Origin: an uncultured Planctomycetaceae bacterium
GTDB lineage: Bacteria > Planctomycetota > Phycisphaerae > SM23-33
Direction of reading: 5' to 3'
NCBI GenBank assembly: GCA_964642855.1
Contig: CAZXSK010000011.1
Span: 10,042-74,041 of the forward strand
Length of the DNA stretch: 64,000 nucleotides
Part shown: positions 1-64,000 of the stretch, piece by piece
Numbering within the stretch: position 1 is the stretch's first letter
Layout: each line of letters starts with the position of its first letter
The notes under the pieces: generated by a model
Told to the model about the DNA's origin: nothing
Seen by the model: the letters and a program-made list of their open reading frames with translations, nothing else
Databases searched by the model: none
Program-made: the position numbers and the translations under genes

Positions 1-9
1 GTTGCAGGA

Positions 10-1416
10 TTGCGGTACGAGGTGTGGGAGATTCCCGATCCGCCGACAGGCTCTGCGCCGATCGGATCGATGGCCGAAGGAAGCATCAGCTTCGCCGGGT
101 ACAACGGCGATGCCTGGTGGTACCGTGGCGGATGGACGAAGCTTTCGGACAGCGGCTCGCCCAAGTCCGCCAGCTCGACCGGCTATGTCGTCGGGCGCGA
201 CATTGCCACGGAACAGGCAGTGGGCTGGCACGTTACGAGCGGCGGGGTGACCTATCGGCAGCTCAACGTTCCCACGCAGGGCCCCTATCCGTGGAGCGAG
301 GGGTACGGCGTGAACAACCGCGGCATCATGGTCGGCGCGGCCCAGTCCGGAGTAGGCACGAGCGCCGCATATATCCATGACTGGAATGCAGGCAGCACGA
401 CGTTCATCGATCCGATGGACCTCGACAATGACGGCGAACCGGCAGACATAATGAACGCCATTGCCGTCAATGACGCCGGCATCGTTGTCGGCAACGTGAT
501 CGACGGCTGGTACCGGGACGGATTCGTACACACGCCCGGTAGCGGAGTGGCCTCGCTGGGCGTGAAGGTGTACGCCAAGGACCTGGAGGTCTGGGACCTC
601 AGCGAAAATGGCTACGTCGCTGGAGCGATCGACGATAGCACAGTCTATGTCAAGAAGATCGGCGAGTCAGGGTATACGGACACAGGCCTCGCATACAACT
701 CCGAGCGAGGCGGCGTGAACGACGCCGGCTGGGTGGCCTCGGGCAATCAGCTCTATCACGACGGCACGGTGAGCAATATCTCCGATCTGGTCGTGCCCGG
801 CACTGGCTACGGCTGGTTCGGCATCCGCGATATCAACTCACGCGGCGTGATGATCGGCATGGCCAGGGAGAGCATGTATTCCGGCGACTGGGCGCGCGTG
901 TTGCTGTTCCCCGTGGCGGGTGACAACGTCGTGCCGAACCCGGAGTTCGATACGACCGACGGCCTGGTGACCAGCGGCGAGGTGGAGGTGGTGACAGACC
1001 CAGACGACGCGGGCAACAACTGCCTGCAGATGACCACGGCCTCGCCCGTGTACATCGAGCAACTGGTCGACACGCCGAACGGAAGCTTCGAGATCTCCTT
1101 CGACTATCGCTTCCTCGATGCCGGGGGAACGCTCCTGTTGGAGTTGAACGGCCAGGAGCTGGAGGTCCTGGGTCCCGCATCCAAGCCCGATGCCACGTGG
1201 GTGAACCATGGCCACGGCTATCTCGTGAACGACCCGTCGCTGTACAACCTGAGCGACGCTGCCTTGCGGATCACGTTCGATCATGACGAGGCGGACAAGC
1301 GGGTCCTGCTGGACAGCCTGCATCTCGGCGTTGTTGACGAGATTCCCGAGCCGACGATTCTCAGCCTGATGGGTCTGGGCGGACTGGCAATGCTGAGACG
1401 CAGACGGGGGAAGTAA
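10..1416 (+). CDS. PEP-CTERM sorting-domain secreted protein, 5' partial (open to window edge; TTG at 10 is probably not the true start)
   Basis: C-terminus ...DEIPEPTILSLMGLGGLAMLRRRRGK is a PEP motif, then a TM helix, then an Arg-rich tail, which is the classic exosortase PEP-CTERM signal. No N-terminal signal peptide is visible, and the frame is open upstream to position 1. Confidence 0.6.
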   Translation: MRYEVWEIPDPPTGSAPIGSMAEGSISFAGYNGDAWWYRGGWTKLSDSGSPKSASSTGYVVGRDIATEQAVGWHVTSGGVTYRQLNVPTQGPYPWSEGYGVNNRGIMVGAAQSGVGTSAAYIHDWNAGSTTFIDPMDLDNDGEPADIMNAIAVNDAGIVVGNVIDGWYRDGFVHTPGSGVASLGVKVYAKDLEVWDLSENGYVAGAIDDSTVYVKKIGESGYTDTGLAYNSERGGVNDAGWVASGNQLYHDGTVSNISDLVVPGTGYGWFGIRDINSRGVMIGMARESMYSGDWARVLLFPVAGDNVVPNPEFDTTDGLVTSGEVEVVTDPDDAGNNCLQMTTASPVYIEQLVDTPNGSFEISFDYRFLDAGGTLLLELNGQELEVLGPASKPDATWVNHGHGYLVNDPSLYNLSDAALRITFDHDEADKRVLLDSLHLGVVDEIPEPTILSLMGLGGLAMLRRRRGK

Positions 1417-1474
1417 GTCTCTTGTCGAGACGACAGCTCAGCCACACCAGCCAGCTAACGCACGAAGAAGACAA

Positions 1475-1505
1475 CGGGCGGCCCGAGGCGGGTCGCCCGC
1501 TTTTT
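1475..1505 (+). terminator. rho-independent terminator-like hairpin after the PEP-CTERM gene
   Basis: CGGGCGGCCC-GAGGC-GGGTCGCCCG gives a 10-bp stem with 1 mismatch, followed by CTTTTT. Confidence 0.5.
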
Positions 1506-1803
1506 CGGCGCAGGAGTTCGCTAAGGAACGACAATGCCGGCCTTGCGTTGCCCGCGACACGTATGGCACCACCAGATGATCGGCGAACCCGAACCCCATG
1601 GATCCCAGATGCATGCCCTTGAGCAACTCCGGCAATGGCGGAAGCCAGAACTCACACGAAGCCATTGACACGATCGGGCTGCAGGCTGGCTTGCATGGTC
1701 TTGATTGCCATGGGATAATCTCCTGTCGCCGGAACCGATCTCCGCGCGAAGGGTTTACGGACTGGATACTCATTTTCTCCCCGCTTCGATTTTGGAGACA
1801 CTC

Positions 1804-4014
1804 ATGAAGACTCTGTCGTATCTCTGCATTGGCCTGGTCGTGCTGGTGACAGCTTGTTACGCACCAGCTGGCGACAAGCTCTACAAGGAAGATGGCCTGA
1901 CGAAGGTGCACCCGCCGAAGGTGGACGAGAAGTTCCGCAACACCGCCTGGACCGAGAAGATGGAGAAGGGCTTCTGGAAGCGGGCAAACCACGCCATCGA
2001 CGCCTACACGAAACCCTCCATCGCTGCGACCACCGGTGAGCATGAGAAATGGAACTACCCGAAGTTGATGTTCAATTACCTCGCTGGCCAGAAGGCGCAC
2101 TGCCTCAAGGGTCTGCAGGTCATCGATGGGGAGCAGTCTCACACGGCGGGGATCGATTTCTACTGGTGCTTCACGCTCAAGAACCAGATGCGGAAGTACT
2201 TCTACTTCGGCGACGAGTTGGATCCCAGCTACAAGCGCCGGATGTACAACGCAGCAAAGGTGTGGACTAAGGAAGATCCTCGCCCGACGATGGAACTCGT
2301 GCTTGCGCTCGATAGCAAGGACGAGGTCGTCCGGGAGTATGCTCTGGAGCTGCTCCAGCAGATGCGTGTTCCGCCAGAGAAGATGAAGGAGATGGGCAAG
2401 AAGGCGGCTGCCAGCGACAACAATGTCCGCAAGGCGTTCGGCAACTACATGCTGAAGATCGCCGACGAGATTCCGGAAGGCAACTACCGAGACGACGTCG
2501 ACAAGTGGCGCCAGTGGTACAAGATCATCTCCGACGGCGATTGGATGGTGTTCGAGGAATTCGAGCGCCAGGTCAACCCTCGCGGGCATCCGAAACACGG
2601 CGTGGGCAGCGGACCTGTCGGCGGCGCGTGGGACCCCGGCACACGCGGAGGGTGGGTGGACGCCCGCAACACGGACAACCTCCGGGCGATGCGTGAATGC
2701 AGCGTGTACCTCTTTGCCGAAGAGACCGGGAATGAAAAGGTTCGGCGGCTGTACAAGCAGAAGCTGATCCGCTCGGTGACCGGGCTGTATCACGTGGGTA
2801 TGGGCGAGTGGGATTCCGAAGCGTATCACGCGCACTCGATCGCTCCGTACCTGAACCTCTATGACTTCGCAAAGGACGAGCAGGTCAAGCTTCTCGGAAA
2901 GGCTGCCCTTGACTGGCTGTTCACCGCCGGGGCACTGAAGTACTACCGCGGCGGTCACGGCGGGCCGGTAAAACGCGATTACGGCGGAGCAAACAAACCC
3001 TTCGGTGCCGGCGTCAGCCACATGATGTACCTGTACTTCGGCGACACGCCGATGGAAGATCCAAGCCCCCACTACGACGACGTGCATGCGATCACCAGCG
3101 CATACAGGCCGCCCCTTGCCGTGGTGGGCGTGGCACGCAAGGAGTTCGATCGGCCGCTGGAGATGCACAACACCAAGCCGACCTATTCACATTGGCTGCC
3201 CGGCAAGAGCGAGTCGCCGGAGTTCTGGGAGACGCTCTATTTCGGGGACACCTGCGTTCTGGGATCGGTCGTTTCCAAGGGCGGCGCATACGACGTGGGC
3301 CCGTTCAAGATGATGGCCTGGGATGCCGACCGAGGCGTGGAGTACTTCGTGGCGGCTTCCAGCAAGAAGTTCAACACCAAACGTGGAGGCGACCAGATCG
3401 CCCAGTATGAAAACCTCTGTCTGTTCCTCCGGCCTGCTGACGGTTCGACCTTCCACTTCCAGATCCCCAAGAGCGTCGATGTCTCAGAGCAAGGAGGGGT
3501 GTGGTTCGTTAGGTTCGACAAAACGTATCTCGCGATCCGGCCGATCGGATTGGACGGAAAGAAGCTCGGCGGCATGAAGGGCCGAGACTCACGCCAGTAT
3601 CCCAAGGCCCAGTTGATGACCGCCAGCGGCGGGAAGGGCGACGGACTGATCGGGTTTGCCATGGAGATCGGCGAGGCGCCGACCAAGTTCGAGGACTTCA
3701 GGAAGGCGGTCCTGGCCAAGGGCCAGCTGTCCGCCGTCGAAGGCGGGAAGGGCTACGAGCTTGCGTCTGTCGATGGCAGAAAGCTGAAGGTGATCTACAA
3801 TCGGGATGACAACCTGCCCGAACTCTACCGTGACGGAGAGCAGTACGTCTGGATGGACAACAAAGAGATCTACAAGCCGATGGACGTCGGGAAGAGCCCT
3901 GTCTCACTGGGCTGGAAGGAAGGCAAGCTGATCGTCAAGGCAGGCGGGTATGAGTTTGTTCAAACCGTAACGAAGGACGGTAAGGTTACGTTCTCGGAGA
4001 AGAAGGCGAAGTAG
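1804..4014 (+). CDS. large secreted lipoprotein, function unknown
   Basis: ATG at 1804 lies 5 nt after GGAGA. N-terminus MKTLSYLCIGLVVLVTAC is a signal peptide plus lipobox Cys. The 736-aa product is K/E/W-rich with coherent composition. The overlapping minus-strand 576-aa ORF is a shadow. Confidence 0.7.
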   Translation: MKTLSYLCIGLVVLVTACYAPAGDKLYKEDGLTKVHPPKVDEKFRNTAWTEKMEKGFWKRANHAIDAYTKPSIAATTGEHEKWNYPKLMFNYLAGQKAHCLKGLQVIDGEQSHTAGIDFYWCFTLKNQMRKYFYFGDELDPSYKRRMYNAAKVWTKEDPRPTMELVLALDSKDEVVREYALELLQQMRVPPEKMKEMGKKAAASDNNVRKAFGNYMLKIADEIPEGNYRDDVDKWRQWYKIISDGDWMVFEEFERQVNPRGHPKHGVGSGPVGGAWDPGTRGGWVDARNTDNLRAMRECSVYLFAEETGNEKVRRLYKQKLIRSVTGLYHVGMGEWDSEAYHAHSIAPYLNLYDFAKDEQVKLLGKAALDWLFTAGALKYYRGGHGGPVKRDYGGANKPFGAGVSHMMYLYFGDTPMEDPSPHYDDVHAITSAYRPPLAVVGVARKEFDRPLEMHNTKPTYSHWLPGKSESPEFWETLYFGDTCVLGSVVSKGGAYDVGPFKMMAWDADRGVEYFVAASSKKFNTKRGGDQIAQYENLCLFLRPADGSTFHFQIPKSVDVSEQGGVWFVRFDKTYLAIRPIGLDGKKLGGMKGRDSRQYPKAQLMTASGGKGDGLIGFAMEIGEAPTKFEDFRKAVLAKGQLSAVEGGKGYELASVDGRKLKVIYNRDDNLPELYRDGEQYVWMDNKEIYKPMDVGKSPVSLGWKEGKLIVKAGGYEFVQTVTKDGKVTFSEKKAK

Positions 4015-4041
4015 CCCGCCCGCCAGGGAACGGATCATTAT

Positions 4042-4075
4042 GCGGGGCGTCCAAGATATTGGGCGCCCCGCTTGT
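4042..4075 (+). terminator. GC-rich hairpin (11-bp stem with one G-U wobble, 8-nt loop AAGATATT) followed by CTTGTGATG
   Basis: GCGGGGCGTCC/GGGCGCCCCGC inverted repeat 28 nt after the lipoprotein stop. The T-tract is weak. Confidence 0.35.
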
Positions 4076-4076
4076 G

Positions 4077-5378
4077 ATGAGCAGCCCCACGTGCCCGAAT
4101 CGGAGAAGAGGCGTGACGTCTAAGTTGACGGACAGTTTGCGAGGCATGGTGGCTGCTGTCGCTGGTCGTTTGGGGCGCAGGCGAGCGGTCGAGTCCGCGG
4201 CCATCTGCGCCGCATCTGCAGGTCCGGCTGCGATTGCGACCGGGCTTTCGCTAGCCTATGCCCGCGAAATGCCGTGGTTGGGCCTGGTTCCTCTACTGAC
4301 CGGGGTAATCGTGGGAGGGCTGATAGTCTGGTTCCGTGCTCGGCTCGACCCTTCTTCCATTGTGGCGTTCGCAGCAGGGCTGTCGGCGGCGGGCAACGGG
4401 TTGGCGGGTGCATTTCTTGTCAGCTCAGGGGCAGGCATCCCGTCCCGTTTGCTGGTTTCCTTGCTGATGCTCATCGTGGGCGGAGTCTGTGGTCTTGTTG
4501 CTGGCATCATTCGCATGCCCAGCCTGACGGACGCGGCACGCTGGTGTGACAGCTGCCTTGGTCTCGAGGACCGTGCGACGGCTGCATTGGAATCGGCCAG
4601 GCGACGGGGAGAAGACAGCGAGGTCACTCGCTGCATTACCCGTCAGGCGGTCGAGGCGATCAGTGCGGCCGACATTCCATCGGCCCGGTTGTGGGAACGT
4701 GGTCCAGGTACGTGGGCGTCGCTGGCACTTGCCATTGTGGTGACGGTGGGGGTGTCGGTGGCACCGATCGGGCTGGATCACCGAGAGGATCTTTCCACGG
4801 TCTTGGCCGGTATGCTGGATCAGTTGCCGGCTGATCAACGCGCTCGTTTGGCTGAATCGCTTCGACAGGCGCGACGGGCGAGCGATGATAGGGGCGTTTC
4901 CGAAACACTGGGAGAAGCGGCCGTCGTTGCGTTACAGGGGGACGATCCGCAGCGCCTCCGTGAGCTACTGGAAGAACTTCGTCAAGCGGGAGTGGAGGTC
5001 CGCGACATGCTGCCCGCCGACGTGCTTGCAGCGGCTGAGGCACGCCTTCGCGGTGGGGGGGGCGGGGGTGGCGAGCGAGGGACCGACGCCAATGATCTGG
5101 CCCGCCGTCCCGATTCGTTCGACGCAAGTCCGGGCGGGGTGCGAGTGTTCGACCCGGCGTACGATACCAACGCGAAGGCGGCAATCGATCCCGGTTCAGG
5201 GTGGTTCTGGCGGCCTGCGGAAGATGCCTGGGCGGACGCCAGAAGGCAGGCGACCGAGGGCCTCCGAACGGGTTCGATACCGATGCGATACCGGCAACTC
5301 ATCCGAAACTACTACGCCGGGCAAAGCCGGAATGGGGGCTATTGGAAGAGCGAGCCGCGCGGAGCGGATGGGACGTAG
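4077..5378 (+). CDS. polytopic membrane protein, hypothetical (start uncertain)
   Basis: Several hydrophobic helices (LVPLLTGVIVGGLIVWF, LLVSLLMLIVGGVCGLVAGII), then an Ala/Arg/Asp-rich soluble tail with a Gly7 run. The TTG at 4059 lies inside the upstream hairpin, so I moved the start to ATG 4077. Confidence 0.5.
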   Translation: MSSPTCPNRRRGVTSKLTDSLRGMVAAVAGRLGRRRAVESAAICAASAGPAAIATGLSLAYAREMPWLGLVPLLTGVIVGGLIVWFRARLDPSSIVAFAAGLSAAGNGLAGAFLVSSGAGIPSRLLVSLLMLIVGGVCGLVAGIIRMPSLTDAARWCDSCLGLEDRATAALESARRRGEDSEVTRCITRQAVEAISAADIPSARLWERGPGTWASLALAIVVTVGVSVAPIGLDHREDLSTVLAGMLDQLPADQRARLAESLRQARRASDDRGVSETLGEAAVVALQGDDPQRLRELLEELRQAGVEVRDMLPADVLAAAEARLRGGGGGGGERGTDANDLARRPDSFDASPGGVRVFDPAYDTNAKAAIDPGSGWFWRPAEDAWADARRQATEGLRTGSIPMRYRQLIRNYYAGQSRNGGYWKSEPRGADGT

Positions 5379-6457
5379 TTGTTCTGCAGGAAGTAGTCCG
5401 CGGCCTCTCGGGTGGAGCGGAAGACCCGCGTTGCCGTTTCCGTGATGAACGGCGACGGATCGGTCTCGGGCTGCCAGATTACGAACACGTCTCTGGTTGC
5501 TTCGTGGGCGTGCTGGAGTTCCCGTTCCACGCCACTGGAGAGTCCGGGCATGCCGTCTTCCAAGACCGGTACGAGGGAGATGATCATATCGGCCTGGTCG
5601 ATGAGCTTGAAATCGCGCGCATAGATCTGGCCATCGATATCAGGAATGATGCTCAACGCTTCAGCTGTGTCCACGGTTGAGCGGTGGTTCGCGGGGCCAA
5701 TCTCGATGGTCCGCTCGCCGATGCGGGCGGCTTTCAGGGCCTTGTCGCCGATGTACTTCTCTTCGAGGTCTCCCGGATCGAAGCAGGTGAAGTACTGCTT
5801 CATCTTGCGGCGGAAGCTCTCGATTTCAGCGAGCAATCTGGGGCGACTTCCGACGTGGGACATCGGGAAGCTCAGATATGCTTTACGCACTTCGGGGCGG
5901 AACAGAAGGCGCACGAGGGCCTTGGCGGTGCCCGATTCGATCGGGTCGTCACCCCGGGCGCAGATGTAAAAATGGCCATGGCCTTGGGTGATCTGGCTGA
6001 CAAGCTCCGTGGCGAGGATCTCTTCCTCCCGCCAGACCATCAAGTCCTTCAGCGTGTGGTTGGCGTGTCCGTCTCGAAGCAGCCTGTAATGCACGCTGTC
6101 GATGTTGTCGACGACGGTCACGTAGACGTCGGCGTCGAGCTGTTTCATCTGGTCGTAATCAAAGGCATAGAACAGCCCGTGTCGCCAGCGGAAGGTTGCG
6201 TGAGTGTTGACCAGTAGATTGGGGGCCTTGTCCGCTTCGGTGAGAATGTCCTTGAAGACGCTCCGCCGAAGGCTTTGCAGGCGTGTGAGGGGCAGGTCGA
6301 GGATCTTGCCCGGCGCGACGTCGGGCGCTTCGGCGTACATTCGCCGACCGACGTTGCAGAGGGTGCAGTCGAAGCCTTTGTCCCGGGCGATACCCACGAC
6401 GGCTTCAAGAAGCTCTTCCTTGTCCAGCCCGACCTGTCCTGTGATAACCGCTCGCAT
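5339..6457 (-). CDS. two-domain protein: N-terminal cytidylate-kinase-like/P-loop-like domain fused to a C-terminal nucleoside 2-deoxyribosyltransferase/LOG-like Rossmann domain; last gene of the pilus operon
   Basis: ATG at 6457. N-terminus MRAVITGQVGLDKEELLEAVVGIARDKGFD resembles the Cytidylate_kin2 family (ITxxxGxGG..E), without a canonical GK[ST]. C-terminus ...DMIISLVPVLEDGMPGLSSGVERELQHAHEATRDVFVIW resembles the NDT/LOG PGGxGTxxE Rossmann signature. It sits 58 nt downstream of the second pseudopilin gene on the same strand. Confidence 0.6.
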   Translation of the reverse strand: MRAVITGQVGLDKEELLEAVVGIARDKGFDCTLCNVGRRMYAEAPDVAPGKILDLPLTRLQSLRRSVFKDILTEADKAPNLLVNTHATFRWRHGLFYAFDYDQMKQLDADVYVTVVDNIDSVHYRLLRDGHANHTLKDLMVWREEEILATELVSQITQGHGHFYICARGDDPIESGTAKALVRLLFRPEVRKAYLSFPMSHVGSRPRLLAEIESFRRKMKQYFTCFDPGDLEEKYIGDKALKAARIGERTIEIGPANHRSTVDTAEALSIIPDIDGQIYARDFKLIDQADMIISLVPVLEDGMPGLSSGVERELQHAHEATRDVFVIWQPETDPSPFITETATRVFRSTREAADYFLQNNYVPSAPRGSLFQ

Positions 6458-6515
6458 GAGCGGGCATGATAGCGGCCGGGCGGGGGCGAATCAATCCGTG
6501 CTCCGCCGGCTTGAG

Positions 6516-7037
6516 CTACAGGTTCCGTCGGGGTGAACCGGAGGCTGTCATGGTGAATGACTTCCCGCGAACCTTGAAGGTCAGCTTGACGACGACCTCC
6601 AGCGCGTAACCGTTTGTGTCGTTGGCGATGGTGACCTTGAAGTCGGTGACGGTCATGTCGTCGTCGTTGTCTCCGATCAGCACCCAGGTGTCGTCGCCGG
6701 TGGACAGGGCGGGGGCGATCTTGTACTTCAGCTGGCCGGATCCGCTGTAATAGCGGTATTCCGCCAGCGTCAGACTGCTCTGATCGGCGGGATTCTTGAT
6801 GCTCAGGACCGTGTTGGGGTCAGCCGAGTCGACGTCGCTCGCCGTGCGAATCTGCCGCTTGATCTGCCCCATCACCCGCTGTGCCACCTGCATCGCGGAC
6901 GAGACTTTGTCATTCTCTTCGTAGGTGGTCATCGACGAGTGAAACGCCGTGGCCACTGCGGTCATGACCATTGCGAGGATGGCGACGCTGATGATCAGCT
7001 CGACGACGGTGAAGCCGTGTCTTCTGTGTCGAGTCAT
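6516..7037 (-). CDS. prepilin-type N-terminal cleavage/methylation domain protein (pseudopilin/minor pilin)
   Basis: MTRHRRHGFTVVELIISVAILAMV is the G-F-T-x-x-E prepilin processing motif with a hydrophobic stem. Confidence 0.75.
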   Translation of the reverse strand: MTRHRRHGFTVVELIISVAILAMVMTAVATAFHSSMTTYEENDKVSSAMQVAQRVMGQIKRQIRTASDVDSADPNTVLSIKNPADQSSLTLAEYRYYSGSGQLKYKIAPALSTGDDTWVLIGDNDDDMTVTDFKVTIANDTNGYALEVVVKLTFKVRGKSFTMTASGSPRRNL

Positions 7038-7079
7038 GGTAATCCCTCCTGGCGCGTGATACGCCGGTGCACCGAGCCG

Positions 7080-7508
7080 TTACTCGAGGCTGACAAGCCA
7101 GCCGGTTTCCAGAACGGCCCTGTTTCCGTGGAGTATCGTCACGGAGACCCGTCGGCAGGCGTGCTTGGTGTCGTTGGGATCTTCCACAAGCCCGTTGGGG
7201 TCCAGCCAGGCCAGGGAGATCTGTTGCGTCCAGCCCTTCATATGCGTGATCTCGTTGAGCTGGGAGTCCCGCGGCGGACTGTAGGTAGCTGCAGAGAGCG
7301 TGTTGGGATCTCGTCCGGCGGTATACTCGCGATACTCCTGGGCGAGAAAGACCGCCTGGGTCATTTCCTGCCCGGCGAGATTGATGCTGGAAGAGGACGC
7401 GCACGCCAGCAGCAATCCGCAGACGCCGATGGCGAGAATCACGGTGGCAATGGCGACCTCGACCAGCGTGAATCCTTCGCGCCGGCAGGGACGATGCATG
7501 CGTTTCAT
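7080..7508 (-). CDS. prepilin-type N-terminal cleavage/methylation domain protein (pseudopilin/pilin)
   Basis: MKRMHRPCRREGFTLVEVAIATVILAIGV prepilin motif. Confidence 0.75.
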   Translation of the reverse strand: MKRMHRPCRREGFTLVEVAIATVILAIGVCGLLLACASSSSINLAGQEMTQAVFLAQEYREYTAGRDPNTLSAATYSPPRDSQLNEITHMKGWTQQISLAWLDPNGLVEDPNDTKHACRRVSVTILHGNRAVLETGWLVSLE

Positions 7509-7530
7509 CGGTTTCCTCCTGTGGAGGGTC

Positions 7531-8757
7531 CTACTTCACGACCGCGGACATCTTGAAGATCGGCAGCATGATAGCCGCGGCGATGAAGCCCACGACGGCA
7601 CCCATGACCACGATCATCAGCGGTTCGATCATCGACGTGACCGTTTTAATCGTGGACTTGAGTTCCTCCTGGTAGTAATCCGACACTTCCCGCAGCACCT
7701 CGCCCAGGTTACCCGATTCCTCACCCGCGCCGACCATCTGCACCACGTTGCGGGGCAGGAGGGTCTGACGCGTCAGGGGATCGACGATTTTCGTGCCTTC
7801 CTTCACCCCGTCATGCACGCGCGTCCACATGTCACTGTAGAGCACGTTGCCCGAAACGTCGGAGGTGATCGTAAGCGTTTCCAACATCGGCACGCCCGCA
7901 GTCAGCAGTTCGCCCATCGTCTGCAGCCCGCGAGAGATGTACAGCGCCCGGAACATCTTCTTGAACAGTGGCATCTTCAGCTTGAATGTGTCAAAGGCGT
8001 GTCGGCCCTGGTCTGTCTTCTTGATCAGGACAGTCAGGCCGATGACTATGGCACCCAGCACGCCGAGGATGATCTGCCAGTCATTGCGGAGCATGTCGCT
8101 CAGGTTCAACAGCAGGACCGTTGGCGCGGGCAAAAGATCTTCCTTGCCGGCAAACAGGCCCGTGAAGCGAGGCAGGACCCACGTGAGCATGAAGACCACC
8201 GTAGAAATGGCCAGGATGCAAATGATCATCGGATAGACCATGGCGCCGATGACCATTCGGCGGGTTTCCATCTGCTGCTGCAGGTAGGCCCGGATGCGGT
8301 CAAGCATATGCCCGAGATTGCCGCTCAGCTCTGACGCCTTGATCATGTTGACATACAGGAAGGAGAAGATCTTGGGGTGCTTGCCCAGCGCTTCGGAGAA
8401 GGTCTTGCCTCCCTCCACGTCGTTCTTGACGTCGAACAGGGCCTTCTGGAATTTCTGATTCTGGGTCTGCTCTGCAATGGACTCGATCGCGGTTCGGATG
8501 TTGATGCCCGCCCGGATCATCACCGCGAGCTGACTGGTAAAGGCCATGACATCCTTCAGGCCCGGCCCACTCTCCAGGCGAATGCTCTGGAGTTTCTCGA
8601 GCAGGCTGCTTCCCGCCACGGGCGACACGCTCAGCAGGTATCCTCCCTGCTGTTTGGCCATACCGGTAGCGTCGGCGAGTGATGCCGCCTGCACCATTCC
8701 GGTCGTAACCTGACCACTGTCGTTTCGAACTTCGTAACGGTATGCCTGCATGGGCAT
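7531..8757 (-). CDS. pilC: type IV pilus assembly / type II secretion platform protein PilC/GspF
   Basis: 408 aa with the two repeated GspF domains and three TM segments. The sequence is typical of the GspF family, and the gene sits beside the ATPases. Confidence 0.9.
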   Translation of the reverse strand: MPMQAYRYEVRNDSGQVTTGMVQAASLADATGMAKQQGGYLLSVSPVAGSSLLEKLQSIRLESGPGLKDVMAFTSQLAVMIRAGINIRTAIESIAEQTQNQKFQKALFDVKNDVEGGKTFSEALGKHPKIFSFLYVNMIKASELSGNLGHMLDRIRAYLQQQMETRRMVIGAMVYPMIICILAISTVVFMLTWVLPRFTGLFAGKEDLLPAPTVLLLNLSDMLRNDWQIILGVLGAIVIGLTVLIKKTDQGRHAFDTFKLKMPLFKKMFRALYISRGLQTMGELLTAGVPMLETLTITSDVSGNVLYSDMWTRVHDGVKEGTKIVDPLTRQTLLPRNVVQMVGAGEESGNLGEVLREVSDYYQEELKSTIKTVTSMIEPLMIVVMGAVVGFIAAAIMLPIFKMSAVVK

Positions 8758-8771
8758 GGGTCACCTCCTGG

Positions 8772-9845
8772 CTAAACGACTCCTGCCAGTTGATCTTTCA
8801 AGCTATTGGGACGCTGGGCCTGCGACATGGCCTGGTCTCGGGAGATCTGTCCGTTCAGTGCCAGCGCCTTGATCGAATCATCCAGCGTGCACATGCCAGC
8901 TTGGCGAGACGTCTCGATGGCATTGGGAATCTCGTGGATCCGGTTCTCGCGGATGCAGTTTCGAATAGCTGACGAACAGAGCATGACTTCGCACGCTGGG
9001 ATCATGCCCGGACAGTCTGCCCGTTTGAACAACACCTGGCTGATGACTGCCTGCAGCGTGTTCGAAAGCATAGCCCGGATCTGGTTCTGCTGCTCCGATG
9101 GGTAGATGTCGATGATACGCTCAATCGTCTGGGAGGCATTCTGCGTGTGGAGGGTCGAGAGTACCAGGTGGCCGGTTTCGGCGGCACTGATCGCAGCCGA
9201 GGTAGTCTCGAGGTCACGCATTTCGCCCACCAGGATGATGTCGGGATCCTGCCGGAGGGCGTGCTTCAGCCCGCTTGCGAACGTGGGTACGTCGCTGCCC
9301 AGTTCGCGCTGCTCGATGATACATTTGTCGCTGAACAGCTCATACTCGACGGGGTCCTCAAGCGTGATCACGTGACGCTTGTAGACCTTGTTGATTGCAC
9401 TGATCATCGAAGCCAGTGTCGTACTCTTCCCCGAGCCCGTCTGGCCGGTAACCAGAACGAGCCCGCGGGGCAGCGTCACCAGCGACTGGATTGCGGGGGG
9501 CAGGTTCAGGGTGTCCAGGGCCGGGACATTGGAACTGATCGACCGGAAGGCGATGGCGACAGAGTCCCGCTGGAAGTGCGCATTGACTCGGAAACGTCCC
9601 GCTCCCTCGACAGCCGTCGAGAAGTCCAGGTCGCGGTGTTCTTCGAACTCCTTGAACCGTTTCTCTCCGACCATGTCCATGACGAACTTGATCGACTGTT
9701 CCGGTGGGATTTCGGGCGCTCCCTTCACGGGCTCCAGAACCGTGTGGATGCGGAATAGCGGCGGCATGTTCGGCACGATATGCACGTCACTCGCTCCGAC
9801 TTCCAGCGCCTTGGTCAGCAATTTATCCAGAAAGCCCACGGGCAT
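8772..9845 (-). CDS. pilT: twitching motility / pilus retraction ATPase PilT
   Basis: 357 aa. Walker A GQTGSGKSTT, Asp box and Walker B ...DPDIILVGEMRD, and the His box TLHT. The PilT-length protein lacks the GspE N-terminal domain. Confidence 0.9.
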   Translation of the reverse strand: MPVGFLDKLLTKALEVGASDVHIVPNMPPLFRIHTVLEPVKGAPEIPPEQSIKFVMDMVGEKRFKEFEEHRDLDFSTAVEGAGRFRVNAHFQRDSVAIAFRSISSNVPALDTLNLPPAIQSLVTLPRGLVLVTGQTGSGKSTTLASMISAINKVYKRHVITLEDPVEYELFSDKCIIEQRELGSDVPTFASGLKHALRQDPDIILVGEMRDLETTSAAISAAETGHLVLSTLHTQNASQTIERIIDIYPSEQQNQIRAMLSNTLQAVISQVLFKRADCPGMIPACEVMLCSSAIRNCIRENRIHEIPNAIETSRQAGMCTLDDSIKALALNGQISRDQAMSQAQRPNSLKDQLAGVV

Positions 9846-9854
9846 TCTCCTCGA

Positions 9855-11654
9855 TCAGGTCTCCGTGACACGGAGAATCTCTTCTACGGTGGTGTGGCCC
9901 TCGATCGCCTTGGCGAGCCCGTCTTCGCGCAACGTTCTCATTCCCGCCTCCCGAGCGGCAGATCGCAGCTCATTGAGGGTTGGGTTGCCCGTCACCACGT
10001 TGCGGATCTCTTCGCTGAGCACGAGCAACTCGTGGATGCCCGTCCGCCCCTTGTAGCCGGTGTCGCGGCACTTGTCGCATCCCTTGCCCTGGTAGAGTTC
10101 CTTGACCGGGAAGCCCGATTGCTCCAGCAGGGCTCGATACTTGGCGGGGATGTCTTTGACGGCTTCGCGACAGTTGGGGCAGATCCGGCGAACCAGTCGC
10201 TGAGCCAGCACCGCATTGACGGCTGCGGAAATCAGGAACGGTTCGACGCCGATGTTTATCAGTCGCGTGATACTCGATGGTGCATCGTTGGTGTGCAGCG
10301 TCGAGAGGACCATGTGGCCGGTCAGCGCGGCTTGGATTGCGATCCGGGATGTTGGCTCGTCACGTATCTCGCCGACCATGATGACATCAGGGTCCTGGCG
10401 CAGCAGCGAGCGGAGCGCAGCCGAGAAGCTCATGCCGATCGAGTCGTGCACCTGAACCTGGTTGGCGTAGGGTACCTCGTATTCGACCGGGTCCTCGACC
10501 GTGGAAATATTGAGCGTATCCCCATCCATGATCGCCAAGCCGGAATACAGGGTAGTACTCTTGCCGCTGCCCGTCGGGCCTGTCACGAGGACCACCCCGT
10601 GAGGCTGGAGAATCTGTTCCTTGAAGGTCTCCAGGTTCTCCTTGCTCATGCCCAGATTCTCGAGGCCCACGTTGATCGAACGACCATCGAGAATACGGAT
10701 CACGCACTTTTCCCCCTGGGTGGTCGGGAGCGTGGAGACACGCAGGTCGACGGTTCGGCCATGGACGGTGGCCCGGATCTTGCCATCCTGGGGCAGTCGG
10801 CGTTCGGCGATATCCAGATTCGCCATGATCTTCAGCCTCGAGATGATTGCTGCGTGCATCTGAAGTGGCGGGGCGTTCTGTTCGAACAGGACGCCATCGA
10901 TACGGCATCGAACGCGCAGGCGGTTTTCGCAGGGCTCGATGTGAATGTCGCTGACCTCTTCCTTGACTGCCGAGGAGATCATGAAGTTCACGTAGCGGAT
11001 AACCGGACTCTCTCCGGCGATCCGTTCTAGGTCGGCGACCTCGTCGGCCTTTTCGTCGACTACTTCTACGGCGTCCTCGGAGATGTCCTTGATGAAGTCG
11101 TCGACCTGCTCTGAGGGGCTTGCCGACATCTCTTCGACAACGGCATCGATGTCCTCCGGCGGCACGACCGTAAGCTTCAGGGGCTTCTTCAGTCGCCGGC
11201 CTATGTCCTCGATGAGGAAGATATCCGATGGGTCAGCGATGCCCAGGCGGATTCCCTTCTCGCACTTGCCGATGGCCAGAACCCGCTTCTTCTTGCAGAA
11301 GTCGGAGGGCAGGGCCTGGAAGACATCGGGATCGACGTCCCCGGCCTTGACCCGACTGAACGGGAGTTCGAAGTACTTCGCTACGGCTTGGAGAGCGTGG
11401 ATCTCGGTGATGAACTTGGCCTGGACCAGTGCCGCCAGAACACTGAGCCTGGGGTTGGTCCTCTGGACCTGCAGGGCCTTGTTCAACTGGTCGCGGGTGA
11501 TGTGTCCTGCGTCCAGCAGAACGCGCTCCGGACCCCGAATGGTGTCCTTGGCGTCCTCGGGATTCCAGACGTCGGCGAAGTCCGGCCCCCTGGTCGAGGA
11601 GTCGTTCTCGGCGGGTTTCTGCTGATTTCCTGGTTGGCGCTGGGTGCGCGTCAA
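9855..11654 (-). CDS. pilB: type IV pilus assembly ATPase PilB / GspE family
   Basis: 599 aa. N-terminal GspE_N-like region, Walker A GPTGSGKSTT, a tetracysteine motif CPNC...CDKC, and His box TLHT. TTG start with upstream GGAGAGG. Confidence 0.9.
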   Translation of the reverse strand: MTRTQRQPGNQQKPAENDSSTRGPDFADVWNPEDAKDTIRGPERVLLDAGHITRDQLNKALQVQRTNPRLSVLAALVQAKFITEIHALQAVAKYFELPFSRVKAGDVDPDVFQALPSDFCKKKRVLAIGKCEKGIRLGIADPSDIFLIEDIGRRLKKPLKLTVVPPEDIDAVVEEMSASPSEQVDDFIKDISEDAVEVVDEKADEVADLERIAGESPVIRYVNFMISSAVKEEVSDIHIEPCENRLRVRCRIDGVLFEQNAPPLQMHAAIISRLKIMANLDIAERRLPQDGKIRATVHGRTVDLRVSTLPTTQGEKCVIRILDGRSINVGLENLGMSKENLETFKEQILQPHGVVLVTGPTGSGKSTTLYSGLAIMDGDTLNISTVEDPVEYEVPYANQVQVHDSIGMSFSAALRSLLRQDPDVIMVGEIRDEPTSRIAIQAALTGHMVLSTLHTNDAPSSITRLINIGVEPFLISAAVNAVLAQRLVRRICPNCREAVKDIPAKYRALLEQSGFPVKELYQGKGCDKCRDTGYKGRTGIHELLVLSEEIRNVVTGNPTLNELRSAAREAGMRTLREDGLAKAIEGHTTVEEILRVTET

Positions 11655-11687
11655 GACAAGCCTCTCCTGTCAGATCTGCCTACGTCG

Positions 11688-12338
11688 CTACTGTTCGAGC
11701 TGCATCACACGTTGGTGATCTTTCCAGACCAGGACAACGCGTTTGTCTCGAATCTGCCGAACGGTCCAGCCCGAGATCTTCTGGCCTTCCGTAAGCAGGC
11801 TCCCTGAGATCATGGCGATCTTCCCGCTCGGGCCGGTCAGGATGGAGTCAAGTTTCAACTGATCCACAGCCACCAGCATGGCTTCGTCGCCCTTGGGCGC
11901 TTCGGGTTGGTCGGTTTCAGGCTTCTCCTCCTCGGGCTTCTGCATGAGCTGCGCGATGGAAACGAATGGGTTTCCGGACAGCTTGTCCTGCGGAATCTGT
12001 CGATCGCGTGCCTCGAAGTAGAAGGACTCCACAACGGCCTTGGCCTTGCTTGGCTTGGCGGCCTGTCTCAGTTTCGCCAGCGCGCCGGTAACGCGGATTT
12101 CGTTTCGCTGCTCGGAGGCGCTTGCCTCGACAGGTCCGCCTCGGATACTCAGCAGATAGACGGCTCCGATGCCGGCTACGAACAGGCCGATCAGCAGAAG
12201 ATTCCCTCCACCGATCTGGGGGATCTTCTCGGTCAGGCTGGTCATGTTCGACCTGGCTCCCTGTTTCGCGGGAACACCCGCACCGGGAGACACGCCAAGG
12301 CCCTGATTGGACTTGCTTGCGGATTCAGGCATCGTCAT
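11688..12338 (-). CDS. PilP/GspC-like pilus assembly protein (single TM, C-terminal beta domain)
   Basis: One TM helix (LLLIGLFVAGIGAVYLL). It lies between pilO and pilB, and its ATG overlaps the pilO stop as ATGA. The assignment rests mainly on position and topology. Confidence 0.45.
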   Translation of the reverse strand: MTMPESASKSNQGLGVSPGAGVPAKQGARSNMTSLTEKIPQIGGGNLLLIGLFVAGIGAVYLLSIRGGPVEASASEQRNEIRVTGALAKLRQAAKPSKAKAVVESFYFEARDRQIPQDKLSGNPFVSIAQLMQKPEEEKPETDQPEAPKGDEAMLVAVDQLKLDSILTGPSGKIAMISGSLLTEGQKISGWTVRQIRDKRVVLVWKDHQRVMQLEQ

Positions 12339-12913
12339 CTCCTGCTTCGTTCGAAGAAGATGGACATCGTGAAGGTTGCGCTGACATACCCGGCCGGCCT
12401 CCCACGACCGCCTGCGGCAGATAGGTTGATCTGTGTGACACGGGTGATGCGAGGCTGGTTTTCCAAGGCCTGCAGGAAGGAGTACAACCCCATGAAGTCT
12501 CCCTCCAACTGGACGACGATGGGCTGCTCAGAATGCCTGCCTCCCGCAGCCAGTCGCTTTCCCGCATTGCCTGTCTGGGGTCGGATACTCTTGGTCCGAA
12601 GATCGTTGGCCTCTGCCAGAAGCCAGATCTCCTTCAGGACCTTGTCGATTTCCTTTTCACTGGGCAGTTTCGAGCGGAAGAATGCGATCGCGCCCTCAAG
12701 CTCCCCGATCTCCCCCTTCAGATTGCCTATGGTCGCCGTGGCCCGGTTCAACTGTGCCAGTCGGACCTGTTTGGCCTCGATCTGCCCCATCATCTCCTTG
12801 TTGCGAGCGTCCTGAGGGCGAAATACGAACTGCCACGCGCCTACCGGGATGGCCAGCAGCATCGCGATGAAAACAATCTCTCGGATTCCGAACTTCATTC
12901 CTCTGCCCCCCAT
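12335..12913 (-). CDS. pilO: type IV pilus assembly protein PilO
   Basis: N-terminal TM helix, a coiled-coil, then a PilO-like C-terminal domain (EIDKVLKEIWLLAEANDLR...). Operon position is after pilN. Confidence 0.7.
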   Translation of the reverse strand: MGGRGMKFGIREIVFIAMLLAIPVGAWQFVFRPQDARNKEMMGQIEAKQVRLAQLNRATATIGNLKGEIGELEGAIAFFRSKLPSEKEIDKVLKEIWLLAEANDLRTKSIRPQTGNAGKRLAAGGRHSEQPIVVQLEGDFMGLYSFLQALENQPRITRVTQINLSAAGGRGRPAGYVSATFTMSIFFERSRR

Positions 12914-13605
12914 GCCTTGACCAGTGCCACCTCCGTCAACGAAGGCGAGTGATCGTTACTGGCTTGGATTGCTTCGATTGCGTCCATGCCCGGCTTGATC
13001 GTCATTTCCAGATGGAAGGATCGGACGGAATTCTCCTCGCTCCGTTTGCGGGCTTCGACGCTGTAGATCAGGTCCACGCTGTCGACGAGGGGGTTGTTCC
13101 GAAGCCGGGCGATATAGAGAGCGACCTCCACGTCGGTCTTCGCCTGGCCGTAGATCGTGATGTCCACGGAGGGACTGAAGCTCTTGACCGTTGGCCCAAG
13201 TGATTTCTTGCCTCGGGCCGGCCTGCGACGGGCTGTCGCCTTTCCGTTGTCCAGGATCACCCGAAGAAGGGCAACATTCTCGGGGCGTGCATTGGTGATA
13301 AAGCCGATCAGGTAGCTCCTTGGAACCCGTTCCATCAGCGCCGAGGTGTTCTCCGCCTTGGCGATGAGCTTCTTCTTCTGGAGCTCAAGTTCCTGGAGTT
13401 GATCAATCAGCGATGCAGCGCGGGCATATTCTTCGCTCACTCGTGCGGCAATCTGCTTCGTCCTTCGCGTCTTTGCTTCGGAGACAATGGCCGCTCCGCC
13501 TACCGCAGCCATCACCACCACAAAAAGCACAAAGCAGAGGACGTTCGCACGTCGCTGTGCCCTGCGTTTGGCATAGTCTTCCGGAATCAGGTTCACTGTA
13601 CTCAT
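12895..13605 (-). CDS. pilN: type IV pilus assembly protein PilN
   Basis: The N-terminus MSTVNLIPEDY is the INLLP motif typical of PilN, followed by a TM helix and a coiled-coil. It follows pilM. Confidence 0.75.
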   Translation of the reverse strand: MSTVNLIPEDYAKRRAQRRANVLCFVLFVVVMAAVGGAAIVSEAKTRRTKQIAARVSEEYARAASLIDQLQELELQKKKLIAKAENTSALMERVPRSYLIGFITNARPENVALLRVILDNGKATARRRPARGKKSLGPTVKSFSPSVDITIYGQAKTDVEVALYIARLRNNPLVDSVDLIYSVEARKRSEENSVRSFHLEMTIKPGMDAIEAIQASNDHSPSLTEVALVKAWGAEE

Positions 13606-13620
13606 GCTCGCCTCTCTAGC

Positions 13621-14703
13621 CTATGCCGCCTGGGCCGCGCCGAGGCACAGGCCCACGGCGACTGCAAACCGCGGCTGGGGAATCGGCTTCTCATCCGGTC
13701 CGGCAGGTGGCTTGCCCGGCTGGTGCACACGGGCAAGCGGATCGCCGATCTGGGCCGGAAGATGCATTCGCTTGGCGATCGCCTGGCAGAGCTGACGGTC
13801 ATTTGCCTGACCACCGACGAATACCGCTCGCTCGACGCCCTGATTCTTGAACACCGACTCGCAGTATCGAAGACACTGGGTCAGTTCGCTGCCGAATGCG
13901 GTCAGTGGTTCCTCGAGATAGCCCAGAAGATCCACTACCGGAGCTTGGGGATCTGCCTGCAACTGCGTTCGTCGAAGCTGCCGGGCCTGATCGATGGAAA
14001 TCTCCATGCCCTTCGACAGGGCCTGAGCAAACTGGTCGCCGCCGATCTGAAGATTGTGCGCGAACAGGATCTGCGTTCCTCGCGCCAGAACCACCTGGGT
14101 AGTTGCCTCGCCGATGTCGACGAACAACTTCGGCTGATTCGCTTCGGCCTCAGTACCGACCTTCGAGAAGCACTCGGCGATTGCGCACGGCTCGACGTTG
14201 ACTGCTATGGGATCCAGCTTCGCCCGTCTGCAGAGTTTCAGGTAGGCATCCACGCGGTCGCGCGGGGCCGCGATCACAATCGCCTCCTGACTGGCTTCGC
14301 CTTCTTCGCTGTACACGTCCCCGGCGACAAAGTGTCGAATGACCGCCTTGGACAGTGGGAAGGGGACTTTCTCACCGATCTGCGACTCCAGCGTCTGCTC
14401 GATAGGCAGCTTCGAGTTCTTCGGGATCCGGACCGGGTGGACGAACGTGTCGTCGGAAGGGAGCGAGATGGCGCATTCCGTACCCTCAAACGGGTGTGTC
14501 TGCATCAGTGACCGGAGCGTCTCGGCGAGGTAGCGGGTGCGAAGCTTGAAGTCTCTTCGGCATGGGTGGGGAATGTCGGAGGTAGCCAAAGCTACGAGTT
14601 CAAGCCCGCTTTCCCGTTGGCGGAGTTGCACCATCTTCAGAGAGCTGGTTCCAAGATCCAGCCCAATGGGCAGAGCGTTATTGGAGGATTTTCCAAGTGC
14701 CAT
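13621..14703 (-). CDS. pilM: type IV pilus assembly protein PilM (actin-like ATPase fold)
   Basis: The N-terminus ...PIGLDLGTSSLKMVQL is the actin/FtsA-like phosphate-1 motif characteristic of PilM. It is the first gene of the operon. Confidence 0.85.
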   Translation of the reverse strand: MALGKSSNNALPIGLDLGTSSLKMVQLRQRESGLELVALATSDIPHPCRRDFKLRTRYLAETLRSLMQTHPFEGTECAISLPSDDTFVHPVRIPKNSKLPIEQTLESQIGEKVPFPLSKAVIRHFVAGDVYSEEGEASQEAIVIAAPRDRVDAYLKLCRRAKLDPIAVNVEPCAIAECFSKVGTEAEANQPKLFVDIGEATTQVVLARGTQILFAHNLQIGGDQFAQALSKGMEISIDQARQLRRTQLQADPQAPVVDLLGYLEEPLTAFGSELTQCLRYCESVFKNQGVERAVFVGGQANDRQLCQAIAKRMHLPAQIGDPLARVHQPGKPPAGPDEKPIPQPRFAVAVGLCLGAAQAA

Positions 14704-14992
14704 ATCGCACTCCCTCGTAAGACATCCTGATATACAGCAGTGCTGTCCCGGCCGAAGCCGGTTGCAGCGGCGGGATCTGGAACCCAGGCAGCTTGGCCTC
14801 CCTCCCTGGGGGCGTTGCTTCCTCCAGCCTCGCTTTGGCTTGCGGAGCCTCCACTCCGCGCAAATCCTCCAAAGGTAGCTTACGTTTCACGATGCACACA
14901 GAGAAACGCATGGGGATCCAGACGGTTCACCGATGTCTGTATCGGACCCTGCACGGGAGATGTTAAATAAGGAGCCATTCGGGGCGGAAATA
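14704..14992 (-). promoter_or_regulatory. putative promoter/5' UTR region of the pilM-led pilus operon
   Basis: A 289-nt non-coding gap upstream of pilM on the minus strand and downstream of the hemW stop. It is locally AT-richer (..gatgttaaataaggagccattcggggcggaaatatcacatatc..). No consensus promoter boxes were assigned. Confidence 0.3.
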
Positions 14993-16162
14993 TCACATAT
15001 CTTCGAAAAGGTCTGCAAATACTGAATTTGCGACAAACCATGCCCGTCGCGTCAGCCTGACATTCTCTGACGTGATCTTCAGCATTCCGTTTGCACAATA
15101 CTTTGAAAAGACTTGCGCAAAGGACTCTGCCGGATCCGCGCCATACCGCTGCAAGAAGTCGCGGCGGGATATCCCTTCGACCAGACGCAGGCCCAGCATG
15201 AGTCCCTCGGCCAGTCTCCGTCTGCCCTCAAGCTGCTCGGACGAAGACACGGCAGACTCGCCGGCTTGTATACTCTCGATGTAGGTGTTGAGTTCACAGG
15301 CATTTGTCGATCGTGTCCGGCCGTCATAGCTCGATGCAGCGGGCCCTGTGCCAAGATAAGGAAGATTCTGCCAGTAGGTGAGATTGTGCCTGCACCGATG
15401 GCCAGACCGGGCGAAGTTGGAGAGTTCATAGGGCGATAGCCCGTGGGAGGAGAGGAAATCCACAGCCATATCGTAGCAGTCTGCCTGGAGATCGTCGTCC
15501 ATCTCTCTGAGTCGTCCGGCCCGGACTTCCCTGGCCAGTTCTGTGCCTCTCTCCACGCTCAAGGCGTAGCAGCTTACGTGCGAGGGCAACAGGTCGACAC
15601 ATCGCTCCAGCGATTGCTGCCAGGAAGCCACGGTTTGTCCCGGCAGGCCGAACATCAGATCCAGGGAAAGGTTGGTAATGCCTTCGTCTCGAAGAATCTC
15701 TGCGGTCGTGGCGACATCTTCAGGTTTGTGGGCCCGGCCCAGGACCTCCAACTCCCGGACAACAAAAGACTGTGCCCCCATGCTTATCCGATTGGCCCCC
15801 ATGGTGGAGAGAAGCTGAGCCTTCCCCCGATCGATCGTTGCGGGGTTCGCCTCCACGGTGAACTCCGTCTCCGGCCCGCACAGCGGCTGGATCGCAGAGA
15901 GCAGGTCCTGCAGAAGCGGTGTCTCGAGTGCTGTGGGCGTGCCCCCGCCGACGAAGACGGACCCGACCGGAAGGGCAAGCATACTCGACTTCGCAGCAAG
16001 TTCCCTCTGGACTGCCTTCAGGTAAGCTGCGGCCTGCGTTTCCTCCATCGGAACAGAGCAGAAGTCGCAGTAGCTGCACTTGCGGATACAGAAGGGCACA
16101 TGGACGTAGAGCGCCCGGCAGGGGGGAGGGGCAAGATCGGTGTGTTTTTGCTTGCAGGGCAT
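14993..16162 (-). CDS. hemW: radical SAM heme chaperone HemW / HemN-like oxygen-independent coproporphyrinogen III oxidase family
   Basis: LYVHVPFCIRKCSYCDF is the CxxxCxxC radical SAM motif in the HemN-family context. The 389-aa length fits. Confidence 0.85.
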   Translation of the reverse strand: MPCKQKHTDLAPPPCRALYVHVPFCIRKCSYCDFCSVPMEETQAAAYLKAVQRELAAKSSMLALPVGSVFVGGGTPTALETPLLQDLLSAIQPLCGPETEFTVEANPATIDRGKAQLLSTMGANRISMGAQSFVVRELEVLGRAHKPEDVATTAEILRDEGITNLSLDLMFGLPGQTVASWQQSLERCVDLLPSHVSCYALSVERGTELAREVRAGRLREMDDDLQADCYDMAVDFLSSHGLSPYELSNFARSGHRCRHNLTYWQNLPYLGTGPAASSYDGRTRSTNACELNTYIESIQAGESAVSSSEQLEGRRRLAEGLMLGLRLVEGISRRDFLQRYGADPAESFAQVFSKYCANGMLKITSENVRLTRRAWFVANSVFADLFEDM

Positions 16163-16274
16163 GGTGCAGCTTTTACAATAGTCCTCCGTGTGGGGGGAAC
16201 CTGTCGGGCAGGGGCGACGGGAAAGACGTCATCCAGTGGTCCGCTTGTGGTAACAGGCAGAAGCAGGAAGAATT

Positions 16275-16766
16275 ATGGACGCCAAGCTCGTGATGTTCAA
16301 GGCCAACGGTAATCGCAAGGACTTCTCCGTCAAGGACGGTCTGACGGTCATCGGTCGCGGAGAAGATTGCGACCTGCGCGTCCCGATCATGAGCGTATCA
16401 CGCCGGCACTGCGAACTTACCAACGAAGGCCAGGCCGTCAAGGTCAAGGACCTCGGCTCTTCCAACGGGACCTACGTCAATAATCAGCGTGTCAATGAGG
16501 CGGAACTGTCGGCCGGGGATCGGCTGGTGATCGGCCCGATCGTCTTCACCGTCCAGATCAACGGACAGCCCGAAGAGATCAAACCCGTCAAGACTCGCGG
16601 GCAGAGGCTTGCCGAAGCCGGCGAGCCCGGCATGGACGAAGTGGTCGATCTGGAGGCTGATGTTACCTCCAGCAGCGGGGATGAGGAAGAGGTCGACATC
16701 GATCCGATCGCGGCGTTGGAGGCCTTGGCCTCCGAGCCCGACGATGAGGAAGACAAGAACGCCTGA
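16275..16766 (+). CDS. FHA domain-containing protein with acidic C-terminal tail
   Basis: VIGRGEDCDLRVPIMSVSRRHCEL...GSSNGTYVNNQRV is a canonical FHA motif. AGGAAG Shine-Dalgarno sequence before the ATG. Confidence 0.8.
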   Translation: MDAKLVMFKANGNRKDFSVKDGLTVIGRGEDCDLRVPIMSVSRRHCELTNEGQAVKVKDLGSSNGTYVNNQRVNEAELSAGDRLVIGPIVFTVQINGQPEEIKPVKTRGQRLAEAGEPGMDEVVDLEADVTSSSGDEEEVDIDPIAALEALASEPDDEEDKNA

Positions 16767-16797
16767 TCACACCCAGGTGCGATGGAGCCAACCAAGG

Positions 16798-16826
16798 CTC
16801 GGCCTATCAGGCCGGGCCTTTTCCTT
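16798..16826 (+). terminator. weak terminator-like hairpin between the convergent FHA and ruvX genes
   Basis: CTCGGCC-TATCA-GGCCGGG stem-loop followed by CCTTTTCCTT. Confidence 0.3.
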
Positions 16827-16844
16827 GCGGTTTGACAAAGTGAG

Positions 16845-17300
16845 TCAGTCTTCGTTTTCCCCAACGTCAGAGGGCCTGGGAGCTCTATCCGGGCCGGACT
16901 GATGGAGGAACTCTCGCAGAAACGTCGCCGCTGCCAAGGCATCCTGTCTCCGCCGTTTCTTCTTGCGGGTCAGGAGGCCTGCCAGATCGCGGTCCGCCTG
17001 GAAGCTGCTGAGGCGTTCATCCCAGAGACGGATGTCCAGCTCCAGCTTGCTGGCTAGCCAGGAGGCCAACTCCCGAGCCTTCTTGCCCTGCGGCCCTTCT
17101 GTGTCGTCCATGTTCAAAGGCCAGCCGACAACGACCCCTTCCGCAGCGTATTCTTCAGCCAGATCGCCGATGCGCTCCGCCAGCTTCTCCTCAGAAGCCC
17201 CTTCCAAGACCTCCAGCGGGGAAGCGATGCCGTCTTGCGTTCGCCCCACCGCAATGCCGATGCGCCTGCTGCCGTGATCGATAGCCAGCCAGCATCCCAT
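16845..17300 (-). CDS. ruvX: Holliday junction resolvase-like protein RuvX (YqgF)
   Basis: MGCWLAIDHGSRRIGIAVG fits the YqgF/RuvX family. Start placed at ATG 17300 rather than the ORF-track upstream start. Confidence 0.85.
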   Translation of the reverse strand: MGCWLAIDHGSRRIGIAVGRTQDGIASPLEVLEGASEEKLAERIGDLAEEYAAEGVVVGWPLNMDDTEGPQGKKARELASWLASKLELDIRLWDERLSSFQADRDLAGLLTRKKKRRRQDALAAATFLREFLHQSGPDRAPRPSDVGENED

Positions 17301-17307
17301 GGCATGC

Positions 17308-18381
17308 TCACACGTGCTCAGAGCCGAAGCGATCAGCGACCTCGCCGACCAGTTCCTTGATCCGCTGAGCATCGGACTTCTTGCACACAAGGGTAGCATC
17401 GGGAGTGTGAACCACGATACAGTCCTCCATGCCCACCACCCCGATGATGTGCCCGGTTTCGGTCACCACAACATTCCTGCTGCTTTCGGCGAGCACGGCG
17501 TTTTCCGCCATGACGACATTACCTTTCTCGTCGGTCGGACAGACCTTCCCCAAGGCAGGCCAGGAACCCACGTCCACCCACTCGCAGTCCAACTCGACCA
17601 TCATGACTTCCCGCGCCTTTTCCATAACAGCGTAGTCGATGCTGATCTTCTCGAGCTTGGGGTATACGTCCTCGAGGATCGCCTGGTAGTCTTGATTGCC
17701 TGCCGCCGCCTTGCGAACCGCAGCCAGTTTCTCCATGGAGTCGGGCAGGAACTCATTCAGGGCTTTGCGGATCGCCTGAAGCGTCCAGACAAACATGCCG
17801 CTGTTCCAGTAGTACTCGCCGCTGTCGACGTACCGTCTCGCTGTGGGATGGTCCGGCTTCTCCCTGAACCCGAGCACCTCATAGACAGGCCCACCGCCTT
17901 TGACATCGCAGTGAATGTAACCCAGCCCGGTATGGGGCCAAGTTGGGCGGATGCCGAACGTCACCAGCGCGTCGGGATGGTTCTCGGCTGCCTCGCACGC
18001 AGCGGTCACCGACCGGGCGAACTTCTCCTGGGGGCGGATCACGTGATCGGCCGTGAAGACAGACATTGTTGCCGATTCGTCGCGCGCCGCCAGGAGTTCC
18101 GCGGCCAGGGCGATGGCATTGGCGGTATCCCGTCCCTCCGGCTCGCCGATGATGTTCTCTCTGGGCAGGCCCGGAAGGGATTCCGCCACCTGGTCTGCGT
18201 ATTCGGCATTGGTGACGATCAGGATATTCTCTTCGTCCATTACCCCCTTCAGACGATCGACAGAGATCGACAGTAGGTTCTGACCACCCACCAGGGGCAA
18301 CAGTTGCTTGGGTCGATCCAGCCGGCTCATCGGCCACAACCGCTTGCCGGCTCCGCCGGCCATGATTACGCCAAATCTCAT
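17308..18381 (-). CDS. mannose-1-phosphate guanylyltransferase (GDP-mannose pyrophosphorylase), single-domain
   Basis: MRFGVIMAGGAGKRLWPMSRLDRPKQL is the nucleotidyltransferase G-rich loop. The 357-aa sequence is typical of the ManC N-terminal domain. Confidence 0.85.
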   Translation of the reverse strand: MRFGVIMAGGAGKRLWPMSRLDRPKQLLPLVGGQNLLSISVDRLKGVMDEENILIVTNAEYADQVAESLPGLPRENIIGEPEGRDTANAIALAAELLAARDESATMSVFTADHVIRPQEKFARSVTAACEAAENHPDALVTFGIRPTWPHTGLGYIHCDVKGGGPVYEVLGFREKPDHPTARRYVDSGEYYWNSGMFVWTLQAIRKALNEFLPDSMEKLAAVRKAAAGNQDYQAILEDVYPKLEKISIDYAVMEKAREVMMVELDCEWVDVGSWPALGKVCPTDEKGNVVMAENAVLAESSRNVVVTETGHIIGVVGMEDCIVVHTPDATLVCKKSDAQRIKELVGEVADRFGSEHV

Positions 18382-18541
18382 GTGCAGGGTCTCCTTAACT
18401 CTTTGCCATGGTGCGCAGGTTGCGGCAAGGCGTCAATGAGTAAGTTTCCCGTTGCCCTGACCTTTCGGGCCTGTAGAGTAGACCTTCCGCTCCCTCCACC
18501 GAGAGGCCAAGGCGAACCCCTTATGCCAGGAGAGAGATCAC

Positions 18542-19798
18542 GTGAGACGAGACGTTCACACCGAGACACTGTCCAACGGACTGACGTTGCTGGCCTTGCC
18601 GATGGAAGGAGTGTCTTCAGCCGCGATGGCGATTGCCGTCTGCGCGGGGGCTTCCCACGATCCGCCGGGTCAGGAAGGGTCAGGCTCGGTACTCAGTGAA
18701 TGGCTGATGCGCGGTGCGGGAACGCGCGACAGCAGGGAACTCCAAGAGGCCTTGGACTCTCTCGGCGCCCAGCATCACGAAAGCGTCCGAAGCGAGCACC
18801 TTCTGTTCACCAGTGTGCAGCTCGGCAGGCACCTGGAGAAGGTTCTGAAGGTCTACGCAGATATTCTCCGCAGGCCCCGCCTTGACGAAGAGGCATTCGA
18901 GCCCTGCCGTACGCTGACACTTCAGGATGTGGCCGCACTGGAAGATGAACCTGATCGCAAGTGCATGACCATGCTCCGGGAGCGATTCTATCCCTCACCG
19001 TTGGGTCGGTGCGCGTATGGCAACGCCCAGTCCCTTGCGGGCCTCAATGCCGAACAGTTGCGGACTCACGCCGAGCGATGCCTCCAGCCCGGAATGGCTG
19101 TCCTGGCCGTGGCCGGGAATGTGGAGTTCAGCCGCTTGCGCGATGCAGCCGGAGAGTTACTGGGAGATTGGCCGGAGGGGGATATGTCAGAAGTGCAGAT
19201 CGCGCCGGCCGAGGGCGGGGTGACGCACGTGACTCGGGACACCGCCCAGACGCATCTGGCGATGGCATACCCCACCGTGCCCGTCAGCCATGAGCAGTAC
19301 TACGCGGCCCGGCTGGCTGAGACGGTTCTCTCCGGCGGCATGAGCGGAAGGTTGTTCACAGAAGTAAGAGAGAAGCGTGGACTGGCGTATCATGTTTCAG
19401 CCCAGTATCACAGCCTGAAGGACCACGCCGGAGTGTTCACCTACGCCGGAACCAGGCCCGAGGCAGCCCAGGAGACATTTGAGGTCATCGTGGGAGAGCT
19501 TCGCCGGGTCGCTGACGAACTGGCGGACGAAGAGGTAGAGAGGGCGAAGGTACAATCCAAAAGCGCGCTGGTCATGCAGGGCGAGTCTTCTTCGTCGCGA
19601 GCAGCTTCGATGGTGAGCGATTGGTTCCATCTGAAGCGGATCCGCACGCTCGAGGAAATCTCCGATGCGATCGACAGCCTCACGCGCGATGACGTGGTCG
19701 AACATCTTCGCTCCTGTCCCGCCCGGGGGTTCACCATGCTGACCATCGGACCAGAGCCGATCGATACGTCATGTTTAGGAGAGGGGCAGGTGATATGA
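18542..19798 (+). CDS. M16 family (pitrilysin-like) peptidase, probably non-catalytic partner subunit
   Basis: M16 fold by sequence character, but the HxxEH zinc motif is absent. GTG start with GGAGAGAGA upstream. Its stop overlaps the next gene's ATG. Confidence 0.75.
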   Translation: MRRDVHTETLSNGLTLLALPMEGVSSAAMAIAVCAGASHDPPGQEGSGSVLSEWLMRGAGTRDSRELQEALDSLGAQHHESVRSEHLLFTSVQLGRHLEKVLKVYADILRRPRLDEEAFEPCRTLTLQDVAALEDEPDRKCMTMLRERFYPSPLGRCAYGNAQSLAGLNAEQLRTHAERCLQPGMAVLAVAGNVEFSRLRDAAGELLGDWPEGDMSEVQIAPAEGGVTHVTRDTAQTHLAMAYPTVPVSHEQYYAARLAETVLSGGMSGRLFTEVREKRGLAYHVSAQYHSLKDHAGVFTYAGTRPEAAQETFEVIVGELRRVADELADEEVERAKVQSKSALVMQGESSSSRAASMVSDWFHLKRIRTLEEISDAIDSLTRDDVVEHLRSCPARGFTMLTIGPEPIDTSCLGEGQVI

Positions 19799-21036
19799 AC
19801 TTCACCCGGACTACCTTGGACAATGGCCTGGAGATCCTGGTCGAGAGCAATCACGCCGCTGCCACCATGGCCGCAGGATTCTTCGTGCGCACAGGCAGCC
19901 GGGACGAAACGCCGGACGTTCTCGGCGTGAGCCACTTCCTGGAGCACATGGTCTTCAAGGGCAGCGAACAGCGCTCTGCAGCGGAGGTGAACCTCGAGTT
20001 CGACCGCATTGGCGCCAGCTACAACGCCTATACCTCCGAGGAGAATACAGTTTACTACGGTGCAGTTCTGCCGGAGTTTCAGGACCGGATGATGGACTTG
20101 CTGGCCGACATACTCAGGCCCTCGCTTCGGCAGGAAGACTTCGATATCGAGAAACAGGTGATTCTCGAGGAGATCGCGCTCTACAAAGATCAGCCCCGCT
20201 TTCGGGTGTATGACGAGTTGATGACTCACCATTTCTCGAATCATCCGCTCGGGAACATGATCCTGGGCACGCCCGAGTCGATCACCGCATTGCATCGCGA
20301 CCAGATGCAGGCGTATTTCGATCGTCGGTACTCCCCGGGCAACCTCACGCTGGTAGCTGCGGGCAACGTGGATGTCGATCGTCTGTTGGGTCAGGCCCGC
20401 CGATTGTGTGGCGACTGGACGCCCTGTGAGGCCCCGCGCGCCCTGATGCCGCCTGGTGCGGACCGGATCAGACACGCCATCGCCGACGATAACCTTCAGC
20501 GTCAGCACATCGGCCTGATGTCCGGAGCTCCATCCGCGCAGGACGAGCTTCGCGATGCCGCCCAGGTGCTTGCATGCATTCTGGGCGATTCTTCGGGGAG
20601 CCGACTCCGGCATGCCCTCATCGAACCGGCGATTGCTGATGAGGCCTCCGTAAACTACTCTGCCATGGATCAGGCGGGAACGCTGGTGACGTTTGTGTTC
20701 TGTGATCCCGCCAAGGCCGATCATGCCCTGCAGATCGTCTGTCGCGAGTTCGAGACATTTCTGGAGGAAGGTCCGACCGAGGCGGAACTCCGTGCCGCCC
20801 GCAACAAGATTGCTACTGCGTTCACTGTGCGCGGCGAACTGCCCATGGGCAGACTCTCCTCGCTGGGAGCCGAGTGGACCTACTGCAGGCAGTACGTGAC
20901 GCTGCAGGAAGAGCTCGACCGGTTGCTGGCGGTGTCCGCTGAGGATGTGCTCTCGGTTGCCCGCGAATTCGATTTGCTTTCCTGCTCGCAGCTTACGCTC
21001 GGACCTCGCGACGACGTGGACGGGTTCTACACATGA
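19795..21036 (+). CDS. M16 family zinc peptidase (catalytic subunit)
   Basis: HFLEHMVFKGS is the inverted zinc-binding HxxEH motif of the M16 family. ATG at 19795 follows AGGAGAGGGG and overlaps the upstream stop as ATGA. Confidence 0.85.
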   Translation: MNFTRTTLDNGLEILVESNHAAATMAAGFFVRTGSRDETPDVLGVSHFLEHMVFKGSEQRSAAEVNLEFDRIGASYNAYTSEENTVYYGAVLPEFQDRMMDLLADILRPSLRQEDFDIEKQVILEEIALYKDQPRFRVYDELMTHHFSNHPLGNMILGTPESITALHRDQMQAYFDRRYSPGNLTLVAAGNVDVDRLLGQARRLCGDWTPCEAPRALMPPGADRIRHAIADDNLQRQHIGLMSGAPSAQDELRDAAQVLACILGDSSGSRLRHALIEPAIADEASVNYSAMDQAGTLVTFVFCDPAKADHALQIVCREFETFLEEGPTEAELRAARNKIATAFTVRGELPMGRLSSLGAEWTYCRQYVTLQEELDRLLAVSAEDVLSVAREFDLLSCSQLTLGPRDDVDGFYT

Positions 21037-22352
21037 CGCCCGCATCCGACTCTCGAGCCCCCAACGACCTGGCCGGCCAGCGCGTAAGCGTGATCGGATT
21101 GGGACGCTTCGGCGGCGGGCTTGGGGTTACACGCTGGCTGGTCGAGCAGGGGGCGAAGGTGACGGTCTCCGACCAGGCAAGCGAGGAAGATCTTGCGGCT
21201 TCACTCGACCCACTGCGTGGGTTGGACGTTACCCTCCATCTCGGCGGGCACCGCGAGGAGGACTTCACTCAAGCGGACCTGCTGGTCGTGAACCCCGCCG
21301 TACCGAAGACTGCACCCCTGCTTCAGCAGGCCATCCGCGCCGGCGTGCCACGAACGACCGAGATCAATCTTTTCCTTGAGCGGTGTCCCTGTCCCGTCGT
21401 GGGTATCACCGGAAGCGTGGGCAAGAGCACGACAACGGCGATGACCGGCCTGCTGCTGGGGAAGCTTACGACCACCCACGTCGGCGGCAACATCGGGCGC
21501 AGCCTGCTGGGTGAGTTGGAGAGCATCGACCCCGACCACCTGGCCGTTCTGGAGCTGTCCAGCTTCCAACTTGAAGATCTTCCGTTGGTCGAACTCAGCC
21601 CGCACGTTGGGCTGGTGACCAACCTCCAGCCCAACCACCTCGACCGCCACGGATCGATGGCTGCCTACGCCTCCGCCAAGAAGAACATCTTCCGATATCA
21701 ATCGGCTGAAGATGTACTGGTTCTGCCGACTCAGCTCCGCGACTGGTCGGCCGAGGCAAAGGGCAGGGTGTTGATCCTGGATCCAGACGAGGACGGTTTC
21801 ACATTGTCCGTGCCCGGCGATCACAATCAGCGCAACGCCCACGCTGCCTGGGCGATAGCCCGGGAGCTGGGACTATCCCGCGAGCAGGCCGAAGCGGCAC
21901 TTCGTGAGTTCACCGGTCTTCCGCACCGCCTGGAGCTTGTAGCCGACAAGGCTGGCGTGCGATACTACAACGACTCCAAGTGCACCACGCCCGGCGGGGC
22001 CATCGTGGCGATCCAGGCCTTCCCAGCCCGCAGGTCGATCGTGATACTCGGCGGGTACGACAAGGGCGTTTCATTCGACGAGCTGGGGGAGGTCGCGGCG
22101 GGGGCAGCCAAGGCTGTCATCGTCCTGGGTGACACGCGGGAACAGATCGCCCAGGCGGTCGAAAGTCACAGGCAAGGCGAGCTGCCGCAGATCCATGGGG
22201 CTGACACCCTTGCTCAGGCGGTGACCGCCGCATCGAGAGCTGCGGCCCCTGGAGATGTCGTGCTCCTGTCCCCCGCTTGTGCCAGCTACGACATGTTCAC
22301 CAACTACGAGCAGCGAGGGGAGCAATTCGTGCAGATCGTTCGCGATCTCTAG
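21033..22352 (+). CDS. murD: UDP-N-acetylmuramoylalanine--D-glutamate ligase MurD
   Basis: N-terminal Rossmann VSVIGLGRFGG and the Mur ligase P-loop GITGSVGKSTTT. 439 aa. ATG overlaps the preceding stop as ATGA. Confidence 0.9.
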   Translation: MTPASDSRAPNDLAGQRVSVIGLGRFGGGLGVTRWLVEQGAKVTVSDQASEEDLAASLDPLRGLDVTLHLGGHREEDFTQADLLVVNPAVPKTAPLLQQAIRAGVPRTTEINLFLERCPCPVVGITGSVGKSTTTAMTGLLLGKLTTTHVGGNIGRSLLGELESIDPDHLAVLELSSFQLEDLPLVELSPHVGLVTNLQPNHLDRHGSMAAYASAKKNIFRYQSAEDVLVLPTQLRDWSAEAKGRVLILDPDEDGFTLSVPGDHNQRNAHAAWAIARELGLSREQAEAALREFTGLPHRLELVADKAGVRYYNDSKCTTPGGAIVAIQAFPARRSIVILGGYDKGVSFDELGEVAAGAAKAVIVLGDTREQIAQAVESHRQGELPQIHGADTLAQAVTAASRAAAPGDVVLLSPACASYDMFTNYEQRGEQFVQIVRDL

Positions 22353-22364
22353 CCGCAGGCGGCG

Positions 22365-23798
22365 TCAGACCTTCAAGTCCTCCTGGCTGCCGATGCGGTC
22401 AGCGTACTTCTCCCGCAGAGGCATGACGATCTGCTGGAGAAAGTCATCCACCTGCTGTGACGCCCGCCCGACAAATTCGCTCGGGTCCAGCAGCGCATCG
22501 ATGTTTATCCCGGCGAACGCGTCGTCCGCTTTGAGACGCTCGATCAGATCGTTCGCCTGGCCGCGCGTCTTGACGTTCTCCGCAGCGGCCTGGGAATGCA
22601 CGCGAATCTTCTCGTGCAGTTCCTGCCGATCGCCGCCCATCCGTACTGCCTCCATCAGGATGTTCTCGGTCGCCATGAACGGAAGCTCCGCGCGCAGACT
22701 GGCCTCGATGACCGCCGGGTAGACAACAAGCCCGCCCGCAACATTCCCCGCAATCATCAATACAGCGTCAGCCGCCAGGAACGCCTCGCCCATCGCCAGC
22801 CTCTTGTTGGCCGAGTCGTCCAGCGTTCGCTCGAACCACTGCTCGGCTGCTGTGTGCACCGGGCTCTGGGCGAGGTCGATCAGGAACCGCGACAGGGCGG
22901 TCATTCGCTCGCAACGCATGGGATTGCGCTTGTAGGCCATCGCGCTGCTGCCGATTTGCGACTTGCCGAACGGCTCCTCCATCTCCTTGCGGTGGGCCAG
23001 CAGACGAATGTCGTTGGCGAACTTGTGGGCGCTGGCAGCGATCCCCGCCAAGGTCTGCGCGATTGCTGCGTCGACCTTGCGGCTGTACGTCTGGCCGGTG
23101 ACTGGAATGATCTTCTCGAACCCCATGCGGTCGGCAATCATGCGTTCGAGCTTGCGCACCTTCTCGTGATCGCCGTCGAACAATGCGAGGAAACTCGCCT
23201 GCGTTCCCGTCGTGCCCTTGACGCTTCGCAACTCCAGGCTTCCCAGTCGGTACTCCACGTCGCGAAGGTCCTGTACGAAGTCGTAACACCACAGCGTCGC
23301 CCGCTTGCCGACCGTCGTAGGCTGGGCTGGCTGAAAGTGCGTATACCCCAGGCAGGGCAGGTCACGGTACTCCTGGGCGAAGCTGCCCAGCCGGTCGATG
23401 ACATTCGCCAGCCGCGTGGCGATCAGTTTTAAGCCGTCACGCATCAGCAGCAGGTCGGTATTGCAGCCGACGAACTGGCTGGTCGCGCCGAGGTGGATAA
23501 TCGGCCTGGCCAGAGGGGCGGCGTCCCCGAGGGCATGCACATGGGCCATTACGTCGTGACGGAACTGCTTCTCGTACTCAGCCGCCTTGGCGAAGTCGAT
23601 GTCCTCGAGATGCTCGCGGAGCTGGGCGATCTGCTCGTCGGAAATGTCCAGCCCGAGGGCCTGCTGACACTCGGCCAGGGTCAGCCAGAGCTTTCGCCAC
23701 GTCGAGAACTTGCGCTGCGGGCTGAAGATCCGTTTCATGTCCTCACTGGCGTATCGACCCTCCAGCGGACAGATAAAGCTTTCGTATCGGTCGTTCAT
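22365..23798 (-). CDS. purB: adenylosuccinate lyase PurB
   Basis: The fumarate-lyase signature [11 protein letters not shown] is present, and the protein has PurB length and character. Start placed at the internal ATG (MNDRYESF...) rather than the longer ORF-track start. Confidence 0.9.
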
Positions 23799-23860
23799 GG
23801 CGCGGCAAGTGTACCACACCGGGAGTGCCTCGTCAGCGCAGAGACGAGGTGTTCGGCCGG

Positions 23861-23895
23861 AAAACAGAACGGGCCCGCGCAACGTGCGCGAGCCC
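23861..23895 (-). terminator. rho-independent terminator-like hairpin after the DUF4870 gene (minus strand)
   Basis: On the minus strand, GGGCTCGCGC-ACGTT-GCGCGGGCCC is a 10-bp stem with 1 mismatch, followed by GTTCTGTTTT. Confidence 0.4.
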
Positions 23896-23917
23896 GCGAT
23901 CGGTCGTAATCAGAAGT

Positions 23918-24367
23918 TCACTTGATGAAGCGGATATTTACCGGGTAGCGATACCTCACGCCCTGGTTGGCCTTGAGCGTCCCCATGATGCAGAAGATGA
24001 GGTTGGCGATTGCCACAGCAGGAACCAGGACTACCCCGATGCAAATGAAGGTGGTCAGGAACGCAACGATCATCGCAAGGATGACCGTAATCTGGAAATT
24101 CAGAGCTTCCTTGCCTTGGTCATCCACGAACTCGCTGCTTTCCTTCTTGATGAGCCAGATGATCAACGGCCCGAGGAAACCGATGAAGATCGCCAAAAGG
24201 TGGGCGAGCATCCCCATCGTTCGGGCGTCCTTGTCCTGCTCCACGGGGGCAGGTTCGGGTTGGGCACCAACGACTGCCTCTGCCGAGGCGGCGGGCTCCT
24301 GCGGTTCCGGCTGGCCCTGGGGCTGGTCTTGGGGGGCTCCTGAGTCGTCGTTCTGTTGTTCAGTCAT
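23918..24367 (-). CDS. DUF4870 family small membrane protein
   Basis: Acidic/Pro-rich N-terminus, then KDARTMGMLAHLLAIFIGFLGPLIIWLIKKESSEFVDDQGKEALNF and two more TM helices. This is the typical DUF4870 pattern. Confidence 0.7.
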   Translation of the reverse strand: MTEQQNDDSGAPQDQPQGQPEPQEPAASAEAVVGAQPEPAPVEQDKDARTMGMLAHLLAIFIGFLGPLIIWLIKKESSEFVDDQGKEALNFQITVILAMIVAFLTTFICIGVVLVPAVAIANLIFCIMGTLKANQGVRYRYPVNIRFIK

Positions 24368-24750
24368 CGTCCTTGGCCTTTCTGGAAAGTTGTCGACTCA
24401 TCCCGGCCGGCTCTCGTCTTCCTTGTGAGAGTGCTCCGGCCATCTCTTGTGAGGTGCCTGGTCGGCGAGAAGGGAGTAAGTCCCTTCCACACCTTTCTAT
24501 AGACTACGCAACTGTCCTATCGGAGAAAAGCAGGATTTCGCGCAGCTTCTTTCATTCCCAGAAGCTAGAGGTCGTTGCGGAACACATCGCGCGCGCCGGC
24601 GCGCACCAGCCCGACCGGCCTGTCGATTTTCTGAGATATTTTATAACGCTTGAATCCAGATAACGTTGCGATGGTCCCCCGCGGTTTTTCGGAACATTCT
24701 GCGCGCGCAGAAAGCGGCGCGACGGGAGAGGGTGAGGAGAGTGAAAAACC
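24368..24750. promoter_or_regulatory. divergent intergenic control region (DUF4870 gene to the left, phage-like cluster to the right) with two perfect GC palindromes
   Basis: 383-nt non-coding region with an AT-richer segment (gagatattttataacgcttgaatccagataacg). It contains the perfect palindromes GCGCGCCGGCGCGC (24591-24604) and TTCTGCGCGCGCAGAA (24697-24712, 38 nt upstream of the first cluster ATG), and GAGGAGAG as Shine-Dalgarno sequence. Confidence 0.35.
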
Positions 24751-26313
24751 ATGGGATTCGATCTGACACACTTTGATGATTCGCAACTCCAGGTGGACTA
24801 CCTGGAGCATCTGGTGGACCGAAACGCCGCCGAGCGGGCCACAGCCATGAACAGGCTGTGGCAGTACTATCGCAACCCCCAACTGCCCGCCCCGGCGGCA
24901 CAGACGGACCCAGCCGGTACCGCGCGGCCTTACCGTCAGGCGCAGGAAGCAGGTCTTCCCCCTCGCATTACCGGCGACCGCGACGGCCTGTACGGCGGAC
25001 ACTGCCGCAAGGAAGTCGTCATCGAGAACGACATCGCCTGGCGGGTTCACACCATGGTCGACTACCTGTTCGGTACACCCCCGACCATCCGTTCGCTGGC
25101 CTGCAAAGGAACCCGGGCGTTGCAGATCGAGCAACTGATCTCCGGCGCACTGGAAGCCTCCGGCGGCGCCCGGTTGCTGCACGAACTGGCCGTCTTCGGG
25201 GCGGTGTATGGGTTCGTTGACATTGCACTCCGAACACCGGCCGGGGGGCCGGAGGACAGCGCCTCCACCCCGTCCCCCGCCTCCGGCCCGACCTCGGTGT
25301 CGAACCCCCGGCCGGTCCTTCCTTCCTCTGTCGATCCTGGAAAACGGTCGGACGAGGTCTTCCGCCGTGCAATGGCAGCCGTTCGCGCCCTGCAACTGGA
25401 GGCCGTCGAAGCTCCGCGCGTGGTGCCCGTACTCGAAGAGAACGACTATCGCCGGGTTCGCTACTGGATCCAGCGATACGTCAAACCCACCACCCGCATG
25501 AAGCGACGAACGCCCCGCTGGTTCCGTCTGCCGTGGACGCAGGCCGGGGGGGGAACACCCCAGGAGGTCGAGGTCGTCGAAATCCTCGGAGCCGGCTGGT
25601 GGCAGAGGTACGAGAACCGCCTGCTGGTCGAAGAAGGCCCAAACCCCCTCGGGTGCATCCCCGTGGTGCACATCCAGAATCTCTCACAGCCTTGCAGTTA
25701 CGCCGGCACGAGCGATGTCGAGCCCCTGATCCCCCTGCAAGACGAACTCAACACCCGCCTCTCCGACCGTGCCAGTCGGGTGACGTACCAGTCGTTCAAG
25801 ATGTACCTTGGCAAGGGGATCGACGACTTCCTCGAACGCCCCGTCGGGCCGGGGCAGATGTGGTCGACTTCCAATCCCGAGGCAACCATCGAGGAGTTTG
25901 GCTCCGACCAGGGCTCGCCCAGCGAGGACAGTCACATAGCCCAGGTGCGCGAAGCCTTGGACAAGGTCTCCGGGGTCACGCCTCTCGCGGCAGGACTGAT
26001 CCGCGGAAACGTCGGAAACCTCAGCAGCGCCACGGCCCTGCGTGTGCTGCTCAGCGGTCTGCTTTCCCGGACGGTGCGCAAGCGCGAAACCTTCGGCCAA
26101 GGCCTGGCAGAAATCGCGTCGCTGGTCCTGCACTGGCTGGATGTCTCAGGCATCTATCACACACGTCCCGACGAACGGCGCGTGGAGATCCACTGGCCCA
26201 GTCCGGTACCGGCCGACGAGGGGGAACAACTCCGTAACGCCCGGATCAAGGCCCAACTGGGCGTGCCCACCGAACGCATTCTTGCGGAGCTAGGGTACGG
26301 GGACATGTCCTGA
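24751..26313 (+). CDS. phage portal-like protein (first gene of phage-like structural module)
   Basis: 520 aa, acidic. It sits immediately upstream of the scaffold-like and capsid-like genes, which is the canonical portal position. There is no Walker A, so it is not a terminase. The assignment rests on position and size rather than a motif. Confidence 0.45.
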   Translation: MGFDLTHFDDSQLQVDYLEHLVDRNAAERATAMNRLWQYYRNPQLPAPAAQTDPAGTARPYRQAQEAGLPPRITGDRDGLYGGHCRKEVVIENDIAWRVHTMVDYLFGTPPTIRSLACKGTRALQIEQLISGALEASGGARLLHELAVFGAVYGFVDIALRTPAGGPEDSASTPSPASGPTSVSNPRPVLPSSVDPGKRSDEVFRRAMAAVRALQLEAVEAPRVVPVLEENDYRRVRYWIQRYVKPTTRMKRRTPRWFRLPWTQAGGGTPQEVEVVEILGAGWWQRYENRLLVEEGPNPLGCIPVVHIQNLSQPCSYAGTSDVEPLIPLQDELNTRLSDRASRVTYQSFKMYLGKGIDDFLERPVGPGQMWSTSNPEATIEEFGSDQGSPSEDSHIAQVREALDKVSGVTPLAAGLIRGNVGNLSSATALRVLLSGLLSRTVRKRETFGQGLAEIASLVLHWLDVSGIYHTRPDERRVEIHWPSPVPADEGEQLRNARIKAQLGVPTERILAELGYGDMS

Positions 26314-26366
26314 CCCGCTTCGCGCAAGAAGACCACCCAGACAGAAGTCACAGAAAGGAAACCACC

Positions 26367-26951
26367 ATGTCGGATGAACTGCGCACAGACTGCGAGCAGA
26401 AGGCGCCGGAGGCTTCCGAGCCCCAGGCCAGTCAGGACAAACTCGTGCCCGTCAGCGAGTCGATCAAGTACCGCCGCCGGGCCCAGCAAGCGGAAGGGGC
26501 CGCCGCAAAGCTCCAGCAGGAACTCGAAGATCTCCGCGGAGAACTGCAACAACGAGACGAGCAACTCGCACAGGCCGACGCCATGCGAGACGAAGCGTCC
26601 GGTCGCCTGCAGGCCTTGGAGAACGAGCGTCAGGCGGAACGGCTTCTTCTTGCGTCGGGCGCTACCGATACCGAGACGGCGCTGGTGCTACTCGGTCGGC
26701 GGCTGGACCTGAGTGGTGAGTTCGAGCCGGACGAGCTTCATCGGGCCGTTGAGCAACTGCTGGTCGACAAGCCCAGCCTCTGCGGCCGTGCTGTCGGCGC
26801 TCTGCCGTCGGCGACGGCGTCTGCTTCCGCCCAGGCAGGCGGTCCTGCCATGCAGCTCACCCAGGCAGCCCAGCGTGCCTCGAAGACGGGCGACCGACGC
26901 GATGTAGCTGAGTACCTCCGTCTGCGGCGGAGGGCATCGGCCTCGACCTGA
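26367..26951 (+). CDS. phage scaffolding-like protein (coiled-coil, Q/E/R/A-rich)
   Basis: 194 aa. Heptad-like stretch LQQELEDLRGELQQRDEQLAQADAMRDEASGRLQALENERQAERLLL. Located between the portal-like and capsid-like genes. Confidence 0.4.
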   Translation: MSDELRTDCEQKAPEASEPQASQDKLVPVSESIKYRRRAQQAEGAAAKLQQELEDLRGELQQRDEQLAQADAMRDEASGRLQALENERQAERLLLASGATDTETALVLLGRRLDLSGEFEPDELHRAVEQLLVDKPSLCGRAVGALPSATASASAQAGGPAMQLTQAAQRASKTGDRRDVAEYLRLRRRASAST

Positions 26952-27071
26952 CCCAGCAGGGCACGTCCTGAGCATTGCGCGGTGCGATGACTCAGCCCCC
27001 GGCAGCAGCCGGACGGAGGAACACAATACCACCCCGCGGGAACAAAAGCCCGCCAGAGACAGGAGAACACC

Positions 27072-28232
27072 ATGGCCTTTACGGGCAAAGCAACCTATGA
27101 CGCCGGCAGCGCCCTGCCGGAAATCGCAGAAGACGTGGCCGACCTCGTGAGCATCGTCTCACCGTACGAGACCCCGCTGCTGGATCACTTCGGTGACCCG
27201 ACCCGCCCGGCTACGAGCACCTACCACGAATGGATCGAAGACCAACTGCTGCCCAACAGCGACACCATCGACCAGACGTCGTGGTCCGATGCATCGGCCG
27301 ACGCCACGTTCGGCGTGGACCACGTGTCCTACTTCCGCGTGGGCGACCAGGTCCGGCCCAACGGCAGCAGCGAACTGCTGCTCGTGACGGCCGTCGATAC
27401 CGCCACTGACCAGGTCACCGTGGTGCGTGGCTACGGCGGTACCACGCCCGAGGATCTCACCGACGGCCAGACGCTGCACATTCTGGGCAATGCTGCCCTG
27501 GAAGGCGACGACGCTCCCGAGGCGCGGTTCTCTACCCGCGTGCGGAAGGGCAACTGGACGCAGATTTTCACCGCCGGCGTTCGCGTCAGTGGGTCCGACC
27601 TGGCCGTCAAGAAGCTTTCGGTGTCCGACGAGCTGGACTACCAGAAGCAGGAACGCCTGCGGGAACTGCTTCGCGATCTGGAGAGCACCGTCATCAACGG
27701 CGCCGCACCGGAGAGCACGCCGCAAGGCTCATCGACCGTTCGTCGCACGATGCGCGGGATCATTCCCTCCATCAACACCAACGTGTTCCAGCCCGGCGTC
27801 GACAGCGTGCCCGGAGGCGGGGACCTGTCCGAATCGCAGCTGAACTACTGCCTGCGACGCATCTGGGAGCAGTCGTCCAGCCGCATCGACACGATTGTTG
27901 TCAACGGCTACCAGAAGCGACGGATCAACAGCTTCGTGCTTTCCTCCCGCAGCTTCGGGTCCGAGGACGAGCGGTTCGTGGACCTGGTGAACATCTACGA
28001 GAGTGACTTCGGCGTCTGCCGGGTGATTCTCTGCCGATCGATGCCCGCAGACAGCGTCCTGCTGCTCGACAGCTCGCGTGTCAGCGTGCTGCCCCTGGCC
28101 GGGCGAAGCATGCAGTACAAGTCGCTGGCGTCGACCGGTGACTACGAATCCGGCGAAGTCCTCGGCGAGTACACCCTCGAGCTTCGCAACGAGAACGCCC
28201 ACGGCCTGATCACCGGCCTGGACATCAACTGA
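27072..28232 (+). CDS. phage major capsid protein-like (HK97-fold-like, inferred)
   Basis: 386 aa, AGGAGAA Shine-Dalgarno sequence. Size, position after portal and scaffold, and composition are typical of major capsid proteins. No maturation protease gene is present, which fits a scaffold-dependent capsid. Confidence 0.5.
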   Translation: MAFTGKATYDAGSALPEIAEDVADLVSIVSPYETPLLDHFGDPTRPATSTYHEWIEDQLLPNSDTIDQTSWSDASADATFGVDHVSYFRVGDQVRPNGSSELLLVTAVDTATDQVTVVRGYGGTTPEDLTDGQTLHILGNAALEGDDAPEARFSTRVRKGNWTQIFTAGVRVSGSDLAVKKLSVSDELDYQKQERLRELLRDLESTVINGAAPESTPQGSSTVRRTMRGIIPSINTNVFQPGVDSVPGGGDLSESQLNYCLRRIWEQSSSRIDTIVVNGYQKRRINSFVLSSRSFGSEDERFVDLVNIYESDFGVCRVILCRSMPADSVLLLDSSRVSVLPLAGRSMQYKSLASTGDYESGEVLGEYTLELRNENAHGLITGLDIN

Positions 28233-28304
28233 GGTCCCTGACCCGACGTGCGCCCCGGAGCGTTTCCGGGGCGCACCGGGCGCTTGCATACGCGGAGTAT
28301 CGAC

Positions 28305-28958
28305 ATGGAAACCTATTGCCAGGATCGCGACCTGTTGCGGCTGGAACCGACGCTGTTCCTCGCCGGCGGCGCCCCGGGACAGGAACTGACGCGTCACGAC
28401 GGCGTCGACGTCAGCGGGACGACCCTTACCTGCAGCTCCGCCGACTTCACCGAGTCGGGTATTGCGCCAGGAATGGTCGTCACGCTGTACACCGACCATC
28501 CCGGAGAAGGCGTCGGGCTGGAGATCATCTCTATCGATGGCCCGACCCAGCTGACCGTTTCTGTACTTCGGCCCCGGACCGACCTGCCTGCCATCCCGCC
28601 CCAGCCATGCACCGACGCATCGCTCCTCGTCCATACCTACCAAGCCCAGATCCAGGCGGTCAGCAGCAACCTGGGTGAGAAGCTCCGCACGCTGGCCGAA
28701 GCCGAAGGGGTCGACATATCAGACTTCGGTCCGTCGTGGCAACTCACGCATGCGGTCACCTGTGGCGTGCTGGCAGAGGTCTTCACCAGCCGCGCAGAAC
28801 AGGGGCAGGTCGACGACACGACGTGGCTGAAAGTTCGCCACTACGGCGACGAATTCCGGCGGTCTCTCGTCCAGATCCGACTCACCGTGGACGCAAACGG
28901 TGATGGCATCGCCGAACGCACTCGTTCGCTGGGCAATGTCCGCCTCCGGAGGACGTAG
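28305..28958 (+). CDS. phage-like structural protein (head completion/connector candidate)
   Basis: 217 aa. ATG at 28305 after GGAG. It immediately follows the capsid gene. Confidence 0.45.
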   Translation: METYCQDRDLLRLEPTLFLAGGAPGQELTRHDGVDVSGTTLTCSSADFTESGIAPGMVVTLYTDHPGEGVGLEIISIDGPTQLTVSVLRPRTDLPAIPPQPCTDASLLVHTYQAQIQAVSSNLGEKLRTLAEAEGVDISDFGPSWQLTHAVTCGVLAEVFTSRAEQGQVDDTTWLKVRHYGDEFRRSLVQIRLTVDANGDGIAERTRSLGNVRLRRT

Positions 28959-28960
28959 TC

Positions 28961-29389
28961 ATGTCTGGCCTCTATGATCTGCTGGCCAATATCCTCGGGG
29001 TGCTCCGGAGTGTTCCTGACCTCCGCGCGGTCTCGCTGGCCGGTGAGCCGACCAGCCGAGAGGTGCCCCGTGCCTCGGTGGCTGTGCTCTCGCGCGAGAC
29101 CTTCCCCCCGGATGACTCCGCGACGGGGATCTGGCATCGCACGACGATACGCATCGCGATCGTCACCAACGCGGGACGCACCGACGCGGGCCTCGCAAGA
29201 CTCTCCGAACTCGCTGAAACCGTTGCCCAGGCTCTTCTCGGCGACCCGCACCGGGGCGGAACCTGCAGCGACCTGCCCGTCGGGAGGGCGACCGAGATCG
29301 AATGCTTCGAGACCCTCGACGTCGACGAGCCCGGACGCGTGGCCGTGACCCTGGTCGTTCGAACGCACAGCGAAAGCGAGGTGGCGTGA
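28961..29389 (+). CDS. phage head-tail joining/tail-completion-like small protein
   Basis: 142 aa. GGAGG 6 nt before the ATG. Size and position are typical of head-tail adaptor proteins. Confidence 0.45.
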   Translation: MSGLYDLLANILGVLRSVPDLRAVSLAGEPTSREVPRASVAVLSRETFPPDDSATGIWHRTTIRIAIVTNAGRTDAGLARLSELAETVAQALLGDPHRGGTCSDLPVGRATEIECFETLDVDEPGRVAVTLVVRTHSESEVA

Positions 29390-29793
29390 TGGCCCGCTAC
29401 AGCCGCATCGAGTCCGTCCAGTTCGATGGCGTGGTGCTGCCCCTGCCGGTGTCGGTGAAGACCAACCGTTCGGCTGCCGTCGCGCCGCGGTGCGACGACA
29501 CCCGTCTTCACGAGTCCAGCGTACAACTGCACGACGCTTGGGTAACGGCCGAGTTCACCTGCCGAGGCCTGGCCGTCGCCGACAGCCTGTCTCTCGGTCA
29601 ACAGGGCGACTGCGTGATCGATCTTCGCGACGCTTCCGGCTCAGGAGGGAGACGGATGACGCTTCACTCCGCCGTCGTCGTGGACATCCGGACAAGCTGC
29701 GACCAGCGCCAACCGGCGGAGACCGTCGTGCGACTTCGCGCCCAGGCCGACGATGTTCACACCACCCCCTACCAGACGGAGGTGACGCCATGA
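29389..29793 (+). CDS. phage-like small structural protein
   Basis: 134 aa. ATG overlaps the upstream TGA as TGATG. Confidence 0.4.
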   Translation: MARYSRIESVQFDGVVLPLPVSVKTNRSAAVAPRCDDTRLHESSVQLHDAWVTAEFTCRGLAVADSLSLGQQGDCVIDLRDASGSGGRRMTLHSAVVVDIRTSCDQRQPAETVVRLRAQADDVHTTPYQTEVTP

Positions 29794-30155
29794 TCCTCTT
29801 CGACCAGCAGGACCTGTACTCGTCGGGGCCCGCGTCGCTCCAGCCGGACAGTTGGCAGCGGCAGACGGTCCGAAGGGGCTTCGCCGGCCAGGATGGCGAG
29901 TTGCTGCTCGACCTCGGCCGCCGGTCGCGCGCGATCGTCCAGACCGGCCGGTTGCAGGCCGACACAATCGACGCTCTCGATTCGCAGATCCAGGCTATCG
30001 AAGCCGCCGCCGATGGCGACGTCTGCACGTTGACCGGTCCACACGGCCGGGAATTCCCCAACACCATTCTCGAAGGGTTCTCGCTGCAGACGCCCGTTCG
30101 CACCGGCCGGGGGCTGTGGTGCGATTACCGCATCGAATACAGGCAACTGCGATGA
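29790..30155 (+). CDS. phage-like small structural protein
   Basis: 121 aa. ATGA start/stop overlap with the upstream gene. Confidence 0.4.
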   Translation: MILFDQQDLYSSGPASLQPDSWQRQTVRRGFAGQDGELLLDLGRRSRAIVQTGRLQADTIDALDSQIQAIEAAADGDVCTLTGPHGREFPNTILEGFSLQTPVRTGRGLWCDYRIEYRQLR

Positions 30156-30886
30156 CGCCCGAACTGCACACCGACGATATCCGCCTCCTTTCGGCCACGC
30201 CGAACGGCAGCCCGCCGGGTTGGCTTTTTGAGTACGAGACCGGCCACGCCAGCCGCGCCCACCAGCTGTACGTCGACGGGCGCCTGGCAGACTGGGCCCA
30301 GCCGGGGGAGCCTCGCACGTTCTTCCTGCCCGACACATCCCGCGCCGCACGGATCACCGTTGTCGCCGTCGACGTTCCCTTCATGCGGCGAGACCTGTCC
30401 CGGTTGCTGCCGCCTTACGCAGCAGCGCCGACATGGACGAACGGGTACCTCCTGACGCGCGCCCCGACCCTTCGCGACGGCGACCAGGTCGCGATCCTCG
30501 CGCGAGAGCAAGGCAGCGACCCGTCGGCCGACACCGTCGTCGACCGACAGATCGCCTGGCCTGCAGATCGGCCTCGGTGGGCGTTCGGCGAGGACGCCTT
30601 CGGCCGGGGAGCATTTGGCTGGGGCGGCTCGCGGGCGCCCGGCATGGGCGAAGCGCACTTCGGCGCGGGTCCGTTCGGCTTCGACGAAGCCGGCCTGTCG
30701 CTCGTGGCGGATCTGCAGGAATCAGGCCGATACGTCCTGACCCCCGCCAGCCTGTCCATCGACGGCACGATCGTTCGCGCCGACCCGCAGACCGTGGACG
30801 TCGAGCTGCCGCCCCCGCCGGGGGGCTCTCTCTCCGTGACGGACTACGACTCCCAGACCCGAACCATCACCCTTTCCCTTTCCTGA
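30152..30886 (+). CDS. phage-like structural protein with Gly-rich segment
   Basis: 244 aa. ATGA overlap with the upstream gene. Contains FGRGAFGWGGSRAPGMGEAHFGAGPFGFD. Confidence 0.45.
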   Translation: MTPELHTDDIRLLSATPNGSPPGWLFEYETGHASRAHQLYVDGRLADWAQPGEPRTFFLPDTSRAARITVVAVDVPFMRRDLSRLLPPYAAAPTWTNGYLLTRAPTLRDGDQVAILAREQGSDPSADTVVDRQIAWPADRPRWAFGEDAFGRGAFGWGGSRAPGMGEAHFGAGPFGFDEAGLSLVADLQESGRYVLTPASLSIDGTIVRADPQTVDVELPPPPGGSLSVTDYDSQTRTITLSLS

Positions 30887-30894
30887 GGAACACC

Positions 30895-31728
30895 ATGACT
30901 GAACTCTACCCGACCGACGCCGACCTCAACGCCCTGTCCGGGGCCACCGATCCCGAGCAGGAAGTACTCTTCCTGCCCATTGGCGAGTCGCCGTATCACA
31001 CGAGCTTCTACCGAATGCTCTACCGGCTGCTGGACGTCTCCCGCCGGGCCGGCGACCTGCGCGTGTACAAGGACGGAGATCTGACCTTCGGCGTCAGGCC
31101 AGGTCGCTGGATGAACGGCCAGGCCGAAGTCGTCTACGTCGGCAGCGAAGCCAATGCGCTGGCCAATAACCTCGACAATTACATCTACCTGCTGCCGGAC
31201 GGGACGCTCACGACCAATACCACCGGCCTGCCCGATCCGGTCGACCAACCCCACCTGCCCCTCGCGAAGATCTCCACCAGCCTGGGCACCTACGCCCACG
31301 GCGACATCACCGACCTGCGAGGCCGGGCGCTGTACCGCCCGTGCGGCGGGCTTGTCGGCGACCTGGAAGCCCAGGCCGTCTCCCTCATACCGACGCTGTC
31401 GATCACCGCAGCCGCCGAAGTGTCCGACGTGCGAACCCTCTCGGTGCAGGTCTGCGACGCTGCCGGCTCGGACCAGGCTGGACGGTTCGTGATCCGCACC
31501 TGGTTGGCGGAGTCCGAGTTCGCCGCCCCGTCGGCGACGGGCAACAGCGTAGCCGTCTCGGCCGGGTCTGCACTTCGCCAGATCCAGGCCAATGCGGACT
31601 ACGAGCTGATCAGCGACAGTTCCGGCCTGGTCTCGCTCGATGTCACCATCACCTCCACCGCCACCCGCTACCTCATGGCCGAGATCGACGGGAAGATCTA
31701 CTCCAGCGGCCCGGTGGATTGGGCGTAG
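30895..31728 (+). CDS. phage-like tail/structural protein
   Basis: 277 aa. GAGGA before the ATG. Ser/Thr/Ala-rich beta-type composition. Confidence 0.45.
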   Translation: MTELYPTDADLNALSGATDPEQEVLFLPIGESPYHTSFYRMLYRLLDVSRRAGDLRVYKDGDLTFGVRPGRWMNGQAEVVYVGSEANALANNLDNYIYLLPDGTLTTNTTGLPDPVDQPHLPLAKISTSLGTYAHGDITDLRGRALYRPCGGLVGDLEAQAVSLIPTLSITAAAEVSDVRTLSVQVCDAAGSDQAGRFVIRTWLAESEFAAPSATGNSVAVSAGSALRQIQANADYELISDSSGLVSLDVTITSTATRYLMAEIDGKIYSSGPVDWA

Positions 31729-31753
31729 CCCCCGCTTCCGAAAGCGACTCAAC

Positions 31754-33874
31754 ATGACCATCTATCATCACATCGACAATTCTGTTCCGGACTTCGGTGA
31801 GTGGGACTCCGTCACCGGCGCCTCCTCGGGGGTGTTGACCCAGACGCCGGATGCAAACTGGCCGGAGCAGCCCGGCATGGGCCTGCGGATCGACACGGCA
31901 GCGCAGGCAGTCGCCCACGCCGACAAGTCACTTGGGCTTACTCTTGCACCGGGCCAGCGGCTTACGTGGACCTTCTCGCTCAATGCACACGGAAGCATTT
32001 CACTGGCTGTGTTCGCTATTCTCACGGCGTCGGCGAGGACAGCCCTCTGCGTGCTGCAGGAGCTCGGAAACCAAGTCCGCTTCAGCGCAGCGAGGGATCC
32101 CGGTGGGTACGAGGACCTCGTCGCCGACGTGCACGTGGGATGCTGGCACCGGTTCTCGCTGAGTATCCGCAGAGCATCCGCGCCCGGGGTAGCAGACGGG
32201 GAAGTCACGCTCTGGCAGGACGGCGTCGTTCGGGATCATGCGAGCATCGAGAACTACAACAGCACGAGCGGGCTTCTTGCGCTGACGTGCGGCAATCTCG
32301 TGGCCGTCACCGCAGCAACGGAACTCGACATCGACGACCTGGTCTTTTCCGATGACCGGCCATCGCCCGGGTCTTCTTCCACAGACATCAGCGCCCCATC
32401 GACCTACGGCACCATCCTGCTTATTCCCGATTCCGAGCAAGGCTACCTCTTCGGCGAACAGTGCGCACAGATCGCAGGCGTTCCGCGGGCGAACATCCTT
32501 CATCTCCCGGGGCTGTCGACCTCGGAGCAGCTTGCCTCCTACAGCGACTTCCAGCAGCAGGTCGAAACGCCACTGGCGGAGTTCTTCAGCAACTGGCCCG
32601 ACCTCGCCGACCGCTGCTGCTGTTTCCTGCTCGGACCGGGCGTGCCCGGGTCTTTTCTGCACGAAGGGGTCGCCCACTCCACCGCTTCACGATTGATGCG
32701 CTTTGGCCAGCCGTTTGTCGGAAGCGTCGCGAACCCGCTGATCTGCTTGCCTCTCGGGCGTCTCGACCCCGCGACGCTTCGATCGCACGGGATCCATCTC
32801 GCCGCCCGGATCGACGGGCCCACCTTCAGCGAAGCGTGCGATCTTCTCCACCGAGGGGTGGACTGCACGTCCGATGCGATCCCGCAGGACAACCGCTTCT
32901 GCTGCGACGATGGAGACGTTCGCGCGTCCCTGGCCGCCCAGGCGCTCCGACTTGACGCGGACCCACTGGACCTCCTTGAAAACGACGCGATCACCTGGAC
33001 GCAGACCGACCCATCGGGCTGGGGAGAAGGCGGCGCCCGCGCCCTGTTCGCCGATCTCCGGGCTGGCTCGCTGACCGCGCTGCGAACGACCTCCGACGCC
33101 GTCAGCGATGCGATCCACACGCGCGGATACGCAGCGGGGGTCGGATCCGTCGGAGCTGCCCTTGCACTCGACCCCCACCGATTCCTGACGATGTTGCATC
33201 TCGGGGCAACCCTTGCGGAAGCGGCGGCTGTTTCCTCGCCGACGCTCGATGACGGACTGGTGCTGGCGGGGTATCCGATGGCGACGCCGCAACTTCCCCG
33301 AGGCGGGGCGACGATCTACCGCGGCAGGGGGTCGATCCGCCAGGTCGATTGGTCCCAGCCTGTGGCCTATCTGCGGGAGGGCCAGACGCAGGTCACGCTG
33401 CCCAACCCGCTGGATGGCGCCGGCGACCACGTCCTTGCCGCCCGCCGCGTGTCGCAGGCCGGCCTGGAGGAGCAAAGCACCCACGTTGTCGCCATCGCCC
33501 GCATCGACGAAGACGGCCAGTTGCTTCCGCCACCGTTGCCCGTGCCGGCCGACCTGTCGTTCACCCCGCTTTCCGCAACGTCGGGGCTTTTGCACTGGAC
33601 GAACCAGTCGGAGCCGGGCTTCGCCTTGCCGGACGAATACCAGGTTCTGGCAGCCAATCGGGCGGACTCGCTGGCCGGCAGCGACCCTGTACTCACCGTA
33701 CCCGGTTCCGAGAGCGCCCCCTTCCTGGTGGCTGAGCTGGACCCGCTGCCAGAAGGTCCCTGGCTTGCGGTCCGTGCCGTCGCCCAAGGCCGAGCCGGGC
33801 GTCTCAGCAAGCCGCTGCGAATCCAGGCCAATCCGACACTGCCCGCACCTGCAAGCCTTGGAGGTCCCTCATGA
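31754..33874 (+). CDS. large phage-like tail fibre / receptor-binding-like protein with C-terminal fibronectin-III-like domain
   Basis: 706 aa. The N-terminal region resembles a concanavalin/LamG-like jelly-roll (EVTLWQDGVVRDHASIENYNSTSGLLALTCGNL). The C-terminal about 100 aa (DLSFTPLSATSGLLHWTNQSEPGFALPDEYQVL...) fit an FN3 pattern. Confidence 0.5.
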   Translation: MTIYHHIDNSVPDFGEWDSVTGASSGVLTQTPDANWPEQPGMGLRIDTAAQAVAHADKSLGLTLAPGQRLTWTFSLNAHGSISLAVFAILTASARTALCVLQELGNQVRFSAARDPGGYEDLVADVHVGCWHRFSLSIRRASAPGVADGEVTLWQDGVVRDHASIENYNSTSGLLALTCGNLVAVTAATELDIDDLVFSDDRPSPGSSSTDISAPSTYGTILLIPDSEQGYLFGEQCAQIAGVPRANILHLPGLSTSEQLASYSDFQQQVETPLAEFFSNWPDLADRCCCFLLGPGVPGSFLHEGVAHSTASRLMRFGQPFVGSVANPLICLPLGRLDPATLRSHGIHLAARIDGPTFSEACDLLHRGVDCTSDAIPQDNRFCCDDGDVRASLAAQALRLDADPLDLLENDAITWTQTDPSGWGEGGARALFADLRAGSLTALRTTSDAVSDAIHTRGYAAGVGSVGAALALDPHRFLTMLHLGATLAEAAAVSSPTLDDGLVLAGYPMATPQLPRGGATIYRGRGSIRQVDWSQPVAYLREGQTQVTLPNPLDGAGDHVLAARRVSQAGLEEQSTHVVAIARIDEDGQLLPPPLPVPADLSFTPLSATSGLLHWTNQSEPGFALPDEYQVLAANRADSLAGSDPVLTVPGSESAPFLVAELDPLPEGPWLAVRAVAQGRAGRLSKPLRIQANPTLPAPASLGGPS

Positions 33875-35607
33875 GCTGCACCTGGACGCTGCCGAAGATC
33901 CCGATCACCGCGACGGTCCTTCGTCCGCTTCCGCCGCGTATCCTCGTGGCTGGCCGCAGGCGATATGACCTGCAGGCACTCGGATGGCGGGTCGAAGGCC
34001 CCCCGCTGTTCGGACAGGCCGAGATCGTTCTGCGTTCGCCGCTGGCTGCCGGCCGAGACGTCCGGCTGGAGCAGGCGCACCGGTTGCCGGCAATCGGGGA
34101 AGAAGTCGTCCTGCTTCCGGGCGATCGGCAGGACTCGTGGCGCTTCCCCGGCATCGTTGTCGAGCACCGAACCGGTATCGACGACGGCGAGCGATTGGTC
34201 GCCGTGCTCAAGCATCGCCTGGGTGTGCTGCTGGACATTCATGCGATCGGCCGATGGGTTCAGACTCCCGCCGGCCCGGTCGACCGATCGGACCTGCCTC
34301 TGCACTTCAACACCGGCCCGGAGACACTTGCCACCCCGGACGTCCACGAGACCTCGTCAGGCAGAGTGACTCGAAGGTTCACCTCCGCCCCTGAAGGTAC
34401 GCGATGGACATTCGCCGATGCACTGTCCTACGTGATCGCTGTCTTCGTGCCCGAATCGGTCGACGTGCCTTCCCGCGAAGAACTGCTCGACCTCTGTGGC
34501 CGGCGCGAACTCCTGCCTGCCCGCTTTGAGGGGCGGGGTCTCTGCAGCGTGCTGGAAGAACTCTCCGCAAGGGCGGGTTTGGTCCTCCGTGGTTCACGAA
34601 GCGGCCGCGGCCTGGTGATTCACAAGGCCGGCGAAGGCCGAACGCGCCAGGTTCGGCTGCAGGCTCCCGGGGGCGACTTTCACCCCTCCACGACCAACCT
34701 GTGGAAGGCGGAGATCGTCACGCGCACCCGCCCTCGAAAGCCCGGCGTATTGGCCATCGGGCAGAAGAAGCGATTCGAAGTGACCCTGCAACTCCAGCCC
34801 GGATGGGATCCGTTGGACGAGACCTCGCGATGGCGCGATACGTCGCGGGAACTCGCCTCGCCCGGCGCCCGGCTGGAGTCTGTGTACAGGCGATGGGTGC
34901 TCAACGAGCACGGAGCGTACAGTCGGCCTCCGCTGGCTCTCGATGCGACTGACCTGTCGACGATCTCAGCGGAGGACTTCCAGGAGGTCAAGGCCAGGCG
35001 ATGGCTTCCGTGCATCTCGTGCGATGCGCTGGGACGGTCGCTCGGGGTCGTCGTCGAGGTCAGCACCGATGGCGGTTCGACCTACGCCCCCTGGCCGGGA
35101 CGCGTGCGCGTGTCCCGCGAGCAATGCGCCATCTTCCTGGACGATCCGTCGCTGCCCGCCGACTACTTCGCCGCGGCCGTCGAAGGGCTCGTCCGGGTCC
35201 GTGTCACCGGCTGCCTGGAAGGCGACCTGCCGCTGATCTGGCACGAGCCCGGCCGGGACGGCGACGGAGTCGAAATCCTGCGTGACCAGGAGGCGCGTTG
35301 GGCTGCGGTGCATTCCAGCAGCATCTTCTCCGGCGAGGGCGCCGTCGGGCCGACAGATCAGGCCGATGACACCGGGCGACTGCAGGATCTGGCCGCGGCC
35401 TGTGTTGCCGATCAAAGCGAACGGTCCCGTTCGTCCTTGACCCTCGGCTGGGTCGACGGCGGTTACCACGTCGGCGACATCATCGAACGTGTCGAGGGCA
35501 GATCCCTCGACCTGCCCTCGGCACGCGGAGCCGGCGGGCGGATCGTCGGCGTCCGTCACGTGTGCGGCGACACCCAGACCACCACCCTCATCGTGGAGCA
35601 AGCATGA
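33871..35607 (+). CDS. large phage-like tail/baseplate-like protein
   Basis: 578 aa. ATGA overlap with the upstream gene. No enzymatic motif was recognised. Confidence 0.5.
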   Translation: MSCTWTLPKIPITATVLRPLPPRILVAGRRRYDLQALGWRVEGPPLFGQAEIVLRSPLAAGRDVRLEQAHRLPAIGEEVVLLPGDRQDSWRFPGIVVEHRTGIDDGERLVAVLKHRLGVLLDIHAIGRWVQTPAGPVDRSDLPLHFNTGPETLATPDVHETSSGRVTRRFTSAPEGTRWTFADALSYVIAVFVPESVDVPSREELLDLCGRRELLPARFEGRGLCSVLEELSARAGLVLRGSRSGRGLVIHKAGEGRTRQVRLQAPGGDFHPSTTNLWKAEIVTRTRPRKPGVLAIGQKKRFEVTLQLQPGWDPLDETSRWRDTSRELASPGARLESVYRRWVLNEHGAYSRPPLALDATDLSTISAEDFQEVKARRWLPCISCDALGRSLGVVVEVSTDGGSTYAPWPGRVRVSREQCAIFLDDPSLPADYFAAAVEGLVRVRVTGCLEGDLPLIWHEPGRDGDGVEILRDQEARWAAVHSSSIFSGEGAVGPTDQADDTGRLQDLAAACVADQSERSRSSLTLGWVDGGYHVGDIIERVEGRSLDLPSARGAGGRIVGVRHVCGDTQTTTLIVEQA

Positions 35608-36161
35608 CCGATATCGATCCATACACAGACCGTCTCCAGTGGCTTGCCCAGGCAGGCGGCGTTCGCGGCGTGCAACTCGTGCGCATCGGCGAGGTCGACA
35701 GCGGCAACTGCTACCAGGCCCAACCCGCGGAGTTCGACTCGTCGGGCGAGCTTGCGACCATCGACGGGTCGACGCTGACGGTGACCAACATCGCCGAGAC
35801 GCCGGACAGCGCAGGCCAGGTTCCCGCCGGCAGCCACGCATGCGCCGTCGACGTCGAAGGCCGGTGGATCGTGCATCTCTCGCCGCCATCCACCAGCGTG
35901 TTCCCCGCGAAGGTGATCTCCGCCGATGGCGGGGCGACCTACACGGTTCGCGAGCAGCAGATAAGTGGTACGGACACGTTGTCCGACGCAGCCGGGGCCG
36001 TTGATGTCCCGGCACGCAATCTCTCGGAACTCACCCTCGGGCCCGGGGGGGCAGTCGATGTCGGCGCGATCGTACTGGTCTGCCCGAGACCCGACGCAGC
36101 CAGCCCCGCGACGCTTCGGTACCTCTTCGACCATCCCGTCTACGCCAGGTACCTGGACTGA
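35604..36161 (+). CDS. phage-like structural protein
   Basis: 185 aa. ATGA overlap with the upstream gene. Confidence 0.45.
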   Translation: MTDIDPYTDRLQWLAQAGGVRGVQLVRIGEVDSGNCYQAQPAEFDSSGELATIDGSTLTVTNIAETPDSAGQVPAGSHACAVDVEGRWIVHLSPPSTSVFPAKVISADGGATYTVREQQISGTDTLSDAAGAVDVPARNLSELTLGPGGAVDVGAIVLVCPRPDAASPATLRYLFDHPVYARYLD

Positions 36162-36164
36162 CCC

Positions 36165-37202
36165 ATGACCTATGACCCGACATGGAGCCAGGGCGACGCC
36201 ACCGGCCTGCAGGGCGGGGTACATTCCGTCCGCGCCACGGACGTCGGCGAGATCGCAGCTGCGATCAACCGCAGGCGGGAACTGACCTACCAGGACGCGC
36301 AGGACTACTCCGGCGGGATCCAGGCCGGCAGGTGGATCGACACGTCCGTGATCGATGCAGCCACAGCTCCGCCCTTCGAGAACCTGCGAAGCTCGTGGAC
36401 GAGCGACATTCTCTCTGCGCCCGTGGGCACGCTGGGGGGCAACCCGCCGTCGCCGACATGCATGGACTGGCTGTGGCCTGTCGCTGACGCGGACGAGGGC
36501 AAGGTGATCGTCGCCTCTGCGCCCGGGGCAGGGGAGGTCGGGCTGTTCGCAAAGATCAACGGCGGCAGCGACTGGACCGACCCCACGCTGGCGGCCGGGC
36601 AGACCGCCGTCCGGACGGTGCACGTCAACGAACTCCGCGATGCAGCTGCGATTGTCTCTCGCGGCCGGTGGACGCTCCCTGTGTACCTGGCCGGGGGGAT
36701 CTTCTCGATCATGCCCGACACGCCGTGGATCGGAGACTCGGTCGCCAACAACGGCAGCGACGAACTCCGCGCGGTCGGCTTTGCCTGGCTGCGGTCGCCG
36801 GCCACGCCGTCGCAGGGGCTTGTGAACGTGACCGTCCGCGACGCCAGCGAACTGGAGCTGACCGCGTCGGACGACTGCAGCCTGGCTATCTACCGGTGCT
36901 GTCGCGCCATCGATTTCCTCGCCGACCCGCCGACCTGGAACGAGTATGCCCCGTTGGGATCATCGGCGTGGGCTTTGCCTGGCGGAACGGGCGCGGGCGA
37001 TGCGGTCTACCTCGGGCAGGTCTCCTTGGCGGCCGGGGTGCCGGGCACGCTGAGCAACTCCGCACTCGCCCTGGGGCTGCAGGCGATGGTGGACGGCGAG
37101 CCCCAGAACTTCCTGATCCGTCGGACCGACGCCAGCCCGGACACCATCGACGTATCGGCCACCGCACGAATCGAATTCGACTTGAACACACCCCCTAACT
37201 GA
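36165..37202 (+). CDS. phage-like structural protein
   Basis: 345 aa. Starts 4 nt after the upstream stop. Confidence 0.5.
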   Translation: MTYDPTWSQGDATGLQGGVHSVRATDVGEIAAAINRRRELTYQDAQDYSGGIQAGRWIDTSVIDAATAPPFENLRSSWTSDILSAPVGTLGGNPPSPTCMDWLWPVADADEGKVIVASAPGAGEVGLFAKINGGSDWTDPTLAAGQTAVRTVHVNELRDAAAIVSRGRWTLPVYLAGGIFSIMPDTPWIGDSVANNGSDELRAVGFAWLRSPATPSQGLVNVTVRDASELELTASDDCSLAIYRCCRAIDFLADPPTWNEYAPLGSSAWALPGGTGAGDAVYLGQVSLAAGVPGTLSNSALALGLQAMVDGEPQNFLIRRTDASPDTIDVSATARIEFDLNTPPN

Positions 37203-37215
37203 GGAAGGAGCAACC

Positions 37216-37488
37216 ATGGAACCGTTGACAGGAATCACCGACTTTGCAGGACTCGGAGCGGCCGGGCTGATGGGAGCGATGTGGCTGTGGGAGCGAAAGC
37301 TCAGCCGCGACCGCGACCAGCAGCTCGTGCAGTCTCACGAGCGGATCATGCGGGACGAGCAGCGGCTCGACAAGCTCACCGAGGTCGTCGAGCACAACAC
37401 CACCGCGCTGACGCGGTTCGAGGAGGTCCAGCGGCTGCAGACCGACGTCCTGCAGCACATGCTCAAGGAGCGCGGCCATGTTGCGTAG
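37216..37488 (+). CDS. small single-TM coiled-coil protein (holin- or i-spanin-like candidate)
   Basis: 90 aa. Strong GAGGAAGGAG Shine-Dalgarno sequence. One TM helix (GLGAAGLMGAMWLW) followed by a charged coiled-coil. Confidence 0.45.
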   Translation: MEPLTGITDFAGLGAAGLMGAMWLWERKLSRDRDQQLVQSHERIMRDEQRLDKLTEVVEHNTTALTRFEEVQRLQTDVLQHMLKERGHVA

Positions 37489-37972
37489 GCGACTGCTTGT
37501 CTGTTCGTCGTGGGTCTGCCTGCTGGCCGGGTGCGGCGCGCCTCCGGCGACGGTCGATCTGCTGTCGGTCGCGCGGGAGGGTGTCGCCCGGGCAGGCGAC
37601 CAGCAGGAGCAACTGCACGAGCAGAAAATCCGTCAGCTGGAGGGCAATTTGGACGCCCTGGACCGCGCATTCGACGCCGACGTGCGGCTGGTTGCTTCCG
37701 GCGGGGTCACCGCTGCCGACGGCGAGGTACTGGAATTGACGCCCGAGTGGGTGATCTCGTCCCGCAAGGGCTACGCAGCCGGGCGGTCGATCATCCAGGA
37801 GCAGATCCGCCGGGAACTGCAGGACCACGCCCTTCGCCGGGAGAACCTCCACGCGGTCGACGACGCGTTGGAGATGGCCCGGAGGCTGCTTGTCCGCCAG
37901 CAGTTGCTGCTGGGGCGGATGGGCGTTTCGTGGGAGCGGCTGGAAAGGAGGATCCGCGATGACCAGCGATGA
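37478..37972 (+). CDS. small lipoprotein (o-spanin-like candidate)
   Basis: 164 aa. Lipobox LLAGC. Overlaps the upstream gene by 11 nt. Coiled-coil-rich. Confidence 0.45.
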   Translation: MLRRRLLVCSSWVCLLAGCGAPPATVDLLSVAREGVARAGDQQEQLHEQKIRQLEGNLDALDRAFDADVRLVASGGVTAADGEVLELTPEWVISSRKGYAAGRSIIQEQIRRELQDHALRRENLHAVDDALEMARRLLVRQQLLLGRMGVSWERLERRIRDDQR

Positions 37973-38225
37973 CTTCCCCCGCCGTATCGTTGCCCTCGCC
38001 GTGGAGCGTGCCTGGGACCAGTGGGCACGCGAGCACCCGTCCCTGGCTGCGGCGCTTGACGACGTGCAGTTGATCAACCAGGCAGCCGAGTCGGTCCGCC
38101 ACACTCCCGCCTACCGCCGCGCGGTCGAGACGTTCCACCGCGACGAGCAGACGCTGATGCTCTTCGAGCGTCTGTGGAGCCTGGCCGGGCCGGCGGTTCG
38201 GGAGCTTCTCAGCGCAGCCGGATGA
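37959..38225 (+). CDS. small hypothetical protein, last gene of phage-like module
   Basis: 88 aa. ATG at 37959 overlaps the upstream gene's 3' end. Confidence 0.35.
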   Translation: MTSDDFPRRIVALAVERAWDQWAREHPSLAAALDDVQLINQAAESVRHTPAYRRAVETFHRDEQTLMLFERLWSLAGPAVRELLSAAG

Positions 38226-38676
38226 CCGCCGATTGCGTGTCGTTGTACGGGTCTCCGCGCCGGACGCGCACCGTGACCTCGAACGGGTACGGCAGCGTTT
38301 CCGCCCGGAGGCCCGGAGCATATTCCACCCGCACGGGCTCGTAGCGATCGAGCGGGACGGCCTTGCCGGGTGAAAGCTCGATCGACTTGCCTCCCGCGTC
38401 GGCGATGCTGATGCCCGCGGCGTCCAGCGCGATCGGCAGGCCGGAGGTGTTCTCGACTTCGACGATGAGCTTCTCCAGCAGCGGCGGGGTGGTGGTGTCG
38501 GCCACTTCGATGCCCCGCAGCGTGACCTGCCAGCCGGTCTTGCGGAGGGTCAGCCTGCGGGTCTGGACTTCCCACATTCCGTGCTCATCCTCGAACTCGA
38601 CGATCGCCGGGACCGTCCGATGAGACAGGCATCCGCCGGCGAGGAAGACAAGCAAAACAGTCGCGAGAGTTCGCAT
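38209..38676 (-). CDS. lipoprotein, hypothetical
   Basis: Signal peptide plus lipobox MRTLATVLLVFLAGGC. GGAGG Shine-Dalgarno sequence. Convergent with the phage-like module and overlapping it by 17 nt. Confidence 0.55.
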   Translation of the reverse strand: MRTLATVLLVFLAGGCLSHRTVPAIVEFEDEHGMWEVQTRRLTLRKTGWQVTLRGIEVADTTTPPLLEKLIVEVENTSGLPIALDAAGISIADAGGKSIELSPGKAVPLDRYEPVRVEYAPGLRAETLPYPFEVTVRVRRGDPYNDTQSAVIRLR

Positions 38677-38738
38677 GGTTGGCCTCCGGCCTGGTTGGGT
38701 GGTTTTCTTCGCGCGTTGGTCCGGCTACGATCATAGCC

Positions 38739-39107
38739 ATGCGATCACGGTTCGTCATCCAGATTCACACCGGCCACGGACCGACCCACTACGACCTGAT
38801 GGTCCGCCGGGGCGACGCGCTGGCGACGTGGCAGTTCGCGGATGACCCTCGGGCTGCAGATCGCGGCGGGTTGGCGTGCGAGCGGATCGCCGATCATCGT
38901 CTGGCGTACCTGGACTACGAAGGCCCGGTCAGCCGGGGACGGGGGGAGGTCCGGATTGCGGACGCAGGGTCGTGCGAGTTGCTGGAGGACGGTGACGATC
39001 GTTGGCGGGTGAGGTTTGAGGGGCGGGAGCTTCGCGGCGAGTTCCGGCTCATCCGCAGCGGCCAGAGCGAGGGCTGGTTGCTGAGCGAGCTTGGGGGCAG
39101 GGCCTAG
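38739..39107 (+). CDS. stand-alone DNA ligase D 3'-phosphoesterase (LigD-PE) domain protein
   Basis: FVIQIHTGHGPTHYDLMVRRGDALATWQF...HRLAYLDYEGPVS...GEVRIADAGSCELL aligns with the LigD-PE signature (FVVQ.H.A..LHYDFRLE...HVEDHPL.Y..FEG.IP...). About 122 aa. Confidence 0.65.
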   Translation: MRSRFVIQIHTGHGPTHYDLMVRRGDALATWQFADDPRAADRGGLACERIADHRLAYLDYEGPVSRGRGEVRIADAGSCELLEDGDDRWRVRFEGRELRGEFRLIRSGQSEGWLLSELGGRA

Positions 39108-39853
39108 CCGGGCGGGACGCGGTCGATTTCCAGCGTCAGCCGGCCGTCGTCGATGGTGATCTTGCGGATTTTGATGACCCGCCCGTCCCACGTGCCTTTC
39201 AGGGAAATTGGAGGCCCGTCGATGGCCTGGAGGATCGTCGCCAGCAGGGCGGCGATGTGGGCAGGTCCTTCGAGTTTCTCTTCATCCTGGCCGGGCTGGA
39301 GTCGACCGGCCAGCGCGGTCTTCAGGCCGTGGAGTTTGTCTTTGGCGATGCCGGGCGGAAGGGGCAGCCTGCCGATGCGGGTTTCGGCGAGGGAGACTCT
39401 CAGTTGCCCGTCGCCGACCGGCTGAAGGTCGAGTTTCGCCGAGAGCACCTTGTTGTACTCGGTCGAGCGGATCATGACGGTGATTGCACCGTCGTCGAGC
39501 ACGACGGCAGGTTCGGCCAGGCCCAGCCGGGCCATCGCCTGGTTGACCTCGCCGGGTTTGCGGCCCGGCATGACGGCGACGATCTCGTCCATCGAGGCGA
39601 GGTAGTTGTTGACGCGGTCCTGGTTGATCGACCAGCTGAAGGGCTCGGGGTTCTGGGCGTATTCGTTGAATTTGGCCAGGCGGTTGGCGAAATCCTTGAC
39701 CCACTGTTCGCGCTGGGCCTGGGAGAGTTCGGGGGGCTGGTACTGCTCGGGCACCCGGCTGGCCTGGAGGTAGATTATTCCCGCCGCTGCCAGGGGCAGG
39801 ATTACGAGCAACAGGACAATCCAGGTGACGGCCCGGCCTGAGGTGTTTGTCAT
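39104..39853 (-). CDS. N-terminally membrane-anchored hypothetical protein
   Basis: ATG at 39853. TM helix WIVLLLVILPLAAAGIIYL, then a soluble domain. Confidence 0.55.
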   Translation of the reverse strand: MTNTSGRAVTWIVLLLVILPLAAAGIIYLQASRVPEQYQPPELSQAQREQWVKDFANRLAKFNEYAQNPEPFSWSINQDRVNNYLASMDEIVAVMPGRKPGEVNQAMARLGLAEPAVVLDDGAITVMIRSTEYNKVLSAKLDLQPVGDGQLRVSLAETRIGRLPLPPGIAKDKLHGLKTALAGRLQPGQDEEKLEGPAHIAALLATILQAIDGPPISLKGTWDGRVIKIRKITIDDGRLTLEIDRVPPG

Positions 39854-40120
39854 CTACAGGAATCTCGCAGGTTTCCGTTGGGGGCTGACGTCCAGCCCGT
39901 TCTACGGAAGTATCGACGATTGCAGGGGAAAGACTTCAGGGAAGGATTGTCGGAAGGGCGATTCCCTCTGCCGGGGGCGGCCGGATCGGTGGAACGGTTT
40001 GCGATCCGTCGTGTGGGGCGACTATGATTGACTGCGAGGAAAGGAAAGGTGGCGTTCAGAACAGCAGGCTGGACGCCGCAAAGGAGGCGCCCAGCCCGCG
40101 GTATTCTGTCCCTGCTATGT

Positions 40121-40291
40121 TCAGCCGGCACTGATGGCGTCGACGGGGCACTCGCTTTCGCAGGCTCCGCAGTCGATGCAGGTGTCGGCGTCGATGACGT
40201 ATTTTGGATCGCCTTCGGAGATGGCTTCCACCGGGCAGACCGGCTTGCAGGATCCGCACATGGTGCAATCATCGGAAATCACGTATGCCAT
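40121..40291 (-). CDS. 2x[4Fe-4S] ferredoxin (56 aa; absent from the ORF track because it is <60 aa)
   Basis: Hand translation gives MAYVISDDCTMCGSCKPVCPVEAISEGDPKYVIDADTCIDCGACESECPVDAISAG*. It carries two CxxCxxCxxxCP motifs and AAGGAG upstream. Confidence 0.75.
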   Translation of the reverse strand: MAYVISDDCTMCGSCKPVCPVEAISEGDPKYVIDADTCIDCGACESECPVDAISAG

Positions 40292-40437
40292 TTGGGTCGC
40301 TCCTTCGTTTCGGGGAGGCTAACGATACCGGATCGGTCCATCCGACCGACCCATAACCTACTCTAGGGTGTCCGGCCGGGCGATTCCAGTACACCGCCCA
40401 GCCGACAACTCTTTATACTACATCTACGTAGAGTGCA

Positions 40438-40968
40438 ATGAAAGATCAAGAATCCAGCCCTCCGCAGCACGCCCACGGACGCGGCGTGAACATCGACAAA
40501 GCCCCGGTCACCGAATCGCTGCTCAAGCGGGCGTGGAACGAGTTCATCCTGTTTCTCCGGCACCACGGCGCCCGGGTTACCCAGGCGAGGAAGGTTGTCC
40601 TGGAAGCCGCACTGACCCGCAGAGACCACTTCCGCGCCGACGATCTGGCCAGTTCGCTGTCTCACGGCCCGGATCGCGTGAGTCGGGGCACCGTCTATCG
40701 AACCCTCGCCCTGATGGTCGAAGCCGGACTGATCCGGGAGGTCCGCGATACCGACGTCCACGTTCATTACGAGCCGGCATTCGGCCAGCCCGAGCACGAA
40801 CACCTGATCTGCGACCAGTGCGGGGCATTCATCGAGTTCATCGACCGCGATATCTCCGATCGCATCGAGAAGGTCTGCAAAGAGAACGACTTCCAGAGCA
40901 GAACTCACCGGGTCGTTGTCTTCGGAGTCTGCCGCAACTGCCAGGGCGACTACCGCAGCGAGTCGTAG
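40438..40968 (+). CDS. fur: Fur family transcriptional regulator (Fur/Zur/PerR)
   Basis: RVTQARKVVLEAAL...HFRADDL... is the winged-helix region, and HEHLICDQCGAFIEF...CRNCQ provides the metal-site His/Cys clusters. Confidence 0.85.
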   Translation: MKDQESSPPQHAHGRGVNIDKAPVTESLLKRAWNEFILFLRHHGARVTQARKVVLEAALTRRDHFRADDLASSLSHGPDRVSRGTVYRTLALMVEAGLIREVRDTDVHVHYEPAFGQPEHEHLICDQCGAFIEFIDRDISDRIEKVCKENDFQSRTHRVVVFGVCRNCQGDYRSES

Positions 40969-40984
40969 AGCCTCCAGCCTGGTA

Positions 40985-42043
40985 TCAGGCCTGGAGGTAT
41001 TCCACGTGCAGCGCCGGGCCCGGCTCGTCGGCCGATCGTGTCCGGATGATCAAACCATCCTCCGTCGGACGAATCACTTCCACCAGGCCGGTCGGTTGAG
41101 ATTCGTGCGTGTCTCCGCCCGGCTGGACCATCTCCGCAACGCATTGCAGCGCCGCCTGGCGTTTGGCCGGCGCGAAGAGCTCGTCATCCTTCTCCAGAAC
41201 CGCTTCGATCGCCGCCGCGGTCAGCAGTTGCGGTGCCATCGCGGAGAACATCTCGGTCGACGCGTACAGGTGGGCCCTGCAGATCCTGCCGTTGACAGCC
41301 ACCACGAGTCCGATGGCGTTCTCCATGTCCATCCGGTCGACCAGCGGAGCGACGTACGCCGAGGCGGCGCGGGCGGCCTGGGGATGCTCAAGGGTCTCGG
41401 CGAGACTGGTGGGGGAGTCGGTTTCGGTAACCGCCCTGCCGATCTTGGCGCCCAGTCGGTACTGAACCTTGGCGATCTCGCGCCAGAGGTTGCCCTGGTC
41501 GCTGCGACGCGCAATGCCGCTGAGGGCGCTGCTGAACAGCATGCAATCGGAAGGCCTGAGCAGATCGGACGGTCCGGAGGGGGCGGGCTCCCAGCGATCC
41601 CGTTCGACACTTCGGACCGTAAGCATCGCCGGCTCGACCTCGCCGGCCAGCAGCACGTCCCGCGGTACGACGCGGTCCTGCAGGCCTCCCCGCAGGATCT
41701 GACCTGCCTGGATGAACACAGGCCGGTCCGAGAGATTCTCGATTTCCACGCCGGTCGGATCGTCGGTTTCGCGAATGGCAACCTTCTGCTGCTCAAAGGC
41801 GTCGCGAAGGGTCACCAGGCCCTGCCCCTCGGAGGAATCCGCCGTGACGACGAAAACCGTGAGGTTCTCGTGGGCGTACGCCCGGGATACCGAGAGCTCC
41901 CGACCCATGTCTGAGACGGTTTCCTCGGCAGAAGCCGTCCGGGATGTGGATTCCGAACTGCTGCAACCAGATATACTTGCGATCAACACCCCGATGACAG
42001 CCAGAGCCTTGATAACCCACAAACTGCTGAGCCGACTACCCAT
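40985..42043 (-). CDS. lipoprotein, hypothetical
   Basis: ATG at 42043 with GGAGG 6 nt upstream. MGSRLSSLWVIKALAVIGVLIASISGCSSS is a signal peptide plus lipobox. Confidence 0.55.
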   Translation of the reverse strand: MGSRLSSLWVIKALAVIGVLIASISGCSSSESTSRTASAEETVSDMGRELSVSRAYAHENLTVFVVTADSSEGQGLVTLRDAFEQQKVAIRETDDPTGVEIENLSDRPVFIQAGQILRGGLQDRVVPRDVLLAGEVEPAMLTVRSVERDRWEPAPSGPSDLLRPSDCMLFSSALSGIARRSDQGNLWREIAKVQYRLGAKIGRAVTETDSPTSLAETLEHPQAARAASAYVAPLVDRMDMENAIGLVVAVNGRICRAHLYASTEMFSAMAPQLLTAAAIEAVLEKDDELFAPAKRQAALQCVAEMVQPGGDTHESQPTGLVEVIRPTEDGLIIRTRSADEPGPALHVEYLQA

Positions 42044-42161
42044 GGCCCGCCTCCAAATGTACGTACCGATCGAAACGACTACCCCCATAGACGCGCTTTC
42101 GGATCCGAAGTTCAGCCCATTGCCCCAAAAGCGGTGAAAAATGCCAGGTCCGGAAAGTTCT

Positions 42162-42791
42162 TCAGCCTGCGACGGCCTGCATCCACGCTTCGGCCATCAG
42201 GCCGTGTCCTGCCGGCGTCGGATGGACTCCGTCGGGAAGCCAATAACCCTTATCCCGCTTCTCCGCTGCTGCGCGGAATAGATCGTCGAACCGCAGGTAC
42301 CCATCCGCGTATTCTTCCGCCAGGGCGTCGACCGCTTCGATGCGCGGGTTCAGGTCTTCCCGCCAGGCCTTGCGGTCTTCGGGGATCGGCAGCAGGAAGG
42401 GCTGGCAGAGCACGATTCGGGCGGACAGCTCGCCGCGGATGCGGTCGAGAATCCGCCGGTAGCACGCGGTGAATTCGTCGACGGGCGAGATCAGATCCTT
42501 GTCGTATCGCCGCCAGGTGTCGTTGATTCCCACAAGGATCGACACGACGGACGGTTCCAGATCGATCACGTCGGCGTCCAGACGCTTTTCGAGGTCGTAG
42601 ACGCGGTTTCCGCTGATGCCCCGGTTGGAGAACCGCAGGTTCATCTCGGGGTGCCTCCCGCCCAGAACGGCTGCGCAGATCGCTGCATACCCGACGCCGA
42701 GTCCGTGGTTGCTGTTGTCCTGGGCGCGGCGTCCGGCGTCTGTGATGCTGTCGCCGAAGAAAAGCACGTGGTCGTTGGGTTTCAGCAGCAA
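42162..42791 (-). CDS. SGNH/GDSL family hydrolase
   Basis: VLFFGDSITDAG is block I with the catalytic Ser, and C-terminal DGVHPTPAGH is block V (DxxH). TTG start. Confidence 0.8.
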   Translation of the reverse strand: MLLKPNDHVLFFGDSITDAGRRAQDNSNHGLGVGYAAICAAVLGGRHPEMNLRFSNRGISGNRVYDLEKRLDADVIDLEPSVVSILVGINDTWRRYDKDLISPVDEFTACYRRILDRIRGELSARIVLCQPFLLPIPEDRKAWREDLNPRIEAVDALAEEYADGYLRFDDLFRAAAEKRDKGYWLPDGVHPTPAGHGLMAEAWMQAVAG

Positions 42792-42815
42792 GGGGTACAG
42801 CTCCTTTCTTGAGGA

Positions 42816-43808
42816 TCATACGGGTTGGCAGAGGTCCAGCAGATCTCCCAGATCCGCCGTAGCGAGGCACATCGTCGTGTCGGCTGCGCCGTAGTAGATG
42901 CGGACCTCGCCACCGTCCTCCAGCAGCATCCCGGTCGGGAAGATCACGTCATTGCGGAAACCGCCTTCCGTCTCGTACGACGCTTCGGGGGCGATGAGGG
43001 GGGTCGGGGACATCCCCACGATACGGGAGGGCTGTTCGAGGTCCAGCAGCATGACGCCCGCGAAGTAGACCTTCTGCCACGGATAGGGCTCCCACCCGTT
43101 GATGCCTCGCTGGGGATCGCGGATGACGGCATGGAAGGTAGTCAGCCAGCCACGTTCGGTGCGGATGGGCGGCGCGCCGGGGCCGATCTTGTCGTTGGCG
43201 AAGGGCACGTCTTCCACGCCCAGCACCAGCTCGCTGTTGCCCCAGTACACCAGGTCGGGCGAGTCACTCAGCCAGAGGTCAAAGCGATCGATCCCGCCCC
43301 GGCTGTAGACGGGGAAAGGCCGCTCCAGGCGGACGAACTTCCCGCCGATGCGCTCGGGGAACAGCACCATGTTCCGGTTGTCGGGCACGCTCATCGACAG
43401 AATGTCGAAATGATCGAAATCGTCGGTGACGGCTACTCCGCCCCGGACGCCGTGTTGGGTGTCGACCGCGAAGCACATCACGCACCGACCGTCGATGACG
43501 GTCAGTCGCGGATCGTAGCCGCGGCGGATCTCGTCATCGCGCAGGTCGAAACACGCCGACGGCTGAACGTCCCAGGAGATCCCGTCGTCGCTGAAAGCCA
43601 GCCCCAGGTTCGTGCCCTCAAAACGGGTCTGCTCGTCCCAGCCGTAATCGTTGCGGAAGACCATGACGTAGCGCCCCTGGTACTTGGCAATTCCAGCGTT
43701 GAACACCAGGTCGGAATCGAAGGGCACGTGCTGGGAGGTGAGGATGGGATTGCCCTCCAGGCGTGCAATTGCTGGGCTGGTCCTGAACGACTTCCAATCG
43801 GCGGCCAA
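42816..43808 (-). CDS. glycoside hydrolase family 130 (mannoside phosphorylase-like)
   Basis: GH130 beta-propeller character (EGNPILTS..., repeated D/W-rich blades, ...YYGAADTTMCLATA). I prefer the TTG at 43808 with AGGAGA 6 nt upstream over the ORF-track TTG at 43973. Confidence 0.75.
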   Translation of the reverse strand: MAADWKSFRTSPAIARLEGNPILTSQHVPFDSDLVFNAGIAKYQGRYVMVFRNDYGWDEQTRFEGTNLGLAFSDDGISWDVQPSACFDLRDDEIRRGYDPRLTVIDGRCVMCFAVDTQHGVRGGVAVTDDFDHFDILSMSVPDNRNMVLFPERIGGKFVRLERPFPVYSRGGIDRFDLWLSDSPDLVYWGNSELVLGVEDVPFANDKIGPGAPPIRTERGWLTTFHAVIRDPQRGINGWEPYPWQKVYFAGVMLLDLEQPSRIVGMSPTPLIAPEASYETEGGFRNDVIFPTGMLLEDGGEVRIYYGAADTTMCLATADLGDLLDLCQPV

Positions 43809-43975
43809 GGCGCGTCTCCTGTCAGGGGTGTTTTGCGGCGAAAGACGCGCATTTTCCCCGATCGGATGCCTCGGGCAAGGAAAAAGAAGGCCCGTCCGTT
43901 GACGGTTGACTTTCCCCCCGGCCCCACGATACACAGGTAGCGAGTCCCAACCCCCTGTGGAGGCGGGAAACAACG

Positions 43976-44140
43976 ATGGACAGGAATCTCATCATCGGCC
44001 TGGCGGTGCTGGCGTTCGCAGTCACCACGATGTCCGCGCTGGTCCTCTGGAGCCGGGCGATCATCCAGCGCATCGGGCGGACCTCGGCCAGGTCAGCCCG
44101 GGCGATCCAGTATGTCCTGAAGGTGCGAAAGCGTGGCTGA
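43976..44140 (+). CDS. possible small membrane protein (54 aa)
   Basis: ATG with GGAGG about 12 nt upstream. MDRNLIIGLAVLAFAVTTMSALVLW plus a basic tail. It overlaps the permease start. Speculative. Confidence 0.25.
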   Translation: MDRNLIIGLAVLAFAVTTMSALVLWSRAIIQRIGRTSARSARAIQYVLKVRKRG

Positions 44141-46409
44141 GCGTCCCCAGGTAACCACCGAACTGTCCCGCGACCTGAACCTCTTCCATATCACCATGAT
44201 GGGGCTGGGGATGATGATCGGGGCGGGGGTGTTCGTGGGCATCGGCCTGTCGATCCAGGGGGCAGGGACCGGAGGCCTGCTGCTGACGATGGCGCTCAAC
44301 GGGCTGATCGCGCTGTTCTCGGCGATGAGTTTCGCGGAGCTTTCCTCGGCCATTCCCCGCGCGGGCGGGGCATACAATTTCGCCCGCATCGGATTCGGAC
44401 GCGGGCCGAGTTTCCTGGCCGGCTGGATGGAGTGGCTGGCGTCCTCGGCTGCGGGGGGATTCTACGCCGTGGTCTTCGCGACCTTCACCGTGCGCTACTT
44501 CAACCCGCTGCTTCAGCTGGGGCTCGAGCCCCGTGGCGCGGCAGAGGGAATCATCATCCGTTTGGTTGCCATGCTGGCGGCGGGCCTGTTTGTCTACATC
44601 AACTTCCGGGGCTCCAGCGAGACGGGCAAGATCGGGGCGGTGTTCACCATCGGGCAGATGCTCTTTGTCCTGTCCATCGGCGTGGTGGGCATCGCGGTGG
44701 CGTTCTTCGACCCGGCCAGGCTGGAGAACTTCGACCCGTTCATTCATCCGGACGGCTGGTGGAAGCTGCTGGGCACGATGGGGGTGATCTACGTCGCGTT
44801 CGAGGGGTTCGAGGTCATCGCCCAGGCCGGCGACGAGACCATCAATCCGCGCAAGAACGTGCCCAAGGCGATGCTCTACTCGGTGATGATCGTCACGCTG
44901 ACGTACCTGGCCGTGGCGTTCGCGTCGGTCGTGGCGATCAAGGGTGAAGGCGACGTGCGCGTCTGGATGGAAACCAACGAGATGGAGCGGATCGATTTCT
45001 TCCGCGCCGCCGCTGCGAGGCTGCTGACACCCGGGGTCGGCGGGTTGCTGGTGACCCTGGCGGTGGTTTTCTCTGCGACCAGCGCGCTGAACGCGACGAT
45101 CTACTCCGCTACGCGCGCTTCCTACGCGCTGGGGCGCGACGGCATGCTCATGCCCGTGTTCGCGAAGATCCACCCTCGCCGGCAGACGCCCTACGGCGCG
45201 CTGGGCTTCACCAGCGTCATCGTGCTGATCGTCGCAGGGGTGATGCATTACGAAGACGCCTCCGCCACCGCGAGCATCATGTTCCTGCTGCTGTTTTTCG
45301 TGGTGAACGTCTGCGTGATCCGCATCCGTCGGAACCTTGGCGACGAACTGGAGTACGGCTACCTGATGCCTCTGTTCCCACTGTTCCCGATCCTGGCGAT
45401 TGTCTGCCAGGTCGCCCTGTGTGGCGGGATTCTGATGGAAAGCTGGGTCGCATGGGCGATCGCCGTTCCGTGGGTGTTGGCCGGTGTGGTGCTCTACAAC
45501 GTCTATTCACGCAGCCGGGCCCACGCCAGCGAGCACGACATCCACGTGCTGGAGGAGATCGAAGCCGCCGAGCCCGGCCGGCAGCGCGTGATGGTTTCCG
45601 TGGCCAACCCCGCCAACGCGCTGGAACTGGTGCAGGCGACCTACCGCCTTTGCCAGACGCGCCAGGACCCGCGCGTGGAACTGCTGCACATGGTGCCCGT
45701 GCCCGACCAGGTCCCGCTGTCCGACGCCGAGCAGTACGCCTTCGCCGGGCGCGAGGCGATTCTCGAGACCATGCTCTACCTCGCGCCACAGTTCCCGATT
45801 TCCACGCACCTGCGCTACTGCCGCGCCCCGGCGAGGGGGATCGTCTCGGCCGTCCGGGAGAAGAAGGTGAACCTCCTGATCATGGGCTGGCACGGCCGGC
45901 GGCGCCACAGGCTGTTCCGTCTGGGCTCGACGATCGACCCGGTCATCGAGCGGTCGCCGTGCGACGTGGTGGTCATGAAAAACTGCGGGGGCAACCGCAA
46001 GTTCAAGAGCGTGCTGGTTCCCCTGGCCGGCGGGCCCAACGGCGCGCTGGCGCTGGAGATCGCCGCTGCCCTGGCCGACCCTGACGACGGACAGGTCACG
46101 GCGTTTACCGTTCGTCGGCACGACCAGAAGTTCAACCTGGAAGCGTTCGTCGAGCAGAACCAGCCTCGCATGGCGATTCCGCCCCAGCGCGTGCAGACGC
46201 GGACCGTCGCGGCCGGCGACGTGGTCGAGGCGATCCTGCACGAAGCTGACAGCCACGACCTGGTCGTGCTGGGCTGCACGCGCGAGTCCGCCTTGGCGCG
46301 GATCGGTCACAACCCGGTGCCCGAGACCGTCGCCAGCCGCTGCGAAAAGCCCATCGTCATGACGCGCTCGGTCACCGGCGTACAGTCGTGGCTGCGGCGA
46401 TGGATCTGA
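44133..46409 (+). CDS. APC-family amino acid permease fused to tandem universal stress protein (UspA) domains
   Basis: The N-terminal ~470 aa have 12 TM helices with APC motifs (FHITMMGLGMMIGAGVFVG...). The C-terminal ~270 aa are two Usp-like alpha/beta domains (VMVSVANPANALELV..., VLVPLAGGPNGALALEIA...). Confidence 0.85.
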   Translation: MAERPQVTTELSRDLNLFHITMMGLGMMIGAGVFVGIGLSIQGAGTGGLLLTMALNGLIALFSAMSFAELSSAIPRAGGAYNFARIGFGRGPSFLAGWMEWLASSAAGGFYAVVFATFTVRYFNPLLQLGLEPRGAAEGIIIRLVAMLAAGLFVYINFRGSSETGKIGAVFTIGQMLFVLSIGVVGIAVAFFDPARLENFDPFIHPDGWWKLLGTMGVIYVAFEGFEVIAQAGDETINPRKNVPKAMLYSVMIVTLTYLAVAFASVVAIKGEGDVRVWMETNEMERIDFFRAAAARLLTPGVGGLLVTLAVVFSATSALNATIYSATRASYALGRDGMLMPVFAKIHPRRQTPYGALGFTSVIVLIVAGVMHYEDASATASIMFLLLFFVVNVCVIRIRRNLGDELEYGYLMPLFPLFPILAIVCQVALCGGILMESWVAWAIAVPWVLAGVVLYNVYSRSRAHASEHDIHVLEEIEAAEPGRQRVMVSVANPANALELVQATYRLCQTRQDPRVELLHMVPVPDQVPLSDAEQYAFAGREAILETMLYLAPQFPISTHLRYCRAPARGIVSAVREKKVNLLIMGWHGRRRHRLFRLGSTIDPVIERSPCDVVVMKNCGGNRKFKSVLVPLAGGPNGALALEIAAALADPDDGQVTAFTVRRHDQKFNLEAFVEQNQPRMAIPPQRVQTRTVAAGDVVEAILHEADSHDLVVLGCTRESALARIGHNPVPETVASRCEKPIVMTRSVTGVQSWLRRWI

Positions 46410-46445
46410 CGGCCCGCCCGCCGGGGGTCCGCACGGGCAGCGGCG

Positions 46446-46484
46446 CATGAAAAAGGCCCGGAAGCGTCGACGCGCTGCCGGGCC
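46446..46484 (-). terminator. bidirectional terminator between the convergent permease and oxidoreductase genes, strongest for the minus strand
   Basis: Near-perfect 30-nt palindrome GGCCCGGAAGCGTCGACGCGCTGCCGGGCC, flanked by an A5 run (T5 on the minus strand). Confidence 0.55.
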
Positions 46485-46506
46485 CGATTCTGCCTGACGT
46501 CGGGCG

Positions 46507-47583
46507 TCAGTTGATCTTCACCTCTTTGCCCTTCGTGCCGGACTGGTAGATCGCGTGAATGATCTTCTGCGTCCAGATCGCCTCGGAGGCGGGCACGGAC
46601 ACGGGCTTGTCGTGCAGGATATTCCAGGCGAAGTCGGCGACCTGCTTCTCGTGGTGCGTCCAGCCGCTTCGCTTGCCCTGCAGGTCGAGCATCTGCACGT
46701 AGTTGGGCGTGCAGTCGGTCAGGTGGCCGTTGAGTTCCAGCTGGACGTTCAGGGGCGAAAGCCCCGCCCCGCCCTTGGTGCCCACCACGTGGTTCTTCAT
46801 GCCGCCGTCGGGCAGGTTCACGTTGAACGAGCACTCGATGTTCATCGTCGCGCCCGTCTCGAACCGCACGATCGCGCAGGCGAAGTCTTCGACGGTGTAG
46901 GTCTTGTGATCCCAGGGCCCAAAGCTGCCCATGTGACCGGGCTGGTCGCCGATCGTCCGGTAGCTGGCGCCGCTGACGCTCACCGGACGCGGGCAGCCCA
47001 TCATCCACCACGTCAGGTCGATCATGTGCACGCCGATGTCGATCAGCCCGCCGCCGCCTTGCTCTTCCATCCGGCCGAACACGCCCCAACTCGGCACGCC
47101 GCGACGGCGAACCGCCTGGCAGCGAGCGTAGTAGATGTCGCCCAGCGAGCCGTCGTCCACGAGTTTGCGGACGAACTCCGCCTCCGGCCGGTAGCGGTGC
47201 ATCAGGCCGATCTGCACCTGCCGCCCTGCCTTTTCGGCCGCGTCGACCATGCGCTTGGCCTCGGCGGGCGTCATGGCCATGGGCTTTTCGCACATCACGT
47301 GCTTGCCCGCGCGGACGGCGTCGATGGTCTGCCCGGCGTGGTAGCGGTTGGGCGTGCAGATCGTGACCACGTCTACGTCGTCGAGCTTCAGCAGCTTTTT
47401 GTAGTCGGTAAAGCAGCGGGTCTCGTCGACGCCCCATTCCCTGGATCGCGACTGGAGGTTCTCTTCGCTCACGTCGGCCAGGGCGACCACCTCGCCCAGC
47501 CCGCTCTTGGTGTACCCGTTGTAATGCACGCGGGAAATGCCACCCGCTCCGATGATCCCCACCCTCAACTTCTTCCTGGCCAT
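46507..47583 (-). CDS. Gfo/Idh/MocA family NAD(P)-dependent oxidoreductase
   Basis: MARKKLRVGIIGAGGISRVHYNGY is the Rossmann GxGxxG motif, and ...EKPMAM is the family's conserved EKP motif. Start set at ATG 47583. The ORF-track upstream extension is R/G-rich junk. Confidence 0.85.
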   Translation of the reverse strand: MARKKLRVGIIGAGGISRVHYNGYTKSGLGEVVALADVSEENLQSRSREWGVDETRCFTDYKKLLKLDDVDVVTICTPNRYHAGQTIDAVRAGKHVMCEKPMAMTPAEAKRMVDAAEKAGRQVQIGLMHRYRPEAEFVRKLVDDGSLGDIYYARCQAVRRRGVPSWGVFGRMEEQGGGGLIDIGVHMIDLTWWMMGCPRPVSVSGASYRTIGDQPGHMGSFGPWDHKTYTVEDFACAIVRFETGATMNIECSFNVNLPDGGMKNHVVGTKGGAGLSPLNVQLELNGHLTDCTPNYVQMLDLQGKRSGWTHHEKQVADFAWNILHDKPVSVPASEAIWTQKIIHAIYQSGTKGKEVKIN

Positions 47584-47963
47584 GGACGTCTCTCTCCTTG
47601 CTGCGTTGTGTATCCAAACGGAACTGCGCCCCGGTCGACCCCCGGCGGGGCACTCAAAGCGAACTGACCTACCCCCCACGACCCGCGAATGCAAGCCTTT
47701 CGGTCCGGTTTTTCGTCCACGCGGACGCGCGGAGATTTCGCCCGTTTTCCCGTTGACCCCGCCACCGGACGGGGGTATATCCGAATTCCGCGGGCGGCCC
47801 ATCGCCCGCTCAGCACGCGAAGGAACCCGGCGCATGACCCCGATCATCCGCATCCTGGTGGACGTAGCCAAGCCGACCTGCGGCGCCGCTGTGCGCCGTT
47901 GGTTTGGCGGCCCGGCCGCTGCGAGCGGGTGACCTTCGCGAGCGTTTCTGCGAATTGCTTCCG

Positions 47964-47993
47964 ACCCGCTTGCCGCACGCGAGCGGGTTTTTT
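47964..47993 (+). terminator. intrinsic-terminator-like hairpin inside the long leader of the ABC exporter operon (attenuator or sRNA 3' end candidate)
   Basis: ACCCGCT-(11 nt)-AGCGGGT is a 7-bp stem followed by TTTTTT. An upstream copy GCGAGCGGGT (47921-47930) could alternatively pair with ACCCGCTTGC as an antiterminator. Confidence 0.4.
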
Positions 47994-48145
47994 CGTGGGG
48001 TGTGCCCCGTCCCGTTCGCCCGGCTTCGGGCTTTTCGCCCGACGGATGAAACTTTGGCCTGCGAACCTTGTTGGGCTGGATACCCTCCGGCGGCGATACG
48101 CCGGCCGGACGCTTCGCCAGCCCCCAGCAGACGGGTAGAACGAAC

Positions 48146-50062
48146 ATGACTTCCGCATCGTCGAACCAAGACAAGCCGTCCCGGCTCGCAACCCTGTGGG
48201 CGTTCATGAAGGGCTTCCGCACGCTGTACCTCGGGGCGATCCTTGCGCTGTTGTTTGCCGTGCTGATCTCTTACGTCCGACCACTGATTATCGGGGCGAC
48301 CATCGACAGCGTCATCGGCGACCAGCCGCCGGGCTGGCCTGGCTGGGTCACCGCGCCGATCGAGCGGCTGGGGGGCACGAGCATGCTCGCGCGCAATCTC
48401 TGGGCGTGCGGCCTGGCGATCGTGCTGCTCACCGCAGCCAGCGGTGGGTTCATGTATCTCAAAGGGCGCTGGGCAGCCAGCGCAGCCGAGGGCATCGCAC
48501 GCCGGATCCGCGACCGGCTCTACGACCAGCTCCAAAGCCTGCCCCTGACCTTCCACGACCGCCACGACACCGGCGACCTCGTCCAGCGGTGCACGTCCGA
48601 CGTCGAGACCATCCACGTGTTTCTCTCCCTGCAGGTCACCGAGGTAGGCCGGGCGATCATCCAGGTGCTGGCCGTGCTGCCGATCATGCTCTACCTCAAC
48701 GTCACGATGACCGGCGTGTCGATGCTGCTGATCCCGGTGATCCTGGTCGGCACGGTGATCTTCTTCCTGAAGGTCCGCACCGCGTTCCAGCGATCCGACG
48801 AAGCCGAGGGACGCATGACCGCCCGGCTGCAGGAGAACATCACCGGCATCCGTGTGGTGCGCGCCTTCGCCCGGCAGGACTTCGAAAGCCGGCGGTTCGC
48901 CGAAAGGAACGCCGAGTTCCGCGACCTCGACTACCGGCTGATCCGGCTGCTGGCGTGGTACTGGTCGATCTCCGATTACATCTGTTTCGCCCAGCGCGGG
49001 CTGGTGCTGTTCGCCGGGGCTTACATCGTCTCGCGGGGCAGGATGACCATCGGCGAGCTGGTGATCTTCCTGTGGTTCGTCGACCAGTTCCTCTGGCCGA
49101 TCCGGCGGATGGGCCGGACCCTGACCGATCTCAGCAAGGCGCTGGTTTCGGTGGGCAGGCTGGGCGACATCCTGCACGAGTCGCGGGAGATCGACGACAC
49201 CGACGCCCCCACGCCCGACCTGCGCATCGAGGGGCGCGTGGAGTTCCGGGACGTGCACTTCGCCTTCGAAAGGCCCGCAGGCCTGACCGCCGCCCAGGAC
49301 GCCCCGGGCGAAGACGGGCAACCGTCCGATTCCTCCGATCACGTGCTGCGCGGCGTGAGTTTCGTCGCCGAGCCCGGACAGACCGTCGCCATCCTGGGCC
49401 CCAGCGGCTCGGGCAAGAGCACGATCATCAACCTGCTGCTGAGGCTGTACGACTACCGGCGGGGCAGCATTCGCCTGGACGACGCCGAGCTGCGCGACCT
49501 CGACCGGCGGGCCGCCCGGTCCCAGTTCGGCGTGATCATGCAGCAGCCGTTCCTGTACTCCAAGAGCCTGCGGGAGAACATCAAGCTCGCCCGCGGCGCC
49601 GCCAGCGACGACGAGATGATCGAGGCCACGCAGATCGCCTGCGTGCACGATTCGGTTGCCTCCTTCGAGCACGGCTACGACACCGTCGTCGGCGAGCGCG
49701 GCGTGACGCTCTCGGGCGGACAGCGCCAGCGCGTGGCGTTGGCGCGGGCGATTCTCAAGGATCCGCCCGTGCTGATCCTCGACGACGCCCTGTCTGCCGT
49801 CGACACGCAGACCGAGGCGATGATCCTCCGCGCCCTCAAGCAGCGGCGGGGGCGGCACACCACGCTGCTGATCGCCCACCGGCTGAGCACGCTGATGCAC
49901 GCCGACCGGATCCTCGTGCTCGACCACGGGCGCATCGTGCAGCGAGGCACGCACGAACAGCTCGTCACGCGCGACGGCCTGTACCGCAGGCTGTGGACCA
50001 TCCAGAACTCCCTGGAGGATGACCTCCGGGACGACGTAGAGCAGCCGGCGCCGGCGTCCTGA
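48146..50062 (+). CDS. ABC transporter permease/ATP-binding protein (exporter, MsbA/ABCB-like half-transporter)
   Basis: Six-TM TMD, then an NBD with Walker A GPSGSGKST, signature LSGGQRQR and Walker B ILDDALS. ATG 48146. Confidence 0.85.
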   Translation: MTSASSNQDKPSRLATLWAFMKGFRTLYLGAILALLFAVLISYVRPLIIGATIDSVIGDQPPGWPGWVTAPIERLGGTSMLARNLWACGLAIVLLTAASGGFMYLKGRWAASAAEGIARRIRDRLYDQLQSLPLTFHDRHDTGDLVQRCTSDVETIHVFLSLQVTEVGRAIIQVLAVLPIMLYLNVTMTGVSMLLIPVILVGTVIFFLKVRTAFQRSDEAEGRMTARLQENITGIRVVRAFARQDFESRRFAERNAEFRDLDYRLIRLLAWYWSISDYICFAQRGLVLFAGAYIVSRGRMTIGELVIFLWFVDQFLWPIRRMGRTLTDLSKALVSVGRLGDILHESREIDDTDAPTPDLRIEGRVEFRDVHFAFERPAGLTAAQDAPGEDGQPSDSSDHVLRGVSFVAEPGQTVAILGPSGSGKSTIINLLLRLYDYRRGSIRLDDAELRDLDRRAARSQFGVIMQQPFLYSKSLRENIKLARGAASDDEMIEATQIACVHDSVASFEHGYDTVVGERGVTLSGGQRQRVALARAILKDPPVLILDDALSAVDTQTEAMILRALKQRRGRHTTLLIAHRLSTLMHADRILVLDHGRIVQRGTHEQLVTRDGLYRRLWTIQNSLEDDLRDDVEQPAPAS

Positions 50063-50094
50063 CCCGCCCGCCTGGCTGCTCCGAGGACAACACG

Positions 50095-51981
50095 ATGATG
50101 GATTCGGCCATACACGAAGAAGAATTCTCCGACAAGATCGACATTCGCCTGTGGGCGAAGGTCTACGGCCTGGCGCTGCCTCACAGGAAGACACTCGCTG
50201 CGCTGGTGACGACCTCGATTCTCCTGGCCGCCGTCGACGGCGTGATGTTTCTGGTGCCCAAGCTCGTGATCGATCGCCTGCTGGCGTCGGGGCGGGAGGC
50301 CTCGCTGATGACCCCCGCGCTGATGTACCTCGGGCTCTCGACGCTGTTCTGCATCTGCGTGGCGGGGTTCATTCACTTCGCCGGGCGCATCGCCACCCAC
50401 GTCAGCCACGACATCCGCAAGCAGGGCTTTGATCGCCTCCAGGAGCTGTCGTTCTCGTATTACGACAAACGCCCGGCCGGTTGGCTGATGGCCAGAATGA
50501 CCAGCGACTGCAACAAGCTCTCGCGCATCCTCGCCTGGGGCACGCTGGAGTTGACCTGGAGCATGTGCTTCATCACGGCGATGGTCGCGATCATGCTGAT
50601 CGTCGAGTGGCGTTTGGCGCTGATCGTCATGGGCGTACTGCCCCCCATGGCGATCCTCAGCCTCTACTTCCAGCGTAAGATCCTGCGCGCGTCGAGACAG
50701 GTGCGCAAGACCAACTCGTCGATCACGGCTTCGTACAACGAGGGCATCAGCGGCGTGCGGACGACCAAGACCCTCGTCCGCGAGCGCGACAACCTGCGCG
50801 AGTTCGAGCGCCTCACGGAAACCATGCGGACCTCCGCGATCCGAAGCGCGCTGTACTCGGCGATGTTCCTGCCCCTGGTCCTGACGCTCGGAAGCATCGG
50901 CACGGCGATGGCGCTGTGGTACGGCGGGGTGGACGTCATTGAAACGCTCCGGCTGCCGGTGGGCGATCCCGATAAGTTCACGCTGGGCAGCCTGGCGCTG
51001 TTCATGAACATCTCCGGCGCGCTGATCTTCCCGATCCAGGAACTCGCGCAGATGTTCGCCGAGTTCCAGAACGCCCGCGCCGCAGCCGAGCGCGTCGTCG
51101 AACTGCTGGAGACCGAGCCGGAAATCGAAGACGCCCCCGAGGTCGTCGAGCGGATCAAAAAGGTCGCCTCCGCGCCGCGCCCCGACGGGCTGGCCGAAGA
51201 CGGCTACCCCGACCGCATCGAAACCGTCGAGTTCCGCGACGTGACGTTCGAGTACCTTCCGGGCGAGCCGGTGCTGCGCGAGTTCGATCTCACGGTCCGG
51301 GCCGGTCAGACCATTGCGCTGGTCGGGCCCACCGGCGGGGGCAAGAGCACGATCGTCTCGCTGCTGTGCAGGTTCTACGAACCGACAGGCGGGGCGATTC
51401 TCATCAACGGCGTCGACTACCGCAGCCGGGGCCTGCACTGGCTGCAGTCGAACCTGGGCATCGTGCTCCAGAGCCCGCACCTGTTCAGCGGCACGGTGGC
51501 AGAGAACATCGCCTACGGCCGGTTGGACGCAACGCCCGGGGAGATCCGCCGGGCGGCCGAGTTGGTCAACGCCCACGAGTTCATCCAGGAGTTGGATAAC
51601 GGCTACGACACCGAGGTGGGAGAGGGCGGCGGGCGCCTCTCGACGGGACAGAAGCAGCTGATCTCGTTCGCGCGGGCGGTGCTGGCCGACCCCCAGCTGT
51701 TCGTCATGGACGAGGCGACTTCCTCTGTCGACACCGAGACCGAGAAGCTCATCCAGGAAGGCCTGCACGAAGTGCTCGACGGGCGGATCAGTTTCGTGAT
51801 CGCCCACCGGCTGTCGACCATCCGCGAGGCCGACCGCATCCTGGTGATCGAAGGCGGGCGCATCGTCGAGCAGGGCGACCACCGCGAGCTGATTGCCCGT
51901 CGCGGGCGGTACTACGGCCTGTACACCAACCAGTTCGCCCGCGAGCAGGAAGACTCGGTCCTCTCCGGCGGGGCGGAGTAG
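50095..51981 (+). CDS. ABC transporter permease/ATP-binding protein (exporter, partner half-transporter)
   Basis: TMD plus NBD with Walker A GPTGGGKST, signature LSTGQKQL and Walker B VMDEATS. Likely heterodimeric partner of the upstream gene. Confidence 0.85.
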   Translation: MMDSAIHEEEFSDKIDIRLWAKVYGLALPHRKTLAALVTTSILLAAVDGVMFLVPKLVIDRLLASGREASLMTPALMYLGLSTLFCICVAGFIHFAGRIATHVSHDIRKQGFDRLQELSFSYYDKRPAGWLMARMTSDCNKLSRILAWGTLELTWSMCFITAMVAIMLIVEWRLALIVMGVLPPMAILSLYFQRKILRASRQVRKTNSSITASYNEGISGVRTTKTLVRERDNLREFERLTETMRTSAIRSALYSAMFLPLVLTLGSIGTAMALWYGGVDVIETLRLPVGDPDKFTLGSLALFMNISGALIFPIQELAQMFAEFQNARAAAERVVELLETEPEIEDAPEVVERIKKVASAPRPDGLAEDGYPDRIETVEFRDVTFEYLPGEPVLREFDLTVRAGQTIALVGPTGGGKSTIVSLLCRFYEPTGGAILINGVDYRSRGLHWLQSNLGIVLQSPHLFSGTVAENIAYGRLDATPGEIRRAAELVNAHEFIQELDNGYDTEVGEGGGRLSTGQKQLISFARAVLADPQLFVMDEATSSVDTETEKLIQEGLHEVLDGRISFVIAHRLSTIREADRILVIEGGRIVEQGDHRELIARRGRYYGLYTNQFAREQEDSVLSGGAE

Positions 51982-51991
51982 GAGTTACCCC

Positions 51992-52017
51992 CGCCCGGCG
52001 CGGCAGGCGGGCGTTTT
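51992..52017 (+). terminator. terminator-like hairpin after the second ABC exporter gene
   Basis: CGCCCG-(10 nt)-CGGGCG stem followed by TTTTGCGTTTGC. Confidence 0.45.
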
Positions 52018-52081
52018 GCGTTTGCACTGCCCCCCGCCCGTCGGGTTCAATCTGTCTCCATCGACTGACCAGGAGATCCGC

Positions 52082-53515
52082 ATGCTTTCGACCCTCGAAA
52101 AGCGATTCGGCGAGATAGCCCCGCAAGGGGCCTTCTGTTCCCTGCGTTATGTGCGCAGCGTCGACGAAATCCTCGCGGTGCGCCAGGACGTGCCCCAACC
52201 TCCCCGGCGAAGCGACGACGCCGGCGCGATGATTACCGTCATCCGCGACGGCGGACTGGGCTACGCCGCCACCTCCGACCTGTCCCGGGCGGGGCTTCAG
52301 CGGGCGGTCGAGAGGGCCTCGGCGTGGGCGAAGCGATCCGCAGGCCGGTCGGTCGCGGACTTCTCCGCCATCGACATGCCCGCCCCCACCGGCGAGTACG
52401 AAAGCCCCGAGCGCGTCGCCTGGGACGCCACCACCCAGGGCGAGAAGTTCGACCTGCTGCGGCAGACGTGCTCGTCGCTCAAGGCCGACGAGAGGATCGT
52501 CGACTGGAGCACTTCGCTGTGGCATACCGACCTGGAGCAGATCTACCTGACCACCGGCGGTGGGCGCGTGGTGCAGCGGATCCGCATGTTGTGTCCGTCG
52601 ATGTCCGTCACGGCGGCAGAGGGCGGCGAGGCGATCGAGCGCAGCTACGGGGGCAGGGGCTACTGCAGACAGGCGGGCCTGGAGCTTCTCGACGACATCG
52701 AATTCCGCGAGGCGGGCCCGGGTGTCTCCGACGAGGCGCTGCAGCTTCTGGCGGCTCCGAACTGTCCGTCGGGCACCATGGACGTGCTGCTGGCCCCCGA
52801 CCAGATGATCCTGCAGATTCACGAGTCGATCGGTCATCCGCTGGAGCTGGACCGCATCCTGGGCGACGAGCGGAACTACGCGGGCACGAGTTTCGTGACG
52901 CCCGAGATGTTCGGCAGTTACCGGTACGGCAGCGAGCTGCTGAATGTGACGTTCGACCCGACGCGCCAGGGCGAGTTCGCCACGTACGCTTTCGACGACG
53001 ACGGCGCCGAAGCCCGCCGGACCGCCATCATCGAGAAGGGCATACTCAAGCGGGGCCTGGGGGGCGTGGTGTCCCGGCATCGCAGCGGCCTGGAGGGCGC
53101 CGCCTCCACGCGCGCGTGCAGTTGGAACCGGCCTCCCATCGACCGGATGGCGAACCTGAATCTCGAGTGCGGCGACAGCTCGCTGGACGAGATGATCGGC
53201 TCGATCGAGCGCGGCGTGTACATGAAGACCAACTGCTCGTGGTCGATCGACGACAGCAGGAACAAGTTCCAGTTCGGCTGCGAGTGGGGGCGGCGTATCG
53301 AGGACGGCCGGCTGACGGACCTGGTCAAGAAGCCCAACTACCGGGGCGTCAGCGCGACGTTCTGGCGGAATCTGCGGAAGGTCGGTTCGCCGGAGACGGC
53401 GGAGATGCTCGGCACGCCCAACTGCGGCAAGGGCGAGCCCAACCAGTGCGTCCGCGTGGGGCATGCCAGCCCGGCGTGCGTGTTCGCCGACGTCGACGTG
53501 TTCGGCGGGGAGTGA
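52082..53515 (+). CDS. tldD: TldD family metalloprotease
   Basis: The HExxxH motif (ILQIHESIGHPLELD) and the C-terminal GxC...NCGKGEPNQC region are typical of TldD. ATG 52082 after CAGGAGATC. Confidence 0.85.
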   Translation: MLSTLEKRFGEIAPQGAFCSLRYVRSVDEILAVRQDVPQPPRRSDDAGAMITVIRDGGLGYAATSDLSRAGLQRAVERASAWAKRSAGRSVADFSAIDMPAPTGEYESPERVAWDATTQGEKFDLLRQTCSSLKADERIVDWSTSLWHTDLEQIYLTTGGGRVVQRIRMLCPSMSVTAAEGGEAIERSYGGRGYCRQAGLELLDDIEFREAGPGVSDEALQLLAAPNCPSGTMDVLLAPDQMILQIHESIGHPLELDRILGDERNYAGTSFVTPEMFGSYRYGSELLNVTFDPTRQGEFATYAFDDDGAEARRTAIIEKGILKRGLGGVVSRHRSGLEGAASTRACSWNRPPIDRMANLNLECGDSSLDEMIGSIERGVYMKTNCSWSIDDSRNKFQFGCEWGRRIEDGRLTDLVKKPNYRGVSATFWRNLRKVGSPETAEMLGTPNCGKGEPNQCVRVGHASPACVFADVDVFGGE

Positions 53516-53526
53516 AAGGACATCCG

Positions 53527-54849
53527 ATGCAGGAATACTTCAGCGAACTTGTCGACCACGCCACCGACGCCCTCCGCGGCGACGAGGTGCTGCTGGTTAA
53601 CCTCCACGCCGAAGACAGCGACTTCGTCCGGCTGAACCGCTCGGCCATCCGGCAGGCGGGCGGTGTCCAGCAGGCGTACCTGACGCTGGAACTCATCGAC
53701 GGACAGAAGCACTGCAGCCAGACGCTGACCCTGACGCGCCAGCCGAAGGAGGACCGCGGGCGCGTCTCCGGTGCGCTGGAGAGCCTGCGGACCAGCCTCG
53801 CCGATGTGCCCGAAGACCCGCACCTGCTCTACGCCACCGACGTCCACAGCACCGAGCATCTTGGCGAGAACGCACTGCCCGACCCGGCCGAGGCACTGGA
53901 CGCCGTGCTGCTGGCCGGGGCGGGACTGGACATGGTGGGCATCTTCGCCGCCGGCGGGGTGCAGCGCGGATTCGGCAACTCCCTCGGCCAGCGGAATTGG
54001 TTCTCGACACACACCTTCCACCTTGAGTGGAGCTTTTACCACACGGCGGACAAGGCCGTGAAGACGTCCTGGGCGGGTTTCGAGTGGGACCCAGTCGGCT
54101 TTCAAGGCAAGGTCGACGACGCCGTCGAGCAGCTTGACGTGCTTCGCCGCGAGCCGCGCACGATCTCGCCCGGCGAGTATCGCGTGTACCTGGCGCCCGC
54201 GGCGGTGGGGGAGATCCTCGGCCTGCTGTGCTGGGGCGGGTTCGGCCTGAAGGACCACCGCACGAAATTCACGCCGCTGCTGCGGATGATCGAGTCGGAC
54301 GCCCGCCTTGACGAGACGGTGACCCTGCGCGAGAACACCGCCGGGGGGATGGCGCCCGGGTTCAATGCGGCAGGGTTCGTCAAGCCCGACGCGGTAACAC
54401 TCATCGACGCCGGCCGGTATGGCGACTGCCTGGTCTCGCCGCGCTCGTCGAAGGAGTACGGCGTTCCCTGCAACGGCGCTGACAGCCACGAGAGCCCGCG
54501 CTCGCTGGACCTCCAGCCGGGCGGCATCGACGCGGCCGACGTGGTGGGCAAGCTCGGGGAGGGCGTGCTGATCAACCAGTTGTGGTACGGGAATTTCTCG
54601 GACCGTCCGGCCGGTCGGATGACCGGCATGACGCGCTTCGCGACGTTCTGGGTGGAAGACGGGCGGATCGCCGCGCCGCTGAACGTCATGCGGTTCGACG
54701 AGACGATCTACCGGATGCTGGGCGAGAACCTCATCGGCCTGACGCGGCAGCGGGATTTTCTGCCCGAAAGCCACACCTACGACGCGCGAAGCGTCGACAG
54801 CATGCACCTGCCCGGGGCGCTGATCGACGGCTTCCGCTTCACGCTGTGA
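53527..54849 (+). CDS. pmbA: PmbA/TldE family protein (TldD partner)
   Basis: 440 aa. TldD/PmbA-fold character without the HExxxH motif. It lies 12 nt downstream of tldD. Confidence 0.8.
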   Translation: MQEYFSELVDHATDALRGDEVLLVNLHAEDSDFVRLNRSAIRQAGGVQQAYLTLELIDGQKHCSQTLTLTRQPKEDRGRVSGALESLRTSLADVPEDPHLLYATDVHSTEHLGENALPDPAEALDAVLLAGAGLDMVGIFAAGGVQRGFGNSLGQRNWFSTHTFHLEWSFYHTADKAVKTSWAGFEWDPVGFQGKVDDAVEQLDVLRREPRTISPGEYRVYLAPAAVGEILGLLCWGGFGLKDHRTKFTPLLRMIESDARLDETVTLRENTAGGMAPGFNAAGFVKPDAVTLIDAGRYGDCLVSPRSSKEYGVPCNGADSHESPRSLDLQPGGIDAADVVGKLGEGVLINQLWYGNFSDRPAGRMTGMTRFATFWVEDGRIAAPLNVMRFDETIYRMLGENLIGLTRQRDFLPESHTYDARSVDSMHLPGALIDGFRFTL

Positions 54850-54872
54850 CCGGGGTCCGGCCCGGGCTTTTT
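54850..54872 (+). terminator. terminator-like GC hairpin + T5 after pmbA
   Basis: CCGGGGTCCGGCCCGGGC followed by TTTTT. Confidence 0.4.
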
Positions 54873-55071
54873 CGCCGTCGCGGGTTGACACGACTTTGCG
54901 GGGCTGGTAACAGAGAGTCCCATACCCAGTCGATCCGCAGTCGGTTTCCGGCCCGTTGGAGTGACGTTTCCTCGCTGAGTTTCTCTCTCCGTCGATGCGC
55001 TCCGCCACGGGCGGACCTCTGCCTGCGATCCATGCCGCGGGGCAGACCAACCAGAAGGAAGGAGCAGTACC

Positions 55072-57247
55072 GGTGACCCGGAAGACGGATTTCCTCCGCG
55101 AGAAGTACGACCAACTGCACGCGACCCCCATGCAGCAGAAGCTCAGGAAGATCGCGCCGATGCCCGTCGGCGTGGTGTTCATCGAATGGCCGGGCATGAC
55201 CGAAGACGACATGCGCCGGCATTTCCGCCTGATGAAGGAACTCGGGTACACCTGCCTCAAGGGCATCCTGCTCTGCCGCGGAACCGACCGCCGCAAGGTC
55301 ATGCACATGGCCCTCGACGAGGGGATCATTCCCTGGTGGTACGACGAAGGCGGATGGGAGGCGATCACCGACGAGCTGCTGGAATCACTCGGCATCGACC
55401 CGGACACCCCCATCGAGCAGATCCGCACGAACGAGAAGTTCCTCGCCCACCAGGAGAAGGTCCTTCGCGAGCGGATCGACCGCGAAGCCGACGAAGGCTC
55501 CGGCCGGCCCGTCGAACGCGGTTTCCGCAATGTCTTCCGCTTCGACGGTTCGCTGCCCGACGAGATGGTCGACGACTTTCTCGACTGGCTCACGGAGCAG
55601 TACGAGACCGTCGACGGCGTGTGGGAAGCGTGGAACCTGCACCACGCGGGCATCCCCGGGCCGCTCGAACCGTGGACCGACTGGCCGCAGGTCCGCGCGT
55701 ACGTCCAGAAGGCCGTCGACGGCGCCAAGGCCGGCCAGGCGTCGCTGTATGTGCCCATGCAGCGCGAGTACCGACGCATCCGTGACATCCTGCGCTTCAA
55801 GGCCGACCAGTACGTCGACCACATCCGTCGGCGGATCGAGGCCCAGCAGCAGGTCGACCCCAACGCCGTGTTCCGCGCCGGCGGCGAAATGGGCCTGTTC
55901 CTGCCCTTCGCCTCCCGCGCGACCGACATGGAAGGCATCGCCTCGGTAATGGCTGAGGGCGGCTCGTTCTACCCGTCGATCCACCTGGCGTGGCACTTCG
56001 AGGAAGTCGGCTTCGAGGTCGCACGCCCCGTCTACTTCCAGGCCTCGCTGGTGGCTGACTGGTTCAAGGGAGGCTGGAGCGCCACGTGGGAATCCACGGG
56101 CGGCCCGCAGCAGCTTTCGGGGGGCAAGGCCAATCTCTACCCGCCGGCCCAGAACGTCTGGCCGAGCTCGACCGTCGACGCCGGCGTGATGACCCAACTG
56201 ATGCTCAGCTACCTCGCCGCGGGTTTCCGGGGCTTCGGGTTCTGGACCTGGACCGCCCGAACGGCCGGGTGGGAGGCAGGGGAGTTCGCCCTGCTGGACC
56301 GCAACGCCGAGCCCTGCCAGCGCACCGTGCAGGCGGGCAAAGTCGCCCAGGCGGCCCGCCGCTGGCGCGACGAACTCTGGGAGGCCCGCAAAGAGCCCGT
56401 CGTCGGCGTGTTCACCGACTTCGACAACGACGCGATGTGGTCGGCTGCGTCGGTGGCCGGACGAGACTTCTACAAGCGCGTGCCCGTGTTCGCCCGCGTG
56501 GGCGCTTCGCGGGCGCTGGTCAACGGCAACGTGCCCTTCGAGCACGTCACCGCCCGCGACCTCCGCGCCGGGCTCGCCTCGCGATACCAGGTCATCTACC
56601 TGCCCGCCGTGCTCGCACTCGCCGGCGACCTCCAGGAGATCCTCCTGGACTACGCACGGCAGGGCGGACGCGTCGTGCTCGACATGCCCGGAGCGTGGTA
56701 CGACGACTTCGGCCGCATGCTCTCCACCGCCCAGGGAACCCCGTTCGAGAAACTCTTCGGCGCCAGCATCCGCGACTACCAGTACTCGCGGAACGTGCCG
56801 CGCAGCCTCAACGGCCGGCAGCTCGACGGCTTCGTCGTGGACCTCGGCGTCACCGGGGCCCGCACGCTGGCCGAGTACGACTCCGGCGCCCCGGCGATTA
56901 CCGAACACGCCGTCGGCGACGGGGCGGGGGTGATCCTCGGCTGGGAAGCGTCGCTGCAGTGCCACGAGCCCGGCAACGACCTCGGCGAGGCAGAGCTCCG
57001 CAAGTATGCCCTCGGCGGCATCGAGCTGCCCTACGCCTGCGACGGGGCGCTGGTCTACCGCCAGGCCGCACCCGAGGCAGATCACTACTTCCTGATCAAC
57101 GATGGCCCGGAAACCACGGTGACCCTCAAGACCCCAGCCTACAGCTATGCCTCGGCGCTGGACGTGATCGCGGACGAACCGATCGCGCCCGGCGACCCGA
57201 TCGACCTGCCCGCCCACAGCGGACGGTGGGTCCGCATGGCCAGGTGA
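55072..57247 (+). CDS. glycoside hydrolase, GH42-like (beta-galactosidase-type trimerisation/GATase-like domain present)
   Basis: GTG at 55072 after the strong AAGGAAGGAG Shine-Dalgarno sequence, preferred over ATG 54995. The middle region YQVIYLPAVLALAGDLQEILLDYARQGGRVVLDMPGAWYDDFG resembles the GH42 trimerisation domain. Family assignment is tentative. Confidence 0.6.
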
Positions 57248-57286
57248 GGCTGCAGCCGAACCGGTCGCCACAACCGGAGACATGAC

Positions 57287-59572
57287 ATGACGCGCACAAG
57301 CCGTTTCGCCTCCGCCTTTCTGGCGGGGCTGGCGACGTGGGTATGCATTGCTGCACCCGCCCCCGCAGCCGACCCCAACAAGCCGGCCGGCTCGAAGTAC
57401 ACCGACCAGCCCATCGCCGTCTGGCTGGACCCCAAGGCCCCCTCGCCCCAGCTGCTGACGCCGCGCTACGTCTACCGGCCCCGGGCGGTCTTCCAGTACA
57501 AGGTCGCCACCGGCAAGGCCCCGGCCGGGGTGTTGGTGAAGATCCACGGCCAGGATGCCGACGTCGCCGTCCGCCTCGAACAGATCCCCCAGGCGCAGGC
57601 CAGTTCGTCCCGCACCGTCACCTTCCGCAGCGAGGTCGATGCCGCCGACTGGCCCGACGGTGCGTACACCGCCACCTTCCACGAAATCCGCAAGGACAAG
57701 GACGATCGCCAGGTCGGGCGGGAGACGTTTCGCGTGGTGCGCGACCTGCTGGCCGACAAGGTCAAACCTGAGATCCGCAACGAGCTGAAAGTCTGGATCG
57801 ATCACGCCAACCAGGGCAAGGTCGCATGGGGCAAGCGGCCGTTCTGGCGAGCACTCGACGAAGCAATGACAAGCCCGGGGTCGCCTTACCAGGACCTTCG
57901 CGGGCTGACGCTCCGCAGCTACCGCAGCGAGCAGCTCTCCCGCCTCATGCCCTACGCGATGTACGTTCCCGAGGCGTACGACCCCAACAAGCCGATGCCC
58001 CTGATGATCCTGCTGCACGGCTCGGGCGGGGACTACCTCAACGTGATTTCCGACGTCTACGAAGGCCAGGAGCTCGAAAGCCACCCCATGCTGCTGGCCA
58101 ACGCCGGGGCGTTTCCCCACTGGGAGTATCGCCACCTGGGCCTGATTGACGTGCTGGCCGTGCTCGAAGACGTCAAGAGCAAGTACAACGTCGACGTCGA
58201 TCGGGTGTATCTCCAAGGCATCAGCCTCGGGGGGCGCGGGTCGCTGGAGGTTCCGGCCCTGACGCCGGGGGTCTTCGCAGCCGCGTGTCCGCAGGGGGTG
58301 TACGGCTTCTTCCAGGACTCGTCGGACCCGGTGAGCTTCGCGCGGATGAGTGAGTACTCGCGATGGCAGCTCTCGCGGCAGGACATGCGCACCTACCTGC
58401 CGAACCTCACCCACACACCGATGCAGATCGTGATGGGCTACAAAGACCGCACCACCCCCGCGCTGAACGCGCTGACCTTCGCCCATCTGCTGAAAATGCG
58501 CTACGGCGCGACCGTTGATGTCAGGGGCTTCGACGCCGACCACAACATTACCTACCCGACCTACAAGTGGTCCGACACGCGCAAATGGCTGCTGCAGCAC
58601 AAGCGCATCGCCGACCCCGACACCGTCCACGCGCGCACGGCTACGCTGCGGTTCAACCGGTTCTACTGGGTCATCATCAACCAGATGGAAGATCACTGGA
58701 AGGTCGGCGAGGTCCAGGCCGTTCGGGACGTCGACACGCGGGTGGTGTCGGTCAAGACCGCCAACGTCACCAGCCTGTCGCTGCTGGGAGCGCCCAAGCC
58801 GAAGACCATCCGCATCGACGGCCAGGTGCTCGACGCCAGGCCCGACAGCCGCTCGCTGCCGATCGTGACGGTCCGCCGGGACCCAGGCGGCAGTTGGCAG
58901 GTGGTGGAAGGCGAGAAGGAACGCCCCGCACGCGGCGAGAAGCGTCACGGTGTGTCGGGCCCCATGTGGGACATCTCCAGCGGCCGGTGCGTGGTGGTGG
59001 TCGGCTCGGGCGGAGACCGGAAGGAAACCCAGAAGCTCAAGGGGCTGGGCAAGTCGGTCGGGTATCACGGAGCGGCCTGGGGCGACAACCGCTGGCCGGT
59101 GGTACGGGACGTCGACGTCACCGACGAGATGCGCAAGGAGTGCAACCTGATCCTCGTCGGCGACGCGCGCACCAACCGCCTGATCGCCGGGCAGGACTGG
59201 CCGTTCGACATGAAGGCGATCGGCCGCCATGAGGGCATCGCCTTGCCCTCCGACCCGAACACGGTCGTCAAGGGGGCGGGGGACGTGCTGCAGTTTGTCT
59301 ACCCCTCGCCGTTCACCGAGGGACGCTACGCGATGGTCGTTGCGCCACTGGGGCGGGGCGGGGCGCCGATCGACTGCATCTGCCCGGCCAACACCTGGGA
59401 CCCGCGAAGCTGGGCCGACTGGAGCGTGCTGCGGTATCGGAAGATTACTCGCGGCAAGCAGACGCGTGTCGGAGCGGTCACGATGGACGATGGCGTCTTC
59501 GACAGCCGATGGAAAATGGTTGTCCAGAAAGGTACCGTGCCCCGCAGCCGGTACATGAACTGGGAGAAGTAG
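57287..59572 (+). CDS. secreted alpha/beta-hydrolase fold protein (esterase/peptidase-like) with C-terminal beta-rich domains
   Basis: Signal peptide MTRTSRFASAFLAGLATWVCIAAPAPAA. The LMILLHGSGGD oxyanion region and the GISLGGRGS nucleophile elbow (GxSxG) are present. Confidence 0.75.
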   Translation: MTRTSRFASAFLAGLATWVCIAAPAPAADPNKPAGSKYTDQPIAVWLDPKAPSPQLLTPRYVYRPRAVFQYKVATGKAPAGVLVKIHGQDADVAVRLEQIPQAQASSSRTVTFRSEVDAADWPDGAYTATFHEIRKDKDDRQVGRETFRVVRDLLADKVKPEIRNELKVWIDHANQGKVAWGKRPFWRALDEAMTSPGSPYQDLRGLTLRSYRSEQLSRLMPYAMYVPEAYDPNKPMPLMILLHGSGGDYLNVISDVYEGQELESHPMLLANAGAFPHWEYRHLGLIDVLAVLEDVKSKYNVDVDRVYLQGISLGGRGSLEVPALTPGVFAAACPQGVYGFFQDSSDPVSFARMSEYSRWQLSRQDMRTYLPNLTHTPMQIVMGYKDRTTPALNALTFAHLLKMRYGATVDVRGFDADHNITYPTYKWSDTRKWLLQHKRIADPDTVHARTATLRFNRFYWVIINQMEDHWKVGEVQAVRDVDTRVVSVKTANVTSLSLLGAPKPKTIRIDGQVLDARPDSRSLPIVTVRRDPGGSWQVVEGEKERPARGEKRHGVSGPMWDISSGRCVVVVGSGGDRKETQKLKGLGKSVGYHGAAWGDNRWPVVRDVDVTDEMRKECNLILVGDARTNRLIAGQDWPFDMKAIGRHEGIALPSDPNTVVKGAGDVLQFVYPSPFTEGRYAMVVAPLGRGGAPIDCICPANTWDPRSWADWSVLRYRKITRGKQTRVGAVTMDDGVFDSRWKMVVQKGTVPRSRYMNWEK

Positions 59573-59629
59573 CCTTGGCCTCGCGAGGCCGGGCCTGGGT
59601 GGTGTTTGCGAAGCTGACAGGAGCAAGTC

Positions 59630-60985
59630 ATGTCGACGTGGAAGCTGGAACGTGAGATCCCGCTGGACGACTCGTGGGATGTCATTGTGGCTGGAGGCGG
59701 ACCGGCCGGCGTGACGGCCGCGGTGGGCGCTGCCCGGGAAGGCGCACGGACGCTGCTGATCGAGCAGACCGGCGCGCTGGGGGGCATGGGCACTTCGGGG
59801 CTCGTGCCCGCGTGGTGTCCGTTTACCGACAAGGAGCGGATCATCTACAGCGGCCTGGCCGAGCGGGTGCTGCGCGAGACGATGGCCGGTATGCCCCACC
59901 TGCCGAAGGACCGGTACGACTGGGTGCCGATCGACCCCGAGCACCTCAAGGGCGTCTACGACGGGCTGGTCACCGAGGCCGGCGCGGAGATCCTGTTTCA
60001 CACGTTCGCAGCCGGGGTGGACGTCGACGACGACGGAGACATTCGCGCCGTGATCGCAGCCAGCAAGGCCGGTCTGACTGCGCTGCAGGCGAAGGTGTAC
60101 ATCGACTGCACCGGCGATGCGGACCTCGCTGCCTGGGCGGGAGCGGAGTTCCACAAGGGCGACGAGACCGGCGACCTCCAGCCGGCGACGCATTGTTTCG
60201 TGTTGACCAACGTGGACATGTACGCCTACCAGTTCGTGACGGGCATCAAGCACTCGCCGACCGGCCTGGCGAAGATCAGGGACATCCTCGCCTCGGGCAG
60301 GTACGGCGAGCTGATCCCCGACGACCATGCGTGCAACAGCATCCTGGGGCCCGGGGCGGTGGGGTTCAATGCCGGGCACATCTGGGACGTGGACAACACC
60401 GACCCGGCCAGCGTGTCGCGCGCGCTGATTCTCGGACGCCGGCAGGCCAGGGCGTGGCGTGACGCCTGCGCGGAGTTCGCCCCGGAAGCATTCGCCAACG
60501 CGTGGCTCGCCCAGACGGGCAGCCTGATGGGCATTCGCGAGACGCGCCGGATCGTGGGCGACTACGTGCTGACCGTCGACGACTACGTCGCCAGGCGCAG
60601 CTTCGACGACGAGATCTGCCGCAACTGCTACTTCGTGGACATCCACCACAAGAAGAGCGAGATCGACCAGGCCCTGGCCGGGTGGAACCGCGGCAGTTCG
60701 GGCTCGGTCCATCTGGACCCCGGCGAGTCGCATGGCGTGCCCTATCGCTGCCTGACGCCCCGGGGGCTGCGCAACGTGCTGGTGGCCGGGCGGAGCATCT
60801 CCACGGACCGGCCGGTCCAGGGCTCGACGCGCGTCATGCCCGTCTGCCTGGCGATGGGCGAGGCCGCCGGGCTGGCTGCCTCGATGGCCTGCGGGCAGGA
60901 GACGCCCGATACCCGGGCCGTGGACACCGCGGACCTGCGACGACGACTTCGGGAACACGGAGCGTATCTGCCTGAGGGTTCGTGA
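59630..60985 (+). CDS. FAD-dependent oxidoreductase (FAD_oxidored / GMC-like Rossmann family)
   Basis: DVIVAGGGPAGVTAAVGAAREGARTLLIEQTGALGG is the dinucleotide-binding GxGxxG...E motif. 451 aa. Confidence 0.85.
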   Translation: MSTWKLEREIPLDDSWDVIVAGGGPAGVTAAVGAAREGARTLLIEQTGALGGMGTSGLVPAWCPFTDKERIIYSGLAERVLRETMAGMPHLPKDRYDWVPIDPEHLKGVYDGLVTEAGAEILFHTFAAGVDVDDDGDIRAVIAASKAGLTALQAKVYIDCTGDADLAAWAGAEFHKGDETGDLQPATHCFVLTNVDMYAYQFVTGIKHSPTGLAKIRDILASGRYGELIPDDHACNSILGPGAVGFNAGHIWDVDNTDPASVSRALILGRRQARAWRDACAEFAPEAFANAWLAQTGSLMGIRETRRIVGDYVLTVDDYVARRSFDDEICRNCYFVDIHHKKSEIDQALAGWNRGSSGSVHLDPGESHGVPYRCLTPRGLRNVLVAGRSISTDRPVQGSTRVMPVCLAMGEAAGLAASMACGQETPDTRAVDTADLRRRLREHGAYLPEGS

Positions 60986-61114
60986 GATAGATGACCTGCT
61001 TGACCCGGGCGGCATCTGGGGCGTGGGATTCATGCACGATCCGGCCGCAGATTCACGAGCCAACGGCCGATAAATAGAATGTAGCCAGCCGTCACCGAAC
61101 GCGAGGGAACGCCC

Positions 61115-61717
61115 ATGAAGTTCGCCATCGTTGCGATGCTGCTGACCGTCACCTGTTTCGCCGGCGCCGCCCACGGCGAGATCTACACTGCCCTGGACCT
61201 CGGAGGCTCGGCCGCCTACGCCACGGTAGGAGATGTTTACAGTTTCGGATTCCGTTTCTCCACCGACGAGACGATCTGGGTTTCCTCGCTGGGGTACTTC
61301 GACTACAACGAGGACGGCTTGGGCGACAGTCACGCCGTGGGTATCTACGACGAGGACGGGAACCTGCTGGTCTCGACCACCGTCACCCCCAACGATCCGC
61401 TTGACCGTGGGTTCCGGTACAACGACGTCGAGTACGTCGAGCTTCCGGCGGGGACCTACACCATCGCCGGCGACAGCGGAAGCGACCGGACGCGGGACGC
61501 CTACGGCAGCAACTACGGCACGATCAACACCGCCGAGGGAATCACGTATCTCGGATCGGCCATGATCTCCAGCGGCAGCCTGGTCGAGCCGGTTGCGGAT
61601 TCCACGCCGGGCGGGTTCTTCGGCCCGATGCTGAAGTTCGATACCGTTCCCGAGCCGGCTACGCTTTCTCTGCTGGCGATCGCCGGCCTGGCCGGGCTGC
61701 GGCGCCGCCGTCGCTGA
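61115..61717 (+). CDS. PEP-CTERM sorting-domain secreted protein
   Basis: Signal peptide MKFAIVAMLLTVTCFAGAAHG. C-terminus VPEPATLSLLAIAGLAGLRRRRR is the PEP-CTERM signal. Confidence 0.75.
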   Translation: MKFAIVAMLLTVTCFAGAAHGEIYTALDLGGSAAYATVGDVYSFGFRFSTDETIWVSSLGYFDYNEDGLGDSHAVGIYDEDGNLLVSTTVTPNDPLDRGFRYNDVEYVELPAGTYTIAGDSGSDRTRDAYGSNYGTINTAEGITYLGSAMISSGSLVEPVADSTPGGFFGPMLKFDTVPEPATLSLLAIAGLAGLRRRRR

Positions 61718-61718
61718 C

Positions 61719-61750
61719 GGCCTGACCGTCCCGGCCTGACCGTCCCGGCC
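61719..61750. repeat. 14-nt tandem direct repeat GGCCTGACCGTCCC x2.3
   Basis: Exact copies at 61719-61732 and 61733-61746, plus partial GGCC. Located between the PEP-CTERM gene stop and the truncated glycosidase fragment. Confidence 0.8.
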
Positions 61751-61753
61751 GGA

Positions 61754-62365
61754 GTGTCCGGCATGCTGCCCTGCCGCGGCGCTGTCTATTCCCAACGATT
61801 CCTTGGTTGCGGTGGCGTTGCGCGCCGGCAGTCGGAAACCCCGGGAGGTCCGCTCCTCCATTGTCCCGACTACCAGCCCGACGGCGGGTACTGGAACGGT
61901 TCGGTCTGGCCGCCGACGAACTACATGGTGCTCCGCGGCCTGACGCGGTACGGGCACAACCAGCTCGCCCACGAGATCGGGCTCAATCACGTCGAGAACG
62001 TTACGGAGGTCTACCGGCAGACCGGGACGGTGTGGGAGAATTACGCTCCCGAGTCGGCCTCGCCGGGCAAGCCTGCCAAGGGCGATTTCGTCGGCTGGGG
62101 CGGCGTGGGTCCGGTCGCGGTGCTGCTGGAGTACGTCTTCGGCCTGGGTCCCGACGTGCCACCCGGGCGACCGGTCTGGGACCTTCGCCTGACCGACGCG
62201 TTCGGCGTGCGAAACTACCCGTTCGGCCCCGACGCGTCGCTGGACATCTCCGTTGCGTCGCGTGCCTCGGTGTCCGACGAGCCGCGTGTCGAGATCACCG
62301 CAACCCAGCCGGTGACGGTGCAGCTTCGCTGGCCGGGCGGGTCGCGCGAGCTCCGGGTCGGCTGA
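61754..62365 (+). pseudogene. C-terminal fragment of an (alpha/alpha)6-barrel glycoside hydrolase (GH63/GH37/GH15-like), apparently truncated
   Basis: GGYWNGSVWPPTNYMVLRGL...VWENY...FVGWGGVG matches C-terminal motifs of the trehalase / mannosyl-oligosaccharide glucosidase-type family. Only about 200 aa are present, and the N-terminal catalytic part is missing. Confidence 0.45.
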
Positions 62366-62417
62366 CGTTCGCCGTCGCCAGGCCGGCTGTCCGCCCGGTC
62401 GGGCTCCTCCGGCGCGG

Positions 62418-63464
62418 CTACGTCTTGAGGTCGTAGATCTCAGCGGGGATGACATTTCGCAGTTCCTCGCCGGCTGCGTATCGCCGCAGATTGTCGATTA
62501 CGTAATCGGGAATCGGCATCTGCGGGCGGTCCTCCGCCGGCCAGCCTTTGCCCATGCTCACGCGGTGGCCGGTGAGCATCGCGCCGGAGTGCTTCGCCAG
62601 CGGCGAGCCCGGCCAGTTGCTCTCGTCGCGGATCACGTCGCAGGCGGCGAGCAGCTTCTTGTTGCCCACCAGGTCCGCCAGTGCGTCCTCGTCGACGATA
62701 CCTCCGCGGGCGGTATTGACCACCAGCCCGCCCTGGGGCAGCAGCTCCAGCAGCTCGCGCGTCACGGAGTCCCGCGTCTGGTCGTTGAGCCCGCAGTGAA
62801 TGCTGATCACCGGGCAGGTCTCGAACAGCTCCCGCAGCGTCTTGCACACACGCACGCCGTCGGGAATGTCCTCGGCGTATGGGTCGTAGATCGCCACCTT
62901 CGCGCCCAGCGGCCGGAGCAGCTTCTCCATCTGCCTGCCCAGCGGCCCGAAGCCGTACAGCCCGACGTCCAGCCCGCGCAGGTGCGGCCGATACGACTGC
63001 AGCACGCGGTCGTCCTCGCCGCCGCCTTTGTAGTAGCGGTCCACCGCGGGCAGCTGCTTGAGCTGGGCCAGCAGCATCGCCAGCGCCCCTTCCACGACCG
63101 GGCGGGGCGAATCGCCCCAGTTGGTCACCACCAGGCCGGCCTCGATGTGGGCCCTGGTTACCAGGTGGCGGATCGTGCCATACGCGTGACACAGCCACTT
63201 CAGCCGCCCGGGGTCGTCAATCAGCGCGTCGGGCAGGCGGGGCGACTTGCGCCCGGTGACGGCTACCTCGCCCTGGCGGAGGGTTTCCACCAGCTCGTGT
63301 TCGGGCAGGTCCCGCCAGTCGCTCACGACGCGGATGTCGTAGGCGTCAGGCAGGGCTGCGAGTTGCTCGGGGTTGGTCAGGTTTCCATCTTCTGCAACAA
63401 TCACTAGCGGAATCATCTGCGGGTCACTACTTTCGTGAATGTGGGGTAGGAGGTAAGCAGCCAT
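62418..63464 (-). CDS. D-isomer-specific 2-hydroxyacid dehydrogenase family protein
   Basis: NAD-binding GLYGFGPLGRQM...(D) plus catalytic-region motifs (NTARGGIVDEDAL, H in ...LTGHRVSMG). Start set to ATG 63464. Confidence 0.85.
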   Translation of the reverse strand: MAAYLLPHIHESSDPQMIPLVIVAEDGNLTNPEQLAALPDAYDIRVVSDWRDLPEHELVETLRQGEVAVTGRKSPRLPDALIDDPGRLKWLCHAYGTIRHLVTRAHIEAGLVVTNWGDSPRPVVEGALAMLLAQLKQLPAVDRYYKGGGEDDRVLQSYRPHLRGLDVGLYGFGPLGRQMEKLLRPLGAKVAIYDPYAEDIPDGVRVCKTLRELFETCPVISIHCGLNDQTRDSVTRELLELLPQGGLVVNTARGGIVDEDALADLVGNKKLLAACDVIRDESNWPGSPLAKHSGAMLTGHRVSMGKGWPAEDRPQMPIPDYVIDNLRRYAAGEELRNVIPAEIYDLKT

Positions 63465-63518
63465 TATCGCCCGCGGCCTGGGGGGTGCAAGTCGCGGGAC
63501 CCGAATTGCAGGAGAACC

Positions 63519-64000
63519 ATGATCCGCACGAGTTTCTGCACTATCGCATTTCAGGACAACAAGTGGGGCAAGGACCGCTCCGTCGAGATGCCCCTCGAGG
63601 ACATTCTGCCCGTTCTCGGACGCGCCGGCTACGACGCCGTCGAGATCTGGTGGCCTCACCTGGAAGATGCGCTCACCTGCGGCGATGCCTCCGCCGTCGC
63701 GGGCCAGCTGGCCGGGGAAACGCTCGCCGTTTCGCTCGTCTCGCCGTACTTCGACTTCACCACGTCCGACGCCTCTGCAGCAGAGAGCATCGAACTGGCC
63801 GGCGAGGTCGCTGCCGCCGCCCGGGCTCTCGGCGGGCGCGGGGTGCGGTGCTTCACGGGCAAGGTCGGCAGCGCCGAGGCTACCGAGGACCAGTGGACCC
63901 GCTGTGTCGAAAGCCTCCAGCGACTGGCCGATTCCGCCCGCGATCTGCTCTGGCTGCTGGAGACCCATCCACGCAACCTGATGGACACCGTCGACGCCAC
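63519..64000 (+). CDS. sugar phosphate isomerase/epimerase (xylose-isomerase-like TIM barrel), 3' partial at window end
   Basis: ATG 63519. MIRTSFCTIAFQDNKW...AGYDAVEIWWPHLED is typical of AP-endonuclease 2 / xylose-isomerase-like TIM barrels. The frame is open to the window end. Confidence 0.5.
   Translation, partial: MIRTSFCTIAFQDNKWGKDRSVEMPLEDILPVLGRAGYDAVEIWWPHLEDALTCGDASAVAGQLAGETLAVSLVSPYFDFTTSDASAAESIELAGEVAAAARALGGRGVRCFTGKVGSAEATEDQWTRCVESLQRLADSARDLLWLLETHPRNLMDTVDA

Follow-up and report, generated by a model that had tools for sequence, protein, structure and literature searches.

Locus and gene

The window, a 64,000-nucleotide stretch of a contig from an uncultured Planctomycetaceae bacterium, carries on its minus strand a gene for a two-domain protein of 372 aa, placed after the second pseudopilin gene of a type IV pilus cluster. 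The gene, its neighbours and the sites discussed below are as follows.

4059–5378, plus strand: convergent ORF of 439 aa, membrane-protein-like, without a Pfam family (ORF list)
5339–6457, minus strand: AdkA-like/NDT-like two-domain gene, 372 codons plus stop (ORF list)
5339–5377, minus strand: disordered C-terminal tail ending P-R-G-S-L-F-Q (family motif PPxGxLF[A/G]-COOH), plus stop codon
5378–5902, minus strand: C-terminal domain, residues ~186–360, nucleoside 2-deoxyribosyltransferase (NDT)/DNPH1 fold
5519–5539, minus strand: S307-S-G-V-E-R-E313, with predicted phosphate-binding Ser and predicted nucleophile Glu
5864–5878, minus strand: Y194-L-S-F-P198, first-strand motif whose Tyr corresponds to the NDT/DNPH1 active-site Tyr
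5903–6457, minus strand: N-terminal domain, residues ~1–185, archaeal adenylate-kinase (AdkA)-like P-loop NMP-kinase fold
6170–6208, minus strand: N84-T-H-A-T-F-R-W-R-H-G-L-F96, the most conserved N-domain motif, counterpart of the AdkA D-T-H segment
6416–6442, minus strand: non-canonical Walker A/P-loop, T6-G-Q-V-G-L-D-K-E14 (family alignment)
6458–6515, minus strand: 58-nt gap separating the 372-aa gene from the second pseudopilin gene (sequence)
6466–6494, minus strand: σ70-like promoter candidate TTGATT-17-TATCAT, its −10 ending 8 nt before the ATG (consensus scan)
6516–7037, minus strand: second N_methyl pseudopilin ORF, upstream of the 372-aa gene
6516–14703, minus strand: type IV pilus cluster of pilM, pilN, pilO, pilP-like, pilB, pilT, pilC and two pseudopilins (Pfam)

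The ORF, the 58-nt gap and a 40-nt overlap (5339–5378) with the 3′ end of the convergent ORF, all given in the earlier note, were confirmed from the ORF coordinates. The 40-nt overlap also appears in an identical contig whose genes were called independently (L002), where the convergent gene has 433 aa. A sub-threshold hit to EI24 is the sole Pfam match of the convergent ORF. The pilus cluster is context, outside the feature studied here.

The ORF begins with ATG, and this choice of start is backed by the homologues, all of which have the N-terminus MR.V(V/I)TGQVG. Because 5,332 homologues were found at E ≤ 1e-3, the best 120 of them full-length at 65–71% identity, the ORF is a real gene, far beyond chance.

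Family distribution and annotation

The family is spread over Phycisphaerae and TACK archaea (Thermoproteota/Bathyarchaeia-type). It forms 1,148 clusters at 50% identity (E ≤ 1e-3), and at least 488 species-representative genomes carry the gene at 53–70% identity, and identity stays at 65–71% over hundreds of clusters, a breadth of conservation that gives it a housekeeping character. Databases currently label members 'AAA family ATPase' or 'adenylate kinase' (the latter from JGI), the second label misleadingly. Literature searches on the domain fusion and on Phycisphaerae adenylate kinase returned no paper describing a fusion of kinase-like and NDT-like domains, and the family is large, strongly conserved and uncharacterised. 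A tblastn search with E. coli Adk gave no match in 1.25 Mb of locus-flank DNA, which covers the flanks only and is uninformative on the adk content of the genomes.

Counts out of 75 below refer to an alignment of 75 diverse family members with 26–51% identity to the window protein. The two-domain architecture, a P-loop NMP-kinase-like half joined to an NDT-type half, holds. The AlphaFold model of the whole protein has a pLDDT of 87.8 and a pTM of 0.87, and a pTM of this size in a two-domain chain suggests a fixed interface between the domains.

N-terminal kinase-like domain

The N-terminal half folds as a P-loop NMP kinase, and its sequence is recognisably homologous to that of AdkA (COG2019; PDB 6LN3, 6PJW, 1NKS, 1KI9, 7OWE), its close known system. 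The earlier note had described this half as P-loop kinase-like without a canonical GK[ST], which is borne out, and as of the cytidylate-kinase type, for which the homology comparison substitutes the AdkA type. The window protein scores 22.2 bits with the AdkA equivalog model (NCBIfam NF003122, cut-off 155), and a Pfam search gave a borderline AAA_17 match.

The Walker A motif of AdkA is GxPGxGK[ST]T, whereas that of the family is TGxSGxx[K/R] and the window protein reads TGQVGLDKE. Gly7 and Gly10 are at least 96% conserved; position 12 is D, G, N or E (D, G or N in 53/75); position 13 is K or R in 69/75, with Arg replacing the Walker Lys in 13/75; position 14 is variable; and a canonical GK[ST] is present in just 2 of the 75. 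Since D, G and N tolerate a left-handed backbone, the geometry of the P-loop is probably retained in the family despite the missing GK[ST]. The N84–F96 motif aligns with DTHALVKT of 6ln3 and is conserved at H86 (71/75) and at F89, R90 and W91 (66/75 each); its residues 88–96 have a pLDDT below 50 in the AlphaFold model, and we read them as a flexible ligand loop. The domain also keeps Arg64 and a W142-R-E-E-E146 motif. The F-R-W and W-R-E-E-E motifs are the family's own in comparison with AdkA, as is the fusion to a second, catalytic-looking domain.

A protein of this kind might truly be an adenylate kinase, or an NMP kinase of another sort, maybe even the housekeeping Adk of Phycisphaerae, in which the NDT-like domain would serve oligomerisation or regulation. 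Its AdkA homology is clear, the family conserves the basic residues K/R13, R64, R90 and R143 together with H86, and distribution is near-universal with strong conservation. Bacterial adenylate kinases, too, lack a Ser or Thr right after the Walker Lys (GKGT). The scarcity of GK[ST], the Arg substitutions at the Walker Lys and an equivalog score far under its cut-off all point the other way, as does the position of the fully invariant residues of the 75-member alignment (Y194, P228, G309 and E313), every one of which lies in the C-terminal domain. We argue from this confinement that the C-terminal domain is catalytic rather than structural, and consider the housekeeping-kinase explanation unlikely. 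The kinase-like site itself, because many of its basic residues are kept, may be that of a true kinase rather than of a sensor.

C-terminal NDT/DNPH1-like domain

The C-terminal half, in which the motif PGLSSGVERELQHA was found, had been described as NDT/LOG-type. The NDT part of this description stands: the domain has the NDT fold, and PF05014 is matched by 57 of the 75 diverse family members at E ≤ 1 (best 9.6e-8) and is the precomputed annotation of some archaeal members, although the window protein itself has no NDT Pfam match at E ≤ 10. The LOG part does not: there is no PGGxGTxxE motif, and LOG proteins are not the closest match in fold.

To judge from the alignment, the invariant and near-invariant residues of the family are of the catalytic type. 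In the first-strand motif, Y194 is found in 75/75, S196 in 73/75 and P198 in 73/75; in the S307–E313 motif, E313 and G309 in 75/75 each and S307 in 69/75; and D282 and Q288 are present in 74/75 and 73/75. The nucleophile Glu and active-site Tyr of NDT are thus both represented, the Glu aligning with those of 7o62 and 4jen: S307-S-G-V-E-R-E313 aligns with SPGTHIE in 4jen, a CMP N-glycosidase, and with DDGVAFE in 7o62, a true transferase. The motif has the Ser-x-Gly-x-x-x-Glu form of DNPH1/MilB-type N-glycosidases. The Asp with which transferases contact the free 5′-OH, six residues before the Glu, is absent; Ser307 stands there, and Ser is found at this position in 69/75.

In human DNPH1, S98 coordinates the 5′-phosphate, as does S128′ from the neighbouring subunit (PMC10603095). 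Residues S335 (63/75) and P336 (69/75) are conserved at a place comparable to that of S128′, the position being approximate. Sequence similarity to the nucleoside-5′-monophosphate N-glycosidases DNPH1/Rcl and MilB/BcmB is marginal (E 0.015–0.33), and the window protein differs from them by an insertion of ~45 residues (residues ~230–272) and by its fusion to a kinase-like domain. Compared with the nucleoside 2′-deoxyribosyltransferases (PF05014; PDB 7O62, 6EVS, 1F8X), it has Ser for the 5′-OH-contacting Asp.

This substitution bears on a second alternative, that of a two-step salvage enzyme whose C-terminal domain would act as a base-exchanging (deoxy)nucleoside transferase and whose N-terminal domain would phosphorylate the product. 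In lactobacilli, NDT and deoxynucleoside kinases together make up a known salvage pathway; in structure, the C-terminal domain is matched best by the true 2′-deoxyribosyltransferases 7o62 and 6evs, and the Pfam family matched is theirs. The Ser at the Asp position, however, is what nucleotide-specific hydrolases have, and the kinases that the N-terminal domain resembles are NMP kinases (AdkA) rather than deoxynucleoside kinases. We regard the salvage enzyme as improbable, a little more so than the genuine kinase.

C-terminal tail

The last block of the AlphaFold model has a pLDDT of 46. In this disordered tail G368, L370 and F371 are invariant among 38 close homologues, and an LF lies within the final 22 residues in 119 of 120 close homologues. 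A sister subgroup has xLFG at the N-terminus instead (90/109), and the C-tail of some of its members contains QKPLF, which fits the QxxLF clamp motif. A PIP box, for which one bathyarchaeal member ending in QEELLDFF was a candidate, was rejected because the segment is the conserved last domain helix in all members and the pattern is missing from the other archaeal members.

The tail invites two more speculative proposals. In the broader one, for which we hold out little hope, the family would be an unrecognised enzyme class of TACK archaea and Phycisphaerae, in which a kinase-derived P-loop domain and a 5′-phosphonucleotide N-glycosidase domain cooperate on damaged or modified nucleotides or on 5′-phosphorylated nucleic-acid ends, tethered to the sliding clamp of the replisome by a terminal LF peptide, C-terminal in one subgroup and N-terminal in another. 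The other, which we rate marginally lower still, has the protein act on nucleic-acid ends or at the replisome, as a PNK/Clp1-like P-loop with a 5′-phosphonucleotide-binding glycosidase domain recruited through a β-clamp-like LF peptide. Action at the replisome would suit the terminal PPxGxLF-COOH of the close homologues and the LF peptides of the sister subgroup, and in one bathyarchaeal lineage an FtsJ-type methyltransferase gene follows the family gene within 20 nt. The close subgroup, however, lacks the Gln of the clamp motif; its hydrophobic C-terminus might just as well serve as a degron or complete the active site of a neighbouring subunit, as happens in NDT and DNPH1; the fold is matched best by small-molecule enzymes; and the archaeal contexts, followed as a lead, proved mutually inconsistent (FtsJ/Trm1, EMG1/Rpr2, ribosomal proteins, radical SAM).

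Genomic neighbourhood and transcription

The earlier note had taken the gene for the last of the pilus operon and an odd passenger there, and proposed looking for the same terminal gene in the pilus operons of relatives. Among 85 related loci, three (L004, L009 and L019) have homologues of the window's PilB/PilT/PilC and of its two pseudopilins no more than 8 kb upstream and in the same orientation, three others have a pseudopilin-like ORF alone upstream on the same strand, and L077 has a weak antisense PilB/PilT-like match. Where pilus genes are near, 1.3–2.8 kb of other genes (a redoxin gene and small ORFs) lie between, so that direct adjacency is confined to this organism, in which the arrangement is identical on three contigs. 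No neighbour is conserved: in an all-against-all clustering of neighbouring ORFs no family reached more than 10 of the 85 loci, and the commonest, a thioredoxin-fold redoxin, was found in 10, all close relatives. Unrelated genes flank most family members, among them every archaeal one examined. A convergent ISC operon in L004, L005 and L008 was noted as synteny only.

The promoter candidate in the gap is part of a wider pattern. The same arrangement, its −10 element ending 6–8 nt before the ATG, recurs in the closest subgroup, where 10 of 24 species-level loci have it (the window being one of the 24), while the matched arrangement occurred at 13 of 9,600 random positions, and the element keeps its position among relatives with differing upstream genes. 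The gap (6458–6515) contains no Shine-Dalgarno sequence. Because the conserved −10 ends so close to the ATG, the candidate promoter suggests a leaderless or near-leaderless mRNA. A minus-strand terminator scan of the gap found no terminator-like hairpin, so co-transcription with the pilus genes by read-through is possible.

These observations largely refute, by comparative context, an accessory role for the type IV pilus, in which the protein would be the co-transcribed product of the last operon gene and could serve, for instance, as a supplier or sensor of nucleotides for the PilB/PilT ATPases. Such a role would agree with the shared strand, the short gap free of hairpins, the layout repeated on the three contigs and the loose pilus-to-gene synteny of L004, L009 and L019; set against the rarity of that synteny, the intervening genes, the unrelated neighbours elsewhere and a conserved promoter-like element directly upstream, we find it very hard to credit. 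The adjacency is, on the comparative picture, a lineage-specific local accident, and the gene would have come to follow the pseudopilin gene when the redoxin gene and small genes standing between them in the nearest relatives were lost. With it the original oddity, a nucleotide enzyme inside a pilus operon, vanishes.

The least credible proposal, a nucleotide-depleting or -modifying effector of a conflict or defence system, a link that the earlier note had drawn, is disfavoured: PADLOC matched 0 families and PHROG none significantly, the 85 loci show neither a partner gene nor a defence-island context, and the broad, vertical distribution, with 65–71% identity maintained over at least 488 species genomes, contrasts with the patchy, fast-evolving pattern expected of defence genes.

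A probable stand-alone nucleotide enzyme

The explanation we favour, with confidence slightly better than even, is a housekeeping gene, transcribed on its own and probably without a leader, that is no part of the pilus machinery and encodes a bifunctional-looking nucleotide enzyme, a predicted nucleotide-5′-monophosphate N-glycosidase joined to a kinase-derived nucleotide-binding or phosphotransfer domain. It draws on domain homologies, conserved residues, the family's distribution, the absence of any conserved neighbour and the promoter-like element kept among relatives, all of which are observed; what it says of substrate class, of chemistry and of the N-terminal domain's role is inferred, as follows.

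The C-terminal domain most likely binds a nucleoside or 2′-deoxynucleoside 5′-monophosphate. Ser307 would hold the 5′-phosphate, an argument based on one motif position, possibly together with Ser335, assigned by its approximate position alone. Cleavage or transfer of the N-glycosidic bond would proceed by way of a covalent ribosyl-Glu313 intermediate that Tyr194 holds in position, and the products would be the free base and (deoxy)ribose-5-phosphate. The N-terminal domain would descend from an archaeal adenylate kinase, having lost the canonical GK[S/T] and retained the anion hole of the P-loop (G7, G10, K/R13), and most likely binds an adenine nucleotide. It might control the glycosidase by sensing energy charge, or might carry out a coupled phosphotransfer. 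Control of the first kind has models in AMP nucleosidase (Amn) and PpnN, where a regulatory domain that binds nucleotides is coupled to the catalytic N-glycosidase domain. The likeness is a functional analogy only; the folds are unrelated (PNP/UDP in Amn, LOG/SLOG in PpnN) and no homology of the window protein to either was detected.

What remains of interest, then, is a large, strongly conserved family whose conserved residues predict a Glu313/Tyr194/Ser307 nucleotide-5′-monophosphate N-glycosidase alongside a domain, its P-loop degenerate, for nucleotide binding or phosphotransfer. Its function, once resolved, would add a missing piece to the picture of core nucleotide metabolism in a little-studied class of bacteria and correct a widespread annotation.

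Elsewhere in the window, an ORF of 2,356 aa (55385–62455, minus strand) is probably spurious, an antisense ORF of the kind that high-GC DNA produces, since it has no Pfam match and overlaps a series of plus-strand ORFs.

The gene and its surroundings

The 372-aa protein is encoded by an ORF of 372 codons whose ATG start is credible because every close homologue opens MR.V(V/I)TGQVG.

Features of the window (strand in brackets)
10-1416 (+): 468-aa ORF with a PEP-CTERM sorting signal at its end (VDEIPEPTILSLMGLGGLAMLRRRRGK; PF07589, 21.5 bits)
4059..5378 (+): convergent ORF, overlapping the 3′ end of the 372-aa gene by 40 nt
5339..6457 (-): 372-aa gene
6494..6466 (-): σ70-like site TTGATT-17-TATCAT in the 58-nt gap, its -10 ending 8 nt before the ATG
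6516..7037 (-): pseudopilin gene with N-terminal methylation motif, preceding the 372-aa gene and ending 58 nt upstream of it
6516-14703 (-): pilus cluster, pilM-pilN-pilO-pilP-like-pilB-pilT-pilC-two pseudopilins
14993-16162: HemN/HemW-type radical SAM gene, upstream of pilM
55385-62455 (-): 2,356-aa ORF, no Pfam match, overlapping plus-strand ORFs 54995-57247, 57287-59572 and 59630-60985

The earlier note's description of the ORF, its neighbours, the 58-nt gap and the 40-nt overlap matches in every detail, and the overlap also appears in the independent gene calls of the identical contig L002. In the cluster, PilC was assigned to T2SSF, and PilT and PilB to T2SSE; the cluster ORFs scanned (6516-14703) yielded no secretin (PilQ) gene. 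Between the pseudopilins, relatives such as locus L004 have additional ORFs (447 and 422 aa). The 468-aa ORF has a weak DUF3466 match, and the 2,356-aa ORF is in all probability spurious, an antisense reading frame such as high-GC DNA gives.

Family and domain identity

Homologues number 5,332 at E≤1e-3; the best 120 of these are full-length throughout, are 65-71% identical and are labelled 'AAA family ATPase', 'ATP-binding protein' or 'adenylate kinase' (JGI). When 1.84 billion cluster representatives were searched exhaustively with a profile, 1,148 clusters matched at E≤1e-3, and the two-domain length is kept down to about E=1e-40. Our literature search found no description of this domain combination.

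Taken singly, the window protein has a borderline AAA_17 match (27.6 bits, direct database scan) and, by phmmer, weak matches to structures of archaeal adenylate kinase (AdkA). A profile of diverse members matches six AdkA structures (E 3e-14 to 2e-9), and individual scans of 75 diverse members found AAA_17 in 67 and PF05014 (Nuc_deoxyrib_tr) in 57 (best E 9.6e-8); precomputed annotation of several archaeal members includes both Pfam domains. The AlphaFold model, built with 38 homologues as input, is confident (pLDDT 87.8), and its pTM of 0.87 indicates a defined, fixed packing of both domains. By structure it matches the nucleotide-hydrolysing relatives MilB (12.8), YtoQ (11.6) and Rcl/DNPH1 (11.1), whereas TIR and LOG-type structures stay under 10. 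The kinase-like and nucleoside deoxyribosyltransferase (NDT)-type halves proposed earlier therefore stand, with their subtypes revised: the first belongs to the AdkA type, not the cytidylate-kinase type, and the second to the NDT/DNPH1 type, not the LOG type.

Conserved residues

Residues (window protein numbering) were compared in an alignment of the 75 members, which share 26-51% identity with the window protein. In the N-domain, G7, G10, L53, R64, H86, W142, R143 and E146 are more than 90% conserved. As the earlier note had remarked, there is no canonical GK[ST]: across the family Walker A reads T-G-x-[S/V/T]-G-x-[D/G/N/E]-[K/R]-x, with GK[ST] in only 2/75 members and Arg in place of the Walker Lys in 13/75. 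In 53/75 members P-loop position 12 is taken by Asp, Gly or Asn, residues compatible with a left-handed backbone conformation there, from which we infer that the anion hole is kept and that the classical Mg-binding Ser/Thr has probably been lost. Two further signatures are (N/D)-T-H-A-x-F-R-W, aligned with D-T-H of AdkA, and W-R-E-E-E. Residues 88-96 are almost invariant yet form the sole low-confidence loop of the model, a behaviour typical of loops ordered by ligand.

A true adenylate kinase, as one of the database labels would have it, is unlikely: the protein departs from AdkA proper in Walker A and scores 22 bits against the archaeal adenylate kinase equivalog, far below the cut-off of 155.

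In the C-domain, Y194, P228, G309 and E313 are invariant, and S196, P198, F226, D227, R281, D282, I286, Q288, S307 and P336 are more than 90% conserved. In alignment, S307-x-G-x-x-x-E313 falls opposite SPGTHIE in 4jen, a CMP N-glycosidase, and opposite DDGVAFE in 7o62, a true transferase; all three share the position of the nucleophilic Glu. Where nucleoside transferases have Asp, the 372-aa protein has Ser307, like nucleotide-specific hydrolases. In human DNPH1, S98 and S128′ strongly coordinate the 5′-phosphate (PMC10603095); S98 lies six residues ahead of the nucleophile, the spacing of S307-E313, and S335-P336 may be the counterpart of the second phosphate Ser. The protein thus has the motif of the DNPH1/MilB type, although its sequence similarity to that type is marginal. 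A salvage enzyme coupling a nucleoside transferase to a kinase would suit the NDT homology, but the defining Asp of true deoxyribosyltransferases is missing and we regard this reading as quite unlikely.

Proposed mechanism

The protein carries two homologies and conserved residues of catalytic type, and is predicted from its motifs to function as a DNPH1/MilB-type enzyme with an AdkA-type module attached. By homology, the C-domain would be an active N-glycosidase or transferase acting through a covalent Glu313 intermediate, as NDT and DNPH1 do, and Ser307 points to specificity for 5′-phosphorylated (deoxy)nucleotides; nucleotide N-glycosidase chemistry is somewhat favoured. The anion hole and basic residues that the N-domain has kept point to one of two roles. 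A bound nucleotide might regulate the glycosidase, in analogy to Amn and PpnN, nucleosidases that are themselves regulated, or phosphotransfer might be coupled to it, for example in an Adk-like equilibrium with subsequent destruction of its AMP; catalytic activity of the kinase site is doubtful. Judged from homology, this overall picture is a little more likely than not.

Terminal motifs

Close homologues end PPxGxLF[A/G]-COOH in 119/120 cases (window tail 5339-5377). A sister subgroup of ~395 aa (L028-L088) instead has an N-terminal extension xxLFGxxxRxG in 90/109 members and C-terminal RERGRFG in 76/109, so that the terminal motif switches ends between subgroups. It may serve to dock a partner, act as a degron, or complete a neighbouring active site as a tail. 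Some sister-subgroup members have QKPLF, which is similar to QL[SD]LF, the bacterial β-clamp-binding motif. A nucleic-acid or replisome-associated enzyme is a very unlikely reading.

Genomic context in relatives

Among GTDB genomes scanned at one per species, at least 488 encode a relative; the best 80 are nearly all from Phycisphaerae (Phycisphaerales, Tepidisphaerales and Sedimentisphaerales). Two Phycisphaerae-type homologues (L040 and L066, 56-57% identity) in MAGs labelled Alphaproteobacteria and Parvibaculum are probably on mis-binned contigs, not true occurrences outside Planctomycetota.

An identical protein is encoded on three short contigs, with the same pilus neighbours. When 85 non-identical loci were searched by tblastn with the window's pilus proteins, only L004, L009 and L019 had PilB, PilT, PilC and both pseudopilins within 8 kb, upstream and on the same strand; L008, L014 and L018 have a same-strand upstream pseudopilin-like ORF alone, and L020 and L077 merely weak antisense matches. 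In every pilus-positive related locus other genes, a ~370-aa AhpC/TSA-thioredoxin-fold redoxin and one or two small ORFs, separate the pilus genes from the homologue. The redoxin gene precedes the homologue on the same strand in 10 close relatives (L004, L008, L009, L011, L013, L014, L017-L020), and tblastn found no match to it in the window. The direct adjacency seen in the window is thus secondary, the product of gene loss or rearrangement at this locus: the 372-aa gene abuts the pseudopilin gene because the redoxin gene was lost or relocated.

Clustering of all neighbouring ORFs put the commonest family in at most 10/85 loci, and wider contexts are mutually unrelated (alanine racemase/URO-D, esterase/CBS, ferredoxin/PAP2, convergent ISC operon). 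In L004, L005 and L008 the ISC operon (Rrf2, IscS, NifU, HscB/HscA, Fdx) lies just downstream of the homologue; being convergent, it represents synteny, not a shared operon. The family is widely distributed, vertically inherited and strongly conserved, without partner genes.

Membership of the pilus operon, proposed earlier from the window's gene order, is thus not supported: full pilus-gene synteny is confined to 3/85 loci, with other genes intervening there. A functional tie to pili is very probably lacking, and a pilus accessory is highly improbable. The pilus-operon setting that made the gene look odd falls away, leaving a well-defined, testable 'conserved hypothetical' whose database name misleads. 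PADLOC and PHROGs scans of the window protein found nothing, and a defence effector is the least probable reading.

Candidate promoter

The 58-nt gap contains no Shine-Dalgarno sequence and, on the minus strand, no terminator-like hairpin. Aligned upstream regions of relatives were searched for TTGAnn-16..19-TAnnnT with the -10 ending 5-10 nt ahead of the start. This arrangement was found in 10/24 species-level loci of the closest subgroup (the window, L004, L005, L007-L009, L011, L014, L018 and L020), against 13/9,600 random positions in the same loci. Where it was found, the -10 lies 6-8 nt from the start; several further loci are near misses. It occurs whether the upstream gene encodes a pseudopilin, a redoxin or another protein, and the -35 hexamer with the next C (TTGATTC) is itself conserved. 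Taken together, these comparisons are good evidence for a promoter of the gene's own, predicted in Phycisphaerae to yield mRNA with no leader or almost none; some transcripts may still read through from the pilus cluster.

Archaeal branch

The family's divergent branch lies in archaea (Thermofilaceae, Thermoprotei, Brockarchaeota, Bathyarchaeota and 'Thaumarchaeota'), and the distribution from archaea to Phycisphaerae suggests inter-domain transfer. Gene contexts vary among archaeal members. In one archaeal lineage (Bathyarchaeota-type contigs L089-L091, 8001-9720) a same-strand FtsJ/RrmJ-type RNA methyltransferase gene follows the homologue by 20 nt, an arrangement not seen in four other archaeal contexts, and Trm1, Trm56 and TGT/PUA genes flank the pair.

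Follow-up and report, generated by a model that had tools for sequence, protein, structure and literature searches.

The gene cluster of RcGTA, the gene transfer agent (GTA) of Rhodobacter capsulatus (Alphaproteobacteria), carries the genes for small and large terminase, prohead protease, and tape-measure protein, and its capsid is an HK97-family protein from a Pfam family other than PF17236. This compact head-to-tail structural cluster (about 14–15 kb) has no integrase or replication genes, is chromosomally fixed, vertically inherited, under purifying selection, and host-regulated, and its fibers and receptor-binding parts are its variable portion. Some RcGTA functions, namely lysis, head spikes, tail fibers, and regulators, are encoded at other loci (PMC5026251). 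Other, independently derived GTAs are Bartonella BaGTA, Brachyspira VSH-1, Desulfovibrio Dd1, and Methanococcus VTA. These and the PBSX-like defective Bacillus phages are particles of phage origin that the host maintains and that cannot propagate on their own, although PBSX kills and does not transfer. The capsid-forming phage-inducible chromosomal islands (cf-PICIs) encode capsid, portal, and connector and rely on another element for the missing virion functions, but they are mobile, carry integrase and small-terminase genes and a replication module, and have no tails.

The locus described here lies in a 64-kb stretch of DNA (hereafter the window) and comprises 16 intact, tightly packed, and translationally coupled ORFs on the + strand (24751–38225, 13.5 kb; Table 1). 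All ORFs start with ATG and match their orthologs in length, the intergenic gaps range from −14 to +120 nt, and GC3 is 0.72–0.87 throughout. These calls agree with the initial annotation, which had reported 16 tightly packed genes on one strand, and all five start-stop overlaps that it listed were found at exactly the positions given (TGATG at 29389; ATGA at 29790, 30152, 33871, and 35604). The flanks are cellular, as had also been claimed. Two M16 peptidases, a MurD-like ligase, purB, and DUF4870 lie on the 5′ side, and fur on the 3′ side is accompanied by a LigD_N protein and two ORFs without a Pfam match. The Pfam scan of the flanks covered 21 ORFs (all those of at least 418 aa except the two ABC transporters) and returned cellular families or none, and no phage family; the translations of the remaining called ORFs (below 418 aa, plus the two transporters) were read by eye.

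Table 1. Features of the module, its upstream region, and selected flanking ORFs (window coordinates).
Feature	Coordinates	Strand	Basis or remark
g1, portal protein, 520 aa, SPP1 gp6-like family	24751..26313	+	PF05133, phrog_104
g2, coiled-coil scaffolding protein candidate, 194 aa	26367..26951	+	position between portal and capsid genes
g3, major capsid protein, 386 aa, SU10_MCP/DUF5309 family	27072..28232	+	PF17236, phrog_1328
g4, conserved protein, 217 aa, head-completion or adaptor candidate	28305..28958	+	position only
g5, tail-terminator-like protein, 142 aa	28961..29389	+	weak phrog_4204 match
g6, tail-tube candidate, 134 aa	29389..29793	+	size and position only
g7, conserved tail protein, 121 aa	29790..30155	+	weak PF07157 match
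g8, conserved tail protein, 244 aa, Gly/Phe-rich segment	30152..30886	+	conservation
g9, tail fiber, 277 aa	30895..31728	+	AF2 model, Foldseek
g10, receptor-binding-type protein, 706 aa	31754..33874	+	PDB profile match, Pfam, TIGR03790
g11, baseplate hub, 578 aa	33871..35607	+	AF2, Foldseek
g12, conserved post-hub protein, 185 aa, central-spike candidate	35604..36161	+	position
g13, strongly conserved protein, 345 aa	36165..37202	+	alignment; baseplate or enzymatic role queried
g14, single-pass membrane protein, 90 aa, holin-like candidate	37216..37488	+	TM conservation
g15, lipoprotein, 164 aa	37478..37972	+	lipobox-type motif; 11-nt overlap with g14
g16, helical protein, 88 aa	37959..38225	+	last module gene in this genome
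Upstream regulatory region	24586..24712	.	alignment of portal-upstream regions, 18 species
Degenerate palindrome copy ATCGCGCGCGCCGG	24586-24599		
A/T-rich tract between both palindrome copies	24625-24648		
Perfect 16-bp palindrome TTCTGCGCGCGCAGAA	24697-24712		
Conserved RBS GGTGAGGAGAG	24731-24741		
Downstream ORF	38209-38676	-	no Pfam match; N-terminus LVFLAGGC, by eye lipoprotein-signal-like
Downstream ORF d3, 249 aa	39104-39853	-	no Pfam match; also conserved as neighbor in relatives
PilC-like, 408 aa	7531-8757		translation read by eye
385-aa ORF	42816-43973		translation read by eye
ABC transporter, 664 aa	48068-50062		translation read by eye
ABC transporter, 628 aa	50095-51981		translation read by eye

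The module shares with RcGTA its compact size, the lack of integrase and replication genes, chromosomal fixation, vertical inheritance, purifying selection, host regulation, and variable fibers or receptor-binding parts, but no terminase, protease, or recognizable tape measure is present. It further differs in its scaffold and SU10/DUF5309 capsid, in its Mu-like hub, and in a host from another phylum. Because the two clusters are not homologous, the module would represent an independent domestication. The other GTAs and the PBSX-like phages have other phage ancestors and hosts, and we know of none among them with an SU10-type capsid or a terminase-less cluster. In contrast to the cf-PICIs, the module is immobile and tailed and lacks integrase, replication module, and small terminase. 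Calling it GTA-like is a reasonable analogy.

Across many species of Phycisphaerae (Planctomycetota), the module has been passed on vertically at a single chromosomal site. It occurs in the same gene order beside purB/murD/M16 in about 20 species with purB only 60–77% identical, and is thus not strain-specific. In group B it occupies a conserved site of its own: upstream, TPR and DinG-like genes recur in five loci, and downstream, genes for a 191-aa and an SPL-like protein recur in up to ten; both loci of group C have an HlyD-domain protein upstream. One copy sits mid-chromosome on a 2.4-Mb contig. Vertical conservation, which the initial annotation had named as the mark distinguishing GTA-like loci from prophages, is borne out by pairwise distances: those of purB correlate with those of the capsid (Mantel r = 0.71) and the portal (r = 0.72), with 0 of 2000 permutations reaching r. 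Mean pairwise identity is 0.70 for purB, 0.76 for the capsid, and 0.62 for the portal. Every module gene is under purifying selection (dN/dS 0.05–0.45), and their dS is about as high as in the housekeeping genes on the flanks; the locus is not pseudogenized. Among the 2.9 million contigs of IMG/VR, the module was found on a single one (L047), which is host-like, and on no virus. True viral capsids in IMG/VR are at most 40% identical to the module capsid, and the viruses that carry the best of them have no detectable homologs of the module portal or tail genes. The purB synteny, fixed sites, co-divergence, purifying selection, and lack of an IMG/VR virus together strongly support domestication and reject decay. 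Each test that the initial annotation had named as able to refute domestication turned out in its favor.

The assignments of portal, capsid, hub, fiber, and lectin-like protein are firm or reasonable. The 520-aa and 386-aa proteins, previously described as portal-like and capsid-like, do belong to these families. The g1 protein matched PF05133 (E = 4e-12; 46.3 bits, cutoff 25.5) and phrog_104 (7e-23), and its orthologs in purB-linked loci are 54–64% identical. The g3 protein matched PF17236 SU10_MCP (1e-84) and phrog_1328 (1.5e-74). Among its more than 4900 homologs, the best 120 are almost all 382–388 aa long. Except for two nearly identical relatives they are about 70–77% identical, and where a source is named, the label is nearly always Planctomycetota or Phycisphaerae. 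The capsid family is shared with Kuravirus SU10 and other phages with PF17236 capsids, but identity to the best capsids of cultured phages does not exceed 33%, and SU10 is a podovirus, whereas the module hub is typical of long-tailed phages. The position of g2 and its weak profile matches (crescentin rod; phrog_2303 head scaffolding, 0.029) make it a candidate scaffold. The g4 gene invariably comes after that of the capsid and was detected in 42 of the 48 compared loci, with all three sub-lineages represented; searches of its product against Pfam, PHROG, NCBIfam, and PDB gave no match.

The tail genes had been read as tail/fiber-like. This holds for g9, but the proteins had been left uncharacterized, and g11 has a baseplate-hub fold. 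The g9 protein combines a highly conserved N-terminal anchor (~150 aa) with an exchangeable C-terminal Ig-like domain, which is replaced in homologs by others, e.g., DUF2793. Its AF2 model (pLDDT 87.9) matched the tail fiber of cyanophage A-1(L) (8kec, 1e-4) in Foldseek and, in BFVD, uncharacterized Caudovirales, receptor-binding, and Mtd-N proteins (down to 2e-7). The g10 protein has an N-terminal concanavalin-like lectin/lyase domain (residues 15–187 against the PDB profile of glucuronan lyase 2zzj, 2.2e-5; Pfam Polysacc_lyase, 0.017) and a middle domain weakly resembling TIGR03790 (0.0039, below cutoff). It is the most variable module gene (29–40% identity), and the starts of g9 and g11 lie between 1.4 and 4.4 kb apart, depending on the locus.

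The g11 model is confident in its N-terminal half only (pLDDT about 85–95 at residues 20–260; low in the C-terminal half), and this part, ~260 residues, is predicted to adopt the fold of the long-tailed-phage hubs Mu gp44, P2 gpD, and T4 gp27 and of VgrG (E 3e-9 to 1e-3). Nearly all of its 38 Foldseek matches to the PDB at E ≤ 1e-3 were hub proteins, led by the MuSo2 43-kDa tail protein (3cdd, 2.9e-9) and Mu gp44 (1wru, 3e-7), with eCIS and T6SS VgrG hubs also among the top matches. The C-terminal half of g11, about 300 residues with no assigned fold, is an addition that Mu gp44-type hubs lack. Upstream of this Mu-like hub, g7 weakly matched PF07157 DNA_circ_N (Mu gp43 N-terminus, 0.025); it is kept in groups A and B. 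In contrast to Mu/P2/T4 baseplates, no sheath, gp25-like, or gp6/gp7-like wedge protein was recognized.

The g5 protein itself matched the tail-terminator family phrog_4204 at 0.079. In the pooled set of g4–g8 orthologs, five members reached up to 0.0036; these are presumably g5 orthologs, as the search output does not name the matching members. Homologs of g6 (8e-18), which had no family or PDB match, and g8 (6e-38), which had no family match, occur in a prophage-like element (L052), and g8 is also kept in groups A and B. Neither g12 nor g13 had a PDB or family match. The g12 protein is 46–53% identical in 14 of 15 aligned group-A orthologs and 40% in the other (L038), with a mean column identity of 65%; in g13 the mean is 63%, and 59 columns are invariant, among them H153-x-N-E-x-R158. 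Altogether, 9 of the 16 module proteins (g2, g4, g6, g8, and g12–g16) had no significant family or fold match, and no prohead protease, tape-measure protein, recognizable tail tube, or endolysin was identified in the module.

The absence of a terminase, an integrase, and a Walker-A protein, as initially claimed, extends across the window. The Pfam scan and reading by eye found no terminase or integrase, none of the 16 module proteins has a Walker-A motif, and the locus has no replication genes. No tRNA or Rfam match was found in the window, and the 24 kb upstream and 26 kb downstream of the module contain neither a terminase or integrase nor a tRNA or att-type context. In 14 of 16 measured loci the portal gene starts 175–467 bp past purB/DUF4870, which leaves no room there for a terminase. 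Precomputed annotation of three full loci contained no terminase Pfam family, jackhmmer, started from a single phage TerL, gave no match in 886 kb of host loci, and no genome examined has a terminase near the module. Packaging would therefore depend on a trans-acting factor, or the particles would serve another purpose.

A 41-kb phage contig (L045), which encodes its own TerS, TerL, and portal as well as a capsid protein distinct from that of the module, also bears a 386-aa host-type capsid copy among its early recombination genes. This copy falls within the clade of purB-linked host capsids (80% identity). Of the 89 columns that do not vary among host copies it retains 85, and its dN/dS is about 0.1. 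The 92-aa ORF immediately upstream carries the basic C-terminal 33 residues of the host scaffold g2. Such a captured host gene in a real phage hints at phage–host conflict and parallels SaPI capsid-remodeling proteins (e.g., Ccm), capsid homologs turned against another element. Two further contigs (L046 and L048) are less clear cases of phage-carried capsid copies.

Vertical inheritance at one site without packaging, integration, or replication genes makes the module a candidate new lineage of host-owned GTA-like particles rather than a dead prophage. We consider it probable that this tailed-phage-derived virion module encodes a GTA-like particle carrying host DNA. To our knowledge, every characterized GTA has its large terminase gene in the main cluster, so that a terminase-less cluster departs from one feature expected of a GTA. 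The same absence, seen at the locus in every lineage, would suit a helper-dependent, chromosomally fixed capsid-tail system that uses the terminase of an infecting phage. Such a system would either interfere with the phage, drawing packaging into heads of host origin, or, once infection sets it off, spread host DNA altruistically. Capturing the capsid gene and the scaffold tail, as on the 41-kb contig, would be the countermeasure of phages, and there is a precedent in the satellite SaPIbov5, whose Ccm is a capsid-protein homolog that remodels the helper's capsid. However, only this one phage is a clear case, its capsid copy retrieved no further close copy from IMG/VR, no defense-type genes adjoin the module (the PADLOC library lay outside the search), and the terminase may sit elsewhere in the genome. 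An interference system would also not need a full tail and fibers, and we regard this explanation as unlikely, if worth keeping in view. The missing terminase also speaks for phage-like particles with a role other than gene transfer (PBSX-like killers or bacteriocins, or adhesion/delivery devices, with DNA incidental or absent). The fast-evolving, domain-swapping receptor-binding region is as expected for targeting of competitors, and the hub shares its fold with tailocins, eCIS, and T6SS. Yet a tail-only killer is expected to lose its head, as R- and F-type pyocins have, whereas in the module it is portal, scaffold, and capsid that show the strongest conservation, and no sheath or toxin gene was recognized; such a role is a credible but rather improbable one.

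The two prophage explanations have far less in their favor. A decaying remnant without function, the alternative offered by the initial annotation, would account for the missing terminase, integrase, replication genes, and lysin. We reject it as very improbable: the 16 ORFs are intact and under selection, site and order are kept across species, and module divergence tracks the host; independent recent insertions are unlikely because flank dS equals module dS. The genes are ordered as in a tailed-phage late operon, but it is scarcely conceivable that they are the late part of an active temperate phage with its other genes outside the region examined, and the window itself already contradicts it, with both immediate flanks cellular and syntenic across species, no phage family among the scanned flank ORFs, and no tRNA or integrase. 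No viral IMG/VR genome carries the module either.

In the favored GTA-like reading, the module would be transcribed as a single unit from a host-type regulated promoter ahead of the portal gene. In this region TGCGCGCGCA (≤1 mismatch) occurs at about −157 and −47 relative to the portal ATG, with a density of 1.8 per kb upstream of the portal versus 0.05 per kb elsewhere. The regulatory cassette also adjoins unrelated genes in metagenomes and is therefore a host element not specific to the module, which counts against a domesticated gene-transfer function, though its conservation counts for one. The SPP1-type portal, scaffold, and SU10-type HK97-fold capsid protein would assemble the head, joined by a neck to a non-contractile tail with the Mu-type hub at its end and fibers bearing diversifying receptor-binding parts. 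Particles produced in this way would carry host DNA between related cells, with terminase and wall hydrolase encoded elsewhere.

Release would probably be aided by the small membrane protein and the lipoprotein at the operon end. Both had been noticed before, and they can now be described as a conserved pair. The TM segment of g14, FGAAGLMGAMWLWER(K/R), is a nearly invariant Gly-zipper kept in 18 orthologs; the protein had no significant family match. In g15, a Cys-ending lipobox-type motif (mostly L-A/G-G-C) was present in 13 of 13 sequences examined, followed by a conserved ATxDLIxVAR motif. Orthologs of g16 in nine loci are 38–53% identical. Absent here, an extra two-TM holin-like gene (72–79 aa) follows g16 in four other loci (L011, L050, L051, and L053).

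The 16 genes of the module all lie on the plus strand, each with an ATG start, at intergenic distances of -14 to +120 nt and with a GC3 of 0.72-0.87. The initial annotation had described this packed, co-oriented series with stop/start overlaps at 29389, 29790, 30152, 33871, and 35604, and both the gene count and the positions were reproduced exactly. Its portal-like 520 aa and capsid-like 386 aa proteins were likewise recognized by Pfam and PHROG families. The portal (g1) matched phrog_104 (7e-23) and the SPP1 gp6-like family PF05133 (4e-12; 46.3 bits against a cutoff of 25.5), with the latter match spanning only model positions 173-393 of 416. The capsid protein (g3) belongs to the SU10/DUF5309 major capsid proteins, as indicated by PF17236 (SU10_MCP; 1e-84; 284.9 bits against a cutoff of 24.1; model positions 11-291 of 292) and phrog_1328 (1.5e-74). 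The protein of g2, located between these two genes and described earlier as scaffold-like, is a coiled-coil protein; its scaffold-type matches were weak, and g2 is treated here as a scaffold candidate. No prohead protease was recognized in the module.

Family scans of the module (Pfam, PHROG, and NCBIfam) and of 21 flank ORFs (Pfam) revealed no genes for replication, integration/excision, or lysogeny control, and none of the 16 module proteins contained a Walker-A motif. All 21 flank ORFs belonged to cellular families or to no family. Besides the flank genes in the table, they included a T2SSE secretion ATPase, an amino-acid permease, a PmbA/TldD peptidase, oxidoreductases, and a glycosidase domain; the remaining flank ORFs, including PilT-, PilC-, and ABC-transporter-like ones, were inspected by eye only. 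The cellular nature of the flanks (purB, DUF4870, a lipoprotein, and fur) was thus upheld, with a lipoprotein-like N-terminus, judged by eye, in the 155 aa protein. The tRNA and Rfam scans of the window were both empty, and the matches to promoter and terminator consensus sequences were at chance level.

No terminase was detected by family scans of the 64-kb window, in three homologous loci with full precomputed Pfam annotation, or in the short purB-portal spacers. The earlier statement that the module has neither a terminase nor an integrase in or beside it therefore stands for this locus. A jackhmmer search of 886 kb of loci from module-bearing Phycisphaerae was also negative, with the sensitivity limited by its single phage TerL seed. 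To our knowledge, every characterized gene transfer agent (GTA) with a known gene cluster encodes the large terminase inside the main cluster, in contrast to the module, which has no terminase at its locus. In the Rhodobacter capsulatus GTA, other functions are encoded at separate loci (PMC5026251).

Coordinates of the module, its flanks, and related features (L-numbers denote homologous loci or contigs from other genomes, metagenomes, or IMG/VR)
Feature	Sequence	Position	Strand	Remark
Protein with PEP-CTERM signal	window	10-1416		
Type IV pilus/type II secretion-like cluster	window	6516-12913	-	
T2SSE ATPase	window	9855-11654		Within the cluster; Pfam-confirmed
Two M16 peptidases, MurD-like ligase	window			Upstream flank; Pfam
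purB and DUF4870	window		- (both)	Upstream flank; Pfam
Palindrome pair	window	24586-24712		TTTGCGCGCGCAAA
Degenerate palindrome copy	window	24586-24599		A/T-rich tract between both copies
Perfect palindrome	window	24697-24712		TTCTGCGCGCGCAGAA; upstream of portal gene
Module, g1-g16	window	24751-38225	+	
Hypervariable stretch	window	31300-33874		g9 C-terminus and g10
155 aa protein	window	38209-38676	-	N-terminus resembles a lipoprotein signal (by eye)
Stand-alone LigD_N phosphoesterase	window	38679-39107	+	Downstream flank
249 aa protein	window		-	Downstream flank
fur	window			Downstream flank
Protein with PEP-CTERM-like tail	window	61115-61717		By eye
17th gene	L011	20576-20782		
17th gene	L050	17883-18113		
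17th gene	L051	17465-17704		
17th gene	L053	17936-18154		
Split portal and capsid genes	L030	5308-11155		
Region with g8-g10 undetectable	L038	11980-14214		
Phage capsid copy and preceding 92 aa ORF	L045	5517-8183		

The scans of g4-g16 against Pfam, PHROG, and NCBIfam yielded nothing significant, and no tape-measure protein, sheath, or endolysin was recognized in the module. When profiles of g4, g6, g9, g11, g12, and g13 were compared with PDB sequences, no matches were obtained; the sole match was that of g10, with a concanavalin-like lectin/lyase domain at its N-terminus (2zzj, 2.2e-5). All-against-all hhalign comparison of the module gene families revealed no internal paralogy. Because the protein database gave five proteins for g11 and its model was built on this shallow 5-sequence alignment, only the N-terminal half was usable (pLDDT ~85-95 for residues 20-260 or so, the remainder poor). 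Foldseek returned 38 PDB matches at E<=1e-3, nearly all of them baseplate hubs, among them the MuSo2 43-kDa tail protein (2.9e-9), Mu gp44, eCIS/PVC hubs, T6SS VgrG, and T4 gp27. The predicted hub fold thus points to a tail descended from long-tailed phages, despite the SU10-type head. The podovirus reading prompted by the SU10 capsid family was ruled out by this fold.

The predicted structure of g9 (pLDDT 87.9) resembled the tail fibre of cyanophage A-1(L) (1e-4), as well as uncharacterized Caudovirales, receptor-binding, and Mtd-N proteins. Together with the g11 hub fold and the g10 lectin domain, this supported the tail/fibre-like label of the initial annotation for g9, g10, and g11. The N-terminal ~150 residues of g9 rank with the most conserved stretches of the module, whereas its C-terminal domain differed by lineage (Ig-like here, DUF2793 or PF24146 elsewhere). 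The most variable module gene was g10, with 29-40% identity between species and the highest dN/dS, 0.45, in the only close pair that allowed its measurement (L005-L008). The start-to-start distance from g9 to g11 was 1.4-4.4 kb, depending on the species. Such variability is what one expects of receptor-binding proteins. A weak "tail terminator" match of g5 recurred in five members of a pooled scan of 105 g4-g8 orthologs scanned singly, which are presumed to be g5 orthologs, and g7 gave a weak Mu gp43-N match. By size and position only, g6 (134 aa) is a candidate tube protein and g12 (185 aa) a candidate spike protein.

The small transmembrane protein followed by a lipoprotein near the module end was also borne out by conservation: the transmembrane segment of g14 is a nearly invariant glycine zipper, and a lipobox was present in every g15 ortholog. 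In four relatives, a 17th gene of 72-79 aa with two hydrophobic segments (holin-like) follows g16. It is absent from the window, where the opposite-strand gene of the 155 aa protein occupies its place.

Homologs of g3 were abundant (>4900 among the scored candidates). Leaving aside two near-identical relatives, almost all of the best 120 were 382-388 aa long with ~70-77% identity; nearly all source-named ones bore the label of Planctomycetota or Phycisphaerae MAGs, and many were located on contigs of 0.1-1 Mb. One capsid homolog was labelled Vicinamibacterales (Acidobacteriota) in one source, but its contig has the same listed length (66,421 bp) as L008, whose record is labelled Planctomycetota; conflicting binning or naming is a more probable cause than a cross-phylum occurrence.

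One genome per species was then scanned, and each window gene was mapped onto the 43 loci obtained, in which three groups were distinguished. In group A (~20 species), the whole g1-g16 series was retained in unchanged order directly beside purB, and the locus is therefore not strain-specific. The murD gene and two M16 peptidase genes usually adjoin too, and the downstream 249 aa gene was conserved wherever the locus extends that far. The distance from purB or DUF4870 to the portal start was 175-467 bp in 14 of the 16 loci measured. Two further complete group A examples with precomputed Pfam annotation had the same layout and no terminase. Group B comprises Sedimentisphaerales and relatives, with a shorter module and a capsid identity of 59-65%; in loci of sufficient length, it occupies a different conserved site, with genes for a TPR protein and DinG-like helicase before it and a spore-photoproduct-lyase-like gene after it. 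In the two loci of group C (L037 and L041), the module adjoins an HlyD-domain gene. One module was found midway along a 2.4-Mb contig. The module is not immutable, since the portal and capsid genes of L030 are split by three ORFs (two on the opposite strand) and g8, g9, and g10 were undetectable in L038.

The inheritance of the module was examined in 16 group A species by pairwise identities and 2000 Mantel permutations. Identities of both capsid (r=0.71) and portal (r=0.72) correlated with those of purB, and none of the 2000 permutations reached values as high. Pairwise identities averaged 0.70 (purB), 0.76 (capsid), and 0.62 (portal), so that the capsid is as conserved as a core enzyme. Among closely related pairs, dN/dS was 0.05-0.45 for every module gene; in line with the earlier argument from intact, coupled ORFs, this range and the conserved gene order are not those of a decaying locus. 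In dS, the module genes matched their M16, murD, and purB neighbours, with 0.08-0.27 versus 0.12-0.22 in one pair and 0.19-0.58 versus 0.34-0.41 in a second pair (one purB value, an artefact of a partial match, was excluded). The fixed sites, co-divergence, dN/dS, and flank-like dS therefore argue for vertical inheritance under selection and against a prophage with sporadic gain and loss. These data show that a phage-derived virion module has been kept intact and under selection since before many Phycisphaerae species diverged, and that it lacks everything required for autonomous propagation. The domestication appears to be ancient and Phycisphaerae-wide, and public data contain thousands of clusters of the capsid protein.

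Among the 2.9 million viral contigs of IMG/VR, only one carried the module (L047), and it was host-like in appearance. The nearest true viral capsids in this catalogue had <=40% identity and were encoded on contigs without detectable homologs of the module portal or tail; the capsid identity to cultured phages was <=33%. A 39-kb prophage-like contig, L052 (ena:ERZ795025 NODE_1029), encodes a different capsid (PF20036, Gp13-like) together with homologs of g6, g7, g8, g9, the g10 N-terminus, and g11. Phages with the tail lineage of the module thus exist and circulate with another head.

The 41-kb phage contig IMGVR_UViG_3300033145_000895 (L045, L049) carries a host-type capsid gene. This contig encodes RecT, an exonuclease, a Holliday-junction resolvase, a methyltransferase, and a primosomal protein, as well as its own TerS, TerL, portal (phrog_156), and capsid protein (phrog_334, 373 aa). 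An extra SU10-type capsid gene (386 aa) is inserted in the early recombination region, between the exonuclease and resolvase genes. It nests within the purB-linked host clade (80% identity to L018, L012, L013, and L014), retains 85 of the 89 host-invariant columns, and has a dN/dS of ~0.1 relative to the host copies. Directly upstream, a 92 aa ORF ends in 33 residues that resemble the C-terminal end of the scaffold of the host (E 5e-8). In well-studied scaffolding proteins, the C-terminal segment is the capsid-binding part. The retained columns, the dN/dS, and the scaffold tail indicate that the phage maintains a host-type capsid copy together with a scaffold C-terminal segment, and this copy is, as judged from its sequence, probably functional and selectively maintained. 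The captured gene offers a direct experimental handle on the purpose of the module. Related capsid genes on two further viral contigs, L046 and L048 (61% and 55% identity), have only replication and methyltransferase genes as annotated neighbours.

In its genomic behaviour, the module resembles a GTA: the head and tail structural genes are co-oriented, genes for replication, integration, and lysogeny are missing, and inheritance is vertical under purifying selection. It is not classed here as a GTA because no terminase of its own was found at the locus. We lean towards a GTA-like particle with terminase and lysin encoded elsewhere, which we regard as moderately probable. A helper-dependent or anti-phage system that uses the terminase of an invader is made attractive by the phage-borne capsid copy and is, overall, unlikely. 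A more specific form of this idea is quite unlikely: a fixed, terminase-less head-and-tail system would function only with the motor of an invading phage, leading to abortive interference or last-minute export of host DNA, and phages would counter it with the captured capsid protein and the capsid-binding scaffold tail. If true, such motor borrowing would be a new type of system for immunity or altruism, derived from phages and conserved throughout a bacterial class. A particle with a role other than transfer, such as a PBSX-like killer, is about as improbable as the helper-dependent system. Decay of a prophage is very improbable, as every ORF is intact, purifying selection acts on all of them, and the module carries the signature of vertical inheritance. 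An active prophage is scarcely credible, given the lack of an integrase and a tRNA and a site conserved across species. Both of these prophage readings are effectively excluded.

The module also differs from other known phage-derived systems. Tailocins and extracellular contractile injection systems are tail-only, whereas the module has capsid, scaffold candidate, and portal as its best-conserved components; no sheath-sized protein with a Pfam, PHROG, or NCBIfam match was found in it. Capsid-forming PICIs are mobile and encode an integrase, a regulatory/replication module, and a small terminase, all of which the module lacks at its fixed site; conversely, they have no tail genes, whereas the module has a hub and fibres. 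A full-text literature search returned no description of the module or of any Planctomycetota GTA. Very few independent domestications of phages into GTA-type particles are known, none of them in Planctomycetota. What seems new is a putative host-domesticated phage particle that would combine an SU10-type head with a Mu-type hub, with no terminase at its locus. If particles are made, they could represent a further, new lineage of DNA exchange under host control, in a group abundant in the environment; alternatively, capsid-plus-tail modules would be kept for a purpose without a packaging motor of their own. The module explains how such contigs may be miscalled as viral in virome catalogues. 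Suitable cultures exist for Poriferisphaera, which we take to be a member of Phycisphaerae, as demonstrated by a report on Poriferisphaera heterotrophicis ZRK32. Hexagonal phage-like particles are released by this strain without lysis and were attributed to an extrachromosomal 21.9-kb phage (PMC10945688).

The region upstream of the portal gene was conserved, with a strongly conserved RBS directly before the start codon. In group A, the core TGCGCGCGCA occurred near positions -157 and -47 relative to the start of the portal gene, at a density 36 times that elsewhere in the loci. The palindrome pair in this region (span ~121 bp) is not module-specific. Of 120 loci from a metagenome scan for the pair (L054-L173), 34 had a span of 120-122 bp, in clear excess over a background with 3-nt periodicity, and ~28 of these 34 loci shared an internal A/T-rich core by eye. 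The portal gene was the neighbour in only two cassette loci; the others flank enolase, kinase, ABC ATPase, and dehydrogenase genes, and no Rfam family or tRNA was detected beside the metagenomic cassettes. The module thus uses a cassette that is a host element of general occurrence, whether a MITE-like unit or an operator/promoter pair. Its use as a regulon marker for finding unlinked module genes or a terminase was rejected, as it adjoins unrelated genes.

DNA-repair genes recur as neighbours of the module in the window and in L006, L021, L033, L050, and L051. A stand-alone LigD_N (3'-phosphoesterase, DNA-end processing) gene is found shortly after the module in several lineages, the DinG-like helicase and spore-photoproduct-lyase-like genes flank it in group B, and RecJ is next in L050. 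This recurrence could reflect coincidence or a functional link. The type IV pilus/type II secretion-like cluster lies ~12 kb upstream of the module, with PilT-, PilC-, and pseudopilin-like ORFs recognized by eye. Finally, a protein at the start of the window carries a PEP-CTERM sorting signal (Pfam, E 2.3e-4), and a second one has a similar tail at its end; both are typical cell-surface proteins of such bacteria, unrelated to the module.

Follow-up and report, generated by a model that had tools for sequence, protein, structure and literature searches.

Does a set of portal-like, scaffold-like and capsid-like genes lacking a maturation protease belong to a phage, or does it serve the bacterium in whose DNA it resides? 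Three such genes occur in a 64-kb stretch (64,000 nucleotides, hereafter the window) assigned to an uncultured Planctomycetaceae bacterium (GCA_964642855.1 CAZXSK010000011.1:10042-74041). A sequence-only reading had proposed a protease-less head module comparable to those of P22- and T7-like phages, composed of a 520-aa acidic protein, a 194-aa heptad-rich protein and a 386-aa capsid-sized protein, and had taken the absence of a tape-measure-sized helical protein downstream as fitting a short-tailed, podovirus-like particle. The three genes have been confirmed as described, while the interpretation is only partly supported, with the assignment of the genes and the protease-less architecture being upheld, the podovirus inference not being supported and the bacterial context having been missed. 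The window is a bacterial chromosome, and the three genes open a phage-derived cluster of about 13.5 kb and 16 co-oriented genes (24751-38225) which is not an ordinary prophage and which appears to be a domesticated virus particle, perhaps a gene transfer agent (GTA).

Head module and downstream genes

The three open reading frames are located on the + strand at 24751-26313 (520 aa), 26367-26951 (194 aa) and 27072-28232 (386 aa), with the Shine-Dalgarno strings GAGGAGAG, AAAGGAAACC and AGGAGAA, respectively, just upstream of each ATG. Their GC3 of 0.77-0.84 is typical of real genes in this genome. Similarity of the first and third proteins to portal and capsid families had been set beforehand as a test of the proposal, and both were recovered by profile searches. 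The first is an SPP1 gp6-like portal, matching PF05133 at 4e-12 (46.3 bits against a cutoff of 25.5), although only over residues 277-514, and phrog_104 at 7e-23 over residues 230-516, while its pI of 6.0 makes it only mildly acidic. The third is a major capsid protein (MCP) of the SU10/DUF5309 family, with the HK97 fold assigned by family membership, matching PF17236 SU10_MCP at 1e-84 (284.9 bits against a cutoff of 24.1, residues 13-383) and phrog_1328 at 1.5e-74, and being about 90 aa longer than the Pfam SU10 model. The 194-aa protein matches no family and is considered scaffold-like based on its position between portal and MCP and on its helical or coiled-coil middle, where residues 30-100 are 82% A/E/L/Q/R/K/D, with weak hits to coiled-coil families such as the crescentin rod. 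A crude heptad scan did not rigorously show heptad periodicity. Alignment of its relatives revealed a conserved N-proximal block, KLVPVxESIKYRRRAQQAE, and a conserved basic C-terminal block, AAxRAxxTGxRRDxAEYLRLRR. No open reading frame of the cluster matches a protease family in Pfam or PHROGs, although a very divergent protease cannot be formally excluded.

The MCP gene is directly followed by g217 (28305-28958, +), a conserved 217-aa protein found in 76 loci with a mean column identity of 55%, which is a candidate head-tail adaptor by position only, as no Pfam, PHROG or PDB-sequence hit was obtained. The next gene, g142 (28961-29389, +), encodes a tail-terminator-like neck protein, whose family members match phrog_4204 'tail terminator' nearly end to end, with E-values of 1.5e-5 and 3e-3 for the copies in two of the compared loci (L016 and L021) and with four members at 1e-3 or better, whereas the copy in the window is below threshold. 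Two small conserved neck or tail proteins follow: g134 (29389-29793, +), detected only in the closer sub-clade (23 loci) and without a PDB hit, and g121 (29790-30155, +), present across all sub-clades (63 loci) and without a PDB or hhalign hit. The predicted structure of g244 (30152-30886, +) is a high-confidence model of two FN3/Ig-like beta-sandwich domains joined by a Gly/Phe-rich linker, which led to its rejection as the tail tube in favor of an accessory structural protein. The adjacent g277 (30895-31728, +) is fibre- or spike-like, with about 160 conserved N-terminal residues and a variable C-terminus (family members range from 145 to 653 aa in total). Single members of the scanned set hit PHROG 'tail spike protein' families, and the assignment of those hits to this family is inferred.

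The protein g744 (31754-33874, +; likely start MTIYHH, with the longest open reading frame beginning at 31640) varies in length from 189 to 1246 aa within its family and always sits immediately before the hub gene, in the position of a distal tail protein, a function inferred from position. It was rejected as the tape-measure protein since, by eye, its sequence does not look like a long helical protein and given its length range and location. The hub itself, g578 (33871-35607, +), has a predicted gp27 / P2 gpD / Mu gp44 / VgrG-like fold. In an AlphaFold2 model, residues ~20-265 have pLDDT values of 80-94, and the top 26 Foldseek PDB hits (E <= 1e-3) are all hub or spike proteins, including 7b5h_AJ at 2.8e-7, 3d37, 3cdd, 9h4p, VgrGs and the phage Mu baseplate 9ki1_G. 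The model is confident only in the N-terminal half and was built from a 5-sequence alignment, as homologue searches with the single sequence and with a 43-sequence profile returned only five proteins. The hub is followed by two conserved proteins, g199 (35604-36161, +), which is 45-53% identical in the closer sub-clade, and g345 (36165-37202, +), which is 29-56% identical in the same sub-clade, mostly 45% or more. Neither has a PDB hit, and g345 gave no hhalign hit. A small protein, g90 (37216-37488, +), conserved at 38-71%, has an N-terminal hydrophobic, likely transmembrane, segment followed by a coiled coil and is inferred to be a candidate lysis or release factor, with g164 (37478-37972, +), a predicted lipoprotein (lipobox LAGC) with coiled-coil regions which is conserved in the closer relatives, as its candidate partner, also by inference. 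The last conserved gene is g111 (37890-38225, +), whose start codon is uncertain, since orthologues are 83-111 aa long. The following genes, LigD_N and a 249-aa open reading frame, are shared only with the closest relatives and so belong to the host flank.

The tail-terminator-like protein and the gp27-like hub are parts of long-tailed phages and contractile systems, not of podoviruses, and no hit to nozzle or tubular proteins was obtained. It is nonetheless true that no tape-measure protein was recognised, and neither a tail tube nor an endolysin was recognised among the cluster genes. Tube, tape-measure and sheath proteins were absent from the results of Pfam, PHROGs, PDB profile and hhalign searches. 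Profile searches of six cluster families and of g345 and g199 against PDB sequences found nothing, and hhalign comparisons of the g134, g121, g578, g345 and g142 families with the tube, hub, J-like and neck proteins of Sporosarcina phage Lietuvens gave nothing significant. Seven conserved proteins could not be assigned a fold by these searches. Additionally, Rfam found no family in 23500-40500, and a megablast search of 24000-36000 against GenBank phages gave no match.

Distribution, conservation and upstream region

No terminase, integrase, replication or lysogeny gene, tRNA or att repeat was found in the 64 kb, and neither a tRNA nor att sites flank the cluster. Within 10 kb of the cluster in the relatives examined, no terminase or other prophage module was found either. 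In distant lineages, the genes upstream of the portal are PfkB kinase, amylase, polysaccharide synthesis genes, DXS and a DinG-like helicase, and all-against-all clustering of flanking open reading frames found no recurrent terminase-like family. More than 4900 homologues of the MCP were detected, of which the top 120 are 70-99% identical and almost all 382-388 aa long, with many lying on contigs of 0.1-1 Mb. At least 596 species-representative genomes carry a relative. The 80 of these that were inspected are all Planctomycetota, mostly labelled as Phycisphaerae lineages, although the taxon labels of the metagenome-assembled genomes are inconsistent. Across these 80 genomes the MCP, the most conserved gene of the cluster, is 62-77% identical, while portal identity across loci is 41-68%. 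Gene order is conserved, and the portal is the first gene of the cluster in every genome examined, with an identical left boundary next to different, unrelated cellular genes.

In a comparison resting on one flanking gene in 14 genomes, mean pairwise identity was 76% for the MCP, 70% for the adjacent adenylosuccinate lyase and 63% for the portal, with a Spearman correlation of 0.55 between MCP and lyase. The dN was 0.19 for the MCP against 0.23 for the lyase, although dS is near saturation and the dN/dS values are therefore rough. The GC content of the cluster follows that of the host over a range of 0.50-0.62. In contrast, viral relatives are distant, with the best GenBank phage MCP being 33% identical. 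In IMG/VR, MCP relatives are at most 38% identical, apart from two contigs at 62% and 72%, one of which (L087) carries the whole cluster while the other (L086) is a phage with a captured MCP copy. The other cluster genes have no viral homologue there, apart from a weak portal match (25-29%) in five contigs.

The region upstream of the portal contains a perfect 16-bp palindrome, TTCTGCGCGCGCAGAA (core TGCGCGCGCA), at 24697-24712, about 50 bp from the portal ATG, which is the only exact core in the 64 kb (0.38 expected by chance) and represents the proximal box of a conserved two-box module, read as a promoter. The same core lies at -44 to -54 in at least 15 related loci, and a second copy lies at about -150 to -165 in at least 10, with the two boxes spaced 109-114 bp apart in relatives. 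In the window, the distal box is represented by a degenerate copy (GGCGCGCAC) at 24595-24606, about 150 bp upstream of the ATG, where the position matches but the sequence match is weak. The pair was considered as a cluster-specific operator which could lead to a co-regulated terminase locus, but a metagenome scan showed that the module is widespread, with only 3-4 of 120 hits next to the cluster, the remainder being at other loci in environmental metagenome contigs whose origin is inferred as related bacteria. A boxA-like TTTGACAA suggested an rRNA-operon promoter, but Rfam found no rRNA downstream, and one instance lies about 0.5 kb upstream of an enolase gene.

Proposed domestication and its alternatives

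Taken together, the triad is best explained as the head-assembly module of a structural cluster which has been domesticated and is inherited vertically in the chromosomes of Phycisphaerae-type Planctomycetota, a reading held with fairly good confidence. What has been demonstrated is the presence of a portal, a separate scaffold-like protein with a conserved basic C-terminal block, an SU10-type capsid protein, a tail-terminator-like protein, fibre-like proteins with variable C-termini and a predicted gp27/VgrG-like tail hub, with no protease recognised, the lack of linked terminase, integrase, replication or lysogeny genes, the constant start at the portal behind the two-palindrome module, and purifying selection on the capsid gene at least as strong as that on a neighboring housekeeping gene. 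That the host makes tailed, capsid-bearing particles is inferred from sequence alone, without expression or particle data. In this view, procapsids would assemble on the portal with the scaffold and mature without proteolysis, a short non-contractile tail ending in the hub and variable fibres would be attached, and g90 and g164 would be possible release factors. The particles would act for the host, most likely as a GTA-like vehicle packaging cellular DNA with a terminase encoded elsewhere. While domestication is well supported, the DNA-transfer function is a guess, as packaging depends on a gene that has not been seen.

Other readings have been considered. It is possible, though unlikely, that the particles do not carry out autonomous gene transfer and act instead in phage-host conflict or as a weapon, either as terminase-less heads and tails exploiting the terminase of an infecting phage, packaging host DNA or diverting phage packaging in the manner of a satellite or an abortive defence, or as a headed killing or delivery particle. 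The absence of a linked terminase and the strong variation of the fibre-like genes between lineages are in line with this view, as is a genuine phage which has its own TerL, portal and a different-family major head protein, and which also carries a captured copy of the cluster's MCP plus a 92-aa mini-scaffold keeping only the conserved C-terminal block, as a decoy or counter-measure would look. Nonetheless, only one such phage was found, known satellites are mobile, bounded by an integrase and patchily distributed, nothing shows interaction with phage terminases, and a conserved terminase elsewhere in the genome has not been excluded. A more speculative and improbable form, which would constitute a new class of chromosomally fixed, class-wide 'capsid defence / altruistic GTA' system, holds that the kit becomes active only when a phage supplies the packaging motor, hijacking the terminase of the invader to fill host particles with cellular DNA, which would both sabotage the phage and disseminate host genes, with phages answering by carrying a decoy capsid gene and mini-scaffold, as seen in IMGVR_UViG_3300033145_000895.

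An ordinary or decaying prophage of a widespread temperate family, without function for the host, is very unlikely. All recognisable genes are phage structural genes and IMG/VR lists the two contigs with a close MCP copy as viral, but this reading is largely refuted by the lack of prophage modules in the 64 kb, the intact open reading frames in dozens of species, the conservation of the MCP above that of the neighboring housekeeping gene, the identical boundary and gene order across orders next to different host genes, the GC content ameliorated to each host and the wide gap to viral MCPs. It is equally doubtful that the cluster is the structural half of a complete, inducible and still selfish virus whose terminase, replication and lysis genes lie at a second locus. 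Terminase and lysis enzymes must be somewhere if DNA-filled particles are made, and only about 10 kb on each side of the cluster was examined in relatives, but a selfish split virus could not package both halves, and the class-wide fixation at a stable position, housekeeping-like conservation and putative host-type promoter fit exaptation better.

Relation to known systems and implications

The closest known systems are GTAs or viriforms, such as RcGTA of Alphaproteobacteria, BaGTA, VSH-1, Dd1 and VTA, with which the cluster shares a chromosomal phage-derived head-tail gene set of about 14-15 kb, the lack of integration or replication genes, vertical inheritance over a whole higher taxon, purifying selection and a position behind a putative host-type promoter (PMC9662315). 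GTAs also encode or command a terminase and package random host DNA fragments too short to carry the whole cluster, whereas no terminase was found in the window or next to the cluster in any relative. No sequence relationship to RcGTA genes was seen. RcGTA has a protease and a different HK97-type MCP (PF05065-type) and starts with terminase genes, whereas the cluster has an SU10/DUF5309-type capsid, a separate scaffold and, in Pfam searches, no protease or TerL, and resides in Planctomycetota. The order of portal, scaffold and capsid is shared with the protease-less modules of P22-, T7- and SPP1-type phages and of phages carrying SU10-family capsids, and the basic C-terminal block of the scaffold is reminiscent of the coat-binding end of the P22 scaffold. 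Sporosarcina phage Lietuvens, the closest GenBank phage by MCP, also has scaffold then MCP without an annotated protease. Those modules, however, are preceded by a terminase and sit in phage genomes. The predicted hub fold is found in long-tailed phages, tailocins, extracellular contractile injection systems (eCIS) and type VI secretion systems (T6SS), but no sheath, tube, gp25-like or J-like baseplate proteins were recognised, and a contractile machine is not supported. A tailocin does not fit either, as it has tail genes only, while capsid and portal are the most conserved genes here. Capsid-forming phage satellites (cf-PICI and similar) encode their own capsid, portal and connector genes while depending on another element for missing functions, but they have an integrase, a replicon and packaging signals and are patchy and mobile, whereas this cluster has none of these and is fixed across a whole class.

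Only a handful of independent phage domestications into host-serving particles are known, namely RcGTA, BaGTA, VSH-1, Dd1 and VTA, none of which is in Planctomycetota, and no publication describing the present cluster was found in a literature search. It would constitute a new case, ancient and spread across a whole class in at least 596 species, with a capsid gene as conserved as a core metabolic enzyme and with no linked terminase. It would also be a warning that virus-prediction pipelines are counting this locus as viral, as IMG/VR lists at least one such contig. The phage carrying a stolen copy of the capsid gene suggests an arms race. The cluster would provide a new model for how viruses are exapted, and it might explain gene flow, or phage resistance, in an abundant but poorly studied environmental lineage.

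The portal, scaffold-like and capsid genes and their chromosomal setting

The sequence-only reading had described three ORFs arranged as a portal, scaffold and capsid triad lacking a maturation protease, and these are present where it placed them, at 24751-26313 (520 aa), 26367-26951 (194 aa) and 27072-28232 (386 aa), all on the + strand. GC3 is 0.77-0.84, which is typical of real genes in this genome, and the Shine-Dalgarno-like strings that had been reported lie directly upstream of each ATG. The first ORF is an SPP1 gp6-type portal, with PF05133 scoring 46.3 bits against a cutoff of 25.5 and phrog_104 matching at 7e-23, while the third is a major capsid protein (MCP) of the SU10/DUF5309 family, with PF17236 at 1e-84 and phrog_1328 at 1.5e-74. 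The MCP (27072-28232) is about 90 residues longer than the Pfam SU10_MCP model, its residues 13-383 aligning to 281 profile positions, whereas most podovirus MCPs align only from residue ~140 onward, which suggests an extra N-terminal or insertion domain specific to this clade and a few phages. The middle protein matches no family, is acidic (pI 5.1), consists of A/E/L/Q/R/K/D for 82% of residues 30-100 and gives weak hits to coiled-coil families, although a crude heptad scan did not prove heptad periodicity. An alignment of 30 orthologues revealed two conserved blocks in this protein, one N-proximal (KLVPVxESIKYRRRAQQAE) and one basic and C-terminal (AAxRAxxTGxRRDxAEYLRLRR), a layout expected, by analogy with the P22 scaffold, of a scaffolding protein with a capsid-binding end. 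No ORF of the region matches a protease family. The observation therefore holds, as does the reading of these genes as a protease-less portal, scaffold and capsid module, but the interpretation as a whole is only partly supported, since the short-tailed, podovirus-like particle inferred from it does not find support in the downstream genes.

The window is a bacterial chromosome. To the left of the triad lie type IV pilus genes, HemN, an FHA protein, a sugar nucleotidyltransferase, two M16 peptidases, a MurD-like ligase, an adenylosuccinate lyase and a DUF4870 membrane protein, and to the right a LigD 3'-phosphoesterase domain protein, Fur, a GDSL lipase, a GH130 enzyme, permeases, ABC exporters and TldD/PmbA. 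The type IV pilus set (5339-14703), comprising PilB-like and PilT-like ATPases, a PilC-like platform protein, PilM, PilN and PilO, lies 10-20 kb from the cluster and is not syntenic with it in relatives, so that the proximity is probably coincidental, although it may still be relevant if the particles or DNA uptake use pili. The adenylosuccinate-lyase-like gene next to the cluster (22365-23882, - strand) also matches a phage protein family of unknown function end to end (phrog_1703, 3.6e-138), and phages evidently carry close homologues of this host enzyme. Nothing in the 64 kb matches a terminase, integrase, repressor or replication protein, no tRNA was found, and no att-like repeats were detected around the region. 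From the portal gene onward, about 16 co-oriented, tightly packed genes run to 38225, the gene calls having been refined with an identical public contig. Three genes lie directly after the cluster (38209-39853): a minus-strand predicted lipoprotein (38209-38676) with no homologue in any of the loci fetched, a stand-alone LigD 3'-phosphoesterase domain protein (38679-39107) and a 249-aa ORF, the last two being shared only with the closest relatives.

Distribution, conservation and distance from viruses

The MCP has more than 4900 homologues at E <= 1e-10, of which the best 120 are 70-99% identical and almost all 382-388 aa long. Where a source gives a name, it is Planctomycetota or Phycisphaerae, with one exception, a homologue (P0054) labelled Vicinamibacterales, and many of the sequences sit on contigs of 0.1-1 Mb. 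In a scan of one genome per GTDB species, at least 596 genomes encode a relative. The 80 that were inspected are all Planctomycetota metagenome-assembled genomes, with labels such as Phycisphaerales, Sedimentisphaerales and Anaerohalosphaeraceae, and include two complete chromosomes. The 'Pirellulales' labels among them are unreliable, because the MCPs concerned are 83-89% identical to those labelled Sedimentisphaerales. In every context read, the same genes follow in the same order and the cluster begins exactly at the portal. In the sub-clade of the window the upstream neighbours are adenylosuccinate lyase and usually DUF4870, while in distant sub-clades they are unrelated cellular genes, namely PfkB kinase, amylase, polysaccharide synthesis genes, DXS and a DinG-like helicase. 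All-against-all clustering of the flanking ORFs found no other recurrent family and, in particular, nothing terminase-like.

Among 14 genomes, mean pairwise identity is 76% for the MCP, 70% for the adjacent adenylosuccinate lyase and 63% for the portal, and the divergences of MCP and lyase correlate with a Spearman coefficient of 0.55. Median dN is 0.19 for the MCP and 0.23 for the lyase, with dN/dS at about 0.26, although dS is near saturation. Cluster GC follows that of each host, from 0.50 to 0.62. These are the signatures of a fixed, vertically inherited and selected host locus, and they are not the signatures of a prophage.

The cluster is also distant from viruses. No GenBank phage shares DNA similarity with it, and the best phage MCP is 33% identical. 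In IMG/VR, two contigs carry an MCP that is 62-72% identical, all the others being at most 38% identical, and no other cluster gene, apart from a weak portal match (25-29% in five contigs), has a homologue on the viral contigs that were fetched. IMG/VR lists as a viral genome a 39-kb contig (IMGVR_UViG_3300031673_016560) that simply carries this chromosomal cluster, and virus-prediction pipelines are therefore likely to count this domesticated locus as a virus. The family of g244, an accessory protein of the cluster, has only 165 representatives among 1.84 billion cluster representatives.

Candidate tail genes and the upstream palindrome module

Members of the family of g142, a small protein of the cluster, match PHROG 4204 'tail terminator' almost end to end. 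An AlphaFold2 model of g578, the candidate tail hub, built from an alignment of five sequences, is confident for residues ~20-265, and its top 26 Foldseek hits in the PDB (E <= 1e-3) are all hub or spike proteins, examples being the Anabaena contractile-injection baseplate, Mu-type 43-kDa tail proteins, VgrGs, the phage Mu and P1 baseplates and the HFTV1 tail. The fibre- or spike-like g277 has a conserved ~160-aa N-terminus and a variable C-terminus, while the family of g744, of variable length, ranges from 189 to 1246 aa and always sits just before the hub, where siphoviruses place the distal tail protein. Single members of the scanned set hit tail-spike PHROGs. The model of g244, with a pLDDT of 92.6, shows two predicted FN3 domains with a Gly/Phe-rich linker, and not a tube. 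No tube, tape-measure protein, sheath or endolysin was recognised, profile searches against PDB sequences and hhalign tests against the tail proteins of Sporosarcina phage Lietuvens were negative, and seven conserved proteins of the cluster are left without a fold. The podovirus inference is therefore not supported, the tail having long-tail-type parts in an architecture that these searches do not resolve.

In the sub-clade of the window, a palindrome with core TGCGCGCGCA lies at -44 to -54 from the portal ATG in at least 15 loci, and again at -150 to -165 in at least 10, with a spacing of 109-114 bp. In the window, the proximal box is the perfect 16-mer at 24697-24712, which is the only exact core in the 64 kb. 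In one relative (locus L004, 166-283), a second pair of the same palindromes, 108 bp apart and with similar flanks, lies 7.4 kb upstream of the portal, in a stretch with no called gene between two convergent genes. A scan of metagenomes for the pair returned at least 120 loci (L169-L288), with a sharp spacing peak at 110-112 bp, and only 3-4 of these 120 were cluster promoters. Many others share the whole module, which consists of palindrome, AT-rich tract, CGGCCCGGCCGG, palindrome, and then TAAGGGTAGAGG and a GC hairpin. The module upstream of the portal (24595-24712), described by TTTGCGCGCGCAAA occurring twice about 111 bp apart, belongs to a widespread multi-copy promoter or leader module in metagenomes, which is sometimes tandem, as in the metagenome loci L231, L169 and L185. 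These are not rRNA promoters, and one instance, in L188, lies about 0.5 kb upstream of enolase. Matches to the Rfam Acido-Lenti-1 sRNA (38-48 bits, above the gathering score) lie within a few hundred bases of palindrome modules, on the opposite strand, at 446-500 and 1217-1263 of the metagenome locus L234 and at 6949-6995 of L175. The cluster therefore sits behind a class of promoter that is also found at many other loci in environmental metagenomes, probably from related bacteria, which fits host control but does not identify the regulator.

A phage-borne capsid gene and the interpretation of the cluster

The IMG/VR contig IMGVR_UViG_3300033145_000895 is a genuine phage, which encodes RecT, an exonuclease, a resolvase, methyltransferases, a primosomal protein, TerL, a portal and its own major head protein of a different family. 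In its early region, among its recombination genes, the phage carries (at 6735-8183 of locus L086, taken from this contig, as is L166) a 386-aa MCP that nests inside the host clade, being 72% identical to the window MCP and 80-88% identical to other host copies. At the DNA level it is 88% identical to a host cluster from the same metagenome (L167), and it is preceded by a 92-aa ORF, a mini-scaffold that keeps only the conserved C-terminal block of the scaffold. This looks like capture of a host gene, and it also suggests that the host particle matters during infection.

Taken together, the reading that we favour, with reasonable though not full confidence, is that of an anciently domesticated phage-derived head-tail particle cluster, a viriform in the sense used for gene transfer agents (GTAs), whose head would assemble with a scaffold and without a protease and whose function would probably be GTA-like DNA transfer, using a terminase encoded elsewhere. 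While the domestication of the cluster is strongly supported by the analysis, its function is inferred, as are its expression, the production of particles and their cargo, and the GTA-defining step, a terminase and the packaging of random host DNA, failed the only local test available, with no terminase found in the window or among the flanking ORFs of relatives. A role in conflict or defence, or a dependence on phage terminases, is a possible but doubtful alternative, whereas a split selfish virus appears unlikely and a plain or decaying prophage slightly more so.

Literature searches found no description of such a cluster in Planctomycetota. Hexagonal particles released without lysis, on nitrate or ammonium, have been reported for a cultured Phycisphaerae strain, Poriferisphaera heterotrophicis ZRK32, and attributed to a 21.9-kb extrachromosomal phage (PMC10945688), a report which is a lead for experiments and does not constitute evidence about this cluster. 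With a different capsid family, no protease and no linked terminase, the cluster would, relative to known GTAs, be an independent domestication in a new phylum.
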